Assembly (NCBI GenBank): GCA_020054105.1
Contig: JAGVLW010000053.1
Span: 4,698-68,697, forward strand
Source of the DNA: Alphaproteobacteria bacterium
GTDB taxonomy: Bacteria > Pseudomonadota > Alphaproteobacteria > Rickettsiales > SXRF01
Reading direction: 5' to 3'
Length of the DNA stretch: 64,000 nt
Numbering within the stretch: position 1 is the stretch's first letter; each line of letters opens with the position of its first letter. The translations under genes were made by a program, and so were the position numbers. A model generated the notes under the pieces. It saw only the letters and a program-made list of their open reading frames with translations, was not told the origin of the DNA and searched no databases. Of this stretch, positions 1 through 64,000 are shown piece after piece.

Positions 1-509
1 TCGCCATCGATCTGCAAGGCGATAATCAGGGGCAGCAAACATAAGATGCCGCCCGCCGGCGCCGGCACGCCGACGAAAAACTGCTTTTCCCAGGGCTGCT
101 TCTTGTCGTCGTAAAGCATGGTGTTGAAACGGGCCAGCCGCAGCGCGGCGCATACGGCAAAAAACAGGACGACCGCCCAGCCCATTCCTTTGATATCGTG
201 CAATTGCCACATATACATAAGCAAAGCGGGGCAAACGCCGAAACACACAAAATCGGAGAGCGAGTCGAGCTGTGCGCCGAAATTGCTGGTGGCGCCGAGC
301 ATGCGCGCCACGCGACCGTCCATGCCGTCGATGATGGCGGCGGCGAGGATAAAAGCGACCGCCAGCTCCCATTTGTCGAGCATGGCAAAGCGCAGCGACG
401 ACAGGCCGCAGCACAGGCCGGCAATGGTAATCATATTAGGAAATAGCCGATTAAGCGGCTGTTCGCGCAGCAGGCGGCGTTTGATTTTATCTTCGCGGCG
501 GCGCAGCAT
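1..509 (-). CDS. pssA: CDP-diacylglycerol--serine O-phosphatidyltransferase (3' end runs off the window)
   Basis: Absent from the ORF track because it is open to the window edge. My translation from ATG 509-507 reads MLRRREDKIKRRLLREQPLNRLFPNMITIAGLCCGLSSLRFAMLDKWELAVAFILAAAIIDGMDGRVARMLGATSNFGAQLDSLSDFVCFG... It carries the CDP-alcohol phosphatidyltransferase motif DG-x2-AR-x8-G-x3-D-x3-D. The start overlaps the psd stop (TGATG). Confidence 0.85.
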   Translation of the reverse strand, partial: MLRRREDKIKRRLLREQPLNRLFPNMITIAGLCCGLSSLRFAMLDKWELAVAFILAAAIIDGMDGRVARMLGATSNFGAQLDSLSDFVCFGVCPALLMYMWQLHDIKGMGWAVVLFFAVCAALRLARFNTMLYDDKKQPWEKQFFVGVPAPAGGILCLLPLIIALQIDG

Positions 510-1225
510 CAGTGTTTCGTTCCCACGCGCTCGGATTCGCTGCTTTTAAGGTCGGCGAGCACGGTTTCACCGCCGATGGCGACCTGGCCGACGATGACCA
601 GCGGCGTTGCCTCGGGCGGCAGGTACACGTCGACGCGGCTGCCGAAGCGGATAATGCCGAAACGCTCGCCGGTTTTCACCGACTGGCCTTCATGCAAATC
701 GCATAGAATGCGCCGCGCCACCAGCCCGGCGATCTGAACCAGGCCGACGGTCACATCGTCGGGCGTGGTGATTTTGATGGCCTGGCGCTCGTTTTCTTCG
801 CTGGCTTTGTCGAGACTGGCGTTAAAAAATGCGCCGTGGTGGTAATGCAGCTTGCTGATGGAGCCTTCGATGGGGATGCGGTTGACATGCACGTTGAAGA
901 CGTTGAGAAAGATGCTGATGCGGGTGCGCGCGGCGCTGCCAAGATCCAACTCCAGCGGCGGGACGCATTTGCCGATGCTTTGCACGATGCCGTCGGCGGG
1001 GCTGACGATCAGCCCTTCGCGCAGCGGGGTGATGCGCAACGGATTGCGGAAGAAATAGGCGCACCAGGCGGTGGCGATCAGCCCGAGCCAGCCAAGCGTC
1101 GTCGACATCATCGCCAGCGCGCACGAGGCGATCGCGAAAATGGCGATGAACATCCAGCCGGCGGGATGGATGGGCGTTAGAACGCTTTTAAAGGTTTCGA
1201 GGAGATGGTTGTCTTGCGAGCTCAT
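509..1225 (-). CDS. psd: phosphatidylserine decarboxylase proenzyme
   Basis: 238 aa with N-terminal TM helices and a Psd core (LIVSPADGIV...FGSRVDVYLP). Translationally coupled to pssA, the classic psd-pssA pair. Confidence 0.9.
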   Translation of the reverse strand: MSSQDNHLLETFKSVLTPIHPAGWMFIAIFAIASCALAMMSTTLGWLGLIATAWCAYFFRNPLRITPLREGLIVSPADGIVQSIGKCVPPLELDLGSAARTRISIFLNVFNVHVNRIPIEGSISKLHYHHGAFFNASLDKASEENERQAIKITTPDDVTVGLVQIAGLVARRILCDLHEGQSVKTGERFGIIRFGSRVDVYLPPEATPLVIVGQVAIGGETVLADLKSSESERVGTKH

Positions 1226-1267
1226 AAATACCTGTCGAAAATACTGAAAATGGGAAATGTCGCCGCC

Positions 1268-1753
1268 TTATAGCGCAATATCCTCCGGCTGACTAGCAGG
1301 TTTTAGGGTAATATGCGTAAAGCCAATATAAGTCAGCAGCATTTGCGCGGCTTTCAGCATGTTTTTCAGCGCCGGCGGCTCGCCTAGCGGCTCAAATAGC
1401 GCGAATGATTCATTGATATAGGCCGCGGCAAGCGCTTCGCCGTCTTCATCGGTTTCAACAATGCGATGGCTGCCATCGAGCCCGAAATGGTCGCGTATGG
1501 CGGCGCCGACATCCTTGAAAGCGGCATTTTCCGGCTTGGCGTTCGGGGCTTTGAGCAGGAGCTTGGTACGCGACAACACGTCCCACGCCGAAGGCAGGAC
1601 GCCATCGACGCCGCCCATATTGTAAATGCGTTGCCCGATCTCGATGCTCTCGATGCTGACATCGGCGCCGGATTCCTTGATGGCAAGCAGTGTGGCATCC
1701 ATCAGGCGCGGATTATGGCCATCGCCGAAAGCGACAATGATGGGCGTGGTCAT
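1268..1753 (-). CDS. short isocitrate/isopropylmalate-dehydrogenase-like protein (161 aa, central catalytic part missing)
   Basis: The N-terminus [36 protein letters not shown] and C-terminus [29 protein letters not shown] resemble the two ends of IDH/IMDH-fold enzymes. ATGA overlap with the alaS stop. Confidence 0.45.
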
Positions 1754-4506
1754 GCCGCCAGCAGCGATTTGATTTTGGCGAGCGCCGATTCCAGCTTGTC
1801 GGCATCCGGCCCGCCGCCCTGCGCCATTTCCGGGCGTCCGCCGCCGCCTTTGCCGCCAAGCTCGGTGACCGCCGCCTGCACCAGGGTGACGGCGCTAAAT
1901 TTATCCGCGAGCGTTTTATTGACGCCCACCACCACCGACGCCTTGCCTTCGACATTGGTTGCGACGGCGGTGACATCGGCCTGTTTCAGATAATCTTCGG
2001 CGACGGCGCGCAGCTCCTTGGCGTCCAGCCCGTCGAAAATCTTTCCGATGAAGCCGATATTGCCGATGGTTTCCTTGGTCACATCGCCGCCGGCGCCCAG
2101 CGCCTGCTGCTTTTTCCGCTCGGCGAGCTCCTTGCCCAGTTTTTTATTTTCATCCTGTAGCTTTTGCGAAAATTCCTGCTGCCGTGCGGCTTCTTTTTCG
2201 TAAAGGGCGAATAATTCCTTGGCGCCGGCGCTTTTTAAATGATCGGCGGACAGGCTATAGCCATCGCCGGAAACATTTCTGCCAAGCTCACCAAACAGGC
2301 GCTTATTCTCTTTCTGCAATTTGAGGATGTGCTCGGACTGCTTGCCAAGCTCTTCGATAAGATAACCGCGCACACCCTCGCCGGTGACGGCCTCCAGGCG
2401 GCGGATGCCGGCGGCAACGGAACCTTCGCCGGTGATCTTGAACGCGCCGATATCGCCGGTGGCGCGCACGTGCGTACCGCCGCAAAGCTCGGTGGAGTAG
2501 GTGCTGCCGCCATCTTCGCCCATGGAAAGCACGCGCACCTTGTCGCCGTATTTTTCGCCGAACAGCGCCAGGGCACCGGCATTGATCGCCTCGTCGGGCG
2601 ACATGACCTTGCAGGCGACCGGCGTGTTGCGCCAGACGACTTCGTTGACCTTGCGCTCGACGGCGGCGATTTCCTCGCGCGAGACCGGCTTGGGATGACT
2701 GATGTCGAAACGCAGGCGGTCGGGCGCGACCAACGAGCCTTTCTGGGTGACGTGCGCGCCGAGCGTATCGCGCAGCGCCTTATGCAGCAGGTGGGTCGCC
2801 GAATGATTGGCGCGAATGGCATCGCGGCGCGTAGTATCTATTTCAGCAAAAACAACGTCACCAATACTAATCTTGGATGATAGTGGCCCGGTTTTATGCA
2901 CTATAAAATCGTCAAGGGGCTTCTGGGTATCTACAATATTGCATAATGTAGAGATTGTATTCGCCTTATCAAGCAATAAGTGCCCGGTATCTCCAATTTG
3001 ACCTCCAGATTCTCCATAAAACGGTGTCTGGTCTAAAACAATGTATACTTCATCATTTCTTTCAGCAGAAGAAACGGGCGATTCATTTTTTACTATGGCA
3101 AGTATTTTTGCGTTGCTACGATTATTCTCATAACCAACAAACTCTATTGGTCTAAGTTTCTCTTTTAGCTCAAACCAGATTTTTCCGGTGGCGGTATCGC
3201 CGGAACCTTTATGCGAGGCGCGCGCCATGTCGCGCTGGCCTTCCATGGCTTTTTCGAAGCCGTCCGTATCGACGTCGATGCCGCGCGATTTCAAAATGTC
3301 CTGCGTCAGGTCGAGCGGAAATCCATAAGTATCGTAGAGCTTGAAGGCAGCCTCGCCCGCGAGCTTCTGGCCTTTGCTGAGCCTCGCGGTTTCTTCGTCG
3401 AGCAGTTTCAGGCCGCGGCCCAGCGTTTCCTTGAAACGTTCTTCTTCCTGTTTCAAATTATCGACAATGGCGGCCTGCGCGCGTTTCAGTTCCGGATAAG
3501 CATCGCCCATTTCGGTAACCAGCGACGGCACCAGCCTGTACATCAGCGGATCCTTGCAGCCGAGCTGGTGGGCATGGCGCATGGCGCGGCGCATGATGCG
3601 GCGAAGCACATAGCCGCGGCCTTCGTTGGAGGGCATGACGCCATCGGCGATCAGGAAGGCGCTTGAGCGCAGATGGTCGGCGATAATGCGGTGGGAGCTT
3701 CGCGATTCGGGGCTGGTATTGCGCGATTCCTGCTGCGACGCTTTTATCAGGGACTTGAATAAATCGATGTCGTAATTGTCGGACACGCCCTGCAGCACGG
3801 CGCTGAGACGCTCGAGCCCCATGCCGGTATCGATCGAGGGCTTGGGCAGGTTGATGCGCTTACCGTCCGCCGTCTGTTCATATTGCATGAAGACGAGATT
3901 CCAGATTTCGGTGAAGCGGTCGCCGTCGGCATCCGCCGAGCCGGGTGGGCCGCCCGCTATTTTATCGCCATGGTCATAGAAAATCTCGGAGCAGGGGCCG
4001 CAGGGGCCGACATCGCCCATCGACCAGAAATTATCGTTGGTCGCGATGCGGATGATTTTATGATCGGCAAACCCGCTAATTTTTTTCCAGTGGTTCCAGG
4101 CCACGTCGTCGTCGTGATAGACGGTGACGCAGAGCTTTTCCGGGTTCAGGCCGTAATCTCTGGTAAGCAGTTCCCACGCCAGGTCGATGGCCTCTTCCTT
4201 GAAATAATCGCCGAAGGAGAAATTGCCGAGCATTTCGAAAAACGTGTGGTGGCGCGCGGTGTAGCCAACATTATCGAGATCGTTGTGCTTGCCGCCGGCA
4301 CGCACGCATTTCTGGCTGGTGGCCGCGCGCGTAAATGGTAGCTTTTCTGCGCCGGTAAATACGTTCTTGAACTGATTCATGCCGGCATTGGTAAACATCA
4401 GCGTCGGGTCGTTATGCGGTACCAGCGATGATGACGGGCGCACTTCATGCCCATTGCGTTTAAAGAACGCAAGAAAAGCGGCGCGTATATCGTTAACGGA
4501 TTTCAT
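1750..4506 (-). CDS. alaS: alanine--tRNA ligase
   Basis: 918 aa with class II AlaRS motifs ([40 protein letters not shown]), an editing-domain HSATHLLH motif and a C-terminal DHHA1-like [14 protein letters not shown]. Confidence 0.97.
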
Positions 4507-4678
4507 GATTATTATTATATATCAAATATATAGTGTCTATTTAGGAATTCCAGGCGAACACTATTACCCATTCCTAACACAAAATCAACCCGGCCATAAA
4601 TCATAATAACTTATTTATACCCAACCGGCTATGGTCGGCATACTGAATTGCTGATTAACCACTGGAAGGAAGTGTATC

Positions 4679-5044
4679 ATGAAATATACCGCAATCATCG
4701 CCGTTGTCGCAGTTGCCTTTGCCGCCCCGGCCTTTGCCAAAAGCATCGAAGAAGAAAAGCAGGAAGTCCGCGATAGCCAACGCGCCGTTGCTAAAGACAA
4801 TGCCGCCATTGCCAAGCAGGAGGAAAATATCGAAGTAAACCGCGCTGAAAAAGAAGCCGCCAAGAAAGAGGGCGACGTGGTCGACCAGGCTTCGCAGAGC
4901 GTTCAGATCGGCGCTAATAAAACCGCTATCGGCGCTAAGAAGGTGGAACGCAGCATCGACAAAAAGATACTGGAAAGCGAAAAGAAGGATGTGCGCGAAG
5001 CTTCTCCTTCCGCCGGTCACGCCAAGACCAAATCGCATGAGTAA
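4679..5044 (+). CDS. secreted Lys/Glu-rich hypothetical protein
   Basis: Signal peptide MKYTAIIAVVAVAFAAPAFA. GGAAGGA RBS about 8 nt upstream. Followed by a rho-independent terminator. Confidence 0.55.
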   Translation: MKYTAIIAVVAVAFAAPAFAKSIEEEKQEVRDSQRAVAKDNAAIAKQEENIEVNRAEKEAAKKEGDVVDQASQSVQIGANKTAIGAKKVERSIDKKILESEKKDVREASPSAGHAKTKSHE

Positions 5045-5064
5045 TTAAAAGTTATCCCTGTGCA

Positions 5065-5094
5065 CGGGCCCGGCGAAATCGGGCCCGTTTTTTT
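5065..5094 (+). terminator. rho-independent terminator
   Basis: CGGGCCCG-GCGAAAT-CGGGCCCG stem-loop followed by TTTTTTT, 20 nt after the stop of 4679-5044. Confidence 0.6.
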
Positions 5095-5112
5095 ATGCCT
5101 TATCAAGTATAT

Positions 5113-5212
5113 TGTCATGGTCGGGCCTGACCCGACCATCCATCGAAGCGCCATGGGCGCGAATAAGGTTTTATTTATAGATGGATCCTCGGGTCAAGCC
5201 CTAGGATGACAA
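5113..5212. repeat. two-hairpin REP/MITE-like element, copy 1
   Basis: TGTCATGGTCGGGCCTGACCCGACCAT hairpin plus a 34-nt module AGATGGATCCTCGGGTCAAGCCCTAGGATGACAA. The ends TTGTCAT / ATGACAA are inverted. Confidence 0.6.
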
Positions 5213-5221
5213 AGATAATCA

Positions 5222-5518
5222 CTATAATTTCGCGAAAGCGGGCGCGACGCGGCATTCGCTGATGCTGATTTCGTCCCAGACCTTGCCGGTGATGTAGGGC
5301 TCTTCGGCTAGCCATTCCTCCAGCGCTTCCCGGCTTTCATAATCAATCACCAGCATCGAGCCGACCATTTTGCCGTCTTCGACGAGCGCCGCGCCGTAAA
5401 GCGCATGACCGGCGGCCTTGTTGGCGGCAACCAACGCCAGATGCGCCTCGCGCGCCGCCAGGCGCCGGTTCGGGGCGTCTGCATCGTCAAAATCATAGGC
5501 TACGAGGAGGAACTGCAT
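5222..5518 (-). CDS. YciI-family protein
   Basis: 98 aa, MQFLLVAYDFDDADAPNRRLAAREAHLALV...EEPYITGKVW, typical YciI-like size and pattern. Confidence 0.8.
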   Translation of the reverse strand: MQFLLVAYDFDDADAPNRRLAAREAHLALVAANKAAGHALYGAALVEDGKMVGSMLVIDYESREALEEWLAEEPYITGKVWDEISISECRVAPAFAKL

Positions 5519-5529
5519 ATATTATGTCC

Positions 5530-5604
5530 TGTCATGCTCGGCCCTGAGCCGAGCATCCATCCATTAATTAAGATGGATCCTCGGGTCAAGCCCGAGGATG
5601 ACAA
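5530..5604. repeat. two-hairpin REP/MITE-like element, copy 2
   Basis: TGTCATGCTCGGCCCTGAGCCGAGCAT hairpin, with arm changes relative to copy 1 that keep pairing. Its 34-nt module is 33/34 identical to 5179-5212. Confidence 0.6.
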
Positions 5605-5612
5605 TTTGAGGA

Positions 5613-6644
<1,032 letters not shown>

Positions 6645-6803
6645 GATTTCCCCCTGTGTTTTTGTACCCCGCATTCATTGCGGGGTCTCCATCTGTTGCA
6701 TGAGATCCCGCAATCCCCCTTCGCCAAGGCTTCGGCGGACAGGCAAGTGCGGGATGACAATTAATTGTTGTCAATTTACACCCTTTATCACCCTGCGCAA
6801 CGG

Positions 6804-7442
6804 CTATTTTGCAGGAGTGACGGGCGATTCGATAATGGCTTTGACGAGGAGATAAAGTACGAGGCCGTTGAGGATATGCCACAGGAAATGACTGCCCAGC
6901 GGTAGCGCGCTGCATAGCAGTATGTCGACCGAACGGAAAGTCAGCGACAGCGCAAAGCAGCCGGCGGCCAGGAAAAGCAGCCTCGCCTTTGCGGCCCAGG
7001 CCATCAGCAAAACGGCCAGCAGGCAGGGAAAATAGGCGACCGAGCCGTTGAAGTGCCAGGCTTCGGGCAGGGCGGACGTGCCGATGATGAGCGCCGTGAA
7101 CAGCGCCATGGCCAGTATGGCGGCGCTTTTATGCAGGCCCAGCAACCGGCGCAGGGCGATCCAGAGATAGGCATAGACGAATATACCGATGGGAACGACA
7201 TCCATCCACATGGTCAGCACGTTGGCGAAAGTGTGGAAGAGCAGGCTGCCCAGCCCGACAATGGCTACCAGCGCGATGAGCAGACAAGCCGAAGGATTTT
7301 TCGTTTGCGTGGTTTTATACTGTTTGTATAGCGCGCAGGCGGCGATGAAAAAGGCGATGTTGGTGGCGGCATTCACCGGCTCGGCCCATAATCCGGCGTC
7401 GAGGCGCTCGCAGTAATTGTCGAGATGATCGAGCAGGCCCAT
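6804..7442 (-). CDS. ceramidase-family (ACER-like) polytopic membrane protein
   Basis: 212 aa and multi-TM. YCERLDAGLWAEPVNAATNIAF, GLGSLLFHTF and FLWHILNG resemble the conserved His-containing motifs of the alkaline ceramidase family. Confidence 0.55.
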   Translation of the reverse strand: MGLLDHLDNYCERLDAGLWAEPVNAATNIAFFIAACALYKQYKTTQTKNPSACLLIALVAIVGLGSLLFHTFANVLTMWMDVVPIGIFVYAYLWIALRRLLGLHKSAAILAMALFTALIIGTSALPEAWHFNGSVAYFPCLLAVLLMAWAAKARLLFLAAGCFALSLTFRSVDILLCSALPLGSHFLWHILNGLVLYLLVKAIIESPVTPAK

Positions 7443-8998
7443 TACACGCCCGTGACCTCTTTGATTTTCGTGGCCAGCTGCTTGAGGGTGAAGGGCTTGG
7501 CGAGGAAGTTGAAGCTGCGCTCGGTGCCGTAGTTGTTGACAAAAACGTCCTCAGCATAGCCGGAGATGAAGATGACTTTGACGTTGGGAAATTGCGGGGT
7601 GATCTTGTCGATCATGGTCGGGCCGTTCATGCCTGGCATGATGACGTCGGTGATGATGACCTCGACCTCGCGGCCGTGGTGGTTCATAAGTTCGATGGCA
7701 GTCTCGCCGCAATCGGCCTCCAGGATGGTATAGCCTTTATTGCGTAGGGCGCGGGCGGCGAAAATACGCACCGGCGTTTCGTCCTCCACTAGCAGGATGG
7801 TGCATTTGCCGGTCAAGTCGCCAGTAAAGATTTTTTCGGCGGCTTCGGTTTCCGCCGAGGCGGTGGCCACTTCCTGCGGCAAGACGCCGGGCAGGAACAG
7901 GCTGAAATTCGTGCCCACATTTTCCTTGCTGGAGACATAGACATAGCCGCCGGTCTGCTTGATGATGCCATATACGGTGGATAGGCCGAGCCCGGTGCCG
8001 GAGCCGACTTCCTTGGTCGAAAAGAACGGCTCAAAAATTTTCTGGATGAGCGGTTTGGGAATGCCGTGGCCGGTGTCGATGACTTCTACCAGCACATATT
8101 CGCCGTCGGGAATGGTAGTGTCTTCCTCGGCCGGGGCGATCAACTCGCGGGAGAGGGGCATGTCGCGGCTGATGGTCACTTTCTTGGTCTGGATCGACAG
8201 CACGCCGCCGCCGGGCATGGCGTCGCGCGCGTTGACCGCGAGGTTAATCAGCACCTGTTCGAGTTGGCCCTGGTCGGCGCGAACATGGCCGAGATCGCGC
8301 CCATGCATCATTTTGAGCTCGATATTCTCGCCGATCAGCCGGCGGATCAGGTTCGACAGCTCGGCCAGCACGTCGGTCAGGTCGAGCACCTTCGGCTGCA
8401 AGGTCTGCCGGCGCGAGAAGGCCAGCAATTGCCGCACCAGGTTGGCTGCGCGGTTGGCGTTCTGCTTGATCTGCATGATGTCGGCGAAGTACTGGTCGCC
8501 CGCCGGATGGCGCATCAAAAGCAGGTCGCAAAAACCGATCATCGCGGTCAGCAGGTTGTTGAAATCGTGCGCGACGCCGCCGGCGAGCTGGCCGACCGCC
8601 TGCATTTTCTGCGAATGCGAAAAACGCATTTCCAGGTTTTTCTGCTCGGTGATGTCGATCAGGTGGAGAATGATTTCCTGCCCGGAACCGCCAGGCCCCG
8701 GTGCGCTGAAATAGGCTGATACGGTGACGGCGGTCTGGTTCGGCAGGGCAAGCTCGAATGTGTGAGTATCGGAAGAAACCTGGCCGTCCAACGCTTTTTT
8801 AACGATGAGCTCGACCTCGCTTTTTCTCGCCTCGGGAATCAAATCGATAAGCGGCAGCGGCAGCTTACCTTCTAAAGAATGCCGGGCTAGCTCGTGAAAG
8901 GCGAGATTGCCTTTATAGATTGCGCCACCGCCATTGATCGCGATGATGGCAATCGGCGAATGTTCAATAAAGCGTTCGAGCGAGGAGTCCATGCTCAT
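7442..8998 (-). CDS. hybrid sensor histidine kinase/response regulator (PAS-HisKA-HATPase-REC)
   Basis: H-box GGVAHDFNNLLTAMIG, N/G boxes (NLAVNARDAM, DTGHGI, GTGLGLS), and a C-terminal receiver ILLVEDE...VIITDVIMPGMNG. Confidence 0.9.
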   Translation of the reverse strand: MSMDSSLERFIEHSPIAIIAINGGGAIYKGNLAFHELARHSLEGKLPLPLIDLIPEARKSEVELIVKKALDGQVSSDTHTFELALPNQTAVTVSAYFSAPGPGGSGQEIILHLIDITEQKNLEMRFSHSQKMQAVGQLAGGVAHDFNNLLTAMIGFCDLLLMRHPAGDQYFADIMQIKQNANRAANLVRQLLAFSRRQTLQPKVLDLTDVLAELSNLIRRLIGENIELKMMHGRDLGHVRADQGQLEQVLINLAVNARDAMPGGGVLSIQTKKVTISRDMPLSRELIAPAEEDTTIPDGEYVLVEVIDTGHGIPKPLIQKIFEPFFSTKEVGSGTGLGLSTVYGIIKQTGGYVYVSSKENVGTNFSLFLPGVLPQEVATASAETEAAEKIFTGDLTGKCTILLVEDETPVRIFAARALRNKGYTILEADCGETAIELMNHHGREVEVIITDVIMPGMNGPTMIDKITPQFPNVKVIFISGYAEDVFVNNYGTERSFNFLAKPFTLKQLATKIKEVTGV

Positions 8999-9003
8999 GG
9001 CTA

Positions 9004-10023
9004 TCAGAAGCCGCTATTATTCTTTTGGTAATCGGGAGTGTGTTCGGCCAGATGGTGCACCAGGCCGGTGCATCCGACCATTTTATTGTGGTCGTCGAAA
9101 ATTATTTTCTGGTTGACGTAGCATTTGACCAGGCCACCGGTTTTTTTCTTGAGCGAAAGCTCTCCCTCATAATTCTCGGGCTGCGTAAACCCTGTCTGGG
9201 CGGCGCTGGCATAGAGCAGGTCGGACAGGGAAAGTTCGCCCGAAGCAATTTCATCGTGATTATATTCCAGCCATTTTGTCAGTAACGGGTTGAGGTAAAT
9301 GACCTGGCCGGCGGGGTTGGTCATATATATGCCCATATTCATCACGTCCATGACGCTCGAAAACAGATGCATGGTGGATTTGTTGAATAAGGTCGAGGCG
9401 GAGTCATGTGACGCATTGTCCGAATTGCGCGACTGGATGAATTCGCGTCCGCGCATCAAGACGAAGCCGCTTGGGCGCAGGATCGGCTCCATAGTCATGA
9501 CGATTCTCTGCAGCTGGCCGTCGCCGCCGCGGATATTGAAAATGGCCTTGTCGAACGTGCCGCGCTCGATGGCCGCAAATATCTTATCCTTATCTTCCCG
9601 CGATACCTTGCCGTAATCCATCAGCACGTCAAGCGAACGCTTGGATTGCTTGGCGAATTCCGGGAACATTTCCTGGAACGAGGAATCTTCGTAGATGATG
9701 CTGCCGTCGCGCTTGATGATGAAGCAGAATTTATGGTTGACGCCGAGCGCCGAGGAAAAGAGCGCGTTTTGAAATTCGGTTGCCAGCAGCTGGTCGCGGT
9801 TGCGTTGAGTAAGTGCCGCCATGTACCATGCTGCGGAGCCGCCGAGGATGAACAGGATGGAAATCAGGGCGAGCCTGTCGGTGATGGCGAACGACACGCT
9901 GGCGCCGATCAGCACCGTGCTAAGGAACATGACAAAAATCTGAGAGATAGTGGGATAGCGTTTGCGGATGGCGAAGTCTTTAAAACCGCTGCTAAAGTCA
10001 ATATCCGTGATGCGCGCGACCAT
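9004..10023 (-). CDS. membrane-anchored PAS-domain sensor protein without an output domain
   Basis: Two N-terminal TM helices followed by PAS-like segments. Its stop lies 5 nt before the kinase start, so it is probably co-transcribed. Confidence 0.6.
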   Translation of the reverse strand: MVARITDIDFSSGFKDFAIRKRYPTISQIFVMFLSTVLIGASVSFAITDRLALISILFILGGSAAWYMAALTQRNRDQLLATEFQNALFSSALGVNHKFCFIIKRDGSIIYEDSSFQEMFPEFAKQSKRSLDVLMDYGKVSREDKDKIFAAIERGTFDKAIFNIRGGDGQLQRIVMTMEPILRPSGFVLMRGREFIQSRNSDNASHDSASTLFNKSTMHLFSSVMDVMNMGIYMTNPAGQVIYLNPLLTKWLEYNHDEIASGELSLSDLLYASAAQTGFTQPENYEGELSLKKKTGGLVKCYVNQKIIFDDHNKMVGCTGLVHHLAEHTPDYQKNNSGF

Positions 10024-10129
10024 AAACCTGTTCTTTTACATACAAAGGCTAAGCGGTTATGAATGTAGAAACTTATTAGAAAATAACAAGAAATATTTTT
10101 TGTTCTTCTGGCGCGGAGAGAGATTTTAT

Positions 10130-11197
10130 CTAAATTTTCTTGTTCTTTAGCCCAAAGACGTAAGAGATAATTTTTGCGACGGCTTCGTAATGCGCGGTCG
10201 GGATTTCCTCGCCGATCTCGGCGGAACTGAATAATGCCCGCGCCAGCGGCGGGTTCTCAATGACCGGCACGTTATTTTCCTCGGCGACCTGGCGGATGCG
10301 CAGTGCAATAAGGTCCTGCCCTTTGGCGGTGATGGTGGGGGCCTTCATGGCCTTGGGATCGTATTTCAGGGCGACGGCGAAATGGGTCGGGTTGGTGATG
10401 ACCACGTCGGATTTAGGCACATCGGCCATCATGCGCTTCATGGCGCGCTCGATGCGTAATCTTTTGATCTGCCCTTTAACCTTGGGATCGCCTTCCTGCT
10501 GCTTATATTCGTCTTTCACTTCCTGCTTAGTCATGCGCAACGATTTATTGAATTCATATTTCTGGTAGAGGAAATCGAACAGCGCGATAAAAGACAAGGC
10601 GATCGCCACGCCGATGCACATGTTCACGGCCATTTTCGACAGGAGCGATAAGATGATGAGCAGCGAGCTGTCGGGCAATTGCCGGATGAGCTTCAGCAGC
10701 GGCTCGACCGATATGTAGGCGATAATGCCGACGATGGTAACTTTTATGAGGTTTTTGATGAACTCGACGATGGTACGGGTGGAAAACAGTTTTTTTAACC
10801 CCTTCATCGGGGAAAGTTTGCTCCATTTTATAGACAGGGATTGCCAATATATGCCGAAACCACTTTGCATATATTTGGCGATAAAGGCCGACAGCATCAC
10901 GCAGCCTACCGGAATGGCAATGATGCCCAGGCCGCTATACACGGTGCTCATGAAAAGATGCCCAAGCGGATAGGGATCGGTGGGCATGGCGTCGAAATCG
11001 GTGATGAACGGCGTTAATAACGCTTTGGTATTTCTGAGTATGGAAGGCGCCCACGCGCCAACCGTGAAAGCAAGAATGATCAGGACAAGAAAATGCCCGA
11101 CCTCTCTCGAGAAAGGCAGATCGCCTTTTTGTGCGGCTTCTTCCAGCCGTTTGGAACTGGGTTCCTCTGTTTTACTCTCTTTATCCTCATCGGACAT
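10130..11197 (-). CDS. flhB: flagellar export apparatus protein FlhB
   Basis: 355 aa with four TM helices. NPTH autocleavage site (VVITNPTHFAVALKYD) and C-terminal PPLARALF. Confidence 0.93.
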   Translation of the reverse strand: MSDEDKESKTEEPSSKRLEEAAQKGDLPFSREVGHFLVLIILAFTVGAWAPSILRNTKALLTPFITDFDAMPTDPYPLGHLFMSTVYSGLGIIAIPVGCVMLSAFIAKYMQSGFGIYWQSLSIKWSKLSPMKGLKKLFSTRTIVEFIKNLIKVTIVGIIAYISVEPLLKLIRQLPDSSLLIILSLLSKMAVNMCIGVAIALSFIALFDFLYQKYEFNKSLRMTKQEVKDEYKQQEGDPKVKGQIKRLRIERAMKRMMADVPKSDVVITNPTHFAVALKYDPKAMKAPTITAKGQDLIALRIRQVAEENNVPVIENPPLARALFSSAEIGEEIPTAHYEAVAKIISYVFGLKNKKI

Positions 11198-11208
11198 GGG
11201 CTATATTC

Positions 11209-11967
11209 CTATGGGGTGAGAAAGGCTGCCAGCGTTTCTTTGAAATATTCCATATACCAGTACATCATGCTGGAAAACGTGACCATGAACAGGAAGAAAT
11301 TTATCAGGATCGCCGGTGCGGTCATCACGAAAAATCCCTGGATGGTCGGCACCAGGCGGGCGAGCAGGCCGACGCCGAGATTCAAGATGGTGCTGATGAT
11401 GATGAATGGCGCCGACATCTTCACGGCCATGATGAAGGCGCTGTTGAGCGTGTGTGACGCATGGTCGGCAAAATCCCCGACATTGGGAAATACACCCGGC
11501 AGGAACAGGCTATAGCTATCGACCACGCCGCGTAGCATCAGGTGATGCAAGTTCATGGAGAATAAAATGACCACAGCCGCAATGCCCATAAAGTTGCTGA
11601 GCGCCGCAGTCTGCCCCTGAATTTGTGTCACATCGACGGTGAGCAGCGATGCCAGGTTCGACTGAATGGAGATGATGGTGCCGGCGACGCTGACCGTGGA
11701 GATCAGGATACGGCTCAGGCCGCCGATGAACAAGCCGACCAGTGTTTCCGCCAGCATTAGGGACAGCAGCGCAAAGACGGTATCCGGCACGATAGGCAAG
11801 GTGAGCACCGGCGCCAATATGATGCTGAAGGCTCCGGCCAGAAAAAGCCGGAAGCGGCCGGGAACATAGGCCTCGCCGAAGCCGGGCAGCAGCATAATCG
11901 CCGCGCCAAGCCGACAAAACACCAGTAAAAACGCGAATATTTCCGAGACGAGCAAATCAGCGAGCAT
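11209..11967 (-). CDS. fliR: flagellar export apparatus protein FliR
   Basis: 252-aa polytopic protein between fliQ and flhB, with a FliR-like N-terminus (LLVFCRLGAAIMLLPGFG). Confidence 0.9.
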   Translation of the reverse strand: MLADLLVSEIFAFLLVFCRLGAAIMLLPGFGEAYVPGRFRLFLAGAFSIILAPVLTLPIVPDTVFALLSLMLAETLVGLFIGGLSRILISTVSVAGTIISIQSNLASLLTVDVTQIQGQTAALSNFMGIAAVVILFSMNLHHLMLRGVVDSYSLFLPGVFPNVGDFADHASHTLNSAFIMAVKMSAPFIIISTILNLGVGLLARLVPTIQGFFVMTAPAILINFFLFMVTFSSMMYWYMEYFKETLAAFLTP

Positions 11968-11983
11968 GACTACTCACCCGGCG

Positions 11984-12250
11984 TCATTGGATATGCACGA
12001 TCTTATCCTGGATCCTGTTTACCAGCTCATACAGATGCTGCAGCATGAACGGCATGGCGATAGAGAGCGTCAAAAATACGGCAAGGATTTTCGGCACGAA
12101 GGTCAATGTCGCTTCTTGCACCTGGGTGAGGGTTTGAAACAACGAGACGATAAGGCCGACAACGAGCGCGACACCCATCACCGGCGCGGAGACAACCAGA
12201 AGCACATAGATGGCCTCGCGGCAAATTTCAAATATTTCGGCAGGTTCCAT
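11984..12250 (-). CDS. fliQ: flagellar export apparatus protein FliQ
   Basis: 88 aa with two TM helices and the LFQTLTQVQEATLTFVPK signature. Confidence 0.9.
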   Translation of the reverse strand: MEPAEIFEICREAIYVLLVVSAPVMGVALVVGLIVSLFQTLTQVQEATLTFVPKILAVFLTLSIAMPFMLQHLYELVNRIQDKIVHIQ

Positions 12251-12309
12251 ACAGCACTTTCATGTTATTGCCTTGCCGTTATAGCGCAAACAAAAATCGC
12301 CGGCAGCAA

Positions 12310-12633
12310 TTAAATAGGCATGCGGATGATATCTTGATAGGCGCTGATGACCTTGTCGCGGATGGCGACGACCGTGCTGAGGGTCAATTCCGCGCTGCTG
12401 ACCGCCGAGACGAGGTCGGCCAGGTCGACCTTGCCGCCGGTGAGCGAATCTATTTTCAAGGCTTCGGTCTGGTACTGGTTTTCGATGGCGGTTTTCGCCG
12501 TGTCTTCCATCATCTGCGCGAAAGCCGATTTTGCGGTGCCGGCCTCGCCGCCTCCGGCTGCATCCTCAAGAGTTTGCTGGAGTTTGAGCTGGTTTTTATA
12601 GGCGTTGGCGGCAGACAGGGCGTTTATGGTCAT
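12310..12633 (-). CDS. fliE: flagellar hook-basal body complex protein FliE
   Basis: 107 aa. The C-terminus AELTLSTVVAIRDKVISAYQDIIRMPI is typical of FliE. Confidence 0.85.
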   Translation of the reverse strand: MTINALSAANAYKNQLKLQQTLEDAAGGGEAGTAKSAFAQMMEDTAKTAIENQYQTEALKIDSLTGGKVDLADLVSAVSSAELTLSTVVAIRDKVISAYQDIIRMPI

Positions 12634-12654
12634 AAAACTCTCACGGTTATATTA

Positions 12655-13062
12655 TTATCTCAGCAGATCGAGTGTTCTTGTCAGCATGGATTTTGACACT
12701 TCGATCACGCCCAGATTCGCCTCGTAGGCGCGGCGGGCTTCGCGCATGTCCATCATCTCGACGATGGTGGTGACGTTGGGATAAAGCACATAACCCTGCT
12801 CGTCGGCGGCGGGGTGTGTTGGCTCATATTTTTTATTGAACTCCGACATGTCATAACCGCGCTTGCTGATCTTGACGCTCTCAATGCCGGTATGTTTGTC
12901 CACCATGTTCTGGAAGACCAGAATCTTCCGGCGATAGGGAAGTTCGTCTGGCGTCTGGCCGGTCGAGTCGACATTGGAAATATTTTCAGCGATGATGTGC
13001 AGCCGGTCGCTCTGAGCTTTCATGCCCGCTGCCGCTATCTGCAAACTATCGTTTATGCCCAT
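12655..13062 (-). CDS. flgC: flagellar basal-body rod protein FlgC
   Basis: 135 aa, AAAGMKAQSDRLHIIAENISNVDST ... YPNVTTIVEMMDMREARRAYEANL. Confidence 0.92.
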   Translation of the reverse strand: MGINDSLQIAAAGMKAQSDRLHIIAENISNVDSTGQTPDELPYRRKILVFQNMVDKHTGIESVKISKRGYDMSEFNKKYEPTHPAADEQGYVLYPNVTTIVEMMDMREARRAYEANLGVIEVSKSMLTRTLDLLR

Positions 13063-13074
13063 ACATTACTCTTT

Positions 13075-13506
13075 CTATCCGTTAGGGCGGCCAAGGGCGG
13101 TTTTGAATAATTCCACCGATTTGCGGTACAGACTCAGTACCTTCTGGTATTCGGCCTGATTTTGCGAGATTTGCATCATTTCCTGCTCGAGCACGACGTT
13201 ATTGCCGTTGGGGTTGCGCTCATAGGTGGAATCCTTGCGCTCGATCGCGAAGATTTTTTTGCCGTGGCCGCTGCCGGTGATGTGCTTGGAATCGGTAACG
13301 GCTACCGGCAATTGTAGCGACGCATTGCGCGAGACGTTTTTGGTCATTGCCTTGAAATCCGGTTCAGTGATATCGCGGGCTTTGTAGTCGGGGGTGTCGG
13401 CATTGGCGACATTCTGCGCAAGCACGCCCTGTCGCTGGGAAAGATATTCCATCTTGTTTTTCATGATATTAAACAACGGCAAGTTCGTATAATTCATAAA
13501 AAACAA
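13075..13506 (-). CDS. flgB: flagellar basal-body rod protein FlgB
   Basis: LSQRQGVLAQNVANADTPDYKARD rod N-terminal motif and C-terminal EYQKVLSLYRKSVELFKTALG. The start is uncertain (13506 or the ATG at 13497). Confidence 0.88.
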   Translation of the reverse strand: MFFMNYTNLPLFNIMKNKMEYLSQRQGVLAQNVANADTPDYKARDITEPDFKAMTKNVSRNASLQLPVAVTDSKHITGSGHGKKIFAIERKDSTYERNPNGNNVVLEQEMMQISQNQAEYQKVLSLYRKSVELFKTALGRPNG

Positions 13507-13693
13507 TCAAATAAAAACATTGCTATATGGGTATATATTGCCTAGTTATTAGGCAAATAATAATCTATTTGCCGGATCATTACTACAGAAAAAATTGCTT
13601 TTCACATAGTTTTCGGTCACAAGCTATTATTCATTATTCATTGTAGCGAATTTTATGCCAACACGAAAATAAGTGCAAAGAGAACCAGTCTAA

Positions 13694-13960
13694 ATGCTTT
13701 ACCTGACCAGAAAAATCGGCGAATCGATCATCATCAACAACAATATCGAACTGACCGTGGTCGAAGTGCGCGGCAAAACGGTGAAGCTCGGATTTTTATT
13801 CCCCAAGGAAGCCACTATTCTGCGCAAAGAGCTGCACCAGAAAATCATGGAGCAGAATATTGCGGCTGCCGCGGCCGGAGACGACGAATTCCTCGATTTG
13901 GAATTCAATGCCGATGTGTTGAAGGATCCTGCCAAGGGTAAGGATGATGACCGAGGATGA
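13694..13960 (+). CDS. csrA: carbon storage regulator CsrA homologue with a C-terminal acidic extension
   Basis: MLYLTRKIGESIIINNNIELTVVEVRGKTVKLGFLFPKEATILRKELHQKI aligns along its whole length with the canonical CsrA fold (MLILTRRVGE...GVNAPKEV..REE). 88 aa. Confidence 0.9.
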   Translation: MLYLTRKIGESIIINNNIELTVVEVRGKTVKLGFLFPKEATILRKELHQKIMEQNIAAAAAGDDEFLDLEFNADVLKDPAKGKDDDRG

Positions 13961-14243
13961 ACCCAAGCCTTTTGACAAAAACAAACTCGCCGTCGCGCTG
14001 AAATACGAACGCGAAAAAAGCGATGCACCCGTTGTCAGCGCCAAGGGTAAAGGCTACATCGCCCGGCAGATTATTGAGCTGGCCAAACAGCACGATATTG
14101 AGGTAAGAGAAGATGCGGACCTGGCAACCTTGCTGTCGAAGCTCGAAATAAATACGCCGATTCCGCTCGAAGCCTATGCGGCGGTGGCGGAGATCCTGGC
14201 CTATGTCTACCGCACCAACGATAAGCTCAAGAGGAAATTATGA
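13944..14243 (+). CDS. stand-alone FlhB C-terminal-domain protein (EscU/YscU/FlhB switch-domain family, no NPTH)
   Basis: 99 aa. KLAVALKYEREKSDAPVVSAKGKGYIARQIIELAKQHDIEVREDADLATLL...PLEAYAAVAEILAYVY parallels flhB residues after NPTH in the same window. Confidence 0.8.
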   Translation: MMTEDEPKPFDKNKLAVALKYEREKSDAPVVSAKGKGYIARQIIELAKQHDIEVREDADLATLLSKLEINTPIPLEAYAAVAEILAYVYRTNDKLKRKL

Positions 14244-14584
14244 ACCAGCAGGCATCCGATAAGCTGTTTGGCGAGATTTCGCGCTACATCAATGATAGCC
14301 GCGCGATGCTGGAAAAAGGCCGGTTCCTCGAGCTTGTCGGCCTCGACGAGCAGGTGCAGTTGCTGTGTGAGGCGGTGCTGAAACTATCGCAACAAGAGAA
14401 AAGTATTTATGCCGATAAGCTCGAGCAGATCGTAAAGGATCTCGACGCGCTGGCGGAGGAAATGCATCGGCAAAAAGCGCTGGTCGCCGGTGAATTGTCG
14501 GGCATGTCGACTCATCGCAAGGCCAATATCGCCTACCAGCAGGCCGATGCGACCGACAGTTTCGGCAAGAAAAACGACGAATAA
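14240..14584 (+). CDS. hypothetical helical protein in the flagellar operon
   Basis: 114 aa with ATGA overlap to the upstream gene. No recognisable motif. Confidence 0.5.
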   Translation: MNQQASDKLFGEISRYINDSRAMLEKGRFLELVGLDEQVQLLCEAVLKLSQQEKSIYADKLEQIVKDLDALAEEMHRQKALVAGELSGMSTHRKANIAYQQADATDSFGKKNDE

Positions 14585-14602
14585 TTTTTTTCTAGGCAAG
14601 TC

Positions 14603-14884
14603 ATGGACACGGTCGATTACCCACGGTTTTTTCTGGCGCTGATTTTCGTCATCGGGCTGATCGGCCTTTGCGGCCTGCTGCTTCGGCGCTATGCGGCGGC
14701 GCAAAACCTGCCGCTTAAAGGCGCCAGCGCGCGCATGCGAATCATCGAGACGCGCCATCTCGACGCCAAGCGGCGATTGGTGCTGGTGGCGCGCGACGAA
14801 AAAGAATATCTGCTGCTATTGACAGACGGGCGCGAACAGGTTATAGATAGTTTTTCGCCAACGCAGACATCCTCAGGGCAATGA
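14603..14884 (+). CDS. fliO: flagellar biosynthesis protein FliO
   Basis: 93 aa with a single TM, then MRIIETRHLDAKRRLVLVARDEKEYLLLL, typical of FliO. Overlaps the fliP start. Confidence 0.7.
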   Translation: MDTVDYPRFFLALIFVIGLIGLCGLLLRRYAAAQNLPLKGASARMRIIETRHLDAKRRLVLVARDEKEYLLLLTDGREQVIDSFSPTQTSSGQ

Positions 14885-15618
14885 AGAAATTCCTATTTTT
14901 TGCGCTATTATTAGGGCTGGTCTTGCCGGACCCGCTGTTTGCGCAGTCGATGACATTCGATTTGGGTAATACCGAAGGCGGCACCGCTTCCGCGCGCCTC
15001 ATCCAGATCGTCGCGCTGCTCACGGTCATTACCCTGGCGCCGTCGATCCTGGTGATGATGACCTCGTTCATTCGCATCACCATTGTGCTGTCGTTTCTGC
15101 GCCTGGCGCTGGGCACGCAGCAGACGCCCGCCAACCAGATCATCATTTCGCTGGCGCTGTTCATGACGGCGTTCATCATGGCGCCGGCCTTCGAGAGGGC
15201 TTATAACGAAGGTGTGCAGCCGCTTCTGGAGGAAAAGATCGACGAGACGGAAGCGTTGGAGAAAATCGGCGCGCCGTTTCATGAATTCATGATACAGCAT
15301 GCGCGCCTCAAAGACATTGACCTGTTTATCTCCATGGCGCCGGGCATGAAAATCGAGAAGCCGGAAGATACCCCGTACCGCGTCCTGATTCCCGCCTTCA
15401 TGATCAGCGAGCTCAAGCGCGCCTTCGAGATCGGGTTTCTGATCTTCATTCCCTTCATCATTATCGATTTGCTCGTCGCCTCCATCATCATGGCGATGGG
15501 CATGACGTTGCTGCCGCCGGCGGTGGTATCATTGCCGTTCAAGCTCATTTTCTTCGTGCTGATAGACGGATGGTACATGATTTGCGGCAGCCTCATCCGC
15601 AGCTTCGGGACGGTCTGA
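14881..15618 (+). CDS. fliP: flagellar export apparatus protein FliP
   Basis: 245 aa. LLTVITLAPSILVMMTSFIRITIVLSFLRLALGTQQTPANQ and FMISELKRAFEIGFLIFIPFIIIDLLVAS signatures. Confidence 0.93.
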   Translation: MKKFLFFALLLGLVLPDPLFAQSMTFDLGNTEGGTASARLIQIVALLTVITLAPSILVMMTSFIRITIVLSFLRLALGTQQTPANQIIISLALFMTAFIMAPAFERAYNEGVQPLLEEKIDETEALEKIGAPFHEFMIQHARLKDIDLFISMAPGMKIEKPEDTPYRVLIPAFMISELKRAFEIGFLIFIPFIIIDLLVASIIMAMGMTLLPPAVVSLPFKLIFFVLIDGWYMICGSLIRSFGTV

Positions 15619-15619
15619 C

Positions 15620-15874
15620 ATGGATGTGCTCTCCGCCGTATTCGCCGCGTTTTTTATCGGGCTATTGATCGTGACCGCCATTACGTTTGGCCTGGGCCTT
15701 TTGGTCATGTTGGTGACTCTGGCGGTTTGTTCGCTGGCTTTTATTCTTATCAGGGAAAAATTGCGCCGCTGGCGGTTCATCCGCAGCGCCACGCCGCGGC
15801 CCGGCAAAGACAGCACGATTATCGAAGCGCAATACACCGAAATTACCCGTTCCGAAGATAGTCAAAAACATTAG
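15620..15874 (+). CDS. small two-TM membrane protein
   Basis: 84 aa, starting 1 nt after the fliP stop. Hydrophobic N-terminal half. Confidence 0.45.
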   Translation: MDVLSAVFAAFFIGLLIVTAITFGLGLLVMLVTLAVCSLAFILIREKLRRWRFIRSATPRPGKDSTIIEAQYTEITRSEDSQKH

Positions 15875-15880
15875 GGCAAT

Positions 15881-16114
15881 ATGCGTAAAACGATATTAAT
15901 CGCCGCTGTAATTTTATGCCTGGCTGGCTGCACGCAAGAAGGCGGTAAAGATTATGATGCGGCCGCCTGCCAGCTCCAGGGCCTTAAGCCGGGCACCACC
16001 GAATATGACCACTGCGTGGAGGAAGAAAAAGCACGCAAAATGCTTGCGCAGCAGCGCCAGGAATTCGAGCGGATGAAGCAGTACGACAGGGACAGCAAGT
16101 TGCGCGGATATTAG
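15881..16114 (+). CDS. small lipoprotein
   Basis: MRKTILIAAVILCLAGC lipobox. 77 aa. Confidence 0.55.
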   Translation: MRKTILIAAVILCLAGCTQEGGKDYDAAACQLQGLKPGTTEYDHCVEEEKARKMLAQQRQEFERMKQYDRDSKLRGY

Positions 16115-16116
16115 GC

Positions 16117-16596
16117 TCATTCTACCAGTAAGCTAGCCTTGACTTTTTCGATCAGCGCGGGGATGCCTGCCTCGATAAGGTCGAGCGTATATTCGAAGTC
16201 GGCCATGCCGCCATAATAAGGGTCCGGCACTTCCTTATTGCGCACATGTTGCGTGTATTCCAGAAAAAGGCCGATCTCCGCGGTGGCGTCGTCCGGCTGC
16301 ATGTAACGCAAAAAGCGCAGATGCGTGTAGTCCAGCGCGAGGATCAGATTGAATTCCTTGAAATCCGACGGGCTTATCTGCCTTGCACGCAGATCGTCGA
16401 TGCGGATGCCGCGTTGCCTGGCGGCCTTGACGGCGCGCATATCGGGCGGTTCATCGATGTGATACCCGTGCGTTCCGGCGGAATCGACCAGGATTTTCTC
16501 AGGCAGATCCGCCGCCGCCAGATGATGGCGTAATACGCCTTCGGCAGTGGGAGAGCGGCAGATATTTCCCGTGCAAACGAATAAAATCTTATACAT
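16117..16596 (-). CDS. low-molecular-weight protein-tyrosine phosphatase
   Basis: [20 protein letters not shown] (C-x5-R-S/T P-loop) with a DPYY motif near the C-terminus. Confidence 0.88.
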
Positions 16597-16669
16597 GTCT
16601 ATACGATTGGTTCTTTATGCATTATCATTGCAACGGTTCCGAGAGGAAATAAACAGGAATTTCTTAATT

Positions 16670-17689
16670 ATGCGTAAAATATCCCTTATAATCGCTATAG
16701 CGGGATTGCTGTTTTTCGCACCCGGCGATCAGTCGCGCGCCGCCGACGATGTGACCTTGCTCAACGTGTCCTACGATCCGACCCGCGAATTTTACGAGGA
16801 ATATAACGCGCTTTTTGCCGCCCATTGGAAAGAAAAAACCGACCAGAGCGTGACCATTGCCCAATCGCATGGTGGTTCCGGCAAGCAGGCGCGCTCGGTG
16901 ATCGATGGCCTGCAGGCCGACGTGGTGACGTTGGCTTTGGCCTATGACATCGACGAAATCGCCCTCAGGAGCCAGTTATTGCCGGCCGACTGGCAGCAGG
17001 CGCTTCCTTACAGCAGCACTCCCAGCAGCTCGACGATCGTGTTCCTGGTGCGCAAAGGCAACCCCAAGCACATCAAGGATTGGGACGATTTGGTGCGCGA
17101 TGACGTGAAAGTCATTACCCCTAACCCCAAAACCTCCGGCGGGGCGCGCTGGAATTACCTGGCAGCCTGGGCCTATGCCGTGCAGAAATTTTCCGGGGAC
17201 GAGGAAAAAATAAAAGCGTTCGTCAAAGCCCTCTATCATAACGTGCCGGTGCTCGATGCCGGGGCGAGAGGAGCCACCACCACCTTCGTGCGCCGCAATA
17301 TCGGCGACGTGCTGATTGTCTGGGAGAACGAAGCCTATCTGGCGCAAAACGAAATGCGCAAATCCGGCGCAGCCGGCGAATTTGAAATCGTCGTTCCTTC
17401 CATCAGCATCAAGGCCGAACCGTCGGTCGCCGTCGTGGAAAAGAATGCGCAACGCAAAGGTACGGCCGCGATTGCCAAAGCTTATCTGGAATATCTGTAC
17501 AGCCTTCCCGCGCAGGAACTGGCGGCGAAATATTATTACCGTCCCAGCGATGCGGATGTCGCCAAAAAACATAGCGCGCAATTCCCGGCCGTGCAGATGG
17601 TGACGATCGACGCGTTCGGCGGCTGGAAGGCGGCACAGAAGAAACATTTTGACGATGGCGGCGTCTTTGATACACTTTATGCGAAATAG
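16670..17689 (+). CDS. sbp: sulfate/thiosulfate-binding periplasmic protein (orphan, no cysTWA nearby)
   Basis: ATG at 16670 gives the signal peptide [36 protein letters not shown]...[30 protein letters not shown] is Sbp/CysP-like. Confidence 0.88.
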
Positions 17690-17704
17690 ATCAGGAGGTA
17701 CGAT

Positions 17705-18202
17705 GTGGATACGGTTTTATACTACGATATCATGACGTCGCCGGTCGGCGACATCACCCTGGCCGCTACCGATAAGGGGCTGTGCGCGGTCTATTTCGGC
17801 AAAAGCAAAAAATCCTATTTTGCGTCCGATGCGGTGCTGGAGCGCAATCCCGGCCATAAAATCATCGCCGCGGCGAAGAAGCAGCTTTTGGAATATTTCG
17901 CCGGAAAGCGCCGCGCGTTCGATGTGCCCATCGATATTCGCGGCACGGTGTTTCAAATGAAAGCCTGGAAGGAATTACAGAAAATCCCTTATGCGCAGAC
18001 GATTTCCTACAGCGAGCAGGCAAAACGCATCGGCGATGTGAAAAAAGCCCGGCCGGCCGGCATGGCCAATGGCCGCAACCCCATCTCCATCATCATTCCC
18101 TGCCACCGCGTGATCGGCAGCTCCGGCGATCTGACGGGATATGCTTCGGGATTGAAGATCAAAGCGTACCTGCTCGGCTTGGAAAAGAAACACGCTGCAT
18201 GA
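17705..18202 (+). CDS. ogt: methylated-DNA--protein-cysteine methyltransferase
   Basis: Active-site IIIPCHRVIGSSGDLTGY. The start is uncertain (GTG at 17705 or ATG at 17732). Confidence 0.9.
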   Translation: MDTVLYYDIMTSPVGDITLAATDKGLCAVYFGKSKKSYFASDAVLERNPGHKIIAAAKKQLLEYFAGKRRAFDVPIDIRGTVFQMKAWKELQKIPYAQTISYSEQAKRIGDVKKARPAGMANGRNPISIIIPCHRVIGSSGDLTGYASGLKIKAYLLGLEKKHAA

Positions 18203-19479
18203 GTGATGTTGCGCGCAAGCGTTGGTACAGATCGCTTTACGCGCAGGTGCTTATCGCCATTGCCGTGGGTATTGCCTTCGGGCATTTCTGGCCGCAGCAG
18301 GCCGAGGCGATGAAGCCGCTGGCCGATGGGTTCATCAAGCTCATCAAAATGCTCATCGGGCCGATCATCTTCTGCACGATCGTGCATGGCGTTGCCGGTT
18401 CCGACAACATCAAACAGGTAGGCAGCGTCGGCGTCAAAGCCATCGGCTATTTCATGTGCATGACCATCTTTGCCATGCTGATCGGGCTGGCGGTGGTCAA
18501 TCTCCAGCAGCCGGGAAAAGGCATGGATATCGACCTGAAGCCACAGGCGCAAACGGTCGATAGCTCGAAAATGACTGTCACCGAAAAGCCGCAGAGCACG
18601 GTATCTTTCCTGCTGAACATCATTCCCAAGACCATGTCGTCAGCCTTTGTCGAGGGGAATATCCTGCAGATATTATTCATATCGCTGCTATGCGCCTTTG
18701 CGCTGGCGGGAATGGGCGAGCAGGGGAAGCCGCTGGCGAGAGGGATTGAAAGTTTCTCCGTCGTCTTGTTTCGCATCGTCAACATGGTTGTAAAACTGGC
18801 GCCGATCGGCGCGTTCGGTGCGATGGCCTATACGATCGGCGCGCACGGCATCGATGCGCTGGTAAATTTATTTAAGCTGATGATGGATTTCTACATCACC
18901 TGCTTTCTGTTTATTTTTCTCGTGCTGGGCGCGGTAATGCGGCTGGTGGGAATTCCCCTGATCGCGTTTCTGAAATACATCAAGGAAGAAATCTTTATCG
19001 TCATCGGCACGTCGTCGTCCGAGAGCGTGCTGCCGCAGATGATTTCCAAGCTCACGCAGCTGGGCTGCAGCAAAAGCGTCGCCGGGCTGGTCATTCCCAC
19101 CGGCTATTCGTTCAATCTCGACGGCACGGCCATCTACCTGACGATGGGGGCGGTGTTTATCGCCCAGGCGACCAACACCCCCATGTCGCTGTCCGACCAG
19201 CTATTCCTGCTGGGGCTGCTTATTATCACCTCCAAAGGCGCCGCCGGCGTGACCGGCAGCGGCTTTATCGTGCTGGCCGCCACCTTGTCGTCGATGCAGC
19301 TTATGTCGCCGGCGCTGCTAACCATCGCGCTGGCACAGATTTTTGCCATCGACCGGTTCATGTCGGAGGCGCGGGCGCTGACCAACCTGATCGGCAACGG
19401 CGTGGCGACGCTGGTGATCGCCAAATGGGAGAATGCGCTCGATATGAAGCAGGCCAGGTGCGTGCTTATGATAAAGTAA
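18199..19479 (+). CDS. dctA: C4-dicarboxylate/cation symporter (DAACS family)
   Basis: 426 aa. WYRSLYAQVLIAIAVGIAFGHFWP, FIKLIKMLIGPIIFCTIV and SSSESVLP motifs. Confidence 0.92.
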   Translation: MSDVARKRWYRSLYAQVLIAIAVGIAFGHFWPQQAEAMKPLADGFIKLIKMLIGPIIFCTIVHGVAGSDNIKQVGSVGVKAIGYFMCMTIFAMLIGLAVVNLQQPGKGMDIDLKPQAQTVDSSKMTVTEKPQSTVSFLLNIIPKTMSSAFVEGNILQILFISLLCAFALAGMGEQGKPLARGIESFSVVLFRIVNMVVKLAPIGAFGAMAYTIGAHGIDALVNLFKLMMDFYITCFLFIFLVLGAVMRLVGIPLIAFLKYIKEEIFIVIGTSSSESVLPQMISKLTQLGCSKSVAGLVIPTGYSFNLDGTAIYLTMGAVFIAQATNTPMSLSDQLFLLGLLIITSKGAAGVTGSGFIVLAATLSSMQLMSPALLTIALAQIFAIDRFMSEARALTNLIGNGVATLVIAKWENALDMKQARCVLMIK

Positions 19480-19546
19480 AATTGACCTAATCGCCGGAAA
19501 CCACTAGGTTGCGCGCTCTTTAAATCCAAGGGCTAGCGACAATACA

Positions 19547-21394
19547 ATGCTTTTCATCCAGGACCTCACCTACCGCATCGCCGGGCGCACGCTGCTCGAC
19601 AAGGCCTCGCTGTCGATTCCGGCCGGGCACCGCGTCGGGCTGGTCGGGCCCAACGGCACCGGCAAATCGACGCTGTTTAAGCTGGTTTCGGGCGAGCTGC
19701 ACGCCGATGGCGGCGAGATTTCGCTGATCAAGGGCGCCAGCATGGGCATGGTGCGCCAGGACCTGCCCGACGATGATACGACGCTGATCGACATCGTGCT
19801 GGCCGCCGATAGCGAGCGCACCAGCCTGCTCGAGGAAGCCGAATCGGCGCACGACCCCGACCGCATCGGCTATATCTACACCCGCCTCGACGAGATCCGC
19901 GCCTATGACGCGCCCGCCCGCGCCGCGACGATCCTGGCCGGGCTGGGCTTTAGCGACCAGGCGCAGAACAGCCCGATTTCGTCGTTCTCGGGCGGCTGGC
20001 GCGCCCGCGTGGCCCTGGCGGCGGCGCTGTTTCGCGAGCCCAACCTGCTGCTGCTCGACGAGCCGACCAACCATCTCGATTTCGAGGCGATGGTCTGGCT
20101 GGAAAATTTCCTGATCCGCTACCCGCATACGCTGGTCATCATCAGCCACGACCGCGATATACTGAATAAAACCGTCGAGCATATCGTCCATCTCGAAAAC
20201 CAGAAACTGACGCTCTATACCGGCAATTACGACAATTTCGAGCGCAAGCGCGCTGAGCGGCTGATGGGGCAGCAGGCGCTGCATGAAAAACAGATGGCGC
20301 AAAAAGCGCATATGATGAAATTCGTCGAACGCTTCGGCGCCACGGCCAGCAAGGCGCGCCAGGCGCAGAGCCGCCTGAAGATGATCGCGAAGATGGACAT
20401 CGTCGATGCGGTGATGGCCGACCGCGTGACCGCTTTCACTTTCCCCGAGCCGGAAGAAGAAAAATCGCCGATGATCGTGCTGGAAAATGTCGATGCCGGT
20501 TACGCCAAGGACAAGCCGGTGCTTAAAAACCTGGAGCTACGCATTGACGCCGACGACCGCATTGCCCTGCTCGGTGCCAACGGCAACGGCAAATCGACGC
20601 TGATGAAGCTGATTTCCGGCCGGCTCCCGCAGCTTGCCGGGCAGATCCATAAATCGGGAAAATTGCGCGTCGGCTATTTCGCGCAGTTCCAGACCGACGA
20701 GCTCGACATAAACCAGACGCCGTTCGAGATGATGCGCCGTGCCATGAAAGGCACGCCGGAAGCGAAGATACGCGCGGCGCTGGCCAAGTTCGGCTTCGAT
20801 AAGCACAAGGCCGATACCGCCGTCGGCGATTTATCGGGCGGCGAGAAGGCGCGGCTGCTATTCTGCCTGATGAGCTTCGACGCGCCGCACATCATGCTGC
20901 TCGACGAGCCGACCAACCATCTCGACATCGATGCGCGCGAGGCGCTGATGCAGGCGCTCAACCGCTATACCGGCGCGGTGATTCTCGTCAGCCACGACCC
21001 GCATCTGGTGGAATGCGTCGCCGACCGGCTGTGGATTGTTCAGAACGGCACTTGCAAGCCCTATGACGACGATCTCGACGCTTACCGCCAGCTTGTCGTC
21101 CAGCAGCGCAAGCGCGAGCGCGAGGGCGCAAAATCGGAAGCCAAGAAACAAAAATCGGAAAATAAGGCCAAAGATACGCCGAAACTCACCGCCGCCGAAA
21201 AAGAAGCGGCCAAGCTCGAGCGCCACATCGCCGAGCTGACCTTGCGCAAGGATACGCTCGAAAACGACATCGCCAATGCCTGCGCCGGCGGCGACGCCAA
21301 ACAGCTAAAAGACCTGAACATCACCCATGCCCAGCTACAAAAACAGCTAAAAGCGGCAGAAGCGGAGCTGGCGAGGGTTATTGAGGGGCTTTAG
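19547..21394 (+). CDS. ABC-F family ATPase (two ABC domains plus a C-terminal coiled coil)
   Basis: Two Walker A sites (GPNGTGKST, GANGNGKST), two LSGG signatures (FSGGWR, LSGGEK) and a Lys/Glu-rich tail. Confidence 0.92.
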   Translation: MLFIQDLTYRIAGRTLLDKASLSIPAGHRVGLVGPNGTGKSTLFKLVSGELHADGGEISLIKGASMGMVRQDLPDDDTTLIDIVLAADSERTSLLEEAESAHDPDRIGYIYTRLDEIRAYDAPARAATILAGLGFSDQAQNSPISSFSGGWRARVALAAALFREPNLLLLDEPTNHLDFEAMVWLENFLIRYPHTLVIISHDRDILNKTVEHIVHLENQKLTLYTGNYDNFERKRAERLMGQQALHEKQMAQKAHMMKFVERFGATASKARQAQSRLKMIAKMDIVDAVMADRVTAFTFPEPEEEKSPMIVLENVDAGYAKDKPVLKNLELRIDADDRIALLGANGNGKSTLMKLISGRLPQLAGQIHKSGKLRVGYFAQFQTDELDINQTPFEMMRRAMKGTPEAKIRAALAKFGFDKHKADTAVGDLSGGEKARLLFCLMSFDAPHIMLLDEPTNHLDIDAREALMQALNRYTGAVILVSHDPHLVECVADRLWIVQNGTCKPYDDDLDAYRQLVVQQRKREREGAKSEAKKQKSENKAKDTPKLTAAEKEAAKLERHIAELTLRKDTLENDIANACAGGDAKQLKDLNITHAQLQKQLKAAEAELARVIEGL

Positions 21395-22044
21395 AATGTA
21401 TAAGCCAGGCCTAGCTGGAAGTTATGCGATTGCGGCGATAGTTTTTCACTGCCGATAGGCGTGCCGCTGAGCGAATAGCGAATCGTATAATCTTCGTAAC
21501 TCGTATAGTCCCAGCCCAAGCGCCATGTCAGGTGGTCGGTCAAGAGCGCTTCGGCGCCTAACCCCAGGCGCAAGCCGGTCAGGGACACATCGTCGCCGGC
21601 AGCGAAAGGTACACTGGGAACGTTTAGGTCGTAATCGAAATTAGTGCTGACTACGCCTATACGGCTGTAATAGAGAAAATGCGGCAATGCGAACCAGCCG
21701 GCGCGCAGCGAAGCGCCGTAGCCGTACCGGCGTTCAATCTCGGTGGTTCCGCCGCTGCTATGGTAATCCGCATTTCCCAGCGAACCGTCCACTTCCGCGC
21801 CCAGATAAAAATTACCCAGTTTGCGGCCATATCCAAGGAATAATCCGCCTTCCATACCGGCTGCGTGAAACTCCGTGCTAAGATTCGTGCCTGCCAGCGG
21901 TCCGGCGCCGATAAAATCGGCATCAACGTTAAAGCGTTCATAGCCGCCTTGCAGGCCGATATAAGGGCCATCAAATGATTCTGCACGGATAGCGCCGGCC
22001 AGCATCGCCGTCGCTAAAAAGGAAGTAATAAAAGCGATTTTCAT
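21391..22044 (-). CDS. outer-membrane beta-barrel protein (Omp25/Omp31/OmpA-like porin family)
   Basis: Signal peptide MKIAFITSFLATAMLAGAIRA, alternating beta-strand pattern and a C-terminal aromatic LGLAYTF. Confidence 0.8.
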   Translation of the reverse strand: MKIAFITSFLATAMLAGAIRAESFDGPYIGLQGGYERFNVDADFIGAGPLAGTNLSTEFHAAGMEGGLFLGYGRKLGNFYLGAEVDGSLGNADYHSSGGTTEIERRYGYGASLRAGWFALPHFLYYSRIGVVSTNFDYDLNVPSVPFAAGDDVSLTGLRLGLGAEALLTDHLTWRLGWDYTSYEDYTIRYSLSGTPIGSEKLSPQSHNFQLGLAYTF

Positions 22045-22344
22045 AGGTTCCCACTCCTTGGTTCATGGTTAGAACCGCCAGCAAACGCTGGCGACCGGGG
22101 AGTTAGTGAAACCTACAAGCAGGTTTGCGATAACCTTTAGCCGAAGCCTGTTGTATGCGTTATCGCCTCCCCAGCCAGAGCTGAGGAGTGCAGGTAACGG
22201 CTGCACAATGCCGGCTTGTAAGAGGTCACTACACCCCAAAGCGCGAACACCGCGCTTCGCCAAGGACGTTACCGCCAAAGTTCCTAATATTCAATTAATA
22301 AAGTAAGAATTTATGCAGCCATGACGAAGTTTTGCGGGGAGCGG

Positions 22345-22363
22345 TGGCGTGCCCGGCAGGAAT
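22345..22363. repeat. attL: displaced 3'-terminal 19 nt of tRNA-Arg
   Basis: Identical to 43396-43414. The sequences diverge immediately beyond both ends. Confidence 0.85.
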
Positions 22364-22461
22364 GACTCGGGCCTGCTGACCCTCGCCCTACGGGCGGCCA
22401 AGCGGCCGTCAAATTCGTCTTACTGACGAATTTACGAACCGGTTCTCATCCTACATACGTT

Positions 22462-22504
22462 CATTACTACCTTCCCATGGTTTTACCATGGGAAGGTAGT
22501 AATG
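22462..22504. repeat. perfect 20-bp-stem inverted repeat just inside the island's left end
   Basis: CATTACTACCTTCCCATGGT-TTT-ACCATGGGAAGGTAGTAATG, read directly from the sequence. It abuts a degenerate second copy of the att core (AATGGCGTGCCC, 22501-22512). Confidence 0.7.
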
Positions 22505-23071
22505 GCGTGCCCTGGTGGACACGCTTCGAACTTTACCGGAGCTGCGCCTGGTTGTCATGCGCTACCCGGAGATGAAGCGCCAGCACATTGGCGAAATGCT
22601 CTGGCAGGCCGGAAACGCCGCCTGACCGCGCCTTTTACGGCCTTTGCGAAACCCGTTTCGCCGGTCATTTCGTTTTTCAATGTGCCGGAACCGAGGGTTT
22701 CCAATGCCTTGCGTTAAAAAAAGCGAAACGAAATCGGTTTATAGGTGCTGGCGCTAGCGAGATTCCGGGCGTTGCGCCCCCGCATAGCATTCGCGCCGGA
22801 AGGACCCAAAAAGCCCTCCCACTGTAAGTGGCTCTGGCTCTTGGTTTGCGGGAGAAGGTGTAAAACGGGCGCGCTTGCTGCCTTCCGGCTGGTGCCGCAG
22901 AAAGGCCAAAAAGTGCTGTGTTTTTGTGAAAAAGTGCACGTTTTCGGCCAAACTGTGCACGATCTCCCGTCATTGGTGCAAGTACGCCGGACTGTCTTAA
23001 GTCAACAAAATTCCCCAAAAGTCATCCTTAAGTCGATAAAATTCCCATATGACGCCGTTCGCCTGGTGGTA

Positions 23072-24166
23072 TCAGGAAGATATTCGCTCTTCGAGTCTGG
23101 CCAGTTCGCTCATGATCGTCTCAAACTCCGGCGCTTCGCCGATGAACATTTCCTGCATGGCGGCATAATCCCGCTTGAGTTCCGGCAGCATTGCTTCTTG
23201 TGGCGCGAGGCGAAGACTACCGATGACGGCCGTATCGTAAGACGCCTTACTGTCCGCAAACATCAGGCTTTTGTTCCTGACCACTTTCTCCAGCAGCGTC
23301 ACATCTTGAAGCGCCGCATCGGCAATGCCTTTCTGTGCCATGATGAAAGTGTCGTAATAATGGCGGGACATGCGGTCGCGCATCTTCGAGCCGTGGTGCA
23401 ATGCATGCAGGATGGTGGCTTTCTCCCAGAATGTCCGCTCCGCCGCCAGCACGTGGACGTTGCTATGCGGATCGTCAAACAGCTGCTGAAACGCATCGGA
23501 AACGTAAGGCGTGATTCGCTTATTCTCGCTCGGCTCAATGTCCCCGCGCGCGCCGAACTCCAGCCGCACGATTGGTTTGATATAGCCTGGCGCTTCCCAC
23601 GTTTGAGTAAGCCCTGCTCCGCCAATGCCAGGTTTGGGATGCGCTGAAAGACCACCTCCACCAAGTCCTCCACGAGAAACTGTATAAGATTGCAACGCTG
23701 GATAGGAGAATAATATCGTTTGCCGATCCGGATCGTCGGCGTCGAGCGCCAGTTTCCAGTCGCTAGGCAGTTTTCCGGCAAAGGATTTTTGCAGCGTCGG
23801 CAACGCCAGTTCCGCCACAAAGCGTCGGGCGTTTTCTTTCAGCGTGTCGATCCTGCGCTGACGCTCCTTGCCGGAGATGTCCGTGTCCATTGGATCGGCG
23901 CCTTCGGTGAGATAGGGTGCATCGCGGCTGATCGTCAGATCAATATCCTCGGAGAAGCGTTCGATCAGGCGGTAAGCCTTCGACAGTGACGTACCGCCCT
24001 TGAAGGTGATGTGCGGTGTCATCTGCGGATTCTCAAAAATCTGCCTGAGTGTCCAGCACACCCAGAAATCCTTTTCGATGATGATCGGCAGAATGCCTTG
24101 CCTGTTCGCCGCTTCTTGAAACGCCGTTCTTTTTTCTTCCTCAGGCAGTGCGATGAATTTGTCCAT
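23072..24166 (-). CDS. abiEii: AbiEii/AbiGii-family nucleotidyltransferase toxin (type IV TA)
   Basis: EKDFWVCWTLRQIF...ITFKGGTSLSKAYRLIERFSEDIDLTISRD is the family N-terminal signature. 364 aa. Confidence 0.8.
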   Translation of the reverse strand: MDKFIALPEEEKRTAFQEAANRQGILPIIIEKDFWVCWTLRQIFENPQMTPHITFKGGTSLSKAYRLIERFSEDIDLTISRDAPYLTEGADPMDTDISGKERQRRIDTLKENARRFVAELALPTLQKSFAGKLPSDWKLALDADDPDRQTILFSYPALQSYTVSRGGLGGGGLSAHPKPGIGGAGLTQTWEAPGYIKPIVRLEFGARGDIEPSENKRITPYVSDAFQQLFDDPHSNVHVLAAERTFWEKATILHALHHGSKMRDRMSRHYYDTFIMAQKGIADAALQDVTLLEKVVRNKSLMFADSKASYDTAVIGSLRLAPQEAMLPELKRDYAAMQEMFIGEAPEFETIMSELARLEERISS

Positions 24167-24761
24167 GTTTTACGTGCTCTATTTTATGAATCGCATCCGC
24201 CATCCAGCCGGGGATACGATCCATCGCCTGATGCAGCCCGGCTAAATCCTTGCCCGTCAGCACGCGCGCGCAACGGCTGATAATCTGGTCGTCCACGCTT
24301 TTCCTGCCAAGATAAGAAAGTGCCTGCAGCGTCAGATTAGCATGGTCAGGGATATTGTCGAGCCATGCCACGCGCGCGCGCTTCAACTGGATAGTCTGTC
24401 CTGCTACGCGCCGCGTGCGAATGGTCGCATTCGTGAGGTAAGATAGCTTGATCGGCACCTGCGTAGAGAGCCTCATAAGATTCGCCGCCATCGCGCCGGA
24501 GGGAAAAACATGATCGCCCGCCGCCAATGCACGCGCAATATTATCCGGCGTAGGCGAAAGCGGGCCGAGCAATTTGCTTTGTTTCGGATAATAGTAAATG
24601 CCACGATCCAAGCGACGGATCATGCCCTGCTTCGCCAGCCGCGACAGCACCTGATCCACGCTAGCGCGCGTGCCGACGTTCAGGAAGTCTCTGGGCGTAA
24701 AAACCCAGCCCGGCTTCCTGCGCCGTATTCTGCCTGTAATCTTATCGGTTATGGATGTCAT
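24141..24761 (-). CDS. abiEi: AbiEi-family antitoxin / transcriptional autoregulator
   Basis: From ATG 24761: MTSITDKITGRIRRRKPGWVFTPRDFLNVGTRASVDQVLSRLAKQGMIRRLDRGIYYYPK (wHTH). Overlaps abiEii by 26 nt. G-rich RBS. Confidence 0.75.
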   Translation of the reverse strand: MTSITDKITGRIRRRKPGWVFTPRDFLNVGTRASVDQVLSRLAKQGMIRRLDRGIYYYPKQSKLLGPLSPTPDNIARALAAGDHVFPSGAMAANLMRLSTQVPIKLSYLTNATIRTRRVAGQTIQLKRARVAWLDNIPDHANLTLQALSYLGRKSVDDQIISRCARVLTGKDLAGLHQAMDRIPGWMADAIHKIEHVKHGQIHRTA

Positions 24762-24779
24762 AATGATCCCCCCCCTATA

Positions 24780-24809
24780 TGTCAGATAATACCATAGTTT
24801 TATCTGACA
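24780..24809. promoter_or_regulatory. candidate AbiEi operator (10-bp perfect inverted repeat, 10-bp spacer)
   Basis: TGTCAGATAA-N10-TTATCTGACA, 19-48 bp upstream of the abiEi start. Confidence 0.4.
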
Positions 24810-24909
24810 AACAAGCCAGGTTATTCTGCACCAAGAATGCAAATTAACATATTGAATATTATTGTTATTAGTCTATGTGGTGTATCTTCCGCAATAAGAG
24901 GAGAGAAAC

Positions 24910-25161
24910 ATGCAATATAGCACCCATCTGCTGCGCCACTGGCGCTTCACCATCGGCCAAAATATCCACCGGCGCCGCGTCGCGCGGAAATTACCGCTGC
25001 GGAAACTCACCCGCCTCACCGGTATATCGGAATTGCTGCTCGACCACTATGAGATGGGAAAGAACGAGATCGGCCTGGACGATCTGCTCAAAATCGCCTG
25101 CGCGCTGGAAGTAGAAGTACGGGAATTGATTGGCCAGACCAAACCCGTCCATAGTTCTTGA
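24910..25161 (+). CDS. XRE-family HTH transcriptional regulator
   Basis: 83 aa, IGQNIHRRRVARKLPLRKLTRLTGISELLLDHYEMGKNEIGLDDLLKIACALEV (HTH_3 pattern). GAGGAGAG RBS. Confidence 0.75.
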   Translation: MQYSTHLLRHWRFTIGQNIHRRRVARKLPLRKLTRLTGISELLLDHYEMGKNEIGLDDLLKIACALEVEVRELIGQTKPVHSS

Positions 25162-25191
25162 CATATTCTGATACGTCCATAATAATGGACG
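25158..25191 (+). promoter_or_regulatory. candidate ars promoter with overlapping palindromic operator
   Basis: TTGACA (25158-63), a 17-nt spacer, then AATAAT (25181-86). The palindrome CGTCCAT-AATA-ATGGACG (25174-91) spans the -10. The arsR ATG lies 7 nt after the -10. Confidence 0.4.
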
Positions 25192-25192
25192 A

Positions 25193-25552
25193 ATGAATAT
25201 CGATCACGCACTCATTGCCTTTTCCGCGCTGTCGCAGGAGACGCGGCTTTCCGTCTTCAAGCTGCTTATCGAGTATGGGAAAAGCGGCTCTCCGGCGGGA
25301 GCCTTGAGCGACCAGCTCGACATTCCGCACAACACGCTCTCGTTCCATCTCGCGCATCTCACCCATGCCGGACTGGTAACATCGCGCAAGCAGGGGCGGC
25401 AGATGATCTACGCCGCCAACTGCGACACGGTGGAAGGGCTGATCGATTACCTGAAGGAAAACTGCTGCATCCGCGAAGACGCATCTTCCGGCTGCGCCAC
25501 TGATTGCAAACCGAAACCAAAGCCTATGAAAAGGAGGCGGCATGATAGATGA
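25193..25552 (+). CDS. arsR: ArsR/SmtB-family metalloregulator
   Basis: FSALSQETRLSVFKLLIEYGKSGSPAGALSDQLDIPHNTLSFHLAHLTHAGLVTSRKQGRQMIY with a C-terminal Cys cluster (ENCCIREDASSGC). Confidence 0.88.
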   Translation: MNIDHALIAFSALSQETRLSVFKLLIEYGKSGSPAGALSDQLDIPHNTLSFHLAHLTHAGLVTSRKQGRQMIYAANCDTVEGLIDYLKENCCIREDASSGCATDCKPKPKPMKRRRHDR

Positions 25553-26516
25553 TATTTGGCATGGTAGAACCGCCTATATTAAAGGTTTTTGGGGATGGTC
25601 ACCAGAAACATGGGCCTCAATAGGTTTCCGCGACAACTATCGTGATACGTTAATCAGCAAAACCACCAATCCCTTCATTATGGTGATTTACATCACCATA
25701 CATTCAGGAGAGAAAGAAGAAATGCTGGGTAAAATCGTTGGATTTTATCTTGTTTCGCACGAGAAGGGTCATCGGGATGAATTTACTGCGCCTGAGCATT
25801 ATCAGAGACATCCTGAAAAATGGCCGCACGCGATAAGAGCTATTCGAGCCTTTAGTTTTCTTCCCGAATATTACCTTGATGTGTATGACTTTGATCCTGC
25901 TATCAAGCGTGCCGCAGTTCCCACGGCAGAAAGAGGGAGAGAGCTTTCGGATGAACAAGTAAAATTGCTTAAAACCATCCCCTACATTGAAGTGCCGATT
26001 TTTGGCGGCAATAGCGTTATTGACCGCACAATCCATGTTCCGCCAGCGGCAAAAACGAAGATTAAGGTGCGGGGTGGCCCAATCAACCGCTCTGGATATG
26101 TAGTGGATGGCGAACCTATCGATACCCCAAAGGAACTTTACTCACTTATTTTGAAAGGTGAGACATCCGTTTTTCTGGGCGATGCAGCGTCCCAATTCCA
26201 GCTATATAAAATCGGCTTATCTATGAGCCCACAAACCAGGCTTTCTGCATTTCAAGAAGCATTGCCCAGAACTTTGCCTGAAGGAAGAATAGGATGGTCT
26301 CTGCATCGTTCAACGCGGCGAGATGGCCATGAACCGTACCCTAACTTTGATGCCGCGCTTGTAGGGGAAGAGGCCATGAAAGATTATTTAGGTGCCCACG
26401 GCACATGGCTTGGCGGTGAATTTTATGCCGCGACAAAAGAGAATTTTGAAAAGGCGTGGGAGATAGGCCGCGCTACCGCTCTTCAACCCGTAGAAAGAAT
26501 AGGAGGCAAAAAATGA
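25542..26516 (+). CDS. hypothetical protein with a C-terminal T5orf172/GIY-YIG-superfamily-like domain
   Basis: 324 aa, visibly lower GC than its neighbours, with a strong AGGAGG RBS inside the arsR 3' end. The C-terminal LYKIGLSMSPQTRLSAFQ...GGEFYAATKENFEKAW resembles the T5orf172 pattern (hydrophobic-KIG-x-T/S...R...EFF). Confidence 0.55.
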   Translation: MIDDIWHGRTAYIKGFWGWSPETWASIGFRDNYRDTLISKTTNPFIMVIYITIHSGEKEEMLGKIVGFYLVSHEKGHRDEFTAPEHYQRHPEKWPHAIRAIRAFSFLPEYYLDVYDFDPAIKRAAVPTAERGRELSDEQVKLLKTIPYIEVPIFGGNSVIDRTIHVPPAAKTKIKVRGGPINRSGYVVDGEPIDTPKELYSLILKGETSVFLGDAASQFQLYKIGLSMSPQTRLSAFQEALPRTLPEGRIGWSLHRSTRRDGHEPYPNFDAALVGEEAMKDYLGAHGTWLGGEFYAATKENFEKAWEIGRATALQPVERIGGKK

Positions 26517-26983
26517 AACGCCTGCATGTGCATATCGCCGTCGAGGATTTAGAGAAATCCATCGGCTTTTATTCCACCCTGTTCGGCGAGAAGCCGAGCA
26601 AACAGAAGCCCGGCTATGCCAAATGGATGCTGAACGACCCGCGCGTCAACTTCGCCATCTCCGCCCGCGGCGCCAAGCCTGGGCTGGATCATCTGGGCAT
26701 CCAGGTGGACGCGCCGGAGGAACTGGAGGATTTACGCGAGCATCTGAAACGCGCCGATCTCGGCCTGTTCGACGAGGGCGAGGCCACCTGCTGCTATGCG
26801 GAATCCGATAAGTCGTGGGTGCGCGATCCTTCCGGCATCGCCTGGGAAGCCTATCACACGATGGCCGACGCCGAACTGTTCAGCGTGCCCAAACCTGAGG
26901 GCATGAGCGCCTGCTGCGCGCCGAAGATGGAAACCAAACCGGCCGCGTCCTCCTGCGGCACGGCGAAGTCCGACTGCTGCTGA
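26513..26983 (+). CDS. arsI: ArsI/CadI-family glyoxalase-fold metalloenzyme (C-As lyase-like)
   Basis: From ATG 26513: MKRLHVHIAVEDLEKSIGFYSTLFGE...LDHLGIQV...CCYAESDKSWVRDPSGIAWE, with a Cys-rich tail. Confidence 0.8.
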   Translation: MKRLHVHIAVEDLEKSIGFYSTLFGEKPSKQKPGYAKWMLNDPRVNFAISARGAKPGLDHLGIQVDAPEELEDLREHLKRADLGLFDEGEATCCYAESDKSWVRDPSGIAWEAYHTMADAELFSVPKPEGMSACCAPKMETKPAASSCGTAKSDCC

Positions 26984-27459
26984 TGAAAAACGTTCTGTTC
27001 CTCTGCACCGGAAATTCCTGCCGTTCCATCATGGCCGAGGGGCTGCTGAACCATTACGGCAAAGGCAAATTCCGCGCCTTTTCCGCCGGGAGCTTCCCCA
27101 CCGGCAAGGTGCATCCCATGAGCCTGGAAATGCTAAAGCGCCACGGCATGAGTGCGTTCGGCTATGAAAGCAAATCGTGGGACGTGTTCAAGAATCTCCA
27201 TGAACTCGACATCGTCATCACCGTCTGCGACAATGCCGCCGGTGAGGTCTGCCCTATCTTCCCCGGCGCGCCGGTCAAGGCGCATTGGGGCGCGCCCGAC
27301 CCGGCGCATTTTGAAGGAACGCCGGAAGCGGTGGAATCCGAATTTGACCGCGTGTTCGCCATACTGGAGCGCCGCGTCAAGGCGCTGGTAGCGCTGCCGG
27401 TGGAGACGATGGATAAGGAAGAACTCCGGCAACAACTCAACGCCATAGGCGAACTATGA
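26983..27459 (+). CDS. arsC: arsenate reductase (LMW-PTP / thioredoxin-coupled type)
   Basis: MKNVLFLCTGNSCRSIMAEG P-loop and a downstream TVCDNAAGEVCP redox-cysteine region. Confidence 0.9.
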   Translation: MKNVLFLCTGNSCRSIMAEGLLNHYGKGKFRAFSAGSFPTGKVHPMSLEMLKRHGMSAFGYESKSWDVFKNLHELDIVITVCDNAAGEVCPIFPGAPVKAHWGAPDPAHFEGTPEAVESEFDRVFAILERRVKALVALPVETMDKEELRQQLNAIGEL

Positions 27460-27924
27460 CCGACCAAACGACAATTGACCTGAAGCGGTTCAACAATAAT
27501 GCATACATCGAAGAGCGCGTTATTGCCGCCGACCTGGCGGATCGGGGTTCAGTTAAAACTGCTCTGCGCTATTTATACCTTGATGACGGCCCCATAAATC
27601 TACCGAGAGACAGGCAGAAAATAGCAGAGAAATATCTTGAGGACGCGGAAAGGATTCTGATTCGCTGGCTCGCAACCAGAACCAACGGCAGTGAACGAAA
27701 GAACTACGGGTCACGCGCGCTGATTACCGCCAGGTCAACCCGCTATCGTTGCCAGCAATGTGGGTTTTCAGACGTGCGCTGCCTGAATCTTGACCATATA
27801 GACGGCAGAGTGGATGGAACCGAATTTGCATGTCTCTGCGCGAATTGTCACACGATAAAATCACGACAAAAGGATTGGTCAGGAAAGGCATTGCGTCAGA
27901 AAGATGTAGAAGAGCAGACGCACT

Positions 27925-27935
<11 letters not shown>
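27456..27935 (+). CDS. HNH endonuclease-domain protein
   Basis: C-terminal [37 protein letters not shown] (C-x2-C...DH...C-x2-CH). Lower GC than arsC and acr3. ATGA overlap with arsC and an 11-nt overlap with acr3. Confidence 0.75.
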
Positions 27936-28965
<1,030 letters not shown>

Positions 28966-29077
28966 CATTTGCCTGCATAGCAGCGCTACACCGCCATCGA
29001 TCATCAGGTTGCCTTCACCATGATTTACTTGTTCGACCGCTGCTGATGACGAGAATTATCCAGCGATCAGCAGAAAA

Positions 29078-29875
29078 TTATGACTTTGGCCCTGTTAAAT
29101 CCGCCATCTCTTTCCGCGTGGTTTCTTTTGCCTCTCGCTCAAAATTTTCCGCCCTCAGCCGTGCAAAGCCTTCCGGATTTCTTTCGCAATGGTAATAGTA
29201 ATGGCGCATTTTCTGCTGTTTATCCGCTTCCCTGATTTCTCGCTCGGATTGCTTTATGTAGCCCGCCATCTTCAACCATTTAATGGTGGATTTACCAAAA
29301 ATGAAAAACAACAGGAGCGTTGCGAACCATGTGTATTTATCGCCCAAGAATTCGATGATGGCTGGTATAACCAATAGCCACAAAAAGAATAAGAAAAGTA
29401 GAACATGCTTTGCACGGCGCGTTTGCTGAACATGCGCAGCCACTTCCGCCTTGATCTGTTTTTCTGTCCGCGCAGGCAAATCGGCATACACCATGCGCAA
29501 ATGACCTTCCTGTTTTAGATGATCTGGGAATTCCCCATTTTTCAAGCCTCTCCGTACCATTACCAATTGGTCGGCGCCTGGATCGTAATATCCGCAGATA
29601 TGGTCATATGGCCTTACGGATGACAAATCCAATACGGTATCCGTATCGTCGGAAGCAGATGCCATCAGCGGAATAGGAAACTTTCTCGCCCAATACTGGA
29701 ATTCTTTTTCCAGTATCTCCGTTACGGTCGCGGGAGCCGATGGTGCAAGAAACGTCACGGTCAGATGGGCCAGCCACATATCCGAGCGCGGCGGCAGGTA
29801 TTCGATATAGAAGCCGTCTCTTGCCTCTTTAATTGGTTCCCAGATTATAAACCCATCATGCATTGCCTTGGTCAT
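29078..29875 (-). CDS. hypothetical two-TM membrane protein coupled to zorD
   Basis: 265 aa: a soluble N-domain of about 165 aa, two TM helices (HVLLFLFFLWLLVIPAIIEFL and WFATLLLFFIFG), and a charged C-tail. Its start lies 3 nt after the zorD stop. Confidence 0.6.
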   Translation of the reverse strand: MTKAMHDGFIIWEPIKEARDGFYIEYLPPRSDMWLAHLTVTFLAPSAPATVTEILEKEFQYWARKFPIPLMASASDDTDTVLDLSSVRPYDHICGYYDPGADQLVMVRRGLKNGEFPDHLKQEGHLRMVYADLPARTEKQIKAEVAAHVQQTRRAKHVLLFLFFLWLLVIPAIIEFLGDKYTWFATLLLFFIFGKSTIKWLKMAGYIKQSEREIREADKQQKMRHYYYHCERNPEGFARLRAENFEREAKETTRKEMADLTGPKS

Positions 29876-29878
29876 GCG

Positions 29879-32800
29879 TTATAAGTAATCTCTCAGCTTA
29901 TCCGCCGCTTTTTCACAATCCACAGCATCAGCGCCGGTAATCAGCAATGCTTTGGGATACGCATTTTGCCATTCGTAATCGCGGGCCTGGAAGCGTAACG
30001 CACTCGTAATTCCGATACACCATGGCTCATGCGAGTAATAATGTTTCAGCGCTCGCTTTAAGTCCTCACATGCGCTGGGAGTAGAGTCACGATTGTTGCT
30101 ATGCTTGATCTGCACCAGCGCAACAATCAGCCCGTCACGGTTTTTAATCACCGTATCCGCGCCGCCGTCATGCGACGTAATGCATTTTTCCACACGCAGC
30201 CATGGTAACTGGCGCTGTAAAACCTGCCGTACATGATCTACATACTGGCGTTCATGCATTGCCAGTATATCTTGATAGCTGATCGCGCCAGCATCACCGG
30301 CTTTTCCCCATAGAACCTCATTTGCAAGGTAATCGCTATCTTCCTGCGACCCCGCCGGAGGCCAGAGCACTCTTTCACTTAATTTTCGCTTCTTTTCCAA
30401 CAAGCGATCAAGCACCAGATCGAAGCTATGTTCTCCCATGGAAGGGTGTTCCGCCATGGGATAATAAACATGCACCTCGCGTTCCTGGCCGATGCGGTAA
30501 ATGCGGTCGGTTGCCTGATCCTCCACGGCGGGATTCCACCAGCGCGTGAGATGGAAAACATGGTTTGCTGCGGTGACCGTAAGACCTACACCACCGGCGC
30601 GTGGGGAGAGCAGCATTACGTCAAATCCCGGTTTACCTGATTGAAACATATTCACCCGTTTCTGGCGGTCACTTCCTTTGACATCTCCCATGATGATCAT
30701 GGGCAGGTTTTCCAGCCGATAGCGCCTTTTCAATAATGAGGGAATCTCCCCATGCCATTTCTCAGGCTCAAGGAAGATAAGCGCTTTCTCTCCGCTCAAG
30801 GCAATACGGTCTAATTCCTTAAACATGGCTTTTAACCTGGCCGATTGCTCGATAAATACCTCATCCCCATCATACATTACCGGAGTTTGGTAGTGTGGGT
30901 GAAGTGAGAGATAACGCATTGCCTGTAGCGCTTGCAATGCCGCGCCTGGTTCGCCTTGGCGTGTTTTTGCCTGTTCGAGGGCGCTCGAATAATGTTCAGC
31001 TTGCAATGGCGGCATTATCTCACGGAGAGGATGCAAATGTTTCTTAGGGAGGCTATCCAATACTTCCTTCTTCATGCGCCGGAGCATAATGGCGGGTGCA
31101 TTTTCCGAGTGAGGACGCTTACGCACGCGATGGTTAAGCCTCTCTAGTTCCTCTTCGTTAGGAGGCTTGGCCGTAACGGCTTTTTCGTAGCGGTGGCTGA
31201 ATTCTTTGATGCTGCCCAGCAGGCCGGGGACGAGCGTATCCATAATGCACCACAGATCGCACAGCCTGTTTTCCACCGGCGTACCCGTCATGCCGATCCA
31301 GAAGTCCGCATTCAATGCTTTCGCGGCAATTGTCGCCAACGTATCGGGATTTTTTACCTTCTGCATTTCGTCGAATACCACCACGGAATAATGCTCGCGC
31401 ACAAACTCCCATTGGTAGCTGGCAAGCGTCTCATAGGTCGTTAGCACCCATGATGCTTGCCCTAATTTCCAGTTACGTTTGAGGTCTTTTAGCCATTTCC
31501 CATAGGCACGCACCGGCTCGCCGATACCTGGAGCAAACAGATGAACATCATGCTCTTTTATAATCCAGTTCTCCAATAGACCGGTTGGCGCTACCACAAG
31601 CATCGGCAAAGGTGAGAGCGCGCCTTTATCCATTAGTTCCCGTATCCACGCCATCGTTACCAGCACTTGGAAAGTTTTTCCGAGTCCCATGTCATCCGCT
31701 AGCAATACGCCACGAGTACCCGCACGATAATGTTGGGCAAGCCATTCAATGCCTTGCTTCTGGTGCTCTTTCGGCTGACTTTTTACGGCAGCAGGCATGG
31801 TAAATTTCGGCACGCGGCGTGGAATTAAGAGCACCTCATATTCTTTCTCCTGCAAATTTTCTTTGATATAAAGAACAGAAGATTTTTTCGGCGATGGCGC
31901 TGAAACCGCTGAAACGGGTTCATTCTTTTTATTTTCGGTGGATGTTGTTTTCTGATCCGGTCTGGCATTCGGTTTGAGCGCGCGTATGCTTTCCAATAAT
32001 TGTGTATCGGCCGGTATTTGAAACCCCTCATAATCGAATGATGGCGCCCCTGATTCGCAGAAGCCCATTGCTTGCTTCTCAAATTCAGCCAGCTTTTGTG
32101 GATTCTCGAAAGGGACGTCCTTATCGTCGATCTTTATATAGCGCGGCCACGGCGCCTTATCGGCCGTTTCTTCCGGTGGCCACCATATTTGCCCTTCGAT
32201 CATTATCCATGGAATAATGCGTTTCTGTTTTTCTCCGAATCCCACTACACGGTCGGAGAAAATGGCATCCAGCACCTCTCCGCTAAAATCTTCCCCCAAT
32301 TCTTCTTCAAATCGTTTGCGGGGATTCTGCAAAAAAGCAAGGCGCTTCTCGCCGGATTCGGCGCGGACTTTATGGACTACCTCTAATGCCCGATGAACCT
32401 TGGGACTGAGGACAAGATAACGCCCGGCTTCCAGCGTATAGTGCGCACGCATGGTTGTCGATTCTCTGAAATGATGGTGAAAAGCTTCAAGATCGGCGCG
32501 GGTAAGCAGGTCAGAAAATACCCGCTCTTGTTCATTATAGACTCCTTTACCAGCCTGCTTGAGAACCGGTACTACGGTATAGCCATCATCAGTGGATTCC
32601 GCTTCGATCTGGAAAGCGTCTGCATAATATAATCGTAGACGGCCAATGCGACCGCCTTTCTTAATCTGGTCGTGAGCATCTTCCGGCAAGTGCTGGAGAA
32701 GAGATTGTATTGCATGTATGTGCAGTAAGCGTTCGCCAGCCAGCCGCGTTGTCATACTGCGAATATTTTTTACTTCTTCCGTGATTCGCCAAATATGCGG

Positions 32801-33214
32801 CGGCATCAACTGCAAGGCTCCTGCAATTTCTACAAAACAGCCTTTTTCATTAACGCTCGTATAATGTCGGCCACCGGTCGTAAGCCAGCTGTAATCAATA
32901 CGGTAATTCTCATTATCCAATGCTCCGTCATCGGATAAACTCAGCACGCCGGTGAAATATCCCGGCAGGTCGAGCGCCTGACGGAGTTGGCCGTTATCCT
33001 CGGCAAGCGCGTCCATCAACCGCTTCGGAGTTACCGCCATGGTGGAGGTATCGGGTCTCGTTACACCATCCTGCTCATGCTGTTCCAACCATCCGAGTAA
33101 GACGTCTGCTCCCGTATTCTTTGCCTCCGTCCATTGCTCCAGTGGCAATGCCAGGTTTCCTTTCCGTAACTGGAAGGAAATCAGTCCATTGTCTGAATTG
33201 GAATGATGCAGCAT
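29879..33214 (-). CDS. zorD: ZorD-like SNF2-family helicase with a C-terminal Mrr/restriction-endonuclease-like domain
   Basis: SNF2 motifs LLADDMGLGKTFQVL, VVFDEMQKVKN, GTPVENRLCDLW and LLSPRAGGVGLTVTAANHVFHLTRWWNPAVEDQATDRIYRIGQ. The C-terminus SHDGGADTVIKNRDGLIVALVQIKH has a D...(Q/E)xK nuclease pattern. Confidence 0.8.
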   Translation of the reverse strand: MLHHSNSDNGLISFQLRKGNLALPLEQWTEAKNTGADVLLGWLEQHEQDGVTRPDTSTMAVTPKRLMDALAEDNGQLRQALDLPGYFTGVLSLSDDGALDNENYRIDYSWLTTGGRHYTSVNEKGCFVEIAGALQLMPPHIWRITEEVKNIRSMTTRLAGERLLHIHAIQSLLQHLPEDAHDQIKKGGRIGRLRLYYADAFQIEAESTDDGYTVVPVLKQAGKGVYNEQERVFSDLLTRADLEAFHHHFRESTTMRAHYTLEAGRYLVLSPKVHRALEVVHKVRAESGEKRLAFLQNPRKRFEEELGEDFSGEVLDAIFSDRVVGFGEKQKRIIPWIMIEGQIWWPPEETADKAPWPRYIKIDDKDVPFENPQKLAEFEKQAMGFCESGAPSFDYEGFQIPADTQLLESIRALKPNARPDQKTTSTENKKNEPVSAVSAPSPKKSSVLYIKENLQEKEYEVLLIPRRVPKFTMPAAVKSQPKEHQKQGIEWLAQHYRAGTRGVLLADDMGLGKTFQVLVTMAWIRELMDKGALSPLPMLVVAPTGLLENWIIKEHDVHLFAPGIGEPVRAYGKWLKDLKRNWKLGQASWVLTTYETLASYQWEFVREHYSVVVFDEMQKVKNPDTLATIAAKALNADFWIGMTGTPVENRLCDLWCIMDTLVPGLLGSIKEFSHRYEKAVTAKPPNEEELERLNHRVRKRPHSENAPAIMLRRMKKEVLDSLPKKHLHPLREIMPPLQAEHYSSALEQAKTRQGEPGAALQALQAMRYLSLHPHYQTPVMYDGDEVFIEQSARLKAMFKELDRIALSGEKALIFLEPEKWHGEIPSLLKRRYRLENLPMIIMGDVKGSDRQKRVNMFQSGKPGFDVMLLSPRAGGVGLTVTAANHVFHLTRWWNPAVEDQATDRIYRIGQEREVHVYYPMAEHPSMGEHSFDLVLDRLLEKKRKLSERVLWPPAGSQEDSDYLANEVLWGKAGDAGAISYQDILAMHERQYVDHVRQVLQRQLPWLRVEKCITSHDGGADTVIKNRDGLIVALVQIKHSNNRDSTPSACEDLKRALKHYYSHEPWCIGITSALRFQARDYEWQNAYPKALLITGADAVDCEKAADKLRDYL

Positions 33215-33216
33215 GG

Positions 33217-34650
33217 TCAGCGTACCCTGAAATCATTGTCACGGATATGACAGCCCGTATGCTTGTCTATGAAATCTCTGAATTTGCGCTGCCATGTGTA
33301 ATTAGGGCTACCGCCATGGCTGAATGCTTCATTGCACGCGGGCGCCTCCACACGTAATGTCGGGTCGGAATATTCTTCATGAATTAATGTAGGCGCATTT
33401 TTATGGCTGGCCTTCCAAAAACGGCATTTGCCATTATGATTGAATTCCGCGATTACCAGATCGCCGATGCGCATCAATAGCACGCAGCTGGCGGGGCTAG
33501 TGGAATTCGTAAGCTGGGCAGCAGCAGTAGCGTCTTTTTCCAGTATTCTCCTGGCGAGCGCATAGCCTTGTTTGCCTAGCACAACGCGCGCATCGTCTAT
33601 GGATTGCTGACGGATATATGCTCTCCAGAAAGCACGCCGGTATTCCCACTGTTCTTCGCCTATTTCGCTGATTATCTAGAAAAATTGCTCGATGGTGACG
33701 CCAGCCAGCCACCGGCGAAGCACATGCATAGCAGAATCACTTACCCCAGCCCAACCGCTACCAGCCTGGTTGCGGAACCGAGGGTCTTTGAAAGCGATAA
33801 GAAGACGATTGAGAATATTTTTACGCACGGCATCGGATGGGCGCTCATCCCCCCACGGCTCCAATAACGTTTCAATCAATTCCTTGCGTAACGTCTGGAA
33901 GCGCGGATTAGCCTCATCTTTCATTACATAATCCCATGCGCTTTCTACCAGTTCTGGTTTCTTAGTGAGCTGTGAGCGAATTTGTTTAAGTATGGCGCGC
34001 CCAAGGGCCGTGCTATATCCACCTGCTTCTAACTCTCCCGTCAGACCATATTCTTTCCAGTATTGCTTGGGCTTCGTCTCATAATGTGACAGATAACGCA
34101 ACGCGGCCTCCTTTAGCCATGACGCGTCCTTGAACAGGCCAATCGTCTGATCGCGTTCATGCCAGGCTTTAAGCGCGTCTTTCAATGCAGATTGTGTAAA
34201 GGCTTCCTGTACCCATTCTGCCATACGCTTTTCGACGGCGGCATGTTTGCCATAATCACGCAGGTAGACATGGATTATTCTTTTCCACATCCGAACATTG
34301 CTGGAGGCGATAAGTGTTGCATGCAGTTGTTTCATGAACGGTTCCTGATCCGCCAGGCAGGGCGAGGAGTGCCATAATATCCATGCTACTTTTTTCCAGT
34401 CGCTACCAGTTATCTCATCCCATTTATTCTGCTGCGATGCGGCCAGGAAATGCGCATGCAATGTATCTAGTTCCACAGGCGTGGGCTGTTTGCCCGGCCC
34501 ATGATGGAGTTGGACGACTTTCTGCGCCGTAGCTACCATTTTCGGTGAAGGTAGCGCCATCATGCGCGTAGGCATCGACGATGCCTGGTTCAACGTATGG
34601 CGAAAACGGGGCGACGGTGCGGATGCTGCTGGCGAAATATCGGCTGTCAT
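33217..34650 (-). pseudogene. zorC: ZorC-like EH-signature protein interrupted by a single in-frame TAG (33676-33678)
   Basis: ORFs 33676-34650 (324 aa) and 33217-33582 (121 aa) share one frame (33678-33582 = 96 nt). Read-through gives about 477 aa. The segment after the stop contains RRAFWRAY and VIAEFNHNGKCRFW, the E-x2-H region I associate with the EH_Signature domain. Confidence 0.6.
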
Positions 34651-34653
34651 TCT

Positions 34654-35409
34654 TTAATGCTCCGCCACGGCTCGTTTAATGCGTTCTACGTCTTCCGGCG
34701 TTGGTGATCGCATGATAAAGCGCAAGTCGATGCGGCGGTTCTGTGCAGCATCATTTTTCTTAACTATCGGTCTGCGTGCTTCGTAGCCGCTTACGGCCAG
34801 CACCGGAACATTTTGCATATTCAGTATATCATCATCCAGGACGGGCTGTGCCGCGGTCAACCCTCGAAACACGTTGATGGCGCGATTGGCGGAGAGTGTC
34901 CAGTTATCGAAGCCAGTTTCTGCCCCGGTGCGATCCGTATGGCCTTCGATCAATACCGTTTCCAGGGCTTCCTGGCTTTTAAGGCTGAGCTTTGCGCATG
35001 CTTCTTTTAATGTATCGTTCTTTACACGCGCCAGGCAGGGAAGATAGGTTCTCAATACTCCAGCCAACTTGATAAGTGCCTCATTGCCGTCTGCACTTAG
35101 CTCGTATCTTCCCCGGTCAAATAAAATTTTGTCCGGCAGGCGGAGAATGCCTTGTTCTTCATCCACCTCAACTTCTATGCCGAGTTCTTTGAGGCTTTTT
35201 TTAATTTCCTGCAGCACTATATTCCGGGATTCGATCATTGCGGTCACCTGTTCGGTGACATCCCTTGCTGTCTGCTCTGTATTGCGCATGTTACTGGCAA
35301 AGAGCATCAGCATAATAATAAAGATAAAAAGTATGCCTACGAGCAAATCCGTGAATGAAGCAAAATAGCTTTCATCATGGGTGTCGGTGGCTATGTCATG
35401 TGCGCTCAT
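34654..35409 (-). CDS. zorB: ZorB-like MotB/OmpA-family protein
   Basis: TM with a conserved Asp (FASFTDLLVGILFIFIIML) and a C-terminal OmpA-like peptidoglycan-binding motif IEGHTDRTG...NWTLSANRAINV...NRRIDLRF. Confidence 0.8.
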   Translation of the reverse strand: MSAHDIATDTHDESYFASFTDLLVGILFIFIIMLMLFASNMRNTEQTARDVTEQVTAMIESRNIVLQEIKKSLKELGIEVEVDEEQGILRLPDKILFDRGRYELSADGNEALIKLAGVLRTYLPCLARVKNDTLKEACAKLSLKSQEALETVLIEGHTDRTGAETGFDNWTLSANRAINVFRGLTAAQPVLDDDILNMQNVPVLAVSGYEARRPIVKKNDAAQNRRIDLRFIMRSPTPEDVERIKRAVAEH

Positions 35410-35419
35410 AATGCCTCAA

Positions 35420-37384
35420 TCATGCCGTCGCGGTTTTAGGAAGCTGCTTGTTTTGTTCCTCGCGCTCTTCCGTCAATTCGTTAATCGCGCCACTTAATGT
35501 CTGAATCGCCTCATTGAACGAACTGTCGAAGGATGTGACAAATTCCTTGACCTTCTGCTGGAACTCATCGGTGCCTTTTGCCAAGGTTGAGAAGGCATTT
35601 CCTAGGTCTGTATCGACTTTCTCAAAGCGAGTCTGGTAGCTGCTCCAGCTTGTATCCATACGCGTCATTACCTGTTTCAACGACTCACTGGCGCCGGACA
35701 TTGAACTGAATGCTCCCATAATAATGTCCTGTGCTTTCTGAATGGTGCCTACCGCCTCCATCATCTGACGGGAAAGCTGCTCGACGGGAGTAGCGGCCTT
35801 GGCCAACGTGCCGGAAGCATTTACCAGTTCCTTTACGTTTCCCTGCATGCTGTCCGCCACTTGCTTGAATTCCAACATGTGCCCACCGATCTTGACATGC
35901 ACATCATCCAGCTTCTGGGAAGAGCGGGTAAAATCATCTGCCGCGCCTTTGATTAACTGGCCAGCATCGTTTAACTGACCGCTGGTAGCCAGGAGGCGTT
36001 CCAGTGCGCCAGCCATTTGCCCGACGACATCTTTCAATGGCTCCAGATTACCGGAAAGCCCTTGCACTGTTGCCGCTAGTTCGCCGTGCGTCTTGCTCAG
36101 ATTACCGGCACTTTCCTTATTGCCGTCTGCCGCGCCTTGAATCTGTCCCCCAGCATGCTTGATGCTCTCCGCAATAATTTTAAGCGATTCCAGCACTTCC
36201 GTGAATTGCATGAGTGCTTTTTGTACGCCGGAAAAATCCGTAACGAAACGATCCATGGTTTCCGCCATTTTCTGCGTGGCATTACCCATTTCCTGCCCGA
36301 AATTACCGCCGAAGCCCTCTATCTTTCCGACAAGCTGATCCAGGTTGCTCGTAAGCGCCTTGATATTGCTTACCATCTGGTTCATTCCCTCGCCGGTATG
36401 CTGATGCATATTGCGCAGGAATTCTTCGAGTACAGATTTCAGAGCACCCTCATTACTGGAGTGATCGCGCTCGGCAATTTTCTTCAGCGTATCCACCAGC
36501 GGCGCCATTGCCTCGGAAACGCTCTTAGGGAGAGCATGGTTCATGATGCTTTCAAATTTAAGAGTGATATTGTCCGCCAGATTAGCCAGGTGAAATTTCT
36601 GCTCTTCTTGCACTAACAAAGAAGAATGCAAAAGTTTTTCTGCAGGTACAAATTCTGTACGCATCTCGATACCAATACAGAAATCGTGTATTTGCTTTCT
36701 AAGATTATTGAATAAGCGCCGCTGTATGACGGATAACACCAGACTAAGCAAAATCGCAAAAACAGAGGTGATAAATTTGGTAGACGCCACTCTGAGGAGT
36801 TTTTGCAATCCTTCGGTACTGGCAGAAGCAGTTGCCAGATCATGCTGTGCGACGGCGATAGCGGCGGCTAGCCCCAGAAACGTAAAAAGCAAACCGAGGC
36901 CAATAAGATAATTAGGGAATGCATAGAGCTGGGATAGATTGCGTCGCGCTCCAAGCACCGATTCTAATGTAAAATATCGCTGCGGGCGCGCCGTAAGGTG
37001 AACGGCTTGACGCATAGGCTTCGATATTTCAGCCGCAACGTCCCGACGGGGCGGTGGCGGTATAATCAATGTTTCCTGATATTGCTGCCATAGCTCCCGC
37101 AGGCAGTCTATTTGCTGTAACTCTCTGACATGCTTGTCAAAATGATCGTAAAACTCCTTTTGCAATTCATCTATGTGCTGATCGAACTCCCCCTCATGCG
37201 GTCGGTTTCTACCTAATGCAACGACTTTAAGCGCCTCTCTAAAGGCATCACGGACTTGGCGGGTGCTGGTAAAAGTATCGACAAGGGCAAAAATAAATAC
37301 GCCGCTGATAATGGCGATGAACACCGCAGGCGTATAAGGATCTGCCAGGATATCCCACAGGGGTTGTAAAAATGCGTGTTCCAT
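35420..37384 (-). CDS. zorA: ZorA-like MotA/ExbB-family channel protein with a long helical tail
   Basis: ATG at 37384 (the track start at 37420 is TTG). N-terminal TM, cytoplasmic loop and a TM pair (YLIGLGLLFTFLGLAAAI and KFITSVFAILLSLVLSVI), then roughly 400 aa of helical low-complexity tail. Confidence 0.8.
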   Translation of the reverse strand: MEHAFLQPLWDILADPYTPAVFIAIISGVFIFALVDTFTSTRQVRDAFREALKVVALGRNRPHEGEFDQHIDELQKEFYDHFDKHVRELQQIDCLRELWQQYQETLIIPPPPRRDVAAEISKPMRQAVHLTARPQRYFTLESVLGARRNLSQLYAFPNYLIGLGLLFTFLGLAAAIAVAQHDLATASASTEGLQKLLRVASTKFITSVFAILLSLVLSVIQRRLFNNLRKQIHDFCIGIEMRTEFVPAEKLLHSSLLVQEEQKFHLANLADNITLKFESIMNHALPKSVSEAMAPLVDTLKKIAERDHSSNEGALKSVLEEFLRNMHQHTGEGMNQMVSNIKALTSNLDQLVGKIEGFGGNFGQEMGNATQKMAETMDRFVTDFSGVQKALMQFTEVLESLKIIAESIKHAGGQIQGAADGNKESAGNLSKTHGELAATVQGLSGNLEPLKDVVGQMAGALERLLATSGQLNDAGQLIKGAADDFTRSSQKLDDVHVKIGGHMLEFKQVADSMQGNVKELVNASGTLAKAATPVEQLSRQMMEAVGTIQKAQDIIMGAFSSMSGASESLKQVMTRMDTSWSSYQTRFEKVDTDLGNAFSTLAKGTDEFQQKVKEFVTSFDSSFNEAIQTLSGAINELTEEREEQNKQLPKTATA

Positions 37385-37597
37385 GAAGATTCCCCACAAC
37401 TTATTATATTTGATGACCAATCATCATAAATCATGAGAAACTACTTGATATGCTTCCGAAAAGAAACGGTTTTCTAGTCTAAAGAATGTCTCTCCCGCAG
37501 AGGCATAACAGCATTGCGCATAAAACAAATCAATTCTGGTATAAGCTCATAAGTCTCAGTATGATGTCGTCCATTCAGGAAATGATGACGGACGCCT

Positions 37598-38356
37598 ATG
37601 CTATTCAACCCAGCCGCCAAGCGATTTACCTTTCGGGATTTACGCGCGCTTGCCGTAATGACAGACCCGGCGCTCAAGAAACAGCTAAATGCCAGCACAG
37701 CGGCCAGGGAATTTGCCGAGCATGTATATTCCCAATGTCGCCAGACCGAGGAAGATAAACGGCTATTCGGCGAAGAATTGGCAGTGTTGAAAGCGCGGTC
37801 TGACGCCATTCTTAAAACCGCGTATGAGCATGTGCGCCAGGAGCTGGCGGCAGAAGTGCTTTATGGATTTGGCACGAAGCCGCCGGTGACACCGCAAAGC
37901 GCTATCGACATCATACCTCCCCATTATTGGCTGTTTCTCCAGCTAAAGCCGGAAACCTCCGAAGCGTTCGGTCATGGGGTGCATTATGTGGGCATATTTT
38001 TCCAGCGGAAAGAGGATGTGCCCCCGGAAACTATCGCGTTGGTTAATGAAAGCCGGGGCAATGCATCCGTAGCCACGCCGGATATGCCGCCTCCGGTTTC
38101 AGCCGGAGAACAGCCCGATGAAGACCGTTACATTCCGCCTTATGTCCAGCTCCAACTGGACGCTATAAAGCATTTTAGCATCACCCCGGCGCATCATACG
38201 CTAAAGAAGACTATCACCGGCTGGCTGGAGAAAGAAGCCGCTGCCAGAGGCATCGAGCTTTCCGGGCGCATGCTGGAAAGCCTGGCTACATCCATCCGTC
38301 CGCCGGAAGCGCAAAAAGGCGGGAACAAAAAGCAGCACGAACCCGCTGAAGGGTGA
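37598..38356 (+). CDS. hypothetical island protein
   Basis: 252 aa, divergent from zorA. No recognisable motif. Confidence 0.45.
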   Translation: MLFNPAAKRFTFRDLRALAVMTDPALKKQLNASTAAREFAEHVYSQCRQTEEDKRLFGEELAVLKARSDAILKTAYEHVRQELAAEVLYGFGTKPPVTPQSAIDIIPPHYWLFLQLKPETSEAFGHGVHYVGIFFQRKEDVPPETIALVNESRGNASVATPDMPPPVSAGEQPDEDRYIPPYVQLQLDAIKHFSITPAHHTLKKTITGWLEKEAAARGIELSGRMLESLATSIRPPEAQKGGNKKQHEPAEG

Positions 38357-38542
38357 CATCGTTGCACCGGCAATCAGTAAAAACCGGCAAAGCATGTCGC
38401 CCCTGAGAGCGGCTAATTTCCTAGACAAATAAAGCCTGACACCCAGGGTGTCACCCCTGACGGCGCTACGGTAGCGCCTTTGATTTCGTCGTATTTTTTC
38501 TGGCATGCTGCCTCCCATCATCACGCATTATGGAGGTGCAGC

Positions 38543-38755
38543 ATGACACATTCAGAACACCCGGCCGGTGACCGGCTGCTAACGCGGAAGGAAGCGGCCG
38601 ATTATCTCGGCGTCGCGGAAAACACCCTGTCGGTATGGGCGAGCGAGGGGCGCTACAGGCTTCCCTATATCAAGGTCGGGCGGCTGGTGAAATACCGCCT
38701 GTCCGATCTGAACGAATTCCTCGCGCGCAATACGCAGGGCGGCGCGCATGAATAA
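38543..38755 (+). CDS. AlpA/MerR-like excisionase-family HTH protein
   Basis: ATG at 38543 with a GGAGG RBS. LLTRKEAADYLGVAENTLSVWASEGRYRLPYIKVGRLVKYRLSDLNEFL is the typical excisionase HTH_17 pattern. Confidence 0.75.
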   Translation: MTHSEHPAGDRLLTRKEAADYLGVAENTLSVWASEGRYRLPYIKVGRLVKYRLSDLNEFLARNTQGGAHE

Positions 38756-41141
38756 CATTTCCTCCTTCTCCAGCCTGCGCGAACTTGGCTTCAGTGTTTT
38801 CCCGCTCCAGGCGCGGAGCAAGAAACCTGTCGGCAGTTGGAAGGAGTATCAGACCACATCAGCTAATGCCGGGGAATGCGCCGCATGGGAAACGGCCTAT
38901 CGCTACAACCCCTACAATATCGGCATTGCCACCGGCAGCGTGTCCGGCTGCTTCGTGCTGGATGTGGACGGCGAGCAAGGACGTGAGACGTTGGCGAAGC
39001 TGATCGCAGAGCATGGTGAGTTGCCTGCCACGCCCACCGTTAAAACCGGTAAGGGACAGCATTATTATTTCCGCTATCCGGCGGGATATACAGTGCGCAA
39101 CCTTGCAGGGCGGAGTGTGCATGGCGAGATTCTTCCCGGCATCGACCATCGTGGCGACGGCGGATATGTGGTGGCGCCGCCCTCGATCCATCCCGACGGC
39201 ATGGCGTATGAATGGATCGTCAGCCCGTGGCAGACGACGCTGGCGGATGCACCGGCATGGCTGCTGGAACTGGTGGCCGTGCCGGAGAATAATGAGACAC
39301 TGGATTTCAACGGCGCGGCTGACAATATTCCCGCCGGGGCTTATCTCGAAAAAGCCCTCGCCAACGAACTGACACTACTGACACAAGCTCCGGCCGGGCA
39401 GCGCAATGACCGGCTGAACCGGGCGTCATTCAGCCTCGGCCAGCTTATTGCGGCGGGGCTGGACGAGGACATGGTAAGGCGTGAATTGCATGCAGCCGCG
39501 CGCATGGCCGGGTTGGAAGACGTGGAGATAACACCCACCATCGACAGCGGTATCGCCGCCGGGAAGCAGAAGCCGCGCGACATTCCTGCTAATGCCGATT
39601 CCGCTAATTCTGCTAACGCCAATGCGAACAGGATTAGCGGAATTAGCAATGCCAGCATTAGCGAGTGGCAGACACCCACTCCGTTGACACAGGAAATTGC
39701 GGCGCAGGAACCGTACCCGGTGGAAGCGTTGCCGGATGTTATCCGCGAGGCGGTGGCCAGCTATCAGGCTTACGGCCAGCAGCCGGTGCCCATCGTCGCC
39801 ATCGCCGGGTTGGCGAATGTCAGCCTGGCCTGTCAGGGATTGGCCGATATTGCCCGCGACGAAGTGCTGACCGGCCCCATCTCGCTCAACTTCATTGTCA
39901 CCGCCGACAGCGGCGAGCGCAAAACCTCGGCGGATAAAGTCTTTTCCAAAGCGGCGCGCGAATGGGAAAAAGCAAAGCGCGCAGCTATGCAGGCGGAATT
40001 AAAACAGGCGAAAATTCTGGTCGACGCCTATCTCGCCACCCGCGCGGGCATTACGCAGCAGATCACCAGCGCCAGCAAGAACGGCGGCACGGCGGATCAG
40101 CTGGGCGCGCTCCAAGCGGCATTGCAGCAGATTGATACGGAAGCGCCGCAACTACCCGTCATCCCCACGCTGCTGTTCGAGGACGTGACGCAGGAGGCCT
40201 TGATCGACGAACTGGCCAGGGGGCATCCATCGGCGGCGCTGTACAGTGACGAGGCGGCAATTGTTATCGGTTCACATGGATTTCACCAGGAGCGTTGCCT
40301 GCGCTATTTCGGTCTGATCAACCGTTTGTGGGACGGCAACGGTTACAAACGCCAGCGCATTACCAGCGAGAGCACCAGTTTCTACGGCAGGCGCATGACC
40401 TGCTCGCTGATGATGCAGCTTTCGGTGTTGAAGACACTCATAAGCGTGGCCGATGGGCAGAGCCGCAATACCGGATTTCTCGCCCGCGTGCTGATTGCCT
40501 GCCCGGATAGCACGATGGGCACGCGGTTCTACAAGGAACCGCAGTCACTCGACCGGGCACTGGACGCATTCCACGCGCGCATTCATGCGTTGCTGGAAAT
40601 GCCGTTGCCGGTGGACAAGGAAACGGGCGAACTCACGCCGCCATTGCTAGGCTTAAGCAATGAAGCGCACCAGATGTGGGTGGAGTATTATAACGAGACG
40701 GAATTAGCCATCGGTGCACGGGGAGAATTTTATTCTGTCCGCGATTTTGCCGCTAAGTCCGCCGAGAATGCGGCCAGGCTTGCCTGCAACTTTCATATCT
40801 TCCAGCAGGGCGCGACCGGCGAGGTGGACAGCGACGCCATGCAGCGCGCCATCACCATCATGCAATGGCACCTGCGCGAAACGCTGCGCGTATTCAGCCA
40901 CATCGATACGCCGGAGGAAATGACGCATGCCCGGCTGCTGCTGGAATGGCTGAAGCGGAAGAATCACCGCACCATCACCGCCAGCGAGATCGCCACGCAC
41001 GGCCCTAACCAGCTGCGCCAGCGCGAAGCGCGTCATGCCGCGCTCAAAACCCTCTGCGAGCACGGTTACCTGCGTGAGCGCGCCGTCGGCCGCAACCGGC
41101 AATACGAGGTCAATCCCTCCCTGGCGGAGGTAACGCCATGA
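38748..41141 (+). CDS. bifunctional primase-polymerase (PrimPol N-domain) fused to a DUF3987/YfjI-like helicase-type domain
   Basis: The N-terminus FPLQARSKKPVGSWKEYQ...CFVLDVDGEQG...KTGKGQHYYFRYP...GIDHRGDGGYVVAPPSIHPDGMAYEW is Prim-Pol-like. The C-terminal half (LLFEDVTQEALIDELARGHPSAALYSDEAA...RLWDG) is DUF3987-like. Confidence 0.85.
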   Translation: MNNISSFSSLRELGFSVFPLQARSKKPVGSWKEYQTTSANAGECAAWETAYRYNPYNIGIATGSVSGCFVLDVDGEQGRETLAKLIAEHGELPATPTVKTGKGQHYYFRYPAGYTVRNLAGRSVHGEILPGIDHRGDGGYVVAPPSIHPDGMAYEWIVSPWQTTLADAPAWLLELVAVPENNETLDFNGAADNIPAGAYLEKALANELTLLTQAPAGQRNDRLNRASFSLGQLIAAGLDEDMVRRELHAAARMAGLEDVEITPTIDSGIAAGKQKPRDIPANADSANSANANANRISGISNASISEWQTPTPLTQEIAAQEPYPVEALPDVIREAVASYQAYGQQPVPIVAIAGLANVSLACQGLADIARDEVLTGPISLNFIVTADSGERKTSADKVFSKAAREWEKAKRAAMQAELKQAKILVDAYLATRAGITQQITSASKNGGTADQLGALQAALQQIDTEAPQLPVIPTLLFEDVTQEALIDELARGHPSAALYSDEAAIVIGSHGFHQERCLRYFGLINRLWDGNGYKRQRITSESTSFYGRRMTCSLMMQLSVLKTLISVADGQSRNTGFLARVLIACPDSTMGTRFYKEPQSLDRALDAFHARIHALLEMPLPVDKETGELTPPLLGLSNEAHQMWVEYYNETELAIGARGEFYSVRDFAAKSAENAARLACNFHIFQQGATGEVDSDAMQRAITIMQWHLRETLRVFSHIDTPEEMTHARLLLEWLKRKNHRTITASEIATHGPNQLRQREARHAALKTLCEHGYLRERAVGRNRQYEVNPSLAEVTP
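39587..39663. repeat. GCTAAT-rich inverted-repeat module, copy 1 (inside the PrimPol linker)
   Basis: CCGCTAATTCTGCT (39601-14) and ATTAGCGGAATTAGCAAT (39633-50), flanked by further GCTAAT/ATTAGC units. Confidence 0.55.
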
Positions 41142-41638
41142 CCGCCGCTGCTGCTAATCCCGCTAATTCTGCTTATCCACGCCGGTTAGCTGCATTAGCG
41201 GAATTAGCAATCATCCCCCACCATCACTTCAGGAGACCACCCATGACCCACCGCAAAGCTCTTACCGAATCCGCCAGGAAAGACTGGATGTATTTTCCCT
41301 ACGACGAGCGCTCGGCGCTTTCCCTGTTCAACCATGATGCCTGCGAAGGTGTGGAACTGATCCATGTGCTCATGGCGCAATATCAGGCACAGGCGGAAAC
41401 GCTAGCCGGGATCGTGCATACGCTGCGGTTGTTCGCCCACAACTACCGGCGCTCGTATCACCGCCTGGCCGCAAAAGGATTGCTCATCCGTATCGACGAC
41501 CATTACCGGAAGCAGGCGGAAGCCGTCATCGAAAAAACGGAACGCCTGGTCGAAAGCTGCGCCCTGCCGATGCCGGAGGGCGGCTACCTGGTCTGCGACG
41601 GGGTGTTTCCCGGCCGGGACAGGGATTGCGACGAATAG
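41138..41638 (+). CDS. hypothetical island protein
   Basis: 166 aa. The first ~35 codons are the repeat module, so the internal start MTHRKALTE (41240) is at least as likely. Confidence 0.4.
   Translation: MTAAAANPANSAYPRRLAALAELAIIPHHHFRRPPMTHRKALTESARKDWMYFPYDERSALSLFNHDACEGVELIHVLMAQYQAQAETLAGIVHTLRLFAHNYRRSYHRLAAKGLLIRIDDHYRKQAEAVIEKTERLVESCALPMPEGGYLVCDGVFPGRDRDCDE
41153..41211. repeat. GCTAAT-rich inverted-repeat module, copy 2 (just after the PrimPol stop)
   Basis: CCGCTAATTCTGCT (41160-73) and ATTAGCGGAATTAGCAAT (41194-211), both identical to the copy 1 cores. Confidence 0.55.
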
Positions 41639-41662
41639 CCACCAGCCATCGAGGCCACCATC

Positions 41663-41866
41663 ATGCCGGTAGATCAAGACATACTCGAACGTAAGGCCGA
41701 CGAGCTGACACAGACCGAGCTTTTCGAGCGAATTGTCTACAAAATCCGCCGCAAATACGACTTTCAAATCAGCGAGATGGAGGCCATTGCGGCTGCACGG
41801 AACCTTATCGGATTTACCCAAACACTGCTTGAACTCTCCAAACATAGCGGTAATGTCGAGCCATGA
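41663..41866 (+). CDS. hypothetical small protein
   Basis: 67 aa. Overlaps the recombinase start by 4 nt. Confidence 0.4.
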   Translation: MPVDQDILERKADELTQTELFERIVYKIRRKYDFQISEMEAIAAARNLIGFTQTLLELSKHSGNVEP

Positions 41867-43437
41867 GCCGGAAAATCGTCCGATTTGAAGAATATAAGCC
41901 CGCTGGCCTGAAAAAGGCCATCATCCTGGCGCGCGTCTCCACCAAAGACCAGGAAGAGGGCTATTCCATAGCTGCGCAGAAACACCGGCTGCAGCAATAT
42001 TGCGAGCGCAAGGGATTGGAGATCATTCGCACTTTCGAGCTGGTGGAATCCTCTACCCACGGTGACCGCAAGGATTTCGCGCAGATGATCGACTTCATCC
42101 GCAAGCAGCGCGAGTGTGTGGCGTTAGTAGCGGATAAAGTGGACAGGGTTCAGCGCAGCTTCAAGGAATTCCCGATGCTCGATGCGCTGATCCAGGAAGG
42201 CAAGCTGGAGCTGCATTTCAATACCGAAAATTACATCATCCACCGCGAATCCGTTTCGCAGGAACGGCTGATGTGGAGCATTGGCGTGGTGATGGCGCAG
42301 TCCTACGTCGATTCCCTGCGCGATAACGTCAAGCGCAGCTTTGACCAGAAGATACGCACCGGCGAATGGATCGCCACCGCGCCGGTCGGCTATATGAATG
42401 CCAAGGATAGCCGTGGCCGTGGCACGGTAGTGGTGGACGAAGCGCGGGCGCTGCTGGTGCGGCGGCTGTTCGAAGAATATGCCACCGGCAGCTATACGCA
42501 AGGCCAGATGGTAAAAGAGGCTCGGCAATGGGGATTGCGCAATGCCCGCGGCAAGCAGGAGCCGCTGGTGCGGTCACAGATAAACCGGGTACTGCAAAAT
42601 CCGTTTTACTACGGCGAGATGGAAGTGAAGGGTAAGCGCTATCCGCACGTCTATACGCCGCTGATTACCAAAGACCTGTACGATAGATGCCAGGCGGTGC
42701 GGCTGGGCTGGCATAAGAAGCCATTCGCCTATGCCGGGAAGGATTACATCTTCCGTGGGCTGATTACCTGCGACACTACCGGCAAGACGGTTACGGCCGA
42801 TACAAAAACCAAGCGTTACCAGAACGGCAATACCGCCGAATATACCTACCTGATGTGCTGGAACCCCGAAGACCCGGACAAACGCATGTGGGTGCGGGAA
42901 GATACCGTCCTGGCCGAGGTGGAGCAGGTATTCAAGAACATGGGCATTGATGACGATATTTACGAGGACGTGGTCGCCTATGCCCGCAACACCTGCGATA
43001 CCGAAAAGGCTTTCCATAAGCGCCAGATGCAGGAAACCACCCGCGAAATCGAGGCCATCCAGGGCAAGCTCAATAAGCTGATGGACTTGCTGCTGGAGGG
43101 CGCTATCGAAAAGGCCGAGCATGATGAGAAACGCGCCGCCCTGCGGAGCAGGCAGGTTGATCTGACCAACCTGATTAACAGTTACCACGGCGCCGATGAC
43201 GGCTTCCGCGACGCCGTGGTGGATATGCTGGAACTCAGCAAAAAAGCCCATGAATTGTTCGTAAGTTCGAACAACCAAGGCAAAAGGCGGCTTATCAATT
43301 TCGTGTTTTCGAACCTGTCCCTGAAAGGCGAAAAGCTGGCATTCCGCCTGAGACAGCCCTTTGACCAGTTTGTCAATGCGGTCAAAATTGAAGAATGGCG
43401 TGCCCGGCAGGAATCGAACCTGCGACCCACAGCTTAG
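41863..43437 (+). CDS. large serine recombinase (integrase)
   Basis: Resolvase-type N-terminus KKAIILARVSTKDQEEGYSIAAQ, a recombinase domain, a Cys-containing segment (LITCDTTGK...YLMC) and a coiled-coil C-terminus. The last 14 codons overlap tRNA-Arg. Confidence 0.9.
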   Translation: MSRKIVRFEEYKPAGLKKAIILARVSTKDQEEGYSIAAQKHRLQQYCERKGLEIIRTFELVESSTHGDRKDFAQMIDFIRKQRECVALVADKVDRVQRSFKEFPMLDALIQEGKLELHFNTENYIIHRESVSQERLMWSIGVVMAQSYVDSLRDNVKRSFDQKIRTGEWIATAPVGYMNAKDSRGRGTVVVDEARALLVRRLFEEYATGSYTQGQMVKEARQWGLRNARGKQEPLVRSQINRVLQNPFYYGEMEVKGKRYPHVYTPLITKDLYDRCQAVRLGWHKKPFAYAGKDYIFRGLITCDTTGKTVTADTKTKRYQNGNTAEYTYLMCWNPEDPDKRMWVREDTVLAEVEQVFKNMGIDDDIYEDVVAYARNTCDTEKAFHKRQMQETTREIEAIQGKLNKLMDLLLEGAIEKAEHDEKRAALRSRQVDLTNLINSYHGADDGFRDAVVDMLELSKKAHELFVSSNNQGKRRLINFVFSNLSLKGEKLAFRLRQPFDQFVNAVKIEEWRARQESNLRPTA

Positions 43438-43471
43438 AAGGCTGTTGCTCTATCCCCTGAGCTACGGGCAC
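43396..43471 (-). tRNA. tRNA-Arg (anticodon UCU)
   Basis: Reverse complement is GTGCCCGTAGCTCAGGGGATAGAGCAACAGCCTTCTAAGCTGTGGGTCGCAGGTTCGATTCCTGCCGGGCACGCCA. It folds as a cloverleaf with a 7-bp acceptor stem, a CUUCUAA anticodon loop, a GGTTCGATTCC T-arm and an encoded CCA. Confidence 0.93.
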
Positions 43472-43576
43472 GTTACGCCTAGTTACGCGAGGCGGGCCGG
43501 GGATTCAAGGGAAAAGCAATAAAGGCTTGCAAAACAAAACGCTTTGCTGGTATTTATTCCACCCTTCAAGGGATTG

Positions 43577-43653
43577 GGGCGGTTAGCTCAGTTGGTTAGA
43601 GCGCCACGTTGACATCGTGGAGGTCGGAGGTTCGAGTCCTCTACCGCCCACCA
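43577..43653 (+). tRNA. tRNA-Val (anticodon GAC)
   Basis: GGGCGGTTAGCTCAGTTGGTTAGAGCGCCACGTTGACATCGTGGAGGTCGGAGGTTCGAGTCCTCTACCGCCCACCA. It has a UUGACAU anticodon loop and an encoded CCA. Confidence 0.93.
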
Positions 43654-43921
43654 TAACCGACTAGATCGGGGATGGTATCCCCAAAGCCGGTAGCAGTAGG
43701 AAATCTGCGGGGTTCTAGGTTTTGCAGATAATTTGACACCCTAGACGACTAGATTTCGGACAGTGTCGCTGAAAAGTATAGCTAGAGAGCCAATTTCAGA
43801 GGATTTTTGAGCGGTTCTAGTTCTGCTTAGCACATCGTCGTTGCTTGTTGGTCCATGTAGATTTATAATGCTCTTGAGGCAAAAGACCTCTTAACAAGAA
43901 GCTCTAACACAGGAGACGAAC

Positions 43922-44146
43922 ATGATGACCCGTATTTCATTCAAGCAAGGCGATTCCACTCAATTTAGATTGGCTTCACGGGATCGGATACAGATAAACA
44001 ATCCTTCGATTGATATTCATCATATTGCGAAGGTTGAGGAAATTGAGGGTGATCCCCGTATTTTTGGCATCGGGCGTTTGGTACGAGTTGTATTTCCAGA
44101 CGGCCAGAAGCTAGATACATGGGATTTCCTGCTAGAACGGGCGTAG
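43922..44146 (+). CDS. hypothetical small protein (low-GC islet)
   Basis: 74 aa with a GGAGA RBS. No motif. Confidence 0.35.
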   Translation: MMTRISFKQGDSTQFRLASRDRIQINNPSIDIHHIAKVEEIEGDPRIFGIGRLVRVVFPDGQKLDTWDFLLERA

Positions 44147-44161
44147 CGTTTCCATATAAGG

Positions 44162-45229
44162 CTAATGCGTAGACAAATCGGCAGAAATATCGCTTTTTTG
44201 CCGTCTCCATGCGACTTTTTCGGGTTCTTCTAAGGCTTTATTTCTGCACTCTTTCGCAGAAATAATTTTGGGAATCAATGATTCTCTAATCCGTGATTCT
44301 TTTGGTGTCGCACCGTTCGCTGTCCTTGTAAGGAAATCTAATTCTTGCTTATCAAGGAGATTGCATTTGGGACGGACATAGAGATCATCAATTTCGCGTT
44401 CATACGCCGCTTTTCGTATATCGGCGAGTGCTTTATCTGTACATTCGCGCTCAGCGTCATGTTTGGCAAATAACTTTTCTCGAATTGCTCGCCCTTCTGG
44501 CGTCTTATCGTTTGTCGTTTCAAGAATGCGGATTTCGTGGGTGGAAAGGACAGAACATTTCGCTAATACTATTTCTTCAATGGACGGGACAATGGCATCA
44601 AGATGATATTGAAGGCCATCTGAAATGGTAACCGTATAAGAGTCTTGAGAATTATTAGACATCATTTTGTCAATAAAAAATTGGTTGATCTCCATGTCTT
44701 GTAAGTATTTGCGAACGTCATCCATTGCCTTTTTTTCACTAGCCTCATGCTCAATATCAGATAATCTTTCTGCATCTATTTTAGAAATATATGGTCGGTG
44801 TAAACTGAGGTAATAACCCTGATGCTCGATTCCTCCCGCATACACTAAGAAACATGCGCTAGCGCAGACATTATTTTCTTTATCAACCACATAATCAGGA
44901 TCGAGGTCTTTACCATCAAAAATATTTGGTGTGCTTGTCCCCAACCGTAGCCGGCGGATCATAGCTCCCATCTTCATTGCCTCATCCACATCGCCACCCT
45001 TTGATCTTAGATCAACGTAACGAATAGCCGGGCCGTAAATAAAATAATAATCTAACAGTTTAGTATGCAGTTTTTCGGTATCACCAGGAACGATGTCACC
45101 TTCCACCTTTAATGTCCAAAGAGGCCCACGAGCATTACGCGCCCGCTCTACGGTAGCAGCGTTTGCATTTCCAAACTCGATGCCGACAATCAGCAAAGTA
45201 ATTAGAAGGGCAATTATACTTTTCCTCAT
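44162..45229 (-). CDS. secreted hypothetical protein with a ClpP/crotonase-fold-like N-domain (COG3904-like)
   Basis: ATG at 45229 gives the signal peptide MRKSIIALLITLLIVGIEFGNANA. SKGGDVDEAMKMGAMIRRL...CASACFLVYAGG recalls periplasmic Clp-fold proteins. Confidence 0.5.
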   Translation of the reverse strand: MRKSIIALLITLLIVGIEFGNANAATVERARNARGPLWTLKVEGDIVPGDTEKLHTKLLDYYFIYGPAIRYVDLRSKGGDVDEAMKMGAMIRRLRLGTSTPNIFDGKDLDPDYVVDKENNVCASACFLVYAGGIEHQGYYLSLHRPYISKIDAERLSDIEHEASEKKAMDDVRKYLQDMEINQFFIDKMMSNNSQDSYTVTISDGLQYHLDAIVPSIEEIVLAKCSVLSTHEIRILETTNDKTPEGRAIREKLFAKHDAERECTDKALADIRKAAYEREIDDLYVRPKCNLLDKQELDFLTRTANGATPKESRIRESLIPKIISAKECRNKALEEPEKVAWRRQKSDISADLSTH

Positions 45230-45422
45230 ATGTCCCGCCAAAACGATATTCGAATTATTACATTACTGACTAATATCACTATACTGCCAGTTTTCCATAT
45301 AATATTGGTGATTCTTCAAAGACTTTACTTAGCCATTGCATTCCCTCCCTCAACCGATAAAACTGGTTCGAGGTTAATCGCCTAGGGACCACCATCCATT
45401 TTATGCGGTACTTGTCCGATTT

Positions 45423-45536
45423 TCAGTTAGGCTTGGGGAAGAGTTCCGGGCAATAGCCAAAATCCATGCAGGAACAGCCGGTCAGCAGCAAGCCGCCTGC
45501 GCCCAGCAACAATAATATCATTACTATTCTATGCAT
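45423..45536 (-). CDS. unlisted 37-aa Cys-rich lipoprotein candidate
   Basis: My translation is MHRIVMILLLLGAGGLLLTGCSCMDFGYCPELFPKPN, with a lipobox LLTGC. It is below the 60-aa track cutoff. Confidence 0.35.
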   Translation of the reverse strand: MHRIVMILLLLGAGGLLLTGCSCMDFGYCPELFPKPN

Positions 45537-45655
45537 AATGCGCTCCGTTGCTTGCCAGATTTGCCGGGTTTTATAGCGAATGCGCATTCATTAATCAATA
45601 CTTAATAAAAACCGTTTATTCTATACAAAGCGTTATTTTATCCGAGCATATCTTC

Positions 45656-47734
45656 ATGAAAATGCGGACGAGATCCGGCGGGTTTACCATATTAGAACTT
45701 TCCGTGGTTCTGCTTATCATCGCCCTGATTACTTCTATGGGTGTGTATGCAGGGCTGGGCGCGCTCGAATCGGCCAGGCGCGCCAGCACGGAAAACAAGC
45801 TCACCGAAATCGAAAAAGCCCTGATGGCGTTTCGCACGCGCTATAACCGGCTGCCATGCCCGACCGCTATCTCCATCACATCAAGTACCAACGCCAGCTA
45901 TGGGCTGGAGTCATTCGTAAATACGACGGTTTGCGGTGGGACCAGGGTCGGCGATTATGCGGTGCGCGGCTTCGTGCCGACGCGTGCGCTGGGGCTTCCC
46001 GACGAATTTATGTATGACGGCTGGGGGACGAAGTTCGCCTATACCGTCGATCGCAACGCGGCGGCAACGGATGCGTTTAAATATATCCGCCCGTACGAAT
46101 CGTGCGGCGTCGGTGTGCTCGACGCTAATCTTAGGACGCGTTCGGGGCTTAATGCCAATACCAGCAGCATCGTCAATGCCAGTACGAATTCCGCAACTCC
46201 GGCGGTCCCGGTGCGCGATACGCAAGGGGCGATCTATGCGTTGCTCAGCTACGGATCGACCGGGCATGGCGGTTATCAGTTCGACAGCACGGCTACCGTC
46301 GATGCCGATCTGACCGCAACGGCAGTGACGCTGGCGACAACCGGATCGAACTCCAACCGTTTTTACGTTCAGGCCGATGTCACCGATACTGCGGACCTGA
46401 GCGTCTTTTACGATTATATCGTACGTTTTAAAAAACGCTCCGACCTGATGACGCCAGACGACCTGATCAATTTTAAAAACTATAATGGACCGCAACTGGC
46501 AACGATCGATCAGGACGGATCGCCGGACAGCGTAAAACTCTATCGCAATCATTGCGGCTATTGGCGCAGGGTGATTCCCATCGGCACTTATACGCCCGCA
46601 TTCAGCAACACCAACACCAACCTGACTGCACAGTTCACGCCCAAGAACGACTTGTTCATTTACCCTTATAGCTCGGGAAATCTGTGCCGTGTGCTTACCT
46701 ATAATTCCACCGGCGCCAGCGCCACCACGGCGGTAAATAGCGGTAGCGGCGAACAGATTACTTACGACAACCTGCTTACTATCGCTGGTTATCCATCTGC
46801 TGGCACTTGCGCTACATGCGTATGCAATGCCAACGTTGCCAGCGCGAAATTTGTCATGGCGCCCGGCAACGGCATGATGGGAGTTATTAAAGCCAACGAT
46901 CCCTTTATTGAGCTGTGGAATTACTTGCCTGCCACGCATAATTATAAATACGGCAACTCACCGCTTGGCAATTTTATTGTTCCTATTAGCTCGAAGCTTA
47001 CGCTTGCGCCGACGGCGATGGCCCTGAGTAAAAATGCCGATTACATGATTCTATTTCGCTCCGGCTCTTATATAAATTTTTATCGCAAAATTAGCGATGA
47101 TCCCATTCAATATACCCCCATTACAGCGCCGACAGGTTTGTCTTCGGCGGCGAATATCAGAGCCTTTGCATTTTCCCCGGATGATCGCTTCCTGGTGGTC
47201 GCGAGCGATAATAGCGGCTTCGATTATGATATCTGGTATATTAATTCAGCGGATAATAGCTTTACGCTGCTTACCGGTTTGGTGCCCGTGGGCGATGCGA
47301 CGGGAGTACCGAGTGCTGTAGCGTTTTCTCCCGATGGGAAATATGCGGCAATCACTACAAGCGATTCTACGACGACATTTAGCGAGAATATCTATTTAGT
47401 GGAGCCTACCTACTCGGCGACGGCCAATACAATGTATTTTACTAACCAGCAATTATTCGTTGCGGGATATACAAATAGCGCGACTGTCAGCGATTATACA
47501 TTGAATGGCGGCAGCAGTGCTCCGACAGCCGCACTATTCTCGCCTGATTCCAGCACGCTGATATTGCCGATAGGCGGTGGCGGTGATACCGATTGGCCGC
47601 TGAGCATTTTCCGGTACGCGGGCGCCAGCCAGTTCCAGCCGACCTATGTTAATGAAATGAGCGCGCTTTACGGCATGGTCGGTGGCGTGGCGACCAGCGG
47701 TGCTTCAGTATATTCCGCAGCGGTTTCTAAGTAG
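45656..47734 (+). CDS. large prepilin-type protein with C-terminal PD40/WD40-like beta-propeller repeats
   Basis: ATG at 45656 gives MKMRTRSGG|FTILELSVVLLIIALITS, a class III signal with Glu+5. The C-terminal third has three FSPD motifs (AFSPDDRFLVVAS, AFSPDGKYAAITT, LFSPDSSTLILP). Confidence 0.7.
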   Translation: MKMRTRSGGFTILELSVVLLIIALITSMGVYAGLGALESARRASTENKLTEIEKALMAFRTRYNRLPCPTAISITSSTNASYGLESFVNTTVCGGTRVGDYAVRGFVPTRALGLPDEFMYDGWGTKFAYTVDRNAAATDAFKYIRPYESCGVGVLDANLRTRSGLNANTSSIVNASTNSATPAVPVRDTQGAIYALLSYGSTGHGGYQFDSTATVDADLTATAVTLATTGSNSNRFYVQADVTDTADLSVFYDYIVRFKKRSDLMTPDDLINFKNYNGPQLATIDQDGSPDSVKLYRNHCGYWRRVIPIGTYTPAFSNTNTNLTAQFTPKNDLFIYPYSSGNLCRVLTYNSTGASATTAVNSGSGEQITYDNLLTIAGYPSAGTCATCVCNANVASAKFVMAPGNGMMGVIKANDPFIELWNYLPATHNYKYGNSPLGNFIVPISSKLTLAPTAMALSKNADYMILFRSGSYINFYRKISDDPIQYTPITAPTGLSSAANIRAFAFSPDDRFLVVASDNSGFDYDIWYINSADNSFTLLTGLVPVGDATGVPSAVAFSPDGKYAAITTSDSTTTFSENIYLVEPTYSATANTMYFTNQQLFVAGYTNSATVSDYTLNGGSSAPTAALFSPDSSTLILPIGGGGDTDWPLSIFRYAGASQFQPTYVNEMSALYGMVGGVATSGASVYSAAVSK

Positions 47735-48689
47735 CCGTCGCGCGCAGCGGTCGGTCGCCGGTAACTTCCGGCGGTAGCTTGAAACGGGTATTTTCCGTGA
47801 CGGTTTGCAATTGCTCGGTGCGCGTCGGCCGCAACAGGCCGATCGCATGCACCACGCCCTGCACCAGATGTTCCGGCGCCGACGCGCCGGCGGTGATGCC
47901 CACCGACGCGATGCTGTCGAACCATTCGGGCCGCAGGCCGTCGGCATTGTCGATCAGGTAGGCGGTGACGCCGATTTCCTGGGCCAGGTCGCGCAGGCGG
48001 TTGGAATTCGAGCTGTTGGTAGAGCCGATGACCAACACTAGCTCTACATGTTTTGCCAGGTCACGCACGGCGTTCTGGCGGTTTTGCGTGGCGTAACAGA
48101 TGTCGCGCAATTCGGGGCCGACGATGGCGGGAAAGCGCGATTTCAGTGCGGCGATAATGTCTTTCGTGTCATCGACACTTAGCGTGGTTTGCGTCACATA
48201 GGCCAGTTGTTCGGGGTTTTCGACTGCGAGCTTTGCCACATCTTCCAGATTCTGCACCAAGAGCACGCCTTGCTTGACGCGGCCGCTGGTGCCTTCCACT
48301 TCCGGATGGCCTTCGTGACCGATCAGGACGATTTGCTTCCCTTCTTTTTCATAACGCTGCGCCTCGCGGTGTACTTTTGTCACGAGCGGGCAGGTGGCGT
48401 CGATTACCGGCAAGTCGCGCAGCCGCGCGGAATTCTCGATCTTCTCCGATATGCCGTGCGCGGAAAAAACGGTGATGGCGCCGTCGGGTATTTCATCCAC
48501 CTCGTTGACGAAGATCACGCCCTTGGCTTTCAGATCGCCCACCACCCATTTATTATGGACGATTTCATGGCGGACATAGACCGGCGCGCCGTACAGCGTC
48601 AGCGCCCGCTCGACGATCTCGATGGCGCGGTCGACGCCGGCGCAGAAGCCGCGCGGCTCGGCAAGCACGATGCGTAGTGGATTATTCAT
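47727..48689 (-). CDS. ispH: 4-hydroxy-3-methylbut-2-enyl diphosphate reductase
   Basis: LAEPRGFCAGVDRAIEIVERAL, VRHEIVHN and DATCPLVTKVH, containing the three conserved Cys residues. Confidence 0.95.
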   Translation of the reverse strand: MNNPLRIVLAEPRGFCAGVDRAIEIVERALTLYGAPVYVRHEIVHNKWVVGDLKAKGVIFVNEVDEIPDGAITVFSAHGISEKIENSARLRDLPVIDATCPLVTKVHREAQRYEKEGKQIVLIGHEGHPEVEGTSGRVKQGVLLVQNLEDVAKLAVENPEQLAYVTQTTLSVDDTKDIIAALKSRFPAIVGPELRDICYATQNRQNAVRDLAKHVELVLVIGSTNSSNSNRLRDLAQEIGVTAYLIDNADGLRPEWFDSIASVGITAGASAPEHLVQGVVHAIGLLRPTRTEQLQTVTENTRFKLPPEVTGDRPLRATAT

Positions 48690-49830
48690 GACGTTGCCAT
48701 TTCACCGATTGCATCTCGACCAGGCGCGAGACGGTACGGCCAAACTCGAAAGCGCCGTCGCCTTCGCCGTAAATCGCTTCCGGCGGCACTTCGGCGGTGC
48801 AGATGAGCTTTACCTTATGCTCGTAAAGCGCGTCAATCAGCGTGACGAAGCGTTTGGCTTCGTTGCGTTTCTCCGGCGGCAGCCTGGGAATGTCGGTAAG
48901 AATTACCGTGTCGAGCGCATGGGCAATGGCTAGGTAATCGGCCGGGCCTAGCGGGGTTGCGCATAGCTCGGCGAAGGTAAAGCGGCCGGTGGTAGGGGCG
49001 TAGGAGATATAATTTAGGATGCGGCCTTGTATCTCAAGCGTCGCCGGCTGCGGTTGCGCGTTTTGCAGATATTGCTGAATGAACCGGTCGGCTTGGGCGC
49101 CCAGTGGATAGAAATAGACCTGCGCCTGGCCGGCGGCTTGCTGCTGACGATAATCGCCGAGACTGTCCAGGGGAAGCACTTTCATATGCTCTTCGATCAA
49201 TCCAATGAATTTTGCGAAACGCTCGCGCTGCACGCCGCCGGTATAAAGCGAGATGGGCGGATGGTTGGAAGTGCTGACGATCACGACGCCGTCTTCGAAG
49301 AGATGATCGAACAGGCGGTAAAGCAAGGTGGCGTCGGCGACGTCGGTGGCCTGCAATTCGTCGAAACAGAGCAGGTCGGTTTCCTGCGCCAGCTGTTGCG
49401 CCAGCACGATCACCGGGTCGGCGCCGCTTTTATTTTGCCTGGGGTTCTGACGGAGCTGGTGGATGCGGCCATGCACCTCCTGCATGAAAGCATGAAAATG
49501 CACCCGCCGCTTTTTCTCCAGGGCGACATGGCCGAAGAATAAATCCATCAGCATGGATTTCCCGCGCCCGACCCCGCCCCAGATATACAGCGCTTTTTGC
49601 GGCTGCACGGACGCTTGCGGCTTTAAAAACCGCGTGAGCGCCCCGCCGGTCTCCGCCGCTCCGAGCTGTTCCAGCAATTGGTTAAGTTTCTGGAGAACCT
49701 GCCGCTGCGCCGGGTCGTCCTTGATATCGCCGCTTTTGGCCAGCGCGTCGTAGGCGGCAAAGAGAGAGGGCTGGTTCGGGCTATCGGCTTCTTGCTTTTT
49801 ATCGGGCATTCTTTTAGCTTCCAGGGGCAT
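48682..49830 (-). CDS. zapE: AFG1/ZapE-family ATPase
   Basis: Walker A IWGGVGRGKSMLMD and Walker B LLCFDELQATDVADA. 382 aa. Confidence 0.88.
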   Translation of the reverse strand: MPLEAKRMPDKKQEADSPNQPSLFAAYDALAKSGDIKDDPAQRQVLQKLNQLLEQLGAAETGGALTRFLKPQASVQPQKALYIWGGVGRGKSMLMDLFFGHVALEKKRRVHFHAFMQEVHGRIHQLRQNPRQNKSGADPVIVLAQQLAQETDLLCFDELQATDVADATLLYRLFDHLFEDGVVIVSTSNHPPISLYTGGVQRERFAKFIGLIEEHMKVLPLDSLGDYRQQQAAGQAQVYFYPLGAQADRFIQQYLQNAQPQPATLEIQGRILNYISYAPTTGRFTFAELCATPLGPADYLAIAHALDTVILTDIPRLPPEKRNEAKRFVTLIDALYEHKVKLICTAEVPPEAIYGEGDGAFEFGRTVSRLVEMQSVKWQRHE

Positions 49831-49859
49831 TGCAAACCTATAGCGTAGATTGTTTTTTC

Positions 49860-50702
49860 ATGCAATTCACCATCGCGCGCGACCTGACGACGCTTCAGCA
49901 AACCCTGGCCGGGGCCGCAGCACCCGGCCGGCGCATCGCGCTCGTGCCGACGATGGGCGCGCTTCATGCCGGGCATTTGACGCTGATAAAAGAAGCCAGG
50001 CAGCTTGCGGATGTGGTGGCGGTGAGCATTTTCGTCAACCCCACGCAGTTTGGGAAGAATGAGGATTTTTCCGCTTATCCCAGAATGTTAGAGCAGGATG
50101 TCCAACAGGCGCAAGAGGCCGGCGCCTCGCTGATTTACGCTCCCGATGCGCAAGATATGTATCCGCAGGGTTTTTCCACGACCCTGTCCGTCGGGCCGCT
50201 GGCGAACATATTATGCGGCAAATTCCGCCCCGGCCATTTCGACGGGGTGGCCACGGTCGTCGCCAAGCTGCTGCTGCGCGTTTTGCCGCATGTGGCGCTT
50301 TTCGGCGAGAAAGATTACCAGCAGCTCTGCGTTATCGGCAGGCTGATTGCCGATTTGGACATTCCCATCGAGATTTACGGCGTGCCCACCGTGCGCGAGC
50401 CTGACGGGCTGGCCATGTCGTCGCGCAATGCCTATCTGACGGCCGGCGAACGCGCCATCGCCCCGGCGCTCTATGACACGTTGCAGCATACTGCCCGCGC
50501 CATTGCCGGTGGCACAGCGCCGAAGAATGCGCTAGAAGAGGGCGTAGCCAAGCTGGTTGGCGCTGGTTTCAAAGTAGATTACCTGGAATTGCGCGCGGCC
50601 GATACGTTGGCCGAGATGAATATATTGACCAAGCCAGCCAGATTATTGGCCGCCGCCTGGCTGGGCAAAACACGGTTGATTGATAATATTGCGTTGGAGT
50701 GA
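49860..50702 (+). CDS. panC: pantoate--beta-alanine ligase
   Basis: ALVPTMGALHAGHLTLI (HIGH-type motif) and VSIFVNPTQFG. I prefer the ATG at 49860. Confidence 0.92.
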   Translation: MQFTIARDLTTLQQTLAGAAAPGRRIALVPTMGALHAGHLTLIKEARQLADVVAVSIFVNPTQFGKNEDFSAYPRMLEQDVQQAQEAGASLIYAPDAQDMYPQGFSTTLSVGPLANILCGKFRPGHFDGVATVVAKLLLRVLPHVALFGEKDYQQLCVIGRLIADLDIPIEIYGVPTVREPDGLAMSSRNAYLTAGERAIAPALYDTLQHTARAIAGGTAPKNALEEGVAKLVGAGFKVDYLELRAADTLAEMNILTKPARLLAAAWLGKTRLIDNIALE

Positions 50703-51313
50703 ATGTGAACGAACAGCAGATCATGGACGAATTCAAGGCGGCCGGGGCCATTTTATCGGGGCATTTTATTCTGTCGTCCGGGCTGCATAGCCCGACCTAC
50801 CTGCAATGCGCGCGCGTGCTGATGGATGCCAGCCGGGCCGACCGGCTCTGCAATGCGCTGGCCGGTAAGCTCAGGCAATGGATGAAAGAGTCCGCGCAGA
50901 CTATCGATTGTATTGTCGCGCCGGCGATGGGCGGCGTTGTCGTCGGTTATGAAATGGGCCGGCAGCTTATGCTGCCTTCGATGTTTTGCGAGCGAGTGGA
51001 CGGCGCGTTCGAACTGCGCCGCGGCTTCGATATTGCGCCCGGTCACAAGGTGCTTATCGTCGAAGACGTGGTAACCACCGGAAAATCGTCGATGGAAGCG
51101 GTGGAATGCGTGCGCAAACTGGGTGGCATGCCGGTGGCGGTGGCCAGCCTGGTCGATCGCCGCGGCAGCAACGATACCAGCCTGGCGCTGCCCTTGATTG
51201 CGCTTTTGAAGCTCGACGTGCCGGCCTATAAGCCCGACGCGCTGCCGCCGGAATTGCAGGCGATCCCGGCCATCAAGCCCGGCAGCCGCTTCTTGAACCA
51301 GAAGGCGTCGTGA
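50699..51313 (+). CDS. pyrE: orotate phosphoribosyltransferase
   Basis: GHFILSSGLHSPTYLQC and the PRPP-binding loop VLIVEDVVTTGKS. The GTG start overlaps the panC stop; an alternative ATG is at 50723. Confidence 0.9.
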   Translation: MNVNEQQIMDEFKAAGAILSGHFILSSGLHSPTYLQCARVLMDASRADRLCNALAGKLRQWMKESAQTIDCIVAPAMGGVVVGYEMGRQLMLPSMFCERVDGAFELRRGFDIAPGHKVLIVEDVVTTGKSSMEAVECVRKLGGMPVAVASLVDRRGSNDTSLALPLIALLKLDVPAYKPDALPPELQAIPAIKPGSRFLNQKAS

Positions 51314-52029
51314 GCGCCCGCCCGTGCATCTTGATTACCGGCGGCGCCCGCAGGGTAGGGGCGGCGCTATGTCTATATTTTGCCAAAAACGGCTATGACA
51401 TTGCGCTGCATTACCGCCAGTCCAAGGAAGAGGCGGCAGCAGTGAAACAGCAGGTCGAGGCGTTGGGCGCGGCGTGCGAGCTATTTGCCTGCGACCTGGC
51501 CGATACGGTGGCCCTGCCGGGGCTTATGTCGAATGTGGTGCGTCGGTTCGGCCGCTGCGACGTGCTGGTCAATAACGCCTCGGTGTTCGAGCGCGCGGAG
51601 TTTTTAGAAACCGACGAGGCATTGTTCGACCGTCAAATGAATATCAATTTCAAAGCGCCGTTTTTCCTTACCCAGGCCTTTGCCAAGCAGTGCAAAAACG
51701 GCGTGGTGATTAATCTGCTCGATACCGATATTGCGCAAATAGGCGGCAGCCATTTCATCTATCTGCTTTCCAAGAAAGCGCTAGCGGAATGCACGGTCAT
51801 GGCGGCGAGGCAGTTGGGGCCGGAAATAAGAGTGAATGGCGTATGCCCGGGATATGTGCTGCCTCATAGCGCCTCTGATGCGGCTTATATTAAAGAAGTA
51901 GAAAAAACACTACCTCTAAAAGAGCACGCCACTGTGGATGAGATCACCGAAGCAGTGTTCTGGCTATGTCAGCAAAAACATATCACCGGGCAAATTATAT
52001 ATATTGATGGCGGTCAGCATGTCTCTTAA
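51310..52029 (+). CDS. short-chain dehydrogenase/reductase (pteridine-reductase-like)
   Basis: ILITGGARRVGAAL (TGxxxxxG), NNAS, and Y-x3-K (YLLSKKAL). Confidence 0.8.
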   Translation: MSARPCILITGGARRVGAALCLYFAKNGYDIALHYRQSKEEAAAVKQQVEALGAACELFACDLADTVALPGLMSNVVRRFGRCDVLVNNASVFERAEFLETDEALFDRQMNINFKAPFFLTQAFAKQCKNGVVINLLDTDIAQIGGSHFIYLLSKKALAECTVMAARQLGPEIRVNGVCPGYVLPHSASDAAYIKEVEKTLPLKEHATVDEITEAVFWLCQQKHITGQIIYIDGGQHVS

Positions 52030-52405
52030 ACAAAAATGGCGTTTTAACATTAAAAAATTAGAAACGCGCATGCGCGTAGGATGCAACCCGAAGGAACGCG
52101 AGCCACAACGAATTTATGTGAATGCGATTATGGAAGGTGAGTATGTTCTTGAACCGCAATCCCTCGATGAGTGCATCAATTATGACATAATCCATCACCT
52201 GGTGACGCGCGAATGGCCTAAGCTTCCGCATACCATTCTGCTTGAGACGCGCATCAACGAGCTTCTAGAGTATATATTCCGCACGGACGATCGCATTACC
52301 TATGCCAAAGTATCCCTCGAAAAACCCGATATTTTTCCAGAGATGGAATCGGTCGGCATCGAAGCCGAGTGGACGCGCGAGGATTTTATCCGTTATCAGG
52401 GATGA
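52019..52405 (+). CDS. dihydroneopterin aldolase-family (FolB-like) protein
   Basis: ATG at 52019. LETRMRVGCNPKEREPQRIYVNAIMEG...INYDII...LLETRINELLEYIF follows the FolB/tunnel-fold pattern. Adjacent to the pteridine-reductase-like SDR. Confidence 0.65.
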   Translation: MSLKQKWRFNIKKLETRMRVGCNPKEREPQRIYVNAIMEGEYVLEPQSLDECINYDIIHHLVTREWPKLPHTILLETRINELLEYIFRTDDRITYAKVSLEKPDIFPEMESVGIEAEWTREDFIRYQG

Positions 52406-52507
52406 GTGGAATAATGACTGGATCCCCGGCTTCCCGCTGCGCCAGCGCTAGCGCGGCGAGTCGCCCGGATGACGGGAATCTAAGCGGCGAAGCCGCTAAG
52501 AAAATTG

Positions 52508-53020
52508 TCACTTTGGGCCGACGGCCATGACGATCTGCTTGCCTTCCATGCGCGGGGCCTGCTCGATCTTACAATTATCCTTCAGGAACTCCTGCACGCG
52601 GTCGAGCACCTGGAAGCCGATATCCTGATGGTCCATCTCGCGGCCGCGGAAACGCAGCGTGATGCGCACCTTGTCGCCATCCTCGAGAAATTCGAGCACA
52701 TGCTTCATTTTGATTTCGAGGTCGTGCTTGTCGATGGTCGGGCGCAGCTTGATTTCCTTGATCTGGATGACCTTCTGCTTGCGGCGCGCCTCGTGTGCTT
52801 TTTTCTGCGCTTCGTAGCGGTATTTGCCGTAATCGAGGATTTTGCACACGGGGGGCGCAGCGCCGGGGGAAATCTCCACCAGGTCGGGCTCTGCCTGTTC
52901 TGCTAGTCTCAGGCCCTCTGCGATGGCGACTACGCCCAGCATGTTGCCGTTTTGGTCGACGAGACGGATGGTGGGGGAATTGATTTCGCGATTGATACGC
53001 GGTTCGTCGCTTCTGCTCAT
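52508..53020 (-). CDS. infC: translation initiation factor IF-3
   Basis: INREINSPTIRLVDQNGNMLGV...LVEISPGAAPPVCKILDYGKYRYE...IKLRPTIDKHDLEIK. Confidence 0.93.
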   Translation of the reverse strand: MSRSDEPRINREINSPTIRLVDQNGNMLGVVAIAEGLRLAEQAEPDLVEISPGAAPPVCKILDYGKYRYEAQKKAHEARRKQKVIQIKEIKLRPTIDKHDLEIKMKHVLEFLEDGDKVRITLRFRGREMDHQDIGFQVLDRVQEFLKDNCKIEQAPRMEGKQIVMAVGPK

Positions 53021-53195
53021 AAACGAGCGGTTCCTTGCAGTGTCAAACAGGCCTCCAAATAAGGTTATCGAAAAAATAATAGTAACACCAAAACCTTAAC
53101 AAAGGCTTGGCGGTCATCCTCTATGGCCGAAAACAGGAGGAAAATCAAGCGGGAAATGCCGGCTTCCCGAAGCGGGATAAACGCGAAAATACCGC

Positions 53196-55109
53196 CTAAA
53201 CCGGCATTCTGGCTTCGTCAGCCAGTGTTTTGAGCGCCTCGTCGAACACCATGGATTGCTGCTGTTCGCTGCCTAAACGGCGGATAGAGACGGTGTTTTG
53301 TTCCGCTTCCTTGCCACCGACGACGAACATCACCGGGATTTTATGCATCGAATGGTCGCGCACCTTGTAGTTGATCTTTTCGTTGCGCAGGTCGAGCTGC
53401 GAGCGGATGCCGGCGGCGCGCAGGCGCTCATGCAGCGATTTGGCGTAGCCGTCGGCGGTTTCGGTGATGGTGGCAATGACTACCTGCACGGGCGCCAGCC
53501 AGAGCGGGAATTTACCGGCATATTCTTCGATGAGGATACCGATGAAGCGCTCCAACGAACCCAAGATGGCGCGGTGGAGCATGACCGGGCGGTGCTTGGC
53601 CCCGTCAGCGCCGATATATTCCGCATCGAGCCGCTCGGGCAATACGAAGTCTACTTGTAATGTGCCGCACTGCCAGTCGCGGCCGATGGCGTCGCGCAGC
53701 ACGAATTCCAGCTTCGGACCGTAAAACGCGCCTTCACCGGGGTTGAGCGTCCATGCCATGCCGGCGGCGTTGACCGCATCTTTGAGCGCAGTTTCGGCCT
53801 TATCCCAGGTGGCATCGCTTCCGGCGCGGGTAGGGGGACGGTCGGAGAATTTGACGGCGATGTCGGTGAAGCCGAACGCCTTATAGACGTCTTTGAGCAG
53901 ATCGCAGAAGGCCACCGTTTCGGAGGTAATCTGGTCTTCGGTGCAGAAAATATGCGCGTCGTCCTGCACGAAGCCGCGGATGCGCATGATGCCGTGCAGG
54001 CTGCCTGACGGCTCGTTGCGGTGGCAGGAGCCAAACTCAGCCATGCGCAGCGGCAGGTCGCGGTAGCTTTTCATGCCCTGCTTAAAAATCTGTACATGGC
54101 AGGGGCAGTTCATCGGCTTGACGCAGAGATGCTTGTCCTCATCGGTCAACGCGACGAACATGTTCTGACGGAATTTCTCCCAATGGCCGGATTGCTCCCA
54201 TAGCGTGCGGTCGACCAGCGTCGGCGTTTTGACCTCGACATAACCCTTGGCGCTGATTTTGCGGCGCACGAATTCCTCCAGCGCGCGATAGAGCGTCCAG
54301 CCTTTCTCGTGCCAGAAGATCATGCCGGGCGTGTGTTCCTCGATATGGAATAAATCGAGCTCCTTGCCGAGCTTGCGATGGTCGCGCTTGTCGGCTTCTT
54401 CCAGCTGCGTGAGATAATTTTTTAGATCCTTGTCGCTGGCCCAGGCCGTGCCGTAAATGCGTTGCAGCATTTCGTTGCGGTGGTCGCCGCGCCAGTAGGC
54501 GCCGGCGACTTTCATCAGCTTGAAGGCGGTGCCGACCTTGCCTGTGGAAGGCGCGTGCGGGCCGCGGCAGAGGTCGATAAATTCGCCCTGGCGGTAGAGC
54601 GAAATATCCTGCTCGGCGGGAATGGCCGAGATGATTTCTGCTTTGTATTTTTCGCCGATGCTTTGGAAGAATTTGACGGCGTCGTCGCGTTTCCAAACTT
54701 CGCGGCGGATTTGCTCGTTGCGCGCGACGATGTCTTTCATGCGCAGTTCGATGGCTTCCAGATCGTTGCTGGAAAAAGGCGTGGCGCGCGAGAAATCGTA
54801 ATAAAACCCGTTTTCAATCGCGGGGCCGATGGTCACCTGCGTTTCGGGGAATAATTCTTTTACCGCCTCGGCGAGCAGATGCGCGCTGTCATGGCGGATG
54901 AGCTCCAGCCCGTCGGCGTCTTTGCCGGTGATGATTTGGATGCTGGCATCATTGGCAATGGGGACGTAAAGATCAAGCAATTGGCCGTCCACGCGAATGG
55001 CCAGCGCAGCTTTGGCAAGGCCGGCGCCGATACTGGCGGCGATTTCCTCGCCGGTGACCGGACCGGGAAATTCTTTTTTATTGCCGTCGGGCAGGGTGAT
55101 AACAGGCAT
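53196..55109 (-). CDS. thrS: threonine--tRNA ligase
   Basis: ATG at 55109 (AAGGA RBS) gives [14 protein letters not shown], the TGS domain. Class II motifs [22 protein letters not shown] and [10 protein letters not shown] follow, then an anticodon-binding C-terminus. Confidence 0.96.
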
Positions 55110-55193
55110 GTTTATTCCTTGCGATACAGAGGAATAGAGGATTAGTGGCTTTGCGGCGAATGTCAATTGCCATCTTGTTCAAGTGGAAAGGCT

Positions 55194-56072
55194 ATGTTAA
55201 CAGAGCGTATGAAACAGCAAATACAGACTATTTCCCCGCCGGACGACGACGAATTAAAGCGCATTATTCACACCGCGCTGGCGGAAGATGTGGGGAACGG
55301 GGATATTACTTCGCAACTGCTTGTACCCGCCGATTTGCAGGCGCGGATGCATTTTATCGCTAAACAAGAGTTGGTCGTATGCGGCGGGTTTATCCCCCAG
55401 GCGGTATTTGCGGCGATGGGGCAGGCGGTGGCAGTTGAGGTGAGAATGCCGGAGGCAAGCCGCACCCGGCCCGGCGACGTTATCGCGATTGCCAATGGCC
55501 CTGCGCGCGCGCTGCTTGGCGCCGAACGCGTAACGCTCAATTTGATGCAGCGCATGAGCGGCGTAGCGACGCTTACGCATCGCTTTGTCGAAGCCGTGGC
55601 AGGCACGAAAGCCAAAATTCTCGATACGCGCAAAACCATGCCGGGATTGCGGGCTTTGGATAAATACGCCGTACGCGTAGGCGGCGGGCAGAACCACCGG
55701 ATGCGCCTCGATGACATGGTGCTGATTAAAGATAACCACATTGCCTTGTGCGGGGGCATTGCGATGGCGGTGGAAAAAGCGCGCAAAGGCTCCGGGCTGC
55801 AAGTGGTCGTGGAATGCGATACGCTGGAACAGGTCGTGCAGGCGCTGGCCGCTAAGCCGGATCGGATATTGCTCGACAACATGACAATCGCGCAATTGCA
55901 GTCGGCGGTGAAGTTGAACGATGGGAAGATTCCGCTGGAAGCGTCAGGCGGCGTGTCGTTTGAGACGATTCGCGCGATTGCCGAAACGGGAGTGGATTAC
56001 ATCTCGGTGGGAAGCATTACGCATTCCGCGCCGGCCGCGGATATAAGCGGCGACATCAAAACCCGGTCTTGA
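55194..56072 (+). CDS. nadC: nicotinate-nucleotide pyrophosphorylase (carboxylating)
   Basis: ALAEDVGNGDITS, ERVTLNLMQRMSGVAT, ILDTRKTMPGLR and LDNM...EASGG motifs. I prefer the ATG at 55194 (GGAAAGG RBS). Confidence 0.92.
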   Translation: MLTERMKQQIQTISPPDDDELKRIIHTALAEDVGNGDITSQLLVPADLQARMHFIAKQELVVCGGFIPQAVFAAMGQAVAVEVRMPEASRTRPGDVIAIANGPARALLGAERVTLNLMQRMSGVATLTHRFVEAVAGTKAKILDTRKTMPGLRALDKYAVRVGGGQNHRMRLDDMVLIKDNHIALCGGIAMAVEKARKGSGLQVVVECDTLEQVVQALAAKPDRILLDNMTIAQLQSAVKLNDGKIPLEASGGVSFETIRAIAETGVDYISVGSITHSAPAADISGDIKTRS

Positions 56073-56820
56073 AAACCAAAGCGCATTTAAACCCGGCCGC
56101 CGACAGCGTCGCATATTGGCTGCTAATCACGCAGGTTGCGTCGTTTTGCGCAACGACGCGGCCGGCTATGGGAGAACCGTCATCGAGTTTCTGGTCGATT
56201 TGCAAAGCTTCCGTTGGCGTCAGGACGCCATTTTGTTTATTGGAGTTACTTGCAGTGCCAACGCCGCCAAACCACAATACATGCTTAAACGGCGTATCGT
56301 TGGTGGTGGCGAAAGCGTCCGTGGCCGCTGCGGCTTGCGTCACATAAGCAATCGCCCAGCCCGCACCCGATAATTTGGATTCGGGGAGGTTCACGCCGGG
56401 CCGGCGTGTATAAGTAGCGGTTTTCAACCCATTGACGACGACGGCCAGCAGCTTGGCATTGACCAGGTGCTGCCAGGCGCGAAACTGCTCGAAATCGTTG
56501 GTTGCCGTGACGGGGTCGATCAGGCCATTGGCATCGCCGTCACAAGTAGCTTCCGGGGTTGATCCTGTTGTCGAGGCGCAGGCACCGCTAACGACGTCCC
56601 ATAGCACCGTCGCGCCATTGAAGTCGCCGGGCAGCGCCAGGTATTTATCGCGAAAGCCGCTTGCGGCCTGGTTATATTGCTGCTGTTCCGTGGCGATGGC
56701 GTGCAGCTCGGAATTGCGAATCAACCCATCTCCAAGCAGAATCCCGCCGATGATCAGGGCGATAATGGTCATGACTATCGAAAGCTCGAGCAACGTGAAA
56801 CCGCGTTTTTTACGAATCAT
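56056..56820 (-). CDS. prepilin-type N-terminal cleavage/methylation protein, paralogue 1
   Basis: MIRKKRG|FTLLELSIVMTIIALIIGG. Shares the family motifs FRDKYLALPGDF, CDGDANGLID, IDQKLDDGSP and a C-terminal aromatic GF. Confidence 0.75.
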   Translation of the reverse strand: MIRKKRGFTLLELSIVMTIIALIIGGILLGDGLIRNSELHAIATEQQQYNQAASGFRDKYLALPGDFNGATVLWDVVSGACASTTGSTPEATCDGDANGLIDPVTATNDFEQFRAWQHLVNAKLLAVVVNGLKTATYTRRPGVNLPESKLSGAGWAIAYVTQAAAATDAFATTNDTPFKHVLWFGGVGTASNSNKQNGVLTPTEALQIDQKLDDGSPIAGRVVAQNDATCVISSQYATLSAAGFKCALVFKTGF

Positions 56821-56821
56821 C

Positions 56822-57637
56822 TTAGAACCCCGGTATAAAAAATGGCGCGCAAGCCGTCAACGACGTTGTGGTGTTATTATAGACGGCGGTCGTTTGCGAG
56901 CTATCGGTCATGGTGCAATTCGCATAGACAGCCGTTCTTCTGGAGCGCATTTTTCCCGTTCCCGGCATGCCGTCGTCGATTTTGGCGTCGGTGGTTTGCG
57001 TGTCGTTAGGCGTTAGAATGGCGGCGGAGGTATAGCTATTTGTGCTGTTACCGCCGAAAGTCATGATATGCCCGTAATTATCGCCCCATAAATTCACATC
57101 GGTGGCAATTTGCAAATAGTAGAGAACCGTCCAGCCGCCCGGCGATAATTTCGATGCGGGCACGTTGCTGCCGACTACGGCGTCGCTGGTGCCGCCGGCC
57201 CCATAGGTTCCGGTATAGCGGCCATTTGCGAAGCCGGCGAATGTCAGGTGCTGCCACACCAAAAACCATTCCGAAGCTGCCGACAAAACGCCGGCGGTAG
57301 TGCTGGCGCCGATCCTGCCGTTGCCGTCGCCATTGCAGGTGGCCGTGGTTGAACCGACGCTGTCGGCATAAGGGCAGGTTGCAGCTCCCCAATTGGCTTC
57401 AGCGGAAGAGTAGTCGCCCGGCAGTGCCTGATATTTATCCTGAAATTCCCTTATAGCCTTTACCTGACTGTCATATTCACTGATCATGGCGCGAATTTCT
57501 GAATCGCGTATCAAGTTTTTGCCTATCAATATGCCGCCGACGATGAGCGCAATAATGCCAAGCACGATGGACATTTCCAATAGCGTAAAGCCATGACGCA
57601 TAATTTTCTTCGAGTGGGCTGTTATATGCATGATCAC
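56822..57637 (-). CDS. prepilin-type protein, paralogue 2
   Basis: ...MRHG|FTLLEMSIVLGIIALIVGG, then FQDKYQALPGDY, CNGDGNGRIG and DAKIDDGMPGTG. The start is ambiguous (GTG 57637, ATG 57631 or ATG 57601). Confidence 0.75.
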   Translation of the reverse strand: MIMHITAHSKKIMRHGFTLLEMSIVLGIIALIVGGILIGKNLIRDSEIRAMISEYDSQVKAIREFQDKYQALPGDYSSAEANWGAATCPYADSVGSTTATCNGDGNGRIGASTTAGVLSAASEWFLVWQHLTFAGFANGRYTGTYGAGGTSDAVVGSNVPASKLSPGGWTVLYYLQIATDVNLWGDNYGHIMTFGGNSTNSYTSAAILTPNDTQTTDAKIDDGMPGTGKMRSRRTAVYANCTMTDSSQTTAVYNNTTTSLTACAPFFIPGF

Positions 57638-58441
57638 TTAAAAAAATCCGGTGAGATAATATTGAAAACATACGCGGTCGCTGCGGCTGGTATCGTAAGT
57701 GGCGGTAAGAGCGTCATCCGTAGTTGGGCAAAGGCGTGCGACCTGCCCACCGTTTACGTTGATGATGGGGGTAATCAATATGCCTGTCCCCGGCAAGGCA
57801 TCGTCGATTTTTTGATCGATGGACAGCGCATCGGTAGGCGTGAATATGGGGGCAGTGGCGGCAGTAGCTCTGGTAACGGCTCCCCCTAAGGTTATGAGCA
57901 CGCCGTTTTTACTGGCGAAATAATTGGCGCTGGCCGCGGCGGGCGGTGCAGAATAGATGCTGTATATTCCGCCGACGCGCCTGTTGGTGGCGCGGCCGAA
58001 GGATCCGGTATCATAGGTCATACCCATAATGGTTCCCCCCTCGATAAGCCCGGCATTCATAAGATGTTTGAAAACGAGGTGGGACTCCGCGAAATTACTC
58101 AGCACAGAAATGAAATCGTCGGCAGGGGCATTGATGATTTTACCGTTGCCATTACCGTTACAAGTATTAGTAGTGGGGGTATAGTTAACATCGTCAAATG
58201 TACAATCCAGATAGGTACCCCAGACGGTCGTCGCGGTGGGAAAATCACCGGGATAATATTTGTATTTGTCGCGAAATATTTTGATGGCGTTCTGATAGCG
58301 GGTGTAATCGGTGACTACCGATTGCAGCTCCGCCGAATGCAGCACCGATTTTCCAACGAAAATCGCCCCGATGATCAGCGCAATAATCACCAGGACGAAG
58401 GACATTTCTATCAGTGTGAAGCCGGATTTCTTGTGTGACAT
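57638..58441 (-). CDS. prepilin-type protein, paralogue 3
   Basis: MSHKKSG|FTLIEMSFVLVIIALIIGA, then FRDKYKYYPGDF, CNGNGNGKII and DQKIDDALPGTG. Confidence 0.75.
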   Translation of the reverse strand: MSHKKSGFTLIEMSFVLVIIALIIGAIFVGKSVLHSAELQSVVTDYTRYQNAIKIFRDKYKYYPGDFPTATTVWGTYLDCTFDDVNYTPTTNTCNGNGNGKIINAPADDFISVLSNFAESHLVFKHLMNAGLIEGGTIMGMTYDTGSFGRATNRRVGGIYSIYSAPPAAASANYFASKNGVLITLGGAVTRATAATAPIFTPTDALSIDQKIDDALPGTGILITPIINVNGGQVARLCPTTDDALTATYDTSRSDRVCFQYYLTGFF

Positions 58442-58486
58442 AAGGCTTATTATACATACAATATACGCATTGCCAAAACAGAATTA

Positions 58487-58503
58487 TAACGAATTGTTCG
58501 TTA
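58487..58503. promoter_or_regulatory. 7-3-7 palindrome in the pilin/fur divergent intergenic region
   Basis: TAACGAA-TTG-TTCGTTA, in an AT-rich spacer between 58441 and the fur start. Confidence 0.3.
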
Positions 58504-58541
58504 ACAAATCATTGTTAAAGAACAAATAATATCTGCATAAA

Positions 58542-59021
58542 GTGCAGAACTTGCCTTCGCATGATTTATGTGTAAAGTGTATCAAATTGAGTGTGACGGA
58601 GGTCTATTTGCCAAACGAATTGACGCGCATAGAGGCCAAATGTGCGGAAAAAGGCCTGAAGATGACCGAGCAGCGCCGCGTGATAGCAAGAGTGCTGGCG
58701 GAATCGCGCGATCATCCCGATGTCGATATGCTGCATCAGCGGTCAGCCGCCATCGATCCTAATATCAGTATTGCCACGGTGTACCGTACGGTGAAGTTAT
58801 TCGAAGAGCTCGGGATCACCCAAAAACACGATTTCGGCGACGGGCGCTCGCGCTACGAAGAGGCCACCAGCAGCCATCACGACCATTTGATCGATCTTAG
58901 AACCGGTAAAGTCATAGAATTCTCTAACGATGAGATAGAGCGCCTGCAAAAAGAAATTGCCAAAAAGCTTGGCTACAAGCTGGTAGACCACCGCCTGGAA
59001 CTTTACGCCGTGCCATTATAA
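58542..59021 (+). CDS. fur: Fur-family metalloregulator
   Basis: GLKMTEQRRVIARVLAESRDHPDVDMLHQR...ISIATVYRTVKLFEELGI...HHDHLIDLRTGKVIEF. The likely true start is the TTG at 58608, 5 nt after GGAGG. Confidence 0.85.
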   Translation: MQNLPSHDLCVKCIKLSVTEVYLPNELTRIEAKCAEKGLKMTEQRRVIARVLAESRDHPDVDMLHQRSAAIDPNISIATVYRTVKLFEELGITQKHDFGDGRSRYEEATSSHHDHLIDLRTGKVIEFSNDEIERLQKEIAKKLGYKLVDHRLELYAVPL

Positions 59022-59054
59022 ACTACTTTAACGAAGCGTACGCATAGGAATGGT

Positions 59055-59909
59055 ATGCAGCAAACACAGGTTATGTATCAATCAACGCCAAATTTCACCA
59101 AGCTTTCTTCTTTATATAATCTTGGCGACCTGAAAGCGGGAAGCCTCGAAGTGTTTATTGCCAACCGGCCGGAGGATATTGCCGCCGCCCAGGAATTGCG
59201 CTACCGCGTGTTTTTCGAGGAAATGGGCGCGCCGGCCGTTGGCGAGATTGCCAGGACCAAGCGCGATTTCGACATGTTCGACCAGGTGTGCGACCATCTT
59301 TTGGTGGTTGAGCACCAGCTGGATGGCAGTTATTTGGTGGTCGGAACTTACCGGCTGCTGCGCCGGGACGCGATGAAGGCGGTAGGAAGGTTTTATACCG
59401 ACGGCGAATATGATATTTCCCTAATTAAAAATTATAGCGGCGAGATTATGGAAGTAGGCCGCTCATGCGTGGCCTCCGAATATCGTAATCGCGCCGTGTT
59501 GCAGCTTTTGTGGCGCGGCATCGGCGCCTATGTCGCCAAGTTCGAGATCAAGCTGCTTTTCGGCTGCGCCAGCTTTCATGGCATTGACCCAAAGGCGCAT
59601 AGCCTCCCTTTGTCGTATTTGCATCATTATCATCTTGCTCCGCCGGAATTGCGCGCGCGTGCGCTTCCCGATCGTTATGTGGAAATGAATTTAATGCCAA
59701 AAGACCAGATAGATGTGAAAAAAGCGTTTTCGATGCTGCCGGCGCTTATCAAAGGATATCTGCGCTTAAACGGTTATGTCGGCGCCGGAGCGGTGGTCGA
59801 TCCCGAGTATAATACCACGGACGTAAACATCGTCGTCAATACCGACCTGATTACCGAGAAATACGCCCAACGCTATAGTAAAGATTATCTTGGAAAAGAT
59901 ACAAATTAA
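59055..59909 (+). CDS. GNAT-family N-acyltransferase (OlsB/ornithine-lipid-type, hemolysin-like)
   Basis: AQELRYRVFFEEMGA...DMFDQVCDHLLV...VVGTYRLL...EVGRSCV pattern of the Acetyltransf_5/OlsB family. Confidence 0.7.
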   Translation: MQQTQVMYQSTPNFTKLSSLYNLGDLKAGSLEVFIANRPEDIAAAQELRYRVFFEEMGAPAVGEIARTKRDFDMFDQVCDHLLVVEHQLDGSYLVVGTYRLLRRDAMKAVGRFYTDGEYDISLIKNYSGEIMEVGRSCVASEYRNRAVLQLLWRGIGAYVAKFEIKLLFGCASFHGIDPKAHSLPLSYLHHYHLAPPELRARALPDRYVEMNLMPKDQIDVKKAFSMLPALIKGYLRLNGYVGAGAVVDPEYNTTDVNIVVNTDLITEKYAQRYSKDYLGKDTN

Positions 59910-59912
59910 CGA

Positions 59913-60209
59913 TCAGAACCGCGCGCTGCTAGTCGTTTCACTGTAGCTTAAATCGAAGCTATAGCGCGCTTTTAGAATCGCTCTGAGCGTGTCGCTGGGC
60001 TCGTTTTCCCGGCTGTGATATAAAACTTTTCCGTACTGTTTCGGGCTGTTGAACCCTTTAAATTGTCGGAGCAATTCCTGCAATTTTTTTAGCGTGCAGA
60101 GCATCACCGAATGCCCGCCGCGACCCTGGTGATCTTGATAAAAAATCAGGTAGAGAGGCATCTCTCCACAGCGAATATAGCTCGTTAAAAAATAACGGTT
60201 TTTATGCAT
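59913..60209 (-). CDS. hypothetical protein
   Basis: 98 aa, AT-rich, no motif. Confidence 0.3.
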   Translation of the reverse strand: MHKNRYFLTSYIRCGEMPLYLIFYQDHQGRGGHSVMLCTLKKLQELLRQFKGFNSPKQYGKVLYHSRENEPSDTLRAILKARYSFDLSYSETTSSARF

Positions 60210-60311
60210 AATTTTATCTATTTATCAATATTATACCATTATAGTACACCATAATTAACAGATGATTAATGCGTCTGTGGTAGTATGTAAAATATACGGT
60301 TGGAGGATTGC

Positions 60312-60731
60312 ATGGTTTCACCGGTCAATATCGCTGTTTCTGGATTGGTTGCTGCTAGCACGCGCTTGGCGGTAAGCGCGAACAATATCGCTAACCAAGC
60401 GAGTACGCAGGCGCGCGTCGATGGAAAGGTGGTCGATAGGCCATTCGTACCGCAAGTGGTCGACCAGGTTTCGCTGTCGACCGGCGGCGTGCAGGCAATC
60501 GTTCGCGATGCTAAGTCGTCAGATGTCAAGCCCGATGCCAAACCGGATGATGAGGTGGATGATAAACCGCCGCTACAGGTGCAGCCTGAAGGTTTCGCGG
60601 AGGCACGCAATGTAGACGTCGCTAAGGAATTGATCGCGCAGAAAATCGCCGCGTACGATTATGAAGCCAATTTGAAAACCCTCAAAATCAATGACAGGCT
60701 GCAAAAAAGCCTTCTGGATATTCTTGCATAA
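60312..60731 (+). CDS. FlgB/FlgC-like flagellar rod-family paralogue
   Basis: ATG at 60312 after a GGAGG RBS. N-terminal rod motif AVSGLVAASTRLAVSANNIANQAST, C-terminus VDVAKELIAQKIAAYDYEANLKTLK, and an acidic Pro/Lys-rich middle. Confidence 0.6.
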   Translation: MVSPVNIAVSGLVAASTRLAVSANNIANQASTQARVDGKVVDRPFVPQVVDQVSLSTGGVQAIVRDAKSSDVKPDAKPDDEVDDKPPLQVQPEGFAEARNVDVAKELIAQKIAAYDYEANLKTLKINDRLQKSLLDILA

Positions 60732-60774
60732 GCACGCAGCTGCTTTCATCGTAAGTTAAGGATTATATGCAACG

Positions 60775-61275
60775 ATGCATCGCCCTTATGGCAGCTCCGT
60801 AGCGGATAATAATACAGGCAACCTATCGATGACCAGTGAGCTACACCACCGTTCGCACGAACAGCTTATGCAGTATTGGAATACACTGCGCGGTGGGCAC
60901 GATTTTCCCCAAGAAAGTGATGTTGATCCCGATGCCATAGCAGAAATCTGGCCATCGTGCTTCTTGATCAGTATTGATGACGTTACCCGCAAGGTCGGCT
61001 ATCGCTATAGCTATCTGGGCGATCAACTGATCGAAGCCTACGGCGATGACGTTACAAATCCCGATGTCGCCCTCACGTCGATTTCCACCTCCAGTATTCC
61101 GATCGTCCAGAAGCTCGATGAGGTGCTGAAAACCAAGAAACCGGTGTTCGATGAGTCCGATTTCATCAATTTAAAGGGCCTGCATGTGAAATATCGTACC
61201 TGCATGCTGCCGCTTGGCTTCGATGACGGCCAAATATCCCATATTATGGGATGTATGCGCTGGCGGCTTTATTAG
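60775..61275 (+). CDS. PAS_5-type (alphaproteobacterial PAS-like) domain protein
   Basis: QLMQYWNTLRGGHDFPQESDVDPDAIAEIWPSCFLISID...YRYSYLGDQL...YRTCMLPL resembles the PF07310-type pattern. Confidence 0.55.
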   Translation: MHRPYGSSVADNNTGNLSMTSELHHRSHEQLMQYWNTLRGGHDFPQESDVDPDAIAEIWPSCFLISIDDVTRKVGYRYSYLGDQLIEAYGDDVTNPDVALTSISTSSIPIVQKLDEVLKTKKPVFDESDFINLKGLHVKYRTCMLPLGFDDGQISHIMGCMRWRLY

Positions 61276-61413
61276 TTTATCCGGAAATTCTACTATGCCG
61301 GAGCAAACGCTTCGTTTTCTGCGCTTCCGCTGCTCATGTACTCGAACGTACACTGTGCTGCGGTTCTCGAAAACTTTGCTTTTTGCCTCGGCCTAGCGAA
61401 TTTCCGGATAAAC
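61275..61413. repeat. 139-bp unit bounded by 16-bp perfect terminal inverted repeats (MITE-like or long hairpin)
   Basis: GTTTATCCGGAAATTC (61275-90) and GAATTTCCGGATAAAC (61398-413). Confidence 0.45.
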
Positions 61414-61486
61414 TTTAAAGATGAATTAAATAATAAACCAGAAATTAATAATTCCCATGTCATAATGGAAACATACGTTGGAGCCT

Positions 61487-61846
61487 ATGACCAGTACCAC
61501 CTCGCATAGTATTTTTGAAAGCCTGCCGTTGCCCCGCAAGGATGTACCGCAGGCCGAAATCAGCAATTACCGGGTCTATAGCGATAGCAAGAATTTTGTC
61601 ATGATTACGGCACTTAGTGCGCTGGAGGCGTTGCAATCGAGCGCCATCAGCAGCCCCTACAAAATTCAACGCGATTCGCTGGACCTGACAAAAGTATTCG
61701 ACCCAAAAGCATGGTTCAATGCTGCCGGCGAGGGCAAGCCGCTTCCTTCAGACCCCCAAGCGCCGGCGGAAAATGCTGCCACGGCAGCATCCACAGACCC
61801 CGCTGCCATGACCGAACAGTCGCCTCCCGCCGCAACTCCTACCTAG
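61487..61846 (+). CDS. hypothetical protein with a Pro/Ala-rich tail
   Basis: ATG at 61487 after TGGAG. No motif. Confidence 0.4.
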   Translation: MTSTTSHSIFESLPLPRKDVPQAEISNYRVYSDSKNFVMITALSALEALQSSAISSPYKIQRDSLDLTKVFDPKAWFNAAGEGKPLPSDPQAPAENAATAASTDPAAMTEQSPPAATPT

Positions 61847-62760
61847 AACTGTGCAGCTATATAAGGCGTACAGATAAAATAATTAGCAGTCGCCATTTCA
61901 ATGTTATAGACTGGTTGGGATAACGGCGCCGCCGCTGTTCCATCATTGATACATGCCCTGGCAATACCGTCGCTGGTGCGAAAATCGCCGTGACTTATAT
62001 CATGGCAGGATTGACCGTTTGTTCCATTCCAGCCGCATTGATTGACCGTATTGGTGCCACCATCGGCACGCCAGACGGTCTGGGCGACGCCGCTTGTCGG
62101 AAAGCCATCATCGATCTTGCTGTCGAGCATATATGCTTCCATGGGTAGGTAAGTGCCGTTAATTCGCGGCCGGGTTGCCGTCGTGAGCATCCAAGCATGA
62201 CTGCTTGCTGTATTTAATGTGTCATTGGCGCTGGTGGAAACGATCCACATACCGCCGGTTGTATTGAAATTACCGTCGCTATTATCATTCTGATTTCCAG
62301 GCGTCGGAAACATCAGGGCAGGGGAATTCTTTCCTGCCACATCGCCCAACGGATACACGCGCTCAATCAGGTTTGTCCTGCCCAGGTGCTGCCAAAAATT
62401 GCGTGGTTCCATGCCGCTGAACGAGGTAACGAAAGGCGCTCCGAACAAATCACCCCTATCGATGATGCCGTTGCCGTCGCCGTCATCGCCGGCGCCAAAG
62501 GCAGTGCCGAAACCGAGCTCCACGGCATCCGGGCAGTCTCCGGGCAGGCAGTCGTATTTTCCCTTGAACGTATTGACAGTGATGTTGAGCTTTTCGATTT
62601 GGCTGATCTGGCTGCGCAGCTGGGCAAGCTTTATCAGGTCTTTACCGAGAATGAGCGCCCCGGATAACAAGCCGATAACCAGCAGCACCATAGATAATTC
62701 GAGAAGAGTGAAACCTTTGCGTCGCGATACAATATCGGGAAAAACAAAAACTATCCTCAT
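61843..62760 (-). CDS. prepilin-type protein, paralogue 4
   Basis: ...SRRKG|FTLLELSMVLLVIGLLSG, then FKGKYDCLPGDC, DDGDGNGIID and DSKIDDGFPTSG. Confidence 0.75.
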   Translation of the reverse strand: MRIVFVFPDIVSRRKGFTLLELSMVLLVIGLLSGALILGKDLIKLAQLRSQISQIEKLNITVNTFKGKYDCLPGDCPDAVELGFGTAFGAGDDGDGNGIIDRGDLFGAPFVTSFSGMEPRNFWQHLGRTNLIERVYPLGDVAGKNSPALMFPTPGNQNDNSDGNFNTTGGMWIVSTSANDTLNTASSHAWMLTTATRPRINGTYLPMEAYMLDSKIDDGFPTSGVAQTVWRADGGTNTVNQCGWNGTNGQSCHDISHGDFRTSDGIARACINDGTAAAPLSQPVYNIEMATANYFICTPYIAAQF

Positions 62761-62808
62761 CCAGAGACAAAACCATATCTCCGTTAAGTTTTGCTTAAAC
62801 TGCGCTAT

Positions 62809-63627
62809 TTATTGCCGGAACGGCCATAATATTTGTCCAAAGAACGTCTTAGGAATATTGCTTCCCGGTACTCCGTAGCGTGCGGGCAATGTGTTATCCG
62901 GCATGTAAAAAGTGCCAAAAACAATGTCGAGCAGAGGAAAGGTCGGCGCAAAATTCTTGTCCATCCCCTCTTCTTGGGAAGTATGGTGCCAGCGATGAAA
63001 AACCGGGCTGGCAAAAATGTATTTAAAGGGGCCGAATGTCCAATTGAGGTTGGCGTGCACCATCGAGGAATAGATCGTGTTGAAGCCGGCCATCAGGGCA
63101 ACGGCTTCGGGCGAAAAACCCACCAGCAACATCAATGTGTCCACCAGCGTGAAGGAAAGCCACAGGTTTACAGGGTGAAAACGAAAGGTGGATAGCCAAT
63201 CCACATGCTCGGAGGAATGGTGGATGGCGTGAAAGCGCCACATGCTCCGCCCATGAAACCAACGGTGCGTCCAGTACAGGATAAAATCGGATACGATAAA
63301 CACGATCGATGCTTGCAGCCATAGCGGCAATTGTCCCAGCGGCCCAAAGCCGTTTTCGAGATAGCTGCGAATGGTCTCCGGCGAATCGCCATAAAAAATC
63401 GCCGATGCGCCGATTACTATGAAGGCAATGCGTATAAAGCGCGTGAAAAGCGGCAGGATCAATCCGTAAAGAGCATCCGTTACGAGGCCTTTATGAAAAA
63501 TTGGTTGTGTCGGATTGCATGGGGTTAGCTTGCTTAATGGTACAAAAAGGCAAAATAACAATACAAGCCAGAGCAGAAAGCCCTGCCAGGTGGTTACCAT
63601 AATGTAGAAAAGCTGCTCAATATCCAT
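62809..63627 (-). CDS. fatty-acid hydroxylase / sterol-desaturase-family membrane protein
   Basis: Histidine boxes HRWFH, HAIHHS and HRWHH. I prefer the ATG at 63627 over the TTG track start at 63684. Confidence 0.8.
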   Translation of the reverse strand: MDIEQLFYIMVTTWQGFLLWLVLLFCLFVPLSKLTPCNPTQPIFHKGLVTDALYGLILPLFTRFIRIAFIVIGASAIFYGDSPETIRSYLENGFGPLGQLPLWLQASIVFIVSDFILYWTHRWFHGRSMWRFHAIHHSSEHVDWLSTFRFHPVNLWLSFTLVDTLMLLVGFSPEAVALMAGFNTIYSSMVHANLNWTFGPFKYIFASPVFHRWHHTSQEEGMDKNFAPTFPLLDIVFGTFYMPDNTLPARYGVPGSNIPKTFFGQILWPFRQ

Positions 63628-63755
63628 TTTCGTTCCAAATCCACACTGTCCACAGTGTGCTTCCGAAGTCTTTATAGGTATCAATTATATAGTATTTTTT
63701 AATAGTGGTTTAGAGAAATTTTCTGCTTTGGTCTGCGCGACGAATCGCCGACAGC

Positions 63756-63787
63756 AAAAAGCCCGCCTTGTAAACAAGGCGGGCTTT
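63756..63787 (-). terminator. rho-independent terminator of flp
   Basis: On the minus strand: AAAGCCCGCCTTGTTTACAAGGCGGGCTTTTT. Confidence 0.6.
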
Positions 63788-63818
63788 GCTGAACCCGTTT
63801 AGAATGGGGCTCAAGTAA

Positions 63819-63989
63819 TTAGCGAGCGTTGGTCAAGCTGGTGCTTACGTTGTTGAAGGTCGTCGAGAGCGGGGTGCCCAGGGCGCCCATTGCAGTTATA
63901 GCAGCTACGGAAATCAACGCGGCGATCAAACCGTACTCAATAGCGGTTGCGCCTTCTTCATTCTTGAATAAACGAATCATGGTTTTCAT
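63819..63989 (-). CDS. flp: Flp-family type IVb pilin
   Basis: Below the track cutoff. My translation is MKTMIRLFKNEEGATAIEYGLIAALISVAAITAMGALGTPLSTTFNNVSTSLTNAR, with the Flp motif G|ATAIEYGLI. AGGAG RBS. Confidence 0.85.
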   Translation of the reverse strand: MKTMIRLFKNEEGATAIEYGLIAALISVAAITAMGALGTPLSTTFNNVSTSLTNAR

Positions 63990-64000
63990 GGGGAACTCCT

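Follow-up and report, generated by a model that had tools for sequence, protein, structure and literature searches.

Gene content of the island

The window analyzed here is a stretch of 64,000 nt from an Alphaproteobacteria bacterium (Rickettsiales; SXRF01), positions 4,698 to 68,697 of the forward strand of contig JAGVLW010000053.1 (GCA_020054105.1), which we compared with loci on metagenome contigs labelled with L-numbers (L001, L003, L007, L074, L082, L083, L086, L088, and others). It carries a 21-kb island next to an intact tRNA-Arg(UCU) gene on the minus strand (43396-43471), CCA included. This gene, already called by the first-pass annotation, is accepted by ARAGORN as tRNA-Arg(tct) and by the Rfam tRNA model with 70.9 bits.

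The genes listed by the first-pass annotation (AbiE, ars, Zorya, PrimPol, an excisionase, here an HTH_17 protein, and a recombinase) were all recovered with Pfam, PADLOC, NCBIfam, and PHROGs. Toward the left end, the element has a conserved noncoding block (22666-22963), in which spaced GTGCA(C/G) repeats come after the inverted repeat CATTTCGTTTTTCAA / AAAGCGAAACGAAATCG; it matches L083 (2142-2384) and L074 (7468-7560) at 77 to 78% identity; no Rfam family matched the block, which may be an origin or an operator. It is followed on the minus strand (23072-24842) by a toxin-antitoxin/abortive-infection pair, AbiEii (23072-24166; Pfam AbiEii, 8e-39; PADLOC, 6e-104) and AbiEi (24141-24842; Pfam DUF6088 and AbiEi_4; PADLOC, 3e-57). 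The ars operon (25193-28965, plus strand; Pfam, NCBIfam, and PHROGs) codes for ArsR, a 324-aa protein of unknown function, ArsI/CadI, an ArsC of the low-molecular-weight (LMW) phosphatase type (Pfam), a 159-aa HNH-like protein (assigned from PHROGs), and ACR3, with NCBIfam scores above the cut-off for ACR3 (386 bits against 283), ArsI/CadI (142 against 116), and ArsR (62 against 55). The type I Zorya operon zorABCD occupies 29879-37420 on the minus strand (PADLOC ZorA, 2e-128; ZorB, 1e-83; ZorD, 1e-270), and downstream of zorD lies a gene for a 265-aa protein (29078-29875, minus strand) without a match in Pfam, PADLOC, NCBIfam, or PHROGs. The PADLOC match of ZorC falls into two parts (profile positions 5-317 and 352-459) on account of an in-frame TAG at 33676-33678, so the system appears to be inactivated. 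Of the two, possibly three, defense systems proposed earlier together with a metal resistance operon, AbiE, Zorya, and ars are thus present, Zorya apparently broken, while PADLOC found no third system in the island.

The core module (37598-41866, plus strand; Pfam, PHROGs, and the ORF list) consists of a 252-aa protein, an AlpA-like HTH_17 protein, a PrimPol-DUF3987 primase-helicase, a 166-aa protein, and a 67-aa ORF that overlaps the start of the integrase gene. Its gene order is common to L001, L082, and L083. The supposed excisionase is only the HTH_17/AlpA-like DNA-binding protein, and any role for it with a serine integrase would be hypothetical. The last gene (41863-43437, plus strand) codes for a 524-aa protein with Pfam Resolvase and Recombinase domains (PHROG integrase, 6e-67) and no match to Pfam Zn_ribbon_recom, and the reading frame is open, in agreement with the earlier claim of an intact recombination gene, as a 524-aa form. 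It is a large serine recombinase (LSR) that reads into the tRNA, a point overlooked before; its last 14 codons, from the TGG at 43396, are antisense to the tRNA-Arg gene.

The tRNA-linked repeat and the 19-bp copies

The 19-mer TGGCGTGCCCGGCAGGAAT occurs exactly twice in the window, at 22345-22363 and 43396-43414, as claimed earlier, and no third site with three or fewer mismatches was found in the window (chance expectation, 0.01 matches). The first-pass annotation took the two copies as attL and attR, with the island spanning 22345/22364-43414 and its left end starting at the left 19-mer, followed by unrelated accessory DNA. In favor of this reading, the repeat is perfect and far above chance, and by running from the T-loop to CCA it has the length and place of the repeats that many tyrosine-integrase islands produce at tRNA genes. 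We nevertheless consider it very improbable, starting with the nature of the 156 bp that follow the left copy (22345-22500), which are a conserved tRNA-linked repeat (TLR) and a hairpin and not accessory DNA.

This RtT-like TLR (22345-22502, minus strand; Rfam RtT and fold), whose final 19 nt (22345-22363) repeat the tRNA-Arg 3' end, would lie outside the island. Its top Rfam match is RtT (RF00391) over the full length of the model (1-130/130), although its 18.6 bits are below the gathering score of 45 bits, as are the 22.0 and 20.8 bits of homologous modules at L007 and L086, which are also full-length top matches to RtT. In the alignment, the TLR of the window and its homologs share a common fold with compensatory changes at five base pairs. 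Next to it, the perfect hairpin CATTACTACCTTCCCATGG-TTTT-ACCATGGGAAGGTAGTAATG (22462-22504, minus strand) forms the B arm of the putative attL; equivalent hairpins directly adjoin intact tRNA genes in L007, L086, and L088, which suggests that in an uninterrupted site the hairpin would lie immediately 3' of the tRNA.

The same module and repeat stand behind tRNA genes without any island or recombinase. At L086 (an empty-site analogue only, from a more distant relative and not from the same species), tRNA-Arg(tct) is followed by the hairpin, the module, and a 19-nt copy ending 154 nt past the tRNA; at L088, tRNA-Gly has a 19-nt copy at 150 nt; and at L007, tRNA-Val has the module with a degenerate copy of the tRNA end. 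No LSR or island is encoded at these three TLR loci. The distance in the window from a 10-nt partial copy of the tRNA end to the end of the 19-mer is 158 nt, against 150 to 154 nt in uninterrupted sites; without the island, the spacing would thus be normal for a TLR. Besides, in the real tRNA the repeat is followed by a TCGAAC motif, which is absent from the left copy. The left 19-mer, a standard TLR 3' end, would therefore be no integration scar and would not delimit the island; the TLR probably stood at the locus before insertion, so that the 19-bp repeat is older than the island.

The hallmark of Escherichia coli TLRs is an 18- to 19-nt copy of the 3' end of the upstream tRNA (PMC8144298). 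The module of the window resembles them in its same-strand location directly downstream of a tRNA gene, its length (about 130 to 160 nt), the repetition of the last 18 to 19 nt of the upstream tRNA at its 3' end, the possibility of tandem copies, and blocks in common with RtT (GGAUGAGAACC, GCCCGnAGGGCGAGG, and CGAGUnAU). It differs in its hosts, uncultured Rickettsiales-like alphaproteobacteria and not Enterobacterales, and from RtT proper in its Rfam scores of only 18.6 to 22 bits, below the gathering score.

Another reading would make the 156-bp module a decayed earlier element (a CIME-like, cis-mobilizable relic) and the 19-bp and 12-bp copies att scars left by two insertions in succession at this tRNA. 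Direct repeats of the tRNA end do flank the module, as they would an integrated element, tandem module units exist in L089 and L085, and how TLRs arose is not known (PMC8144298). This is improbable, as the module is conserved, structured, about 150 nt long, and constantly spaced behind at least four different tRNAs, with its terminal 16 to 19 nt varying to match each of them; it matches the RtT model at full length, no integrase remnant was found near it, and in E. coli, TLRs stand behind 5S rRNA genes as well (PMC8144298). Even if it were true, the inner copy would still bound the 21-kb island.

Probable junctions and the split integrase gene

A third, partial copy of the tRNA end is the 12-mer AATGGCGTGCCC at 22501-22512, with the same sequence as 43394-43405. 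From this identity and the TLR spacing, the plus-strand copy at 22501-22512, 156 bp inward of the left 19-mer, appears to be the real attL core and the 3' terminus that the chromosomal tRNA-Arg gene originally had, and 43394-43405 (plus strand) the attR core. With boundaries at the 12-bp cores, the island measures 20,893 bp. Immediately inward follow the P' arm and a detached 3' segment of the serine integrase gene (22513-22625, plus strand), about 37 codons for LVDTLRTLPELRLVVMRYPEMKRQHIGEMLWQAGNAA with a stop at 22623-22625, identified by in-frame joining and by homology to the elements of L083 and L003 at their left ends, a homology that begins at 22513 and not at 22364.

Joining the cores (43405 to 22513) extends the LSR in frame from 524 to 551 aa, with the tail WRALVDTLRTLPELRLVVMRYPEM..., and the same tail is found in at least 41 of the 120 best homologs (from a set of 1446 with E ≤ 1e-20); at least 34 of these 120 end in W..(E/D)SN.., the antisense T-loop. 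If the 19-mers are joined instead, the LSR ends in ...WRARQE* and lacks the tail, from which it is separated by 156 bp with stops; this, together with a recombinase of the serine and not the tyrosine type (Pfam), also goes against the 19-bp copies as att sites. The empty-site junction (22344/43415) and the circle junction proposed earlier would be off by 156 to 168 bp, the real junction being the 12-bp core. A circle junction containing the TLR would read ...GAAGAATGGCGTGCCCGGCAGGAATGACTCGGG..., contrary to the 12-bp cores.

The locus is thus quite probably a 20,893-bp LSR-driven integrative element between tRNA-Arg(UCU) and its resident RtT-like TLR. Before insertion, it would have read, in the sense of the tRNA, tRNA-Arg, hairpin, a TLR of about 140 nt, and the 19-nt repeat of the tRNA's 3' end. 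The LSR would recombine the last nucleotides of the tRNA gene with an attP that its own gene contains at the 3' end (...GAAGAATGGCGTGCCC|TGGTGGACACGCTTCGAAC...), leaving the old tRNA terminus at attL, beside the hairpin. The last 10 nt of the tRNA (43396-43405) are part of the attP/attB core, and the element supplies them anew, so the gene remains intact; insertion at the 3' end with regeneration of the tRNA, as first proposed, is borne out. As the integrase gene spans attP, integration would swap its C-terminal tail for antisense-tRNA codons: the conserved 37-residue tail (LVDTLRT...) would stay at attL, and the integrated form would end with 10 such codons after the common WRA (WRA|RQESNLRPTA). 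Excision would probably rebuild the 551-aa gene, and the swap may affect activity or directionality.

The predicted attP is 43377-43405 plus 22513-22540, and the predicted attB is 22480-22512 plus 43406-43430, with an identity block of 12 bp (L083, 7 bp; L003, about 12 bp). Counted from the TGG, (A/T)TCGAAC starts at position 18 in B' and 23 in P', in the window and L083 alike, in agreement with the 5-bp shift of the zinc-ribbon motif between the att sites of known serine integrases (PMC3783163). The T-loop TCGAAC could thus be the zinc-ribbon-domain motif, 5 bp nearer the center in attB than in attP, with the crossover probably around tRNA positions 71 to 72. The reconstructed attP has weak inverted-repeat symmetry, and a symmetry search did not recover P'.

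Members of the family run into tRNA-Arg(tct), tRNA-Glu(ctc), and tRNA-Arg(acg). The split recurs in two related elements that use other tRNAs: the L083 element (9.6 kb, 7-bp core) lies at tRNA-Arg(acg), and its rebuilt LSR has 552 aa with the tail ...WRAAIDAIRTLPEQR...; L003 has an orphan LSR tail adjoining a tRNA 3' fragment. The closest LSR relative (L001, 92% identity) is at the same tRNA, and its 12-kb contig shows neither a tail segment nor an attL. The region 38440-43370, reaching into the integrase gene, has 81% DNA identity with the L082 element at tRNA-Glu. L082 and L002, the closest relative found, belong to one assembly. LSR genes with intact tails (class B) are also found on large chromosomal contigs of Bacteroidota (L107), so attP inside the integrase gene may not hold for the whole family. 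At L108, an intact-tail LSR is accompanied by a tyrosine integrase and a relaxase.

An island with these same bounds could also be an immobile remnant, its integrase irreversibly truncated by integration and the element decaying. The stop in zorC, the loss of the conserved tail from the integrated gene, the lack of an identified recombination directionality factor in the element, and the resemblance of L001 to a 4-kb stump without a left end are in line with this. We regard it as rather unlikely, as both halves of the integrase gene are open, all conserved residues are preserved in the detached tail, the two 12-bp cores do not differ, dozens of integrated-state homologs have full-length ORFs, and the 81% identity at a different tRNA, in the assembly of the closest relative, implies recent movement within the lineage. 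As far as sequence comparison reaches, the anatomy of the junctions and its conservation across related elements are demonstrated, and mobility is plausible.

Comparison with known integrases and islands

The LSR is similar to the large serine integrases (phiC31, Bxb1, A118/LI, SPbeta SprA, and SCCmec Ccr) in its Resolvase and Recombinase domains, its size of about 520 to 550 aa, its short att sites with few bp of attP/attB identity, and a candidate zinc-ribbon motif 5 bp nearer the center in attB than in attP. Unlike them, it targets tRNA 3' ends, the usual territory of tyrosine integrases, its family uses different tRNAs, and its attP would be within the integrase coding sequence.

Insertion at a tRNA 3' end with regeneration of the tRNA, a module of an integrase, an AlpA-like HTH protein, and a PrimPol/D5-type helicase, and variable defense and resistance cargo are shared with classical tRNA islands and P4-like/PICI satellites. 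These have a tyrosine integrase, in contrast to the serine integrase here, and no capsid-remodeling, packaging, relaxase, or conjugation genes were found in the island. The att identity is 7 to 12 bp here, compared with a T-loop-to-CCA block.

In the "suicidal" archaeal integrases of the SSV1 type and in Myxococcus phage Mx8 (IntP/IntX), attP is likewise in the integrase gene; the gene is split or its C terminus altered by integration into a tRNA gene, and it would be restored by excision. SSV1 and Mx8 have tyrosine recombinases, whereas the enzyme here is a serine recombinase, and the SSV1 gene is cut roughly in the middle, whereas the LSR of the window would exchange only its last 37 residues. 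The arrangement with attP inside the integrase gene has been described in a review as exclusive to archaea (PMC8371274).

Junctions and extent of the island

The island lies in ordinary chromosome, with flagellar export genes, ogt, an SDF symporter, an ABC-F ATPase and an OMP beta-barrel gene on its left and ispH, panC and thrS on its right, and the flanking ABC-F protein shares 80-90% identity with proteins of uncultured Rickettsiales-like alphaproteobacterial MAGs. The first-pass annotation had delimited it by a 19-bp direct repeat of the tRNA-Arg 3' end, and the repeat itself is real: TGGCGTGCCCGGCAGGAAT is present exactly twice in the window (22345-22363 and 43396-43414), with a chance expectation of 0.01 and no extra match in the window allowing three mismatches. 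The right copy does complete an intact minus-strand tRNA-Arg(tct), CCA included (43396-43471; ARAGORN, with agreement from Rfam), next to a tRNA-Val(gac) at 43577-43653 identified in the same way. Insertion at this tRNA with regeneration of the gene also holds, as the integrase adjoins the tRNA, whose 3' end is duplicated at the far junction. The duplicated end, however, appears to be a 12-bp core, with the 19-mer acting as a decoy.

A k-mer scan revealed this core: the tRNA end is present a third time, in part, as AATGGCGTGCCC at 22501-22512, directly after a perfect hairpin and identical to 43394-43405. From 22513 onward, the window is homologous at the protein level to the left end of an independent element on contig L083, inserted at a tRNA-Arg(acg) and coding for a large serine recombinase (LSR) 73% identical to that of the window; this end reads ATGGCGC/GCGGCTATCGACGCCATTCGAACACTACCAGAGC after a 7-bp copy of the tRNA-Arg(acg) end. 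Joining 43405 to 22513 leaves the frame of the LSR gene (int) open, and the reconstructed protein has 551 aa (vs 524 aa in the integrated form), ends in ...KIEEWRALVDTLRTLPELRLVVMRYPEMKRQHIGEMLWQAGNAA with a stop codon at 22623-22625 and carries a restored tail that aligns with the tails of the family. Joined in the same way, the L083 gene codes for 552 aa and ends in ...GEWRAAIDAIRTLPEQRAAVMDFPKH..., and contig L003 has an orphan tail adjoining a tRNA 3' fragment (AATGGTGGGGGC/TGGTAGATACATTCAGAACC) that encodes WWGLVDTFRT, which is the attL of another island running off the contig. The L003 tail is located at about 1780-1830 (minus strand), ~1 kb upstream of an ABC-F gene. Joining at the 19-mer instead gives ...WRARQE followed by a stop, with 156 bp including stops between the gene and its tail.

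With the junction at the inner copy, the island therefore comprises 22513-43393 plus one 12-bp core, 20,893 bp in total. As judged from these reconstructions, attP lies within the int coding sequence, so that integration would split and re-tail the gene, with L083 and L003 having the same split. The predicted attB is ...CCATGGGAAGGTAGTAATGGCGTGCCCGGCAGGAATCGAACCTGCG... (22480-22512 joined to 43406-43430) and the predicted attP ...GCGGTCAAAATTGAAGAATGGCGTGCCCTGGTGGACACGCTTCGAACTTTACC... (43377-43405 joined to 22513-22540), whereas island ends at the 19-mer imply an attB of ...GCGGGGAGCGG plus the 19-mer plus CGAACC... and an attP of ...GAAGAA plus the 19-mer plus GACTCGGG.... The enzyme class, the boundary and the empty-site and circle junctions of the first-pass annotation need correction, while its suggestion that the element is mobile remains plausible. 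A search for P' based on reverse complementarity to the P arm was insensitive, missing even the P' of the window, and we dropped the inverted-repeat argument.

An orthologous empty site was not found through ABC-F synteny; the neighbourhood is rearranged, and the search identified the host lineage. Two contigs with related ABC-F genes (L008 and L009) are not syntenic with the ABC-F neighbourhood of the window. The two closest relatives (L002, 12917-13750, and L007, 12556-12800) carry the divergent tRNA-Arg/tRNA-Val pair inverted relative to ABC-F, as judged against window positions 43396-43653, which indicates local rearrangement in this neighbourhood.

The repeat behind tRNA-Arg

The left 19-mer is best read, from its sequence context, as part of a tRNA-linked repeat (TLR) and not as an island end. 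TLRs, of which RtT is the founding member in Escherichia coli, follow a tRNA or rRNA gene directly and on its strand, and their final 18-19 nt exactly repeat the 3' end of the preceding tRNA (PMC8144298). The copy matches the tRNA end at 19/19 nt in the window and in two contigs with similar modules, L086 and L088, and the TLR is found directly downstream of the tRNA and on the same strand in L086, L088 and L007, as it also is in the window after removal of the island at the 12-bp core. By Rfam, window 22345-22470 (minus strand) covers the RtT model RF00391 at full length (1-130) with 18.6 bits, and the modules of L007 and L086 do so with 22.0 and 20.8 bits, all lower than the gathering score of 45 bits, so the module is described here as RtT-like and is not assigned to RF00391. 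RtT is nevertheless the top Rfam match for the window and L007 modules, and the blocks GGAUGAGAACC, GCCCGnAGGGCGAGG and CGAGUnAU are common to the modules and RtT.

A scan of metagenomes with the module motif retrieved five loci, none of which codes for an LSR. In L086, a hairpin and the module come after tRNA-Arg(tct), and the last 19 nt, which finish 154 nt past the tRNA, reproduce its 3' end exactly (7781-7934). L088 has the same layout behind tRNA-Gly(tcc), where the distance is 150 nt (686-835). Tandem units are found behind tRNA-Trp in L089 (about 4029-4288) and also in L085 (about 1075-1240). L007 also has an RtT-like TLR, behind tRNA-Val (12404-12555); its module, 75% identical to window 22358-22451, sits between a degenerate tRNA-Val 3' copy and the intact tRNA-Val, ~135 bp apart, on a contig whose ABC-F protein shows 83% identity. 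The end of the 19-mer in the window lies 158 nt past the 10-nt partial copy, so that the locus has exactly the L086 layout once the island is taken out at the inner copy. L086 is the only uninterrupted tRNA-Arg(UCU)-TLR site found; it is analogous and comes from a more distant contig. The alignment of four modules has conserved hairpins with compensatory changes at five base pairs, and their terminal 16-19 nt vary with the tRNA. We discarded a permuted tmRNA or pseudo-tRNA, as ARAGORN finds nothing in the module and there is no 5' acceptor strand.

RtT-like repeats extend outside Enterobacterales to uncultured Rickettsiales-like alphaproteobacteria, where they follow tRNA-Val, -Arg, -Gly and -Trp, each with a copy of the 3' end of its own tRNA as its terminus. 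As their ends are exact 18-19-nt copies of the tRNA end, TLRs can be mistaken for att sites and can lead island finders based on direct repeats at tRNA genes to misplace a boundary; for this island, the empty-site and circle junctions predicted in this way would be wrong as well.

The serine recombinase and its tail

At tRNA genes, the enzyme is usually a tyrosine integrase. The integrase of this island contains a resolvase domain (PF00239, residues 19-169), with a visible ARVSTKDQ motif, followed by a recombinase domain (PF07508, 195-279), while the zinc ribbon PF13408 has no Pfam match in the window LSR and is present in a few homologues. Its ORF (41863-43437) extends 42 nt into tRNA-Arg on the opposite strand. 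Two kinds of ending recur in the 120 best homologues: the tail W..LVD.LRT.P..R..I.. in at least 41 of them, and W..(E/D)SN.., the antisense translation of a tRNA T-loop, in at least 34 and probably about 45. In the aligned reconstructed tails, W, D, R, T and R are invariant or nearly so. The tRNAs read into are Arg(tct) in the window and L001, Glu(ctc) in L082 and Arg(acg) in L083 and L084, and all five elements conserve the junction AGAATGGCG, in which TGG is the complement of CCA.

Related elements share a core module made of a 252-aa protein, an HTH_17 protein, a PrimPol-helicase or D5 primase, small ORFs (including one of 67 aa overlapping the start of int) and the LSR, and window 38440-43370 has 81% DNA identity to L082, while the cargo varies between elements. 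The absence of direct tRNA-end repeats of 11 bp or more in L001, L082 and L083 first suggested that the family uses short cores. The closest relative of the LSR (92% identity) is found at the same tRNA-Arg in L001, in an element of only ~4 kb (1650-5727). This element is probably a truncated remnant; no left end, detached tail segment or tRNA-end repeat is detectable on its contig.

LSR genes with an intact tail also occur, with no tRNA nearby, on large Bacteroidota chromosomal contigs (L107, 10001-11632) and in a Bacteroidota-type, ICE-like context (L108, 6202-7842 and 11230-12444), in the latter together with a relaxase and a tyrosine integrase, so the location of attP in int may be a trait of one clade. 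L108 has no terminal overlap indicating circularity. We also looked for close relatives or episomal forms of the LSR in viral contigs, where most matches were ~37% identical and one 55%, and in plasmids, where none exceeded 33%. Exact-protein look-ups of the LSR and the flanking OMP returned no record.

Blocks of identity between attP and attB are 12 bp in the window, 7 bp in L083 and about 12 bp in L003. Counted from the T of TGG, the sequence (A/T)TCGAAC starts at position 18 in B' (the tRNA arm) and 23 in P', both in the window and in L083. In serine integrases, the zinc-ribbon domain binds a motif at half-site bp 11-19 in attB and 16-24 in attP, which places it 5 bp nearer the centre in attB (PMC3783163). 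If the T-loop is taken as this motif, the crossover would fall near positions 5-6, equivalent to tRNA nucleotides 71-72, a site that the identity blocks of all three elements include. The 19-nt TLR copy has no TCGAAC after the repeat, which would account for insertion of the island at the true tRNA rather than at this copy.

We tentatively propose, as a possibility we hold somewhat short of even, that these enzymes represent a widespread and undescribed class of bacterial serine integrases with attB at tRNA 3' ends, attP in their own coding sequence and a swap of the 37-residue tail. Their attB would consist of features universal to tRNA 3' ends (CCA terminus, acceptor stem and the TCGAAC of the T-loop), and integration would exchange the conserved C-terminal tail for antisense-tRNA codons. 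The swap could be a built-in switch, in which the full-length enzyme made from the circle would integrate and the re-tailed enzyme of the prophage state would be silenced or redirected. Such an effect on activity or directionality is something we infer, and it offers a testable idea on directionality control.

Cargo and comparison with known systems

Searches with Pfam, PADLOC, NCBIfam and PHROGs recovered the gene content previously listed between the repeats: adjacent genes for the AbiEi antitoxin and the AbiEii nucleotidyltransferase toxin; ars genes (ArsR, ArsI/CadI, LMW-phosphatase ArsC and ACR3); an HTH_17 protein; a PrimPol-DUF3987 primase-helicase; the recombinase; and a type I Zorya in one operon (PADLOC and Pfam), made of zorA, zorB, zorC (EH signature) and zorD (SNF2 plus Mrr). 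The zorC gene (33217-34650, minus strand) is broken by an in-frame TAG at 33676-33678 (...EQFF, stop, IISEIGEE...), and PADLOC detects it as two fragments (profile positions 5-317 and 352-459), so Zorya is probably inactive unless the TAG is an assembly error. The ars operon includes two extra genes, coding for a 324-aa protein (25542-26516) with no match in Pfam, NCBIfam, PADLOC or PHROGs and for a 159-aa HNH-like protein (27456-27935). A possible third defence system found no backing, as the lone PADLOC signal among the 324-aa, 265-aa and HNH-like proteins is a weak ZorE-like HNH match (2e-4). Near the left end of the element, a non-coding block is conserved (window 22666-22963; L083 2100-2384; 7360-7620 in L074, a contig sharing the block), with an inverted repeat (CATTTCGTTTTTCAA / AAAGCGAAACGAAATCG) followed by three or four spaced GTGCA(C/G) repeats. 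It has no Rfam family match and may be an origin or operator.

Overall, the original observation is confirmed and its interpretation holds in part. As an object, the island is of an ordinary kind, an integrative element at a tRNA gene that carries defence and resistance genes. It has in common with P4-like/PICI satellites an integrase, an AlpA-type regulator and a primase-helicase, and no capsid, packaging or transfer genes were found in the island, where four proteins have no assigned function. The corrected anatomy is of moderate interest in itself. A serine-type integrase and an attP inside int set it apart from ordinary tRNA islands, with a serine enzyme choosing tRNA 3' ends as tyrosine integrases do and family members retargeting among tRNAs. 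The 10K island of Riemerella, considered as an earlier case of a tRNA-associated serine integrase, was discarded because it encodes a tyrosine integrase. Serine enzymes whose tRNA targets can be predicted and whose att sites are short could be of use in genome engineering.

The Mx8 IntP gene contains its own attP. SSV-type archaeal integrases likewise have attP within int and are split on integration, an arrangement that a review describes as exclusive to archaea (PMC8371274). Our literature search found no description of it for serine integrases, which is weak negative evidence. If the proposed mechanism is true, the enzyme of the island would be a bacterial equivalent, among serine recombinases, of the "suicidal" SSV-type integrases of archaea. 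SSV1- and Mx8-type integrases are tyrosine recombinases, whereas the island enzyme is a serine recombinase, and the resemblance is therefore a functional likeness and not membership.

Follow-up and report, generated by a model that had tools for sequence, protein, structure and literature searches.

The zorC gene of a type I Zorya operon on an alphaproteobacterial genomic island is split by an in-frame amber codon, which is probably a real and evolutionarily very recent single-base nonsense mutation that inactivates the gene. The split reading frame is collinear with intact ZorC proteins, the TAG is its sole interruption, and the sequence beyond the TAG carries no further decay. The operon was analysed within a window of 64,000 nt, the whole stretch of contig studied here.

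The split zorC frame, its operon and its island

The genes zorA, zorB, zorC and zorD are co-oriented and contiguous on the minus strand from 37384 to 29879, and all four match type I PADLOC models. By these matches the type I Zorya operon, zorABCD, is complete here, and the PADLOC and Pfam results bear out the sequence-only reading that had identified the split gene as the zorC of such an operon. The features of the operon are as follows.

35420 to 37384, minus strand: zorA, 654 aa from ATG 37384 (PADLOC ZorA1, E 1.8e-128; 98.5% amino-acid identity over 654 codons to locus L057)
34654 to 35409, minus strand: zorB, 251 aa, MotB/OmpA-like (PADLOC ZorB1, E 1.1e-83; Pfam OmpA)
33217 to 34650, minus strand: zorC reading frame (translation; joined ZorC1 profile match; Pfam EH_Signature in both pieces)
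33679 to 34650, minus strand: N-terminal zorC piece, 324 aa from ATG 34650 (PADLOC ZorC1 positions 5-317 of 462, E 6e-54)
33676 to 33678, minus strand: premature in-frame TAG, codon 325 (translation, codon alignment to homologues)
33583 to 33675, minus strand: 31 open codons between the TAG and a GTG, still ZorC coding sequence (profile match 324-349, E 3.5e-6)
33217 to 33582, minus strand: C-terminal zorC piece from the GTG, 121 aa (PADLOC ZorC1 positions 352-459 of 462, E 9.4e-27)
29879 to 33214, minus strand: zorD, 1111 aa, Snf2 helicase and Mrr-like nuclease, apparently intact (PADLOC ZorD1, E 1.2e-270; Pfam SNF2-rel_dom, Helicase_C, Mrr_cat)

The start of zorA is probably ATG 37384 and not the TTG at 37420 listed by the ORF finder, because the TTG has no Shine-Dalgarno (SD) sequence and 654 aa is also the length of ZorA in the related loci L001 and L057. 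A 265-aa ORF with two hydrophobic segments (29078-29875, minus strand) begins 3 nt past the zorD stop and shares the strand and frame of zorD. Searches of Pfam, PADLOC, NCBIfam and PHROGs gave it no match, nor did tblastn against 59 fetched Zorya loci. It may belong to the operon as a fifth gene specific to this lineage, or else be an island gene with no relation to it.

Translation of minus-strand positions 33217-34650 gives one zorC frame of 477 codons and a stop codon, with a single internal stop. The ORF listing returns the same two ORFs, and the coordinates and sequences quoted for them in the sequence-only reading were all correct. The first canonical start past the TAG, GTG 33582, is in the same frame as the initiating ATG (34650 - 33582 = 1068 = 356 x 3); a frameshift was rejected as the cause of the split, since both pieces share one frame. 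The 31 codons between TAG and GTG read IISEIGEEQWEYRRAFWRAYIRQQSIDDARV. The frame closes with TGA at 33219-33217 and, after a spacer of 2 nt, the zorD ATG follows at 33214. The motif EFNHNGKCRFW is encoded in the downstream piece, with the codon for E402 at 33447-33445, and this piece holds E402, H405, C409, H445 and W453; the 324-aa N-terminal piece has no E/H residues. The latter has been deposited as a separate protein, P0002 (NCBI/JGI). Some JGI product names in this region do not fit the domain content and look misassigned: P0002 is named 'YbcV (DUF1398 family)', and P0012, which is ZorD, 'predicted CopG family antitoxin'.

The two pieces match successive parts of a single PADLOC ZorC profile, PDLC00622, and the gap codons by themselves match the part that lies between. 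With the stop masked, residues 17-469 of the joined protein align in one stretch with profile positions 5-459 of 462 (327 bits, E 3.8e-98), as against 182 and 92 bits for the separate pieces. As the pieces and the gap codons match one continuous ZorC profile, they constitute one gene with one lesion and not two genes; the chance neighbouring of two unrelated ORFs was rejected on the same collinear match. The Pfam family EH_Signature (PF15611) likewise covers nearly the whole of ZorC, with profile positions 6-274 and 309-422 of 423 found in the two pieces (57.5 and 36.6 bits; cut-off 27.5).

An AlphaFold2 model of the joined protein, built from an 11-sequence alignment (pLDDT 82.6, pTM 0.76), predicts residues 1-324 to be entirely α-helical and places the TAG in a short loop after helix 305-323. 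Beyond it the model has a helix at 335-347, which is the WEYRRAFW segment, and an α/β module at 353-465 with E402 and H445. The sole significant fold match in a Foldseek search of the PDB was 8R68, E. coli ZorC (E 4.3e-8, probability 1.00, TM 0.52/0.62); no other PDB entry matched below 1e-3. In the profile alignment to 8R68, E402 corresponds to E400 of the E. coli protein (EcZorC), and R338 and W342 to R335 and W339. H445, R338, W342 and W453 fall in invariant columns and, with E402, are all encoded downstream of the TAG. The TAG had been described from the sequence as lying just before the signature domain. As to the Pfam domain this is not so, the break being inside EH_Signature; as to the fold it is loosely apt, because the break sits at the junction of the α-helical and α/β regions and the part with E402 and H445 is downstream. 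The locus thus has the family profile, the EH residues and the fold of ZorC but not a single uninterrupted polypeptide, and is classed as a disrupted member of the ZorC family, a pseudogene.

The operon is carried by an integrative element.

22345 to 43414, unstranded: integrative island of about 21 kb with the Zorya operon (exact 19-nt direct repeat at the ends, tRNA-Arg(TCT), recombinase)

An exact 19-nt direct repeat (family D3), TGGCGTGCCCGGCAGGAAT, is found at 22345-22363 and 43396-43414, and its right copy is the 3' end of a tRNA-Arg(TCT) gene at 43396-43471. A large serine recombinase ORF (41863-43437) overlaps this tRNA gene by 42 nt. A recombinase adjoins a tRNA gene, and the 3' end of that gene recurs at the opposite border, which makes the element a tRNA-integrated genomic island. 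GC content is about 0.50 over 30-38 kb, where the Zorya genes are, versus 0.55-0.59 in the flanks, and the repeat, the tRNA-Arg, the serine recombinase and this lower GC together support the mobile-element setting that had been proposed. Also on the island are a PrimPol/DUF3987 primase-helicase gene (38748-41141), an AbiEii/AbiEi (DUF6088) toxin-antitoxin pair (23072-24842, minus strand) and an arsenic-resistance-like cluster (25542-28965, plus strand) of low-molecular-weight phosphatase/ArsC-like, glyoxalase-fold and ACR3/SBF transporter genes.

Several further repeats were seen. A third copy of the 19-nt repeat, 84% identical, lies at 22501-22519, inward of the left end by 156 nt, and might have been left by a previous or tandem integration. 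Two families of short direct repeats, rich in GCTAAT/ATTAGC, occur at both 39588-39650 and 41147-41211, one of 27 nt (81% identity) and one of 18 nt (exact). The first copy of each lies within the PrimPol/DUF3987 gene, and the second, about 1560 nt away, where the following 166-aa ORF begins. Just beyond the left end of the island is an OMP β-barrel gene (21391-22044), a 75%-identical counterpart of which adjoins zorA in L001 (L001 1683-2174, window 21764-22261). The two neighbourhoods are related but rearranged, the OMP gene being on the opposite side of the operon.

Homologues across the TAG and the state of the downstream sequence

A protein search returned P0002 itself and ten full-length homologues of 455-478 aa that align across the TAG, the closest being P0001, P0003 and P0004 (77%, 61% and 48% amino-acid identity). 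The TAG column, which is flanked by conserved EQFF and II residues, reads T, K, E, R, K, E, D, A, E and D in the ten proteins and is thus a variable position. At this codon L001 has ACG (Thr) and L007 has AAA (Lys), so that the TAG stands in place of a sense codon; AAG, GAG, CAG, TCG, TTG, TGG and TAY are each one substitution away from it.

An uninterrupted gene is the norm in this family. Of 50 species-representative genome loci with the EH motif, 49 are complete upstream of it, and in each of these the motif is preceded by no fewer than 369 open codons, compared with 76 in the window. Hence, on the question of whether homologues usually have two genes at this position, the ten nearest proteins and 49/49 loci answer that zorC is single and uninterrupted. 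With the 152 post-stop residues as query, an exhaustive HMMER search returned 1039 relatives, from which the best 148 non-self representatives of 50% clusters were taken; 116 of them are at least 400 aa long. The N-termini of the 32 shorter representatives are scattered, like those of contig-edge fragments or sporadic truncations, and all but one of these proteins keep WxYRxxFW, while none begins at the equivalent of GTG 33582. No stop was found at the TAG position among the approximately 200 homologues examined. The window protein and P0001-P0011 form a clade of short ZorC proteins, 455-478 aa, and about 100 of the 148 cluster representatives are in the 450-499 aa class.

Closer relatives were sought in several collections. 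Near and distant DNA searches with the zorC region found no match in E. coli genomes and plasmid collections, and neither the ZorB 90% cluster nor a metagenome scan yielded a relative more than 77% identical that covers the TAG site. The loci L057 (90% nucleotide identity) and L058 (93.6%), reached through the ZorB 90% cluster and coming from the metagenomes JGI 3300019487 and ENA ERZ27251177 respectively, end at zorC codons 146 and 68, short of the TAG. A degenerate DNA pattern for GVTIEQFFxII recovered the 61% relative alone from metagenome contigs, and viral contigs gave no match. As no close relative covers the TAG, both the ancestral codon and the mutation's age are inferred and not observed.

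The 152 codons downstream of the TAG are open, with no more stops or frameshifts, as had been noticed from the sequence. Conservation is complete on both sides: downstream, 18/18 columns invariant among the ten homologues and 29/29 columns conserved at 90% or more are kept, and upstream, 11/11 and 15/15. Identity to P0001 is 80% downstream of the TAG versus 77% upstream, and dN is 0.119 versus 0.131; synonymous differences of the window from L001 and L007 have reached saturation (pS about 0.75), so that only dN and identity are comparable and omega is unusable. Against L057 and L058, zorA and zorB give omega values of 0.02-0.03 at a dS of about 0.31, which indicates strong purifying selection. 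The omega of 0.16 for zorC against L057 is based on 9 nonsynonymous and 15 synonymous changes, too few to weigh, and covers the poorly conserved N-terminus only. Drift of the 456 nt downstream over a comparable time would be expected to leave tens of substitutions and some changes of conserved residues, and none of this is seen. This suggests that the TAG is much younger than the divergence from L057 and L058, or is not real, or that the region is still translated.

Accounts of the amber codon

The account we consider likely is that a sense codon at position 325, most simply AAG or GAG, was changed to TAG by one base. Of the options offered by the sequence-only reading, the very recent nonsense mutation is thereby the one favoured: zorC is normally a single gene, a sense codon has been replaced, and there is no other lesion. 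The remainder of the Zorya operon is intact and the location is a mobile island where defence genes turn over, both of which are consistent with such a mutation; the intact downstream sequence would be expected equally from a sequencing error or from a region that is still translated.

Translation would then end after the 324 α-helical residues, and the product would lack the α/β module with E402 and H445 as well as the helix with W335, R338 and W342. In E. coli ZorC, Glu400 and His443 form an electrostatic network with Asp332, Arg335, Trp339 and Trp458, and the EH motif is required for DNA binding (Hu et al., PMC11946911). In the E. coli type I Zorya either substitution alone, E400A or H443A, suffices to abolish DNA binding and defence, and the C-terminal globular domain of the 560-aa protein is necessary for both DNA binding and defence (Hu et al., PMC11946911). 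By analogy, the 324-aa product would be without everything known to be needed for DNA binding, and, on the precedent of E400A and H443A, this Zorya copy most likely either does not function or is strongly impaired. Loss of anti-phage defence is therefore what the comparison predicts for this Zorya locus, the loss of ZorC function being extrapolated from an E. coli protein only about 15% identical. Expression of zorD may be lowered as well, with ribosomes now stopping 459 nt upstream of its closely coupled ATG; a polar reduction is plausible because zorD has a weak SD (-3.9 kcal/mol) and its start normally comes 2 nt after the zorC stop.

An artefact of sequencing, assembly or consensus building, in which the organism or most of its cells have a sense codon and the contig a wrong or minority base, is unlikely but deserves consideration. 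It would explain the perfectly kept downstream part, and the TAG site comes right after a T5 run. The host looks like a member of an uncultured alphaproteobacterial lineage, since its AlaS is at most 73-74% identical to any other and its named neighbours are all MAGs, so that the contig may represent the MAG or SAG consensus of several coexisting variants. The change is nevertheless a substitution that keeps the frame, unlike the homopolymer indel typical of long-read errors, and the window yielded no second gene split by a same-frame TAG. A single other TAG is followed by a long open extension, from 16547-17689 into 17705-18202, which joins unrelated solute-binding protein and methyltransferase genes. 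Substitution errors in polished assemblies are rare in comparison with real single-lesion bacterial pseudogenes.

Read-through or amber suppression that supplies enough full-length ZorC for function, possibly at a reduced and tuned level, appears improbable. Low-level read-through of UAG is present in all bacteria, the codons downstream, including the 31 gap codons, are all intact and ZorC-like, and the TAG position tolerates many residues, so any inserted amino acid would suit. Against this, ARAGORN and Rfam found no suppressor or CUA tRNA in the 64-kb window, where the Rfam scan returned two tRNAs only, tRNA-Arg(TCT) and tRNA-Val(GAC). Stop usage in 40 long non-overlapping ORFs of the window is TAG 13, TGA 14 and TAA 13; with TAG ending 13/40, it has clearly not been reassigned, and suppressing it efficiently would come at a cost. 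The RNA surrounding the premature TAG folds into less structure than its shuffled controls (z = +2.25) and thus offers no local structure, the absence of the stop from about 200 homologues means that there is no conserved recoding site, and recency accounts more simply for the preserved downstream part. Efficient stop-codon read-through, another of the options raised earlier, accordingly finds no backing in the window's tRNAs, its frequent TAG stops or the RNA structure. The even stop-codon usage is itself unusual for a genome of about 55% GC. Programmed recoding, whether by read-through or with selenocysteine or pyrrolysine, was rejected, as there is no conserved stop, no RNA signal and no CUA tRNA in the window; pyrrolysine or selenocysteine at codon 325 was rejected also on the variable column and the lack of any homologue with a stop.

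It is very improbable that the TAG is real and maintained, such that the cell makes mostly the 324-aa helical N-fragment and a trickle of full-length read-through ZorC that tunes or gates a costly nuclease-based defence, or that ZorABD act without a DNA-binding ZorC; nothing positive was found for either. In such a case the N-fragment might retain its ability to dock on ZorD or the ZorA tail.

Least credible of all is a two-polypeptide ZorC, in which the 324-aa piece and a 121-aa piece re-initiated at GTG 33582 assemble non-covalently. The break does lie near the predicted junction of the all-α part (1-324) and the α/β part, and gene calling in one source did return the 121-aa piece as a protein (P0018). 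The 31 gap codons, however, carry the invariant W335, R338, F341 and W342 of the W-x-x-R-x-x-F-W helix, and these four residues, among them the equivalents of R335 and W339 in the EH network of EcZorC, would be lost from both products. SD pairing at GTG 33582 is 0 kcal/mol, versus -5.6, -5.8 and -3.9 kcal/mol at the zorB, zorC and zorD starts, and none was found at the other in-frame starts downstream of it. Lying 96 nt past the stop, the GTG is also too far away for termination-reinitiation coupling, and as codon 357 it falls within a predicted β-strand (353-358 in the AlphaFold2 model). The survey of natural homologues, in which no protein starts at this point and all the shorter ones but one retain WxYRxxFW, argues in the same direction. 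Translation of the C-terminal piece on its own is thus unlikely, and the lost invariant residues, the missing SD, the start within a predicted strand and the lack of any such homologue speak against the earlier suggestion of a functional two-part ZorC.

Comparison with known Zorya systems

The reference for this comparison is EcZorI, the E. coli type I Zorya (Doron et al. 2018; Hu et al. 2024, PMC11946911; PDB 8R68). As in EcZorI, the gene order in the window is zorA-zorB-zorC-zorD with tightly spaced or coupled starts, the joined ZorC has EH_Signature, the E and H residues and the R and W residues of the network, and ZorD combines Snf2 with an Mrr-like nuclease. Two differences stand out: zorC is broken by a TAG at codon 325, and, unlike the 560-aa EcZorC, the proteins of the window clade (455-478 aa) end about 24 residues past W453, which corresponds to W458 of EcZorC, without the C-terminal globular domain. 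Sequence identity between the window ZorC and EcZorC is only about 15%.

Two intact homologues are encoded in the same zorABCD operon as that of the window: P0001 (455 aa, 77% amino-acid identity; Logan assemblies SRR267868xx, loci L001-L006) and P0003 (478 aa, 61%; an uncultured alphaproteobacterium MAG, loci L007 and L059). L001 is like the window in having about 75% nucleotide identity to it across zorA-zorD and in a zorC that ends 2 nt before zorD. The P0001 and P0003 loci differ from the window in their sense codon (ACG or AAA) at the TAG site and in their flanks, which consist of D5_N primase, OMP, LCM and TonB receptor genes.

A literature search on Zorya pseudogenes or premature stops returned nothing relevant. 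For annotation, the two ORFs should be merged as one zorC pseudogene and the locus counted as a probably inactive type I Zorya. It would serve as a small, clean example of defence islands decaying by single point mutations, of a kind that escapes tools requiring only HMM matches for all four genes. Were the TAG to prove real and the system still protective, for which no evidence was seen, the locus would inform the domain requirements of ZorC. In its single premature stop, its otherwise intact sequence and its horizontally acquired island, the locus resembles ordinary single-lesion bacterial pseudogenes, and on present evidence no difference distinguishes it from them. It is a known kind of type I Zorya operon in a new lineage, with one premature amber codon in zorC, and most likely represents ordinary gene decay with no new mechanism.

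Follow-up and report, generated by a model that had tools for sequence, protein, structure and literature searches.

A putative modular type IV pilin carrying a C-terminal seven-bladed beta-propeller in a Rickettsiales-like alphaproteobacterium

Gene and protein organization

What kind of protein begins like a prepilin and ends like a beta-propeller, and where would such a protein act? We studied an ORF that raises this question in the window, i.e., the whole 64-kb stretch of DNA analyzed here. The ORF was intact from its ATG to its stop codon and encoded 692 aa (Table 1). NCBI and IMG both contain the identical protein; the IMG version has 728 aa, begun at an in-frame TTG at position 45548, and is labelled 'pseudopilin PulG/WD40 repeat protein'. 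The ATG at 45656 is supported as the start by the homologues, which begin at the MK...GFT position.

Four parts could be distinguished in the protein: a class III signal, an alpha-1 helix, a pilin head and a C-terminal propeller. The AF2 model was confident (pLDDT 79.2, pTM 0.83) and showed a helix (residues 12-63), an alpha/beta head and seven blades, which sets the module bounds at residues 1-270 for the pilin module, about 271-280 for the linker and 281-690 for the propeller. The gene product is probably a minor type IV pilin of the modular kind, with a ligand-binding propeller on display; its processing, assembly and ligand we infer (see below).

Table 1 Features of the putative modular-pilin gene and its convergent neighbour (nucleotide positions in the window; residues of the 692-aa protein)
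Feature	Position	Strand	Basis
Complete modular-pilin ORF, 692 aa: pilin module and seven-bladed propeller	45656..47734	+	ORF list
Class III signal leader MKMRTRSGG, residues 1-9, basic, Gly-1 at its end	45656..45682	+	Read from sequence
N-terminus of the predicted mature protein plus alpha-1 (residues 10-63), bearing Phe+1 and Glu+5 (E14)	45683..45844	+	AF2
Enlarged globular pilin head, residues 64-270	45845..46465	+	Family alignments
Seven-bladed WD40-like beta-propeller, residues 281-690	46496..47725	+	DSSP, Foldseek, profile
Degenerate motifs of blades 2-4: QFTPKNDLFIYP (326-337), MAPGNGMMGVI (401-411), ALSKNADYMILF (456-467)	46631..47056	+	
Blade 5 motif AFSPDDRFLVVAS, residues 505-517	47168..47206	+	First motif of the first-pass annotation
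Blade 6 motif AFSPDGKYAAITT, residues 556-568	47321..47359	+	String located in protein
Blade 7 motif LFSPDSSTLILP, residues 627-638	47534..47569	+	String located in protein
ispH (LytB), convergent with the pilin gene, 3' ends overlapping by 8 nt	47727..48689	-	Pfam LYTB, 1.4e-97

Class III signal and alpha-1 helix

The class III signal was complete in the sequence, MKMRTRSGG/FTILELSVVLLIIALITSMGV, where the slash marks the predicted PilD cleavage site (G9/F10); its core, MKMRTRSGG/FTILE, presented Gly-1, Phe+1 and Glu+5. The first-pass annotation, made from the sequence alone, had recognized this signal with its Glu+5 in the string MKMRTRSGGFTILELSVVLLIIALITS and a pilin-like head in FRTRYNRLPCPT. 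We found these strings at residues 1-27 and 59-70, respectively, and both claims were borne out: Glu+5 (E14) was invariant (70/70) in a family alignment of 70 sequences, and a long alpha-1 helix led into a pilin-like head. Among the 65 aligned sequences with a residue at the corresponding positions, Gly-1 occurred in 58, with Ala in the other seven, and Phe+1 in 63. The AF2 helix comprised 52 residues (12-63) with pLDDT >90. The mature N-terminus and alpha-1 (residues 10-63) are predicted to anchor the protein in the membrane and to form the assembly interface in the filament core. An extended alpha-1 helix followed by a globular beta-sheet head, as in the AF2 model, corresponds to the type IV pilin fold.

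Profile searches linked the N-terminus to type IV pilins and pseudopilins. The family profile matched the alpha-1 helices of geopilin, TcpA, PilE1 and GspG (E from 4e-8 to 6e-6). The N_methyl model that the first-pass annotation had named (PF07963) was matched by 46 of 64 relatives (E<1e-3); the single sequence fell below the cut-off (17.0 vs 21.2). For TIGR02532, with a cut-off of 16.3, the score was 16.0 when the full protein was searched and 17.3 for a 290-aa N-module fragment. The best NCBIfam match was TIGR01710 (GspG), restricted to the N-terminus (residues 9-67, E=1e-5), and this model was also matched by all 25 N-modules tested. Homology with GspG/PulG takes in the class III signal, alpha-1 and the first part of the alpha-beta loop, as judged by hhalign against a PulG sequence checked against 5wda (97.4% probability, profile columns 8-79), and the alignment reached the GspG-typical 'YxxDNxRYP' segment.

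The GspG and PulG matches, like the IMG name PulG, favor a different reading, that of a pseudopilin in a T2SS-like or periplasmic 'endopilus', which would be processed by PilD and cap a short pseudopilus in the manner of GspK, with a propeller that binds or pushes substrates or scaffolds enzymes. We consider this unlikely. The TIGR01710 score was 25.4 against an equivalog cut-off of 88.85, and the similarity ended at about residue 77. The head is therefore of a different kind from that of GspG: it is twice as large and cannot be aligned with the GspG head. GspG, moreover, has no C-terminal module. Further points on both sides come from the propeller and from the loci of relatives (see below).

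The pilin head

The head had about 200 aa, an unusually large size for a pilin. Its family motifs were NRLPCP (64-69), LGLPDEFMYDGWG (112-124), YALLSYGSTGHGG (194-206) and YDYIVRFKKR (252-261), with conserved Cys at positions 68, 93 and 150; an NCHC motif present in at least 90% of relatives was absent from the protein in the window. No Pfam or NCBIfam model matched over residues 64-270, and the head could itself become a new model. Foldseek with the N-module model returned eight matches, all of them weak, seven of which were pilins or pseudopilins. The best was the type IVb pilin CofA (9iuf_A, E=0.065), and 3g20 was a local match.

The C-terminal propeller

DSSP applied to the AF2 model resolved seven groups of three to four strands, and, judging from the strand order of the model, the ring may be closed at blade 1 by the last strand (residues 685-690). 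Foldseek matched seven-bladed propellers, namely 7bid (TMt 0.65), mLST8, G-beta and 6-phosphogluconolactonase. The family profile matched solved WD40 propellers, among them 2ymu (E=8e-73), as well as the 6-phosphogluconolactonase-type propellers 6igb, 4qrj and 1ri6. The single sequence matched PF00400 (WD40) marginally (27.6 bits vs a cut-off of 27). PF00400, profile, Foldseek and DSSP thus all indicate a WD40-like seven-bladed propeller. The best Pfam stretch for both WD40 and PD40 was residues 497-527 in blade 5, and S558 and D560 of blade 6 were almost invariant across the family.

A C-terminal beta-propeller had been proposed in the first-pass annotation from three FSPD motifs lying more than 400 residues beyond the pilin-like head, with structure prediction and Foldseek as the means of checking it. 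The predicted fold is indeed a seven-bladed propeller, on which AF2, Foldseek and profile matches agree, and the first motif lies 435 residues beyond NRLPCP. All three motifs are present, in blades 5 to 7; the blades number seven, not three. The proposed class, a TolB-type PD40 propeller (six-bladed), had to be abandoned: PF07676 (PD40) scored 19.0 bits, under its cut-off of 20.9, and was matched by only 4 of 64 relatives, and the top fold matches were WD40 proteins with seven blades.

Family size, spread and modularity

An exhaustive HMMER search gave a family of 4,584 clusters (50% identity) at E<=1e-30, overturning the impression of a tiny family that 12 word-index matches had suggested. 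Most members came from Planctomycetes and from Rickettsiales-like alphaproteobacteria that are uncultured. The pilin module of about 260 aa also occurred as a standalone protein (236-334 aa), often in two or three tandem copies, or fused to WD40-like, FG-GAP or NHL/SGL propellers or to LamG; giant relatives with several propellers were found too. This modularity fits the 'carrier plus effector module' logic of PMC8179133.

Mean identity to the protein in the window was 52% in alpha-1 and 38% in the head and fell to 21.5% in the propeller, the fastest-evolving part. The syntenic housekeeping neighbours are 56-90% identical, and the gradient fits a conserved assembly interface joined to a fast-diversifying exposed module. 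The propeller diverges very fast and is swapped among three classes, a pattern more like that of an exposed binding module and one that speaks against the pseudopilin alternative. If the modular minor pilin reading is right, these proteins form a large unstudied branch of modular pilins, in which one carrier was repeatedly joined to three classes of beta-propeller.

Genomic setting

In at least 13 MAGs the gene and ispH-zapE converge; the gene lies among housekeeping genes (ispH, zapE and panC), outside any pilus operon. The orthologous-looking copy was found at one conserved position in each syntenic MAG. The gene is a vertically inherited core gene, and ispH is a conserved synteny anchor with no functional part in the modular pilin. 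Membership of the mobile/defence island upstream was also considered and rejected, because the ispH-zapE-panC synteny is kept in MAGs without the island; the gene belongs to the core genome and not to the adjacent island.

Standalone N-module paralogues of about 260 aa were present in the same MAGs, one of them located after the pdh operon, and the window contained four further prepilin-like genes of ordinary size (56056-58441 and 61843-62760). The paralogues would suit the role of major pilin better than the 692-aa protein, and both they and the four genes count against its being the main building block of an abnormally thick filament with a propeller on each subunit. A propeller of about 45 kDa per subunit is, besides, sterically hard to fit to type IV filament packing and to secretin diameters. 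The one conserved position in each syntenic MAG and the giant multi-propeller relatives could be read in favor of a major subunit, which we nevertheless regard as highly improbable.

The housekeeping position, conserved in every syntenic MAG with no pilus genes nearby, and the similar placement of the standalone paralogue after the pdh operon would also suit a protein that is no filament subunit at all. Its N-terminus would then be an inner-membrane anchor or export signal for a periplasmic housekeeping propeller, for example a TolB-like scaffold or a lactonase-like enzyme, the latter in line with the profile matches to 6-phosphogluconolactonase-type structures. This, too, seems rather improbable to us. 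The invariant Glu+5 and the conserved Gly-1 and Phe+1 serve processing and filament assembly, for which a plain anchor has no need; relatives are operonic with PilD and lie beside secretins (see below); a propeller identity of 21% against 56-90% in the neighbours is unlike a housekeeping enzyme; and the PD40 score is under its cut-off.

Pilus and secretion machinery

We inspected the window for genes that could process and assemble a pilin. In its 64 kb, neither Pfam scanning of the main ORFs nor tblastn nor a motif scan revealed a prepilin peptidase, a secretin, an assembly ATPase or a platform gene, and tblastn with the PilD, CpaA-like peptidase and secretin sequences of relatives gave no match there. 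The PilB/GspE-type Walker A pattern G.TGSGK[ST][TS] was absent from ORFs of at least 80 aa in the window and in 66 other loci. Given these negative results for the window, we treat processing of the protein, its place at the tip and its role as an adhesin as putative.

The loci of relatives were more informative. PilD-type peptidases (A24_N_bact plus Peptidase_A24) directly adjoined family genes at six loci (L039, L040, L046, L047, L057 and L067), and secretins were found near family genes at three of them (L039, L046 and L047). At L067 the 3' end of pilD overlapped the start of a gene for an N-module fused to an NHL propeller on the same strand. The cognate peptidase and machinery that the first-pass annotation had proposed to locate were not found in the window by these scans; PilD-type peptidases and secretins were present beside relatives. 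The class III signal, alpha-1 helix, pilin-like head and this PilD/secretin linkage support the assignment of the 692-aa protein to the prepilin type.

The minimal clusters of relatives (secretin, PilD and pilins) would fit a T2SS or a type IV pilus alike. Type IV pilus/T2SS genes have been reported as widespread in basal Rickettsiales, where the two systems were handled as a single category (PMC10847448), a treatment that also leaves room for a pseudopilin. Against the pseudopilin, GspC, GspE, GspF, GspL and GspM genes were absent from all loci examined.

Comparison with known systems

Proteins with an N-terminal pilin module joined by a short linker to a domain that is not pilus-specific were defined as 'modular pilins' by Raynaud et al. 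2021, who catalogued 264 architectures, including IPR012902-IPR011659 (N_methyl-PD40) in Dataset S1 (PMC8179133). The 692-aa protein, with its pilin module, linker and propeller, has this organization. The view of the first-pass annotation that the architecture was not a described family thus needs correction: its class is already published (N_methyl-PD40, PMC8179133) and the IMG label couples PulG and WD40, while the large family of the 692-aa protein itself has never been studied. A literature search on pilin-propeller fusions and Holosporales pilins found no description of it. We suggest that the label 'PulG/WD40 repeat protein' be replaced by 'modular type IV pilin' in annotations.

The closest parallels are PilB (pilin plus vWA) and PilC (pilin plus lectin) of Streptococcus sanguinis, which share with the 692-aa protein a class III pilin module, a short linker and a bulky module, together with a predicted place at the tip of the pilus and a predicted adhesive role. 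The differences are several: the effector is a seven-bladed WD40-like propeller, not a vWA or lectin domain; the pilin module is large (about 260 aa), with a head lacking a Pfam or NCBIfam model; and the host is a diderm alphaproteobacterium with the gene outside any pilus operon.

A tip beta-propeller for adhesion or surface sensing is also found in PilY1/PilC of type IVa pili. PilY1 is no pilin and depends on a minor-pilin complex to join the tip, whereas in the 692-aa protein the propeller and the pilin carrier form a single polypeptide. Homology to PilY1 was rejected: PF05567/IPR008707 had no match in the 692-aa protein at E<=10, no PilY1 structure was among its top 50 fold matches, and its N-terminus is that of a pilin. 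The resemblance is a functional analogy. In PilY1/PilC-type proteins, variable modules likewise occur in many combinations around a constant carrier (PMC8179133).

Two further large minor pilins with extra domains, CofB of the ETEC type IVb pilus and GspK of the T2SS, cap or prime their filaments, as the 692-aa protein might. No sequence similarity to either was detected in the 692-aa protein. The extra domains are a beta-repeat/beta-sandwich in CofB and an inserted alpha-domain in GspK; neither has a propeller.

Proposed function

A prepilin-type protein with a propeller is explained most economically as a binding module displayed on a pilus. Against this explanation count the position among housekeeping genes, the machinery scans of the window that found nothing, the N_methyl and TIGR02532 scores of the full single sequence just under their cut-offs, the weak fold matches of the head and the missing NCHC motif. 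The hydrophobic alpha-1N segment would insert into the inner membrane, where a PilD-type prepilin peptidase would cut after Gly9 and N-methylate Phe10. The alpha-1 helix, with its Glu+5, would then dock into the filament core like that of any pilin. A rigidly attached propeller of about 45 kDa would hardly fit into the body of the filament, and we therefore propose a low-abundance pilin located at the pilus tip, or priming it. Passage of the propeller through the secretin is assumed by analogy with PilY1. At the tip, the propeller would offer a ligand-binding platform and act as an adhesin or receptor binder. If so, the family would be a genetically simple, one-gene counterpart of the minor-pilin/PilY1 tip complex and a candidate attachment factor for the first host contact of the poorly known, mostly uncultured Rickettsiales-like bacteria.

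A bolder proposal, which we put forward as a speculative and not very likely one, is a lineage-wide, vertically inherited pilin for host or prey recognition: a conserved, hitherto undescribed pilin carrier of about 260 aa would bear interchangeable propellers (WD40, FG-GAP and NHL), whose fast-evolving face would set the eukaryotic host or surface to which the bacterium attaches, and the fused pilin would do the job of PilY1. The lineage concerned would be the Rickettsiales-like alphaproteobacteria, and also the Planctomycetes. If true, the propeller would be a specificity determinant for the transition from extracellular to host-associated life discussed for early Rickettsiales.

Gene, signal and family conservation

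The target ORF is intact and encodes 692 aa (window 45656-47734, + strand). IMG calls a 728-aa version from an in-frame upstream TTG at 45548; we favoured the ATG start because homologues begin at the MK..GFT position. Every string quoted in the first-pass annotation was found in the 692-aa ORF. Taken alone, the target scored marginally in Pfam: 27.6 bits for WD40 (cut-off 27), 19.0 for PD40 (20.9) and 17.0 for N_methyl (21.2); its NCBIfam match was GspG, over the N-terminus only. Family-level evidence was decisive over these single-sequence scores.

A word-index search of the target returned 12 relatives only; when an 8-sequence profile was run exhaustively through HMMER, 4,584 cluster representatives (50% identity) were recovered at E<=1e-30, and over half of the top 150 matches shared the full-length architecture (570-760 aa). 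Glu+5 was invariant in a 70-sequence alignment; of the 65 sequences not gapped at positions -1 and +1, 58 had Gly and the other 7 Ala at -1, and 63 had Phe at +1. The motifs NRLPCP, DGWG and S-x-G-x-x-G, as well as three cysteines, were invariant or nearly so in the family alignment. Scanning one genome per species, we located 62 loci with family genes, most of them in uncultured 'Rickettsiales' or Alphaproteobacteria MAGs and others in Holosporaceae 'Namur', Candidatus Mesenet and Planctomycetes (e.g., Pirellulales, Gemmataceae and Isosphaeraceae). At least 90% of the family carries an N-C-H-C motif, which supplies two cysteines plus a histidine; the target has T-A-T-A-V in its place (residues ~220-225, window 46313-46330), and residues 208-232 around it are disordered in the model (pLDDT below 50).

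Features of the target protein, of the window and of three related loci. Positions are in the window unless residues or a locus are named.
Feature	Position	Strand	Basis or remark
Class III signal	residues 1-27	+	string located in translated ORF
FRTRYNRLPCPT	residues 59-70	+	string located in translated ORF
FSPD-type motifs	residues 505-517, 556-568, 627-638	+	strings located in translated ORF
Helix	residues 12-63		AF2 model
Alpha/beta head	to about residue 270		AF2 model
Seven groups of 3-4 strands	residues 281-690		AF2 model
Flagellar export and rod genes (flhB, fliR, fliP, flgB/C-like rod protein)	10130-15618, 60300-60731
AbiEii toxin and AbiEi/DUF6088 antitoxin	23072-24842	-	type IV toxin-antitoxin / abortive infection
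ZorD-like SNF2 helicase, C-terminal Mrr nuclease domain	29879-33214	-	8qy7, E=3e-78
ZorC (EH_Signature), two ORFs	33676-34650, 33217-33582	-
ZorB-like OmpA protein	34654-35409	-
ZorA-like	35420-37420	-	PDB ZorA 8qyy, E=4e-9
Mobile-element module	38748-43653
PrimPol-DUF3987 primase-helicase	38748-41141
Large serine recombinase	41863-43437		3' end overlaps tRNA-Arg(tct)
tRNA-Arg(tct)	43396-43471
tRNA-Val(gac)	43577-43653
359-aa protein	44162-45241	-	hydrophobic signal-peptide-like N-terminal segment
Four further prepilin-like genes (254-305 aa), three in tandem	56056-58441, 61843-62760	-
CpaA/TadV-like peptidase, ~165 aa	L010 17120-17611, L021 17391-17897, L050 17331-17828		Peptidase_A24 domain only

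Predicted structure

The AF2 model of the target, built from the 70-sequence alignment, had a pLDDT of 79.2 and a pTM of 0.83. Its best Foldseek matches in the PDB were seven-bladed WD40 propellers, among them the designed WRAP-T (TMt 0.65), mLST8, G-beta and 6-phosphogluconolactonase, and the family profile matched the Nostoc WD40 protein 2ymu (E=8e-73). These matches confirm the propeller proposed in the first-pass annotation, as a seven-bladed WD40-like fold and not a TolB-type one. The three motifs on which that proposal was built correspond to blades 5-7, and blades 2-4 bear weaker copies.

The N-terminal pilin module (alpha-1 helix and head), modelled separately (pLDDT 77), matched eight PDB chains only, seven of them pilins or pseudopilins; the matches, including CofA (E=0.065), GspG, PilA1 and M. 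xanthus PilA, were specific but weak. Its profile matched alpha-1 of geopilin, TcpA, PilE1 and GspG (E 4e-8 to 6e-6), and PulG, whose sequence was verified against 5wda, with an hhalign probability of 97.4% over columns 8-79 only. No Pfam or NCBIfam model covered the ~200-aa head.

Modularity

We saw three kinds of gene with the ~260-aa pilin module: standalone copies (236-334 aa, often 2-3 of them in tandem), fusions to a WD40-like propeller, and fusions to other modules. In a diverse set of 64 members, FG-GAP repeats were present in 29, WD40-type propellers in about 16, NHL in nine, SGL in six and LamG/DUF2341 in two. This is the same 'carrier plus effector' design as that of the modular pilins of Raynaud et al. 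2021 (PMC8179133), whose catalogue already includes IPR012902-IPR011659. The architecture, at first not recognised as a described family, is thus known: modular pilins are an established kind, and the N_methyl-propeller combination is catalogued there and auto-annotated in IMG. What is new is the size of the family, the pilin head without an existing model, the systematic swapping of propeller classes on one pilin module, and the conserved position among housekeeping genes together with a steep gradient of conservation. Five giant relatives from the profile search (P0024, P0047, P0057, P0113 and P0135; 2,248-4,705 aa) had 8-24 profile matches each, largely to the propeller region; the pilin module opens at least P0024 and P0057, and these proteins are possibly multi-propeller giant pilins.

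Genomic neighbourhood

The target gene is convergent with ispH, their 3' ends overlapping by 8 nt. At least 13 distinct MAGs share the ispH-zapE arrangement with a pilin-propeller gene; panC, PRTase, infC and thrS usually come next downstream, and in several MAGs ogt or an ABC-F gene lies upstream. Syntenic neighbour genes were 56-90% identical to their window counterparts, whereas the pilin-propeller proteins were 22-40% identical overall (alpha-1 52%, head 38%, propeller 21.5%). Shared synteny and this identity gap argue for an old, vertically inherited core gene with a fast-diverging outer module. In the window, the stretch that separates the ABC-F gene from the pilin gene holds AbiE, Zorya type I, the PrimPol-DUF3987/serine recombinase module and the 359-aa gene; these inserts were missing from the relatives checked, which rules out the pilin gene as island cargo.

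Filament machinery and proposed role

No pilus or secretion machinery, a cognate prepilin peptidase included, was found in the 64-kb window (Pfam on ~50 main ORFs, tblastn and motif scan), and the family is linked to such machinery in relatives only. PilD-type peptidases (A24_N_bact and Peptidase_A24) directly adjoin family genes at six relative loci (L039, L040, L046, L047, L057 and L067); at L067 the pilD 3' end overlaps the start of a same-strand gene joining the pilin module to an NHL propeller. Secretins lie at L046 and L047 and a secretin fragment at L039. A T2SS-like pseudopilus cap is a doubtful reading of the target, and a membrane-anchored periplasmic propeller that never polymerises an unlikely one; that it is a major subunit is very improbable.

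We consider a modular minor type IV pilin the best-supported reading, and a probable one. PilD would process the protein, which would dock via alpha-1 and Glu+5, placing the rigidly attached ~45-kDa propeller at the filament tip as a putative ligand-binding module. The proposed role resembles that of PilY1, here through direct fusion.

MAGs with the syntenic orthologue have a standalone ~260-aa paralogue behind the pdh operon, away from any machinery; the lineage thus keeps its pilin genes at scattered sites. At L026, L037 and L038 (near 10000) and at L043/L044 (1775-2572), a standalone ~260-aa copy of the pilin module directly follows a gene for an lpdA-like dihydrolipoamide dehydrogenase and is itself followed by COQ9; in the three longer loci pdhA-pdhB-pdhC come first. 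The MAGs of L026, L037, L043 and L044 also carry the syntenic pilin-propeller orthologue. At three other loci (L010, L021 and L050) a small CpaA/TadV-like peptidase is encoded some 5 kb downstream from the pilin-propeller orthologue, just past fliP; the window has no counterpart. According to published surveys, genes for type IV pili/T2SS are widespread among basal Rickettsiales (PMC10847448).

Other elements in the window

The region 29879-37420 (- strand) is a Zorya type I anti-phage system, its ZorC possibly split by a frameshift. The 359-aa gene is the pilin gene's immediate upstream neighbour, in divergent orientation, and its product had no Pfam match; it falls in the part of the window with the lowest GC (about 45% vs 54-59%) and was probably acquired horizontally. 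The four further prepilin-like genes belong to a different paralogous family; all four have a GFTLLE signal and the common motifs C-x-GDGNG and K-I/L-DDG-x-P-x-x-G. The target's profile matches them over alpha-1 only, which leaves them as candidates for partner pilins or a major pilin. The genes for flagellar export and rod proteins show that the organism is flagellated, and the flagellar cluster is syntenic with the related loci L065/L066.
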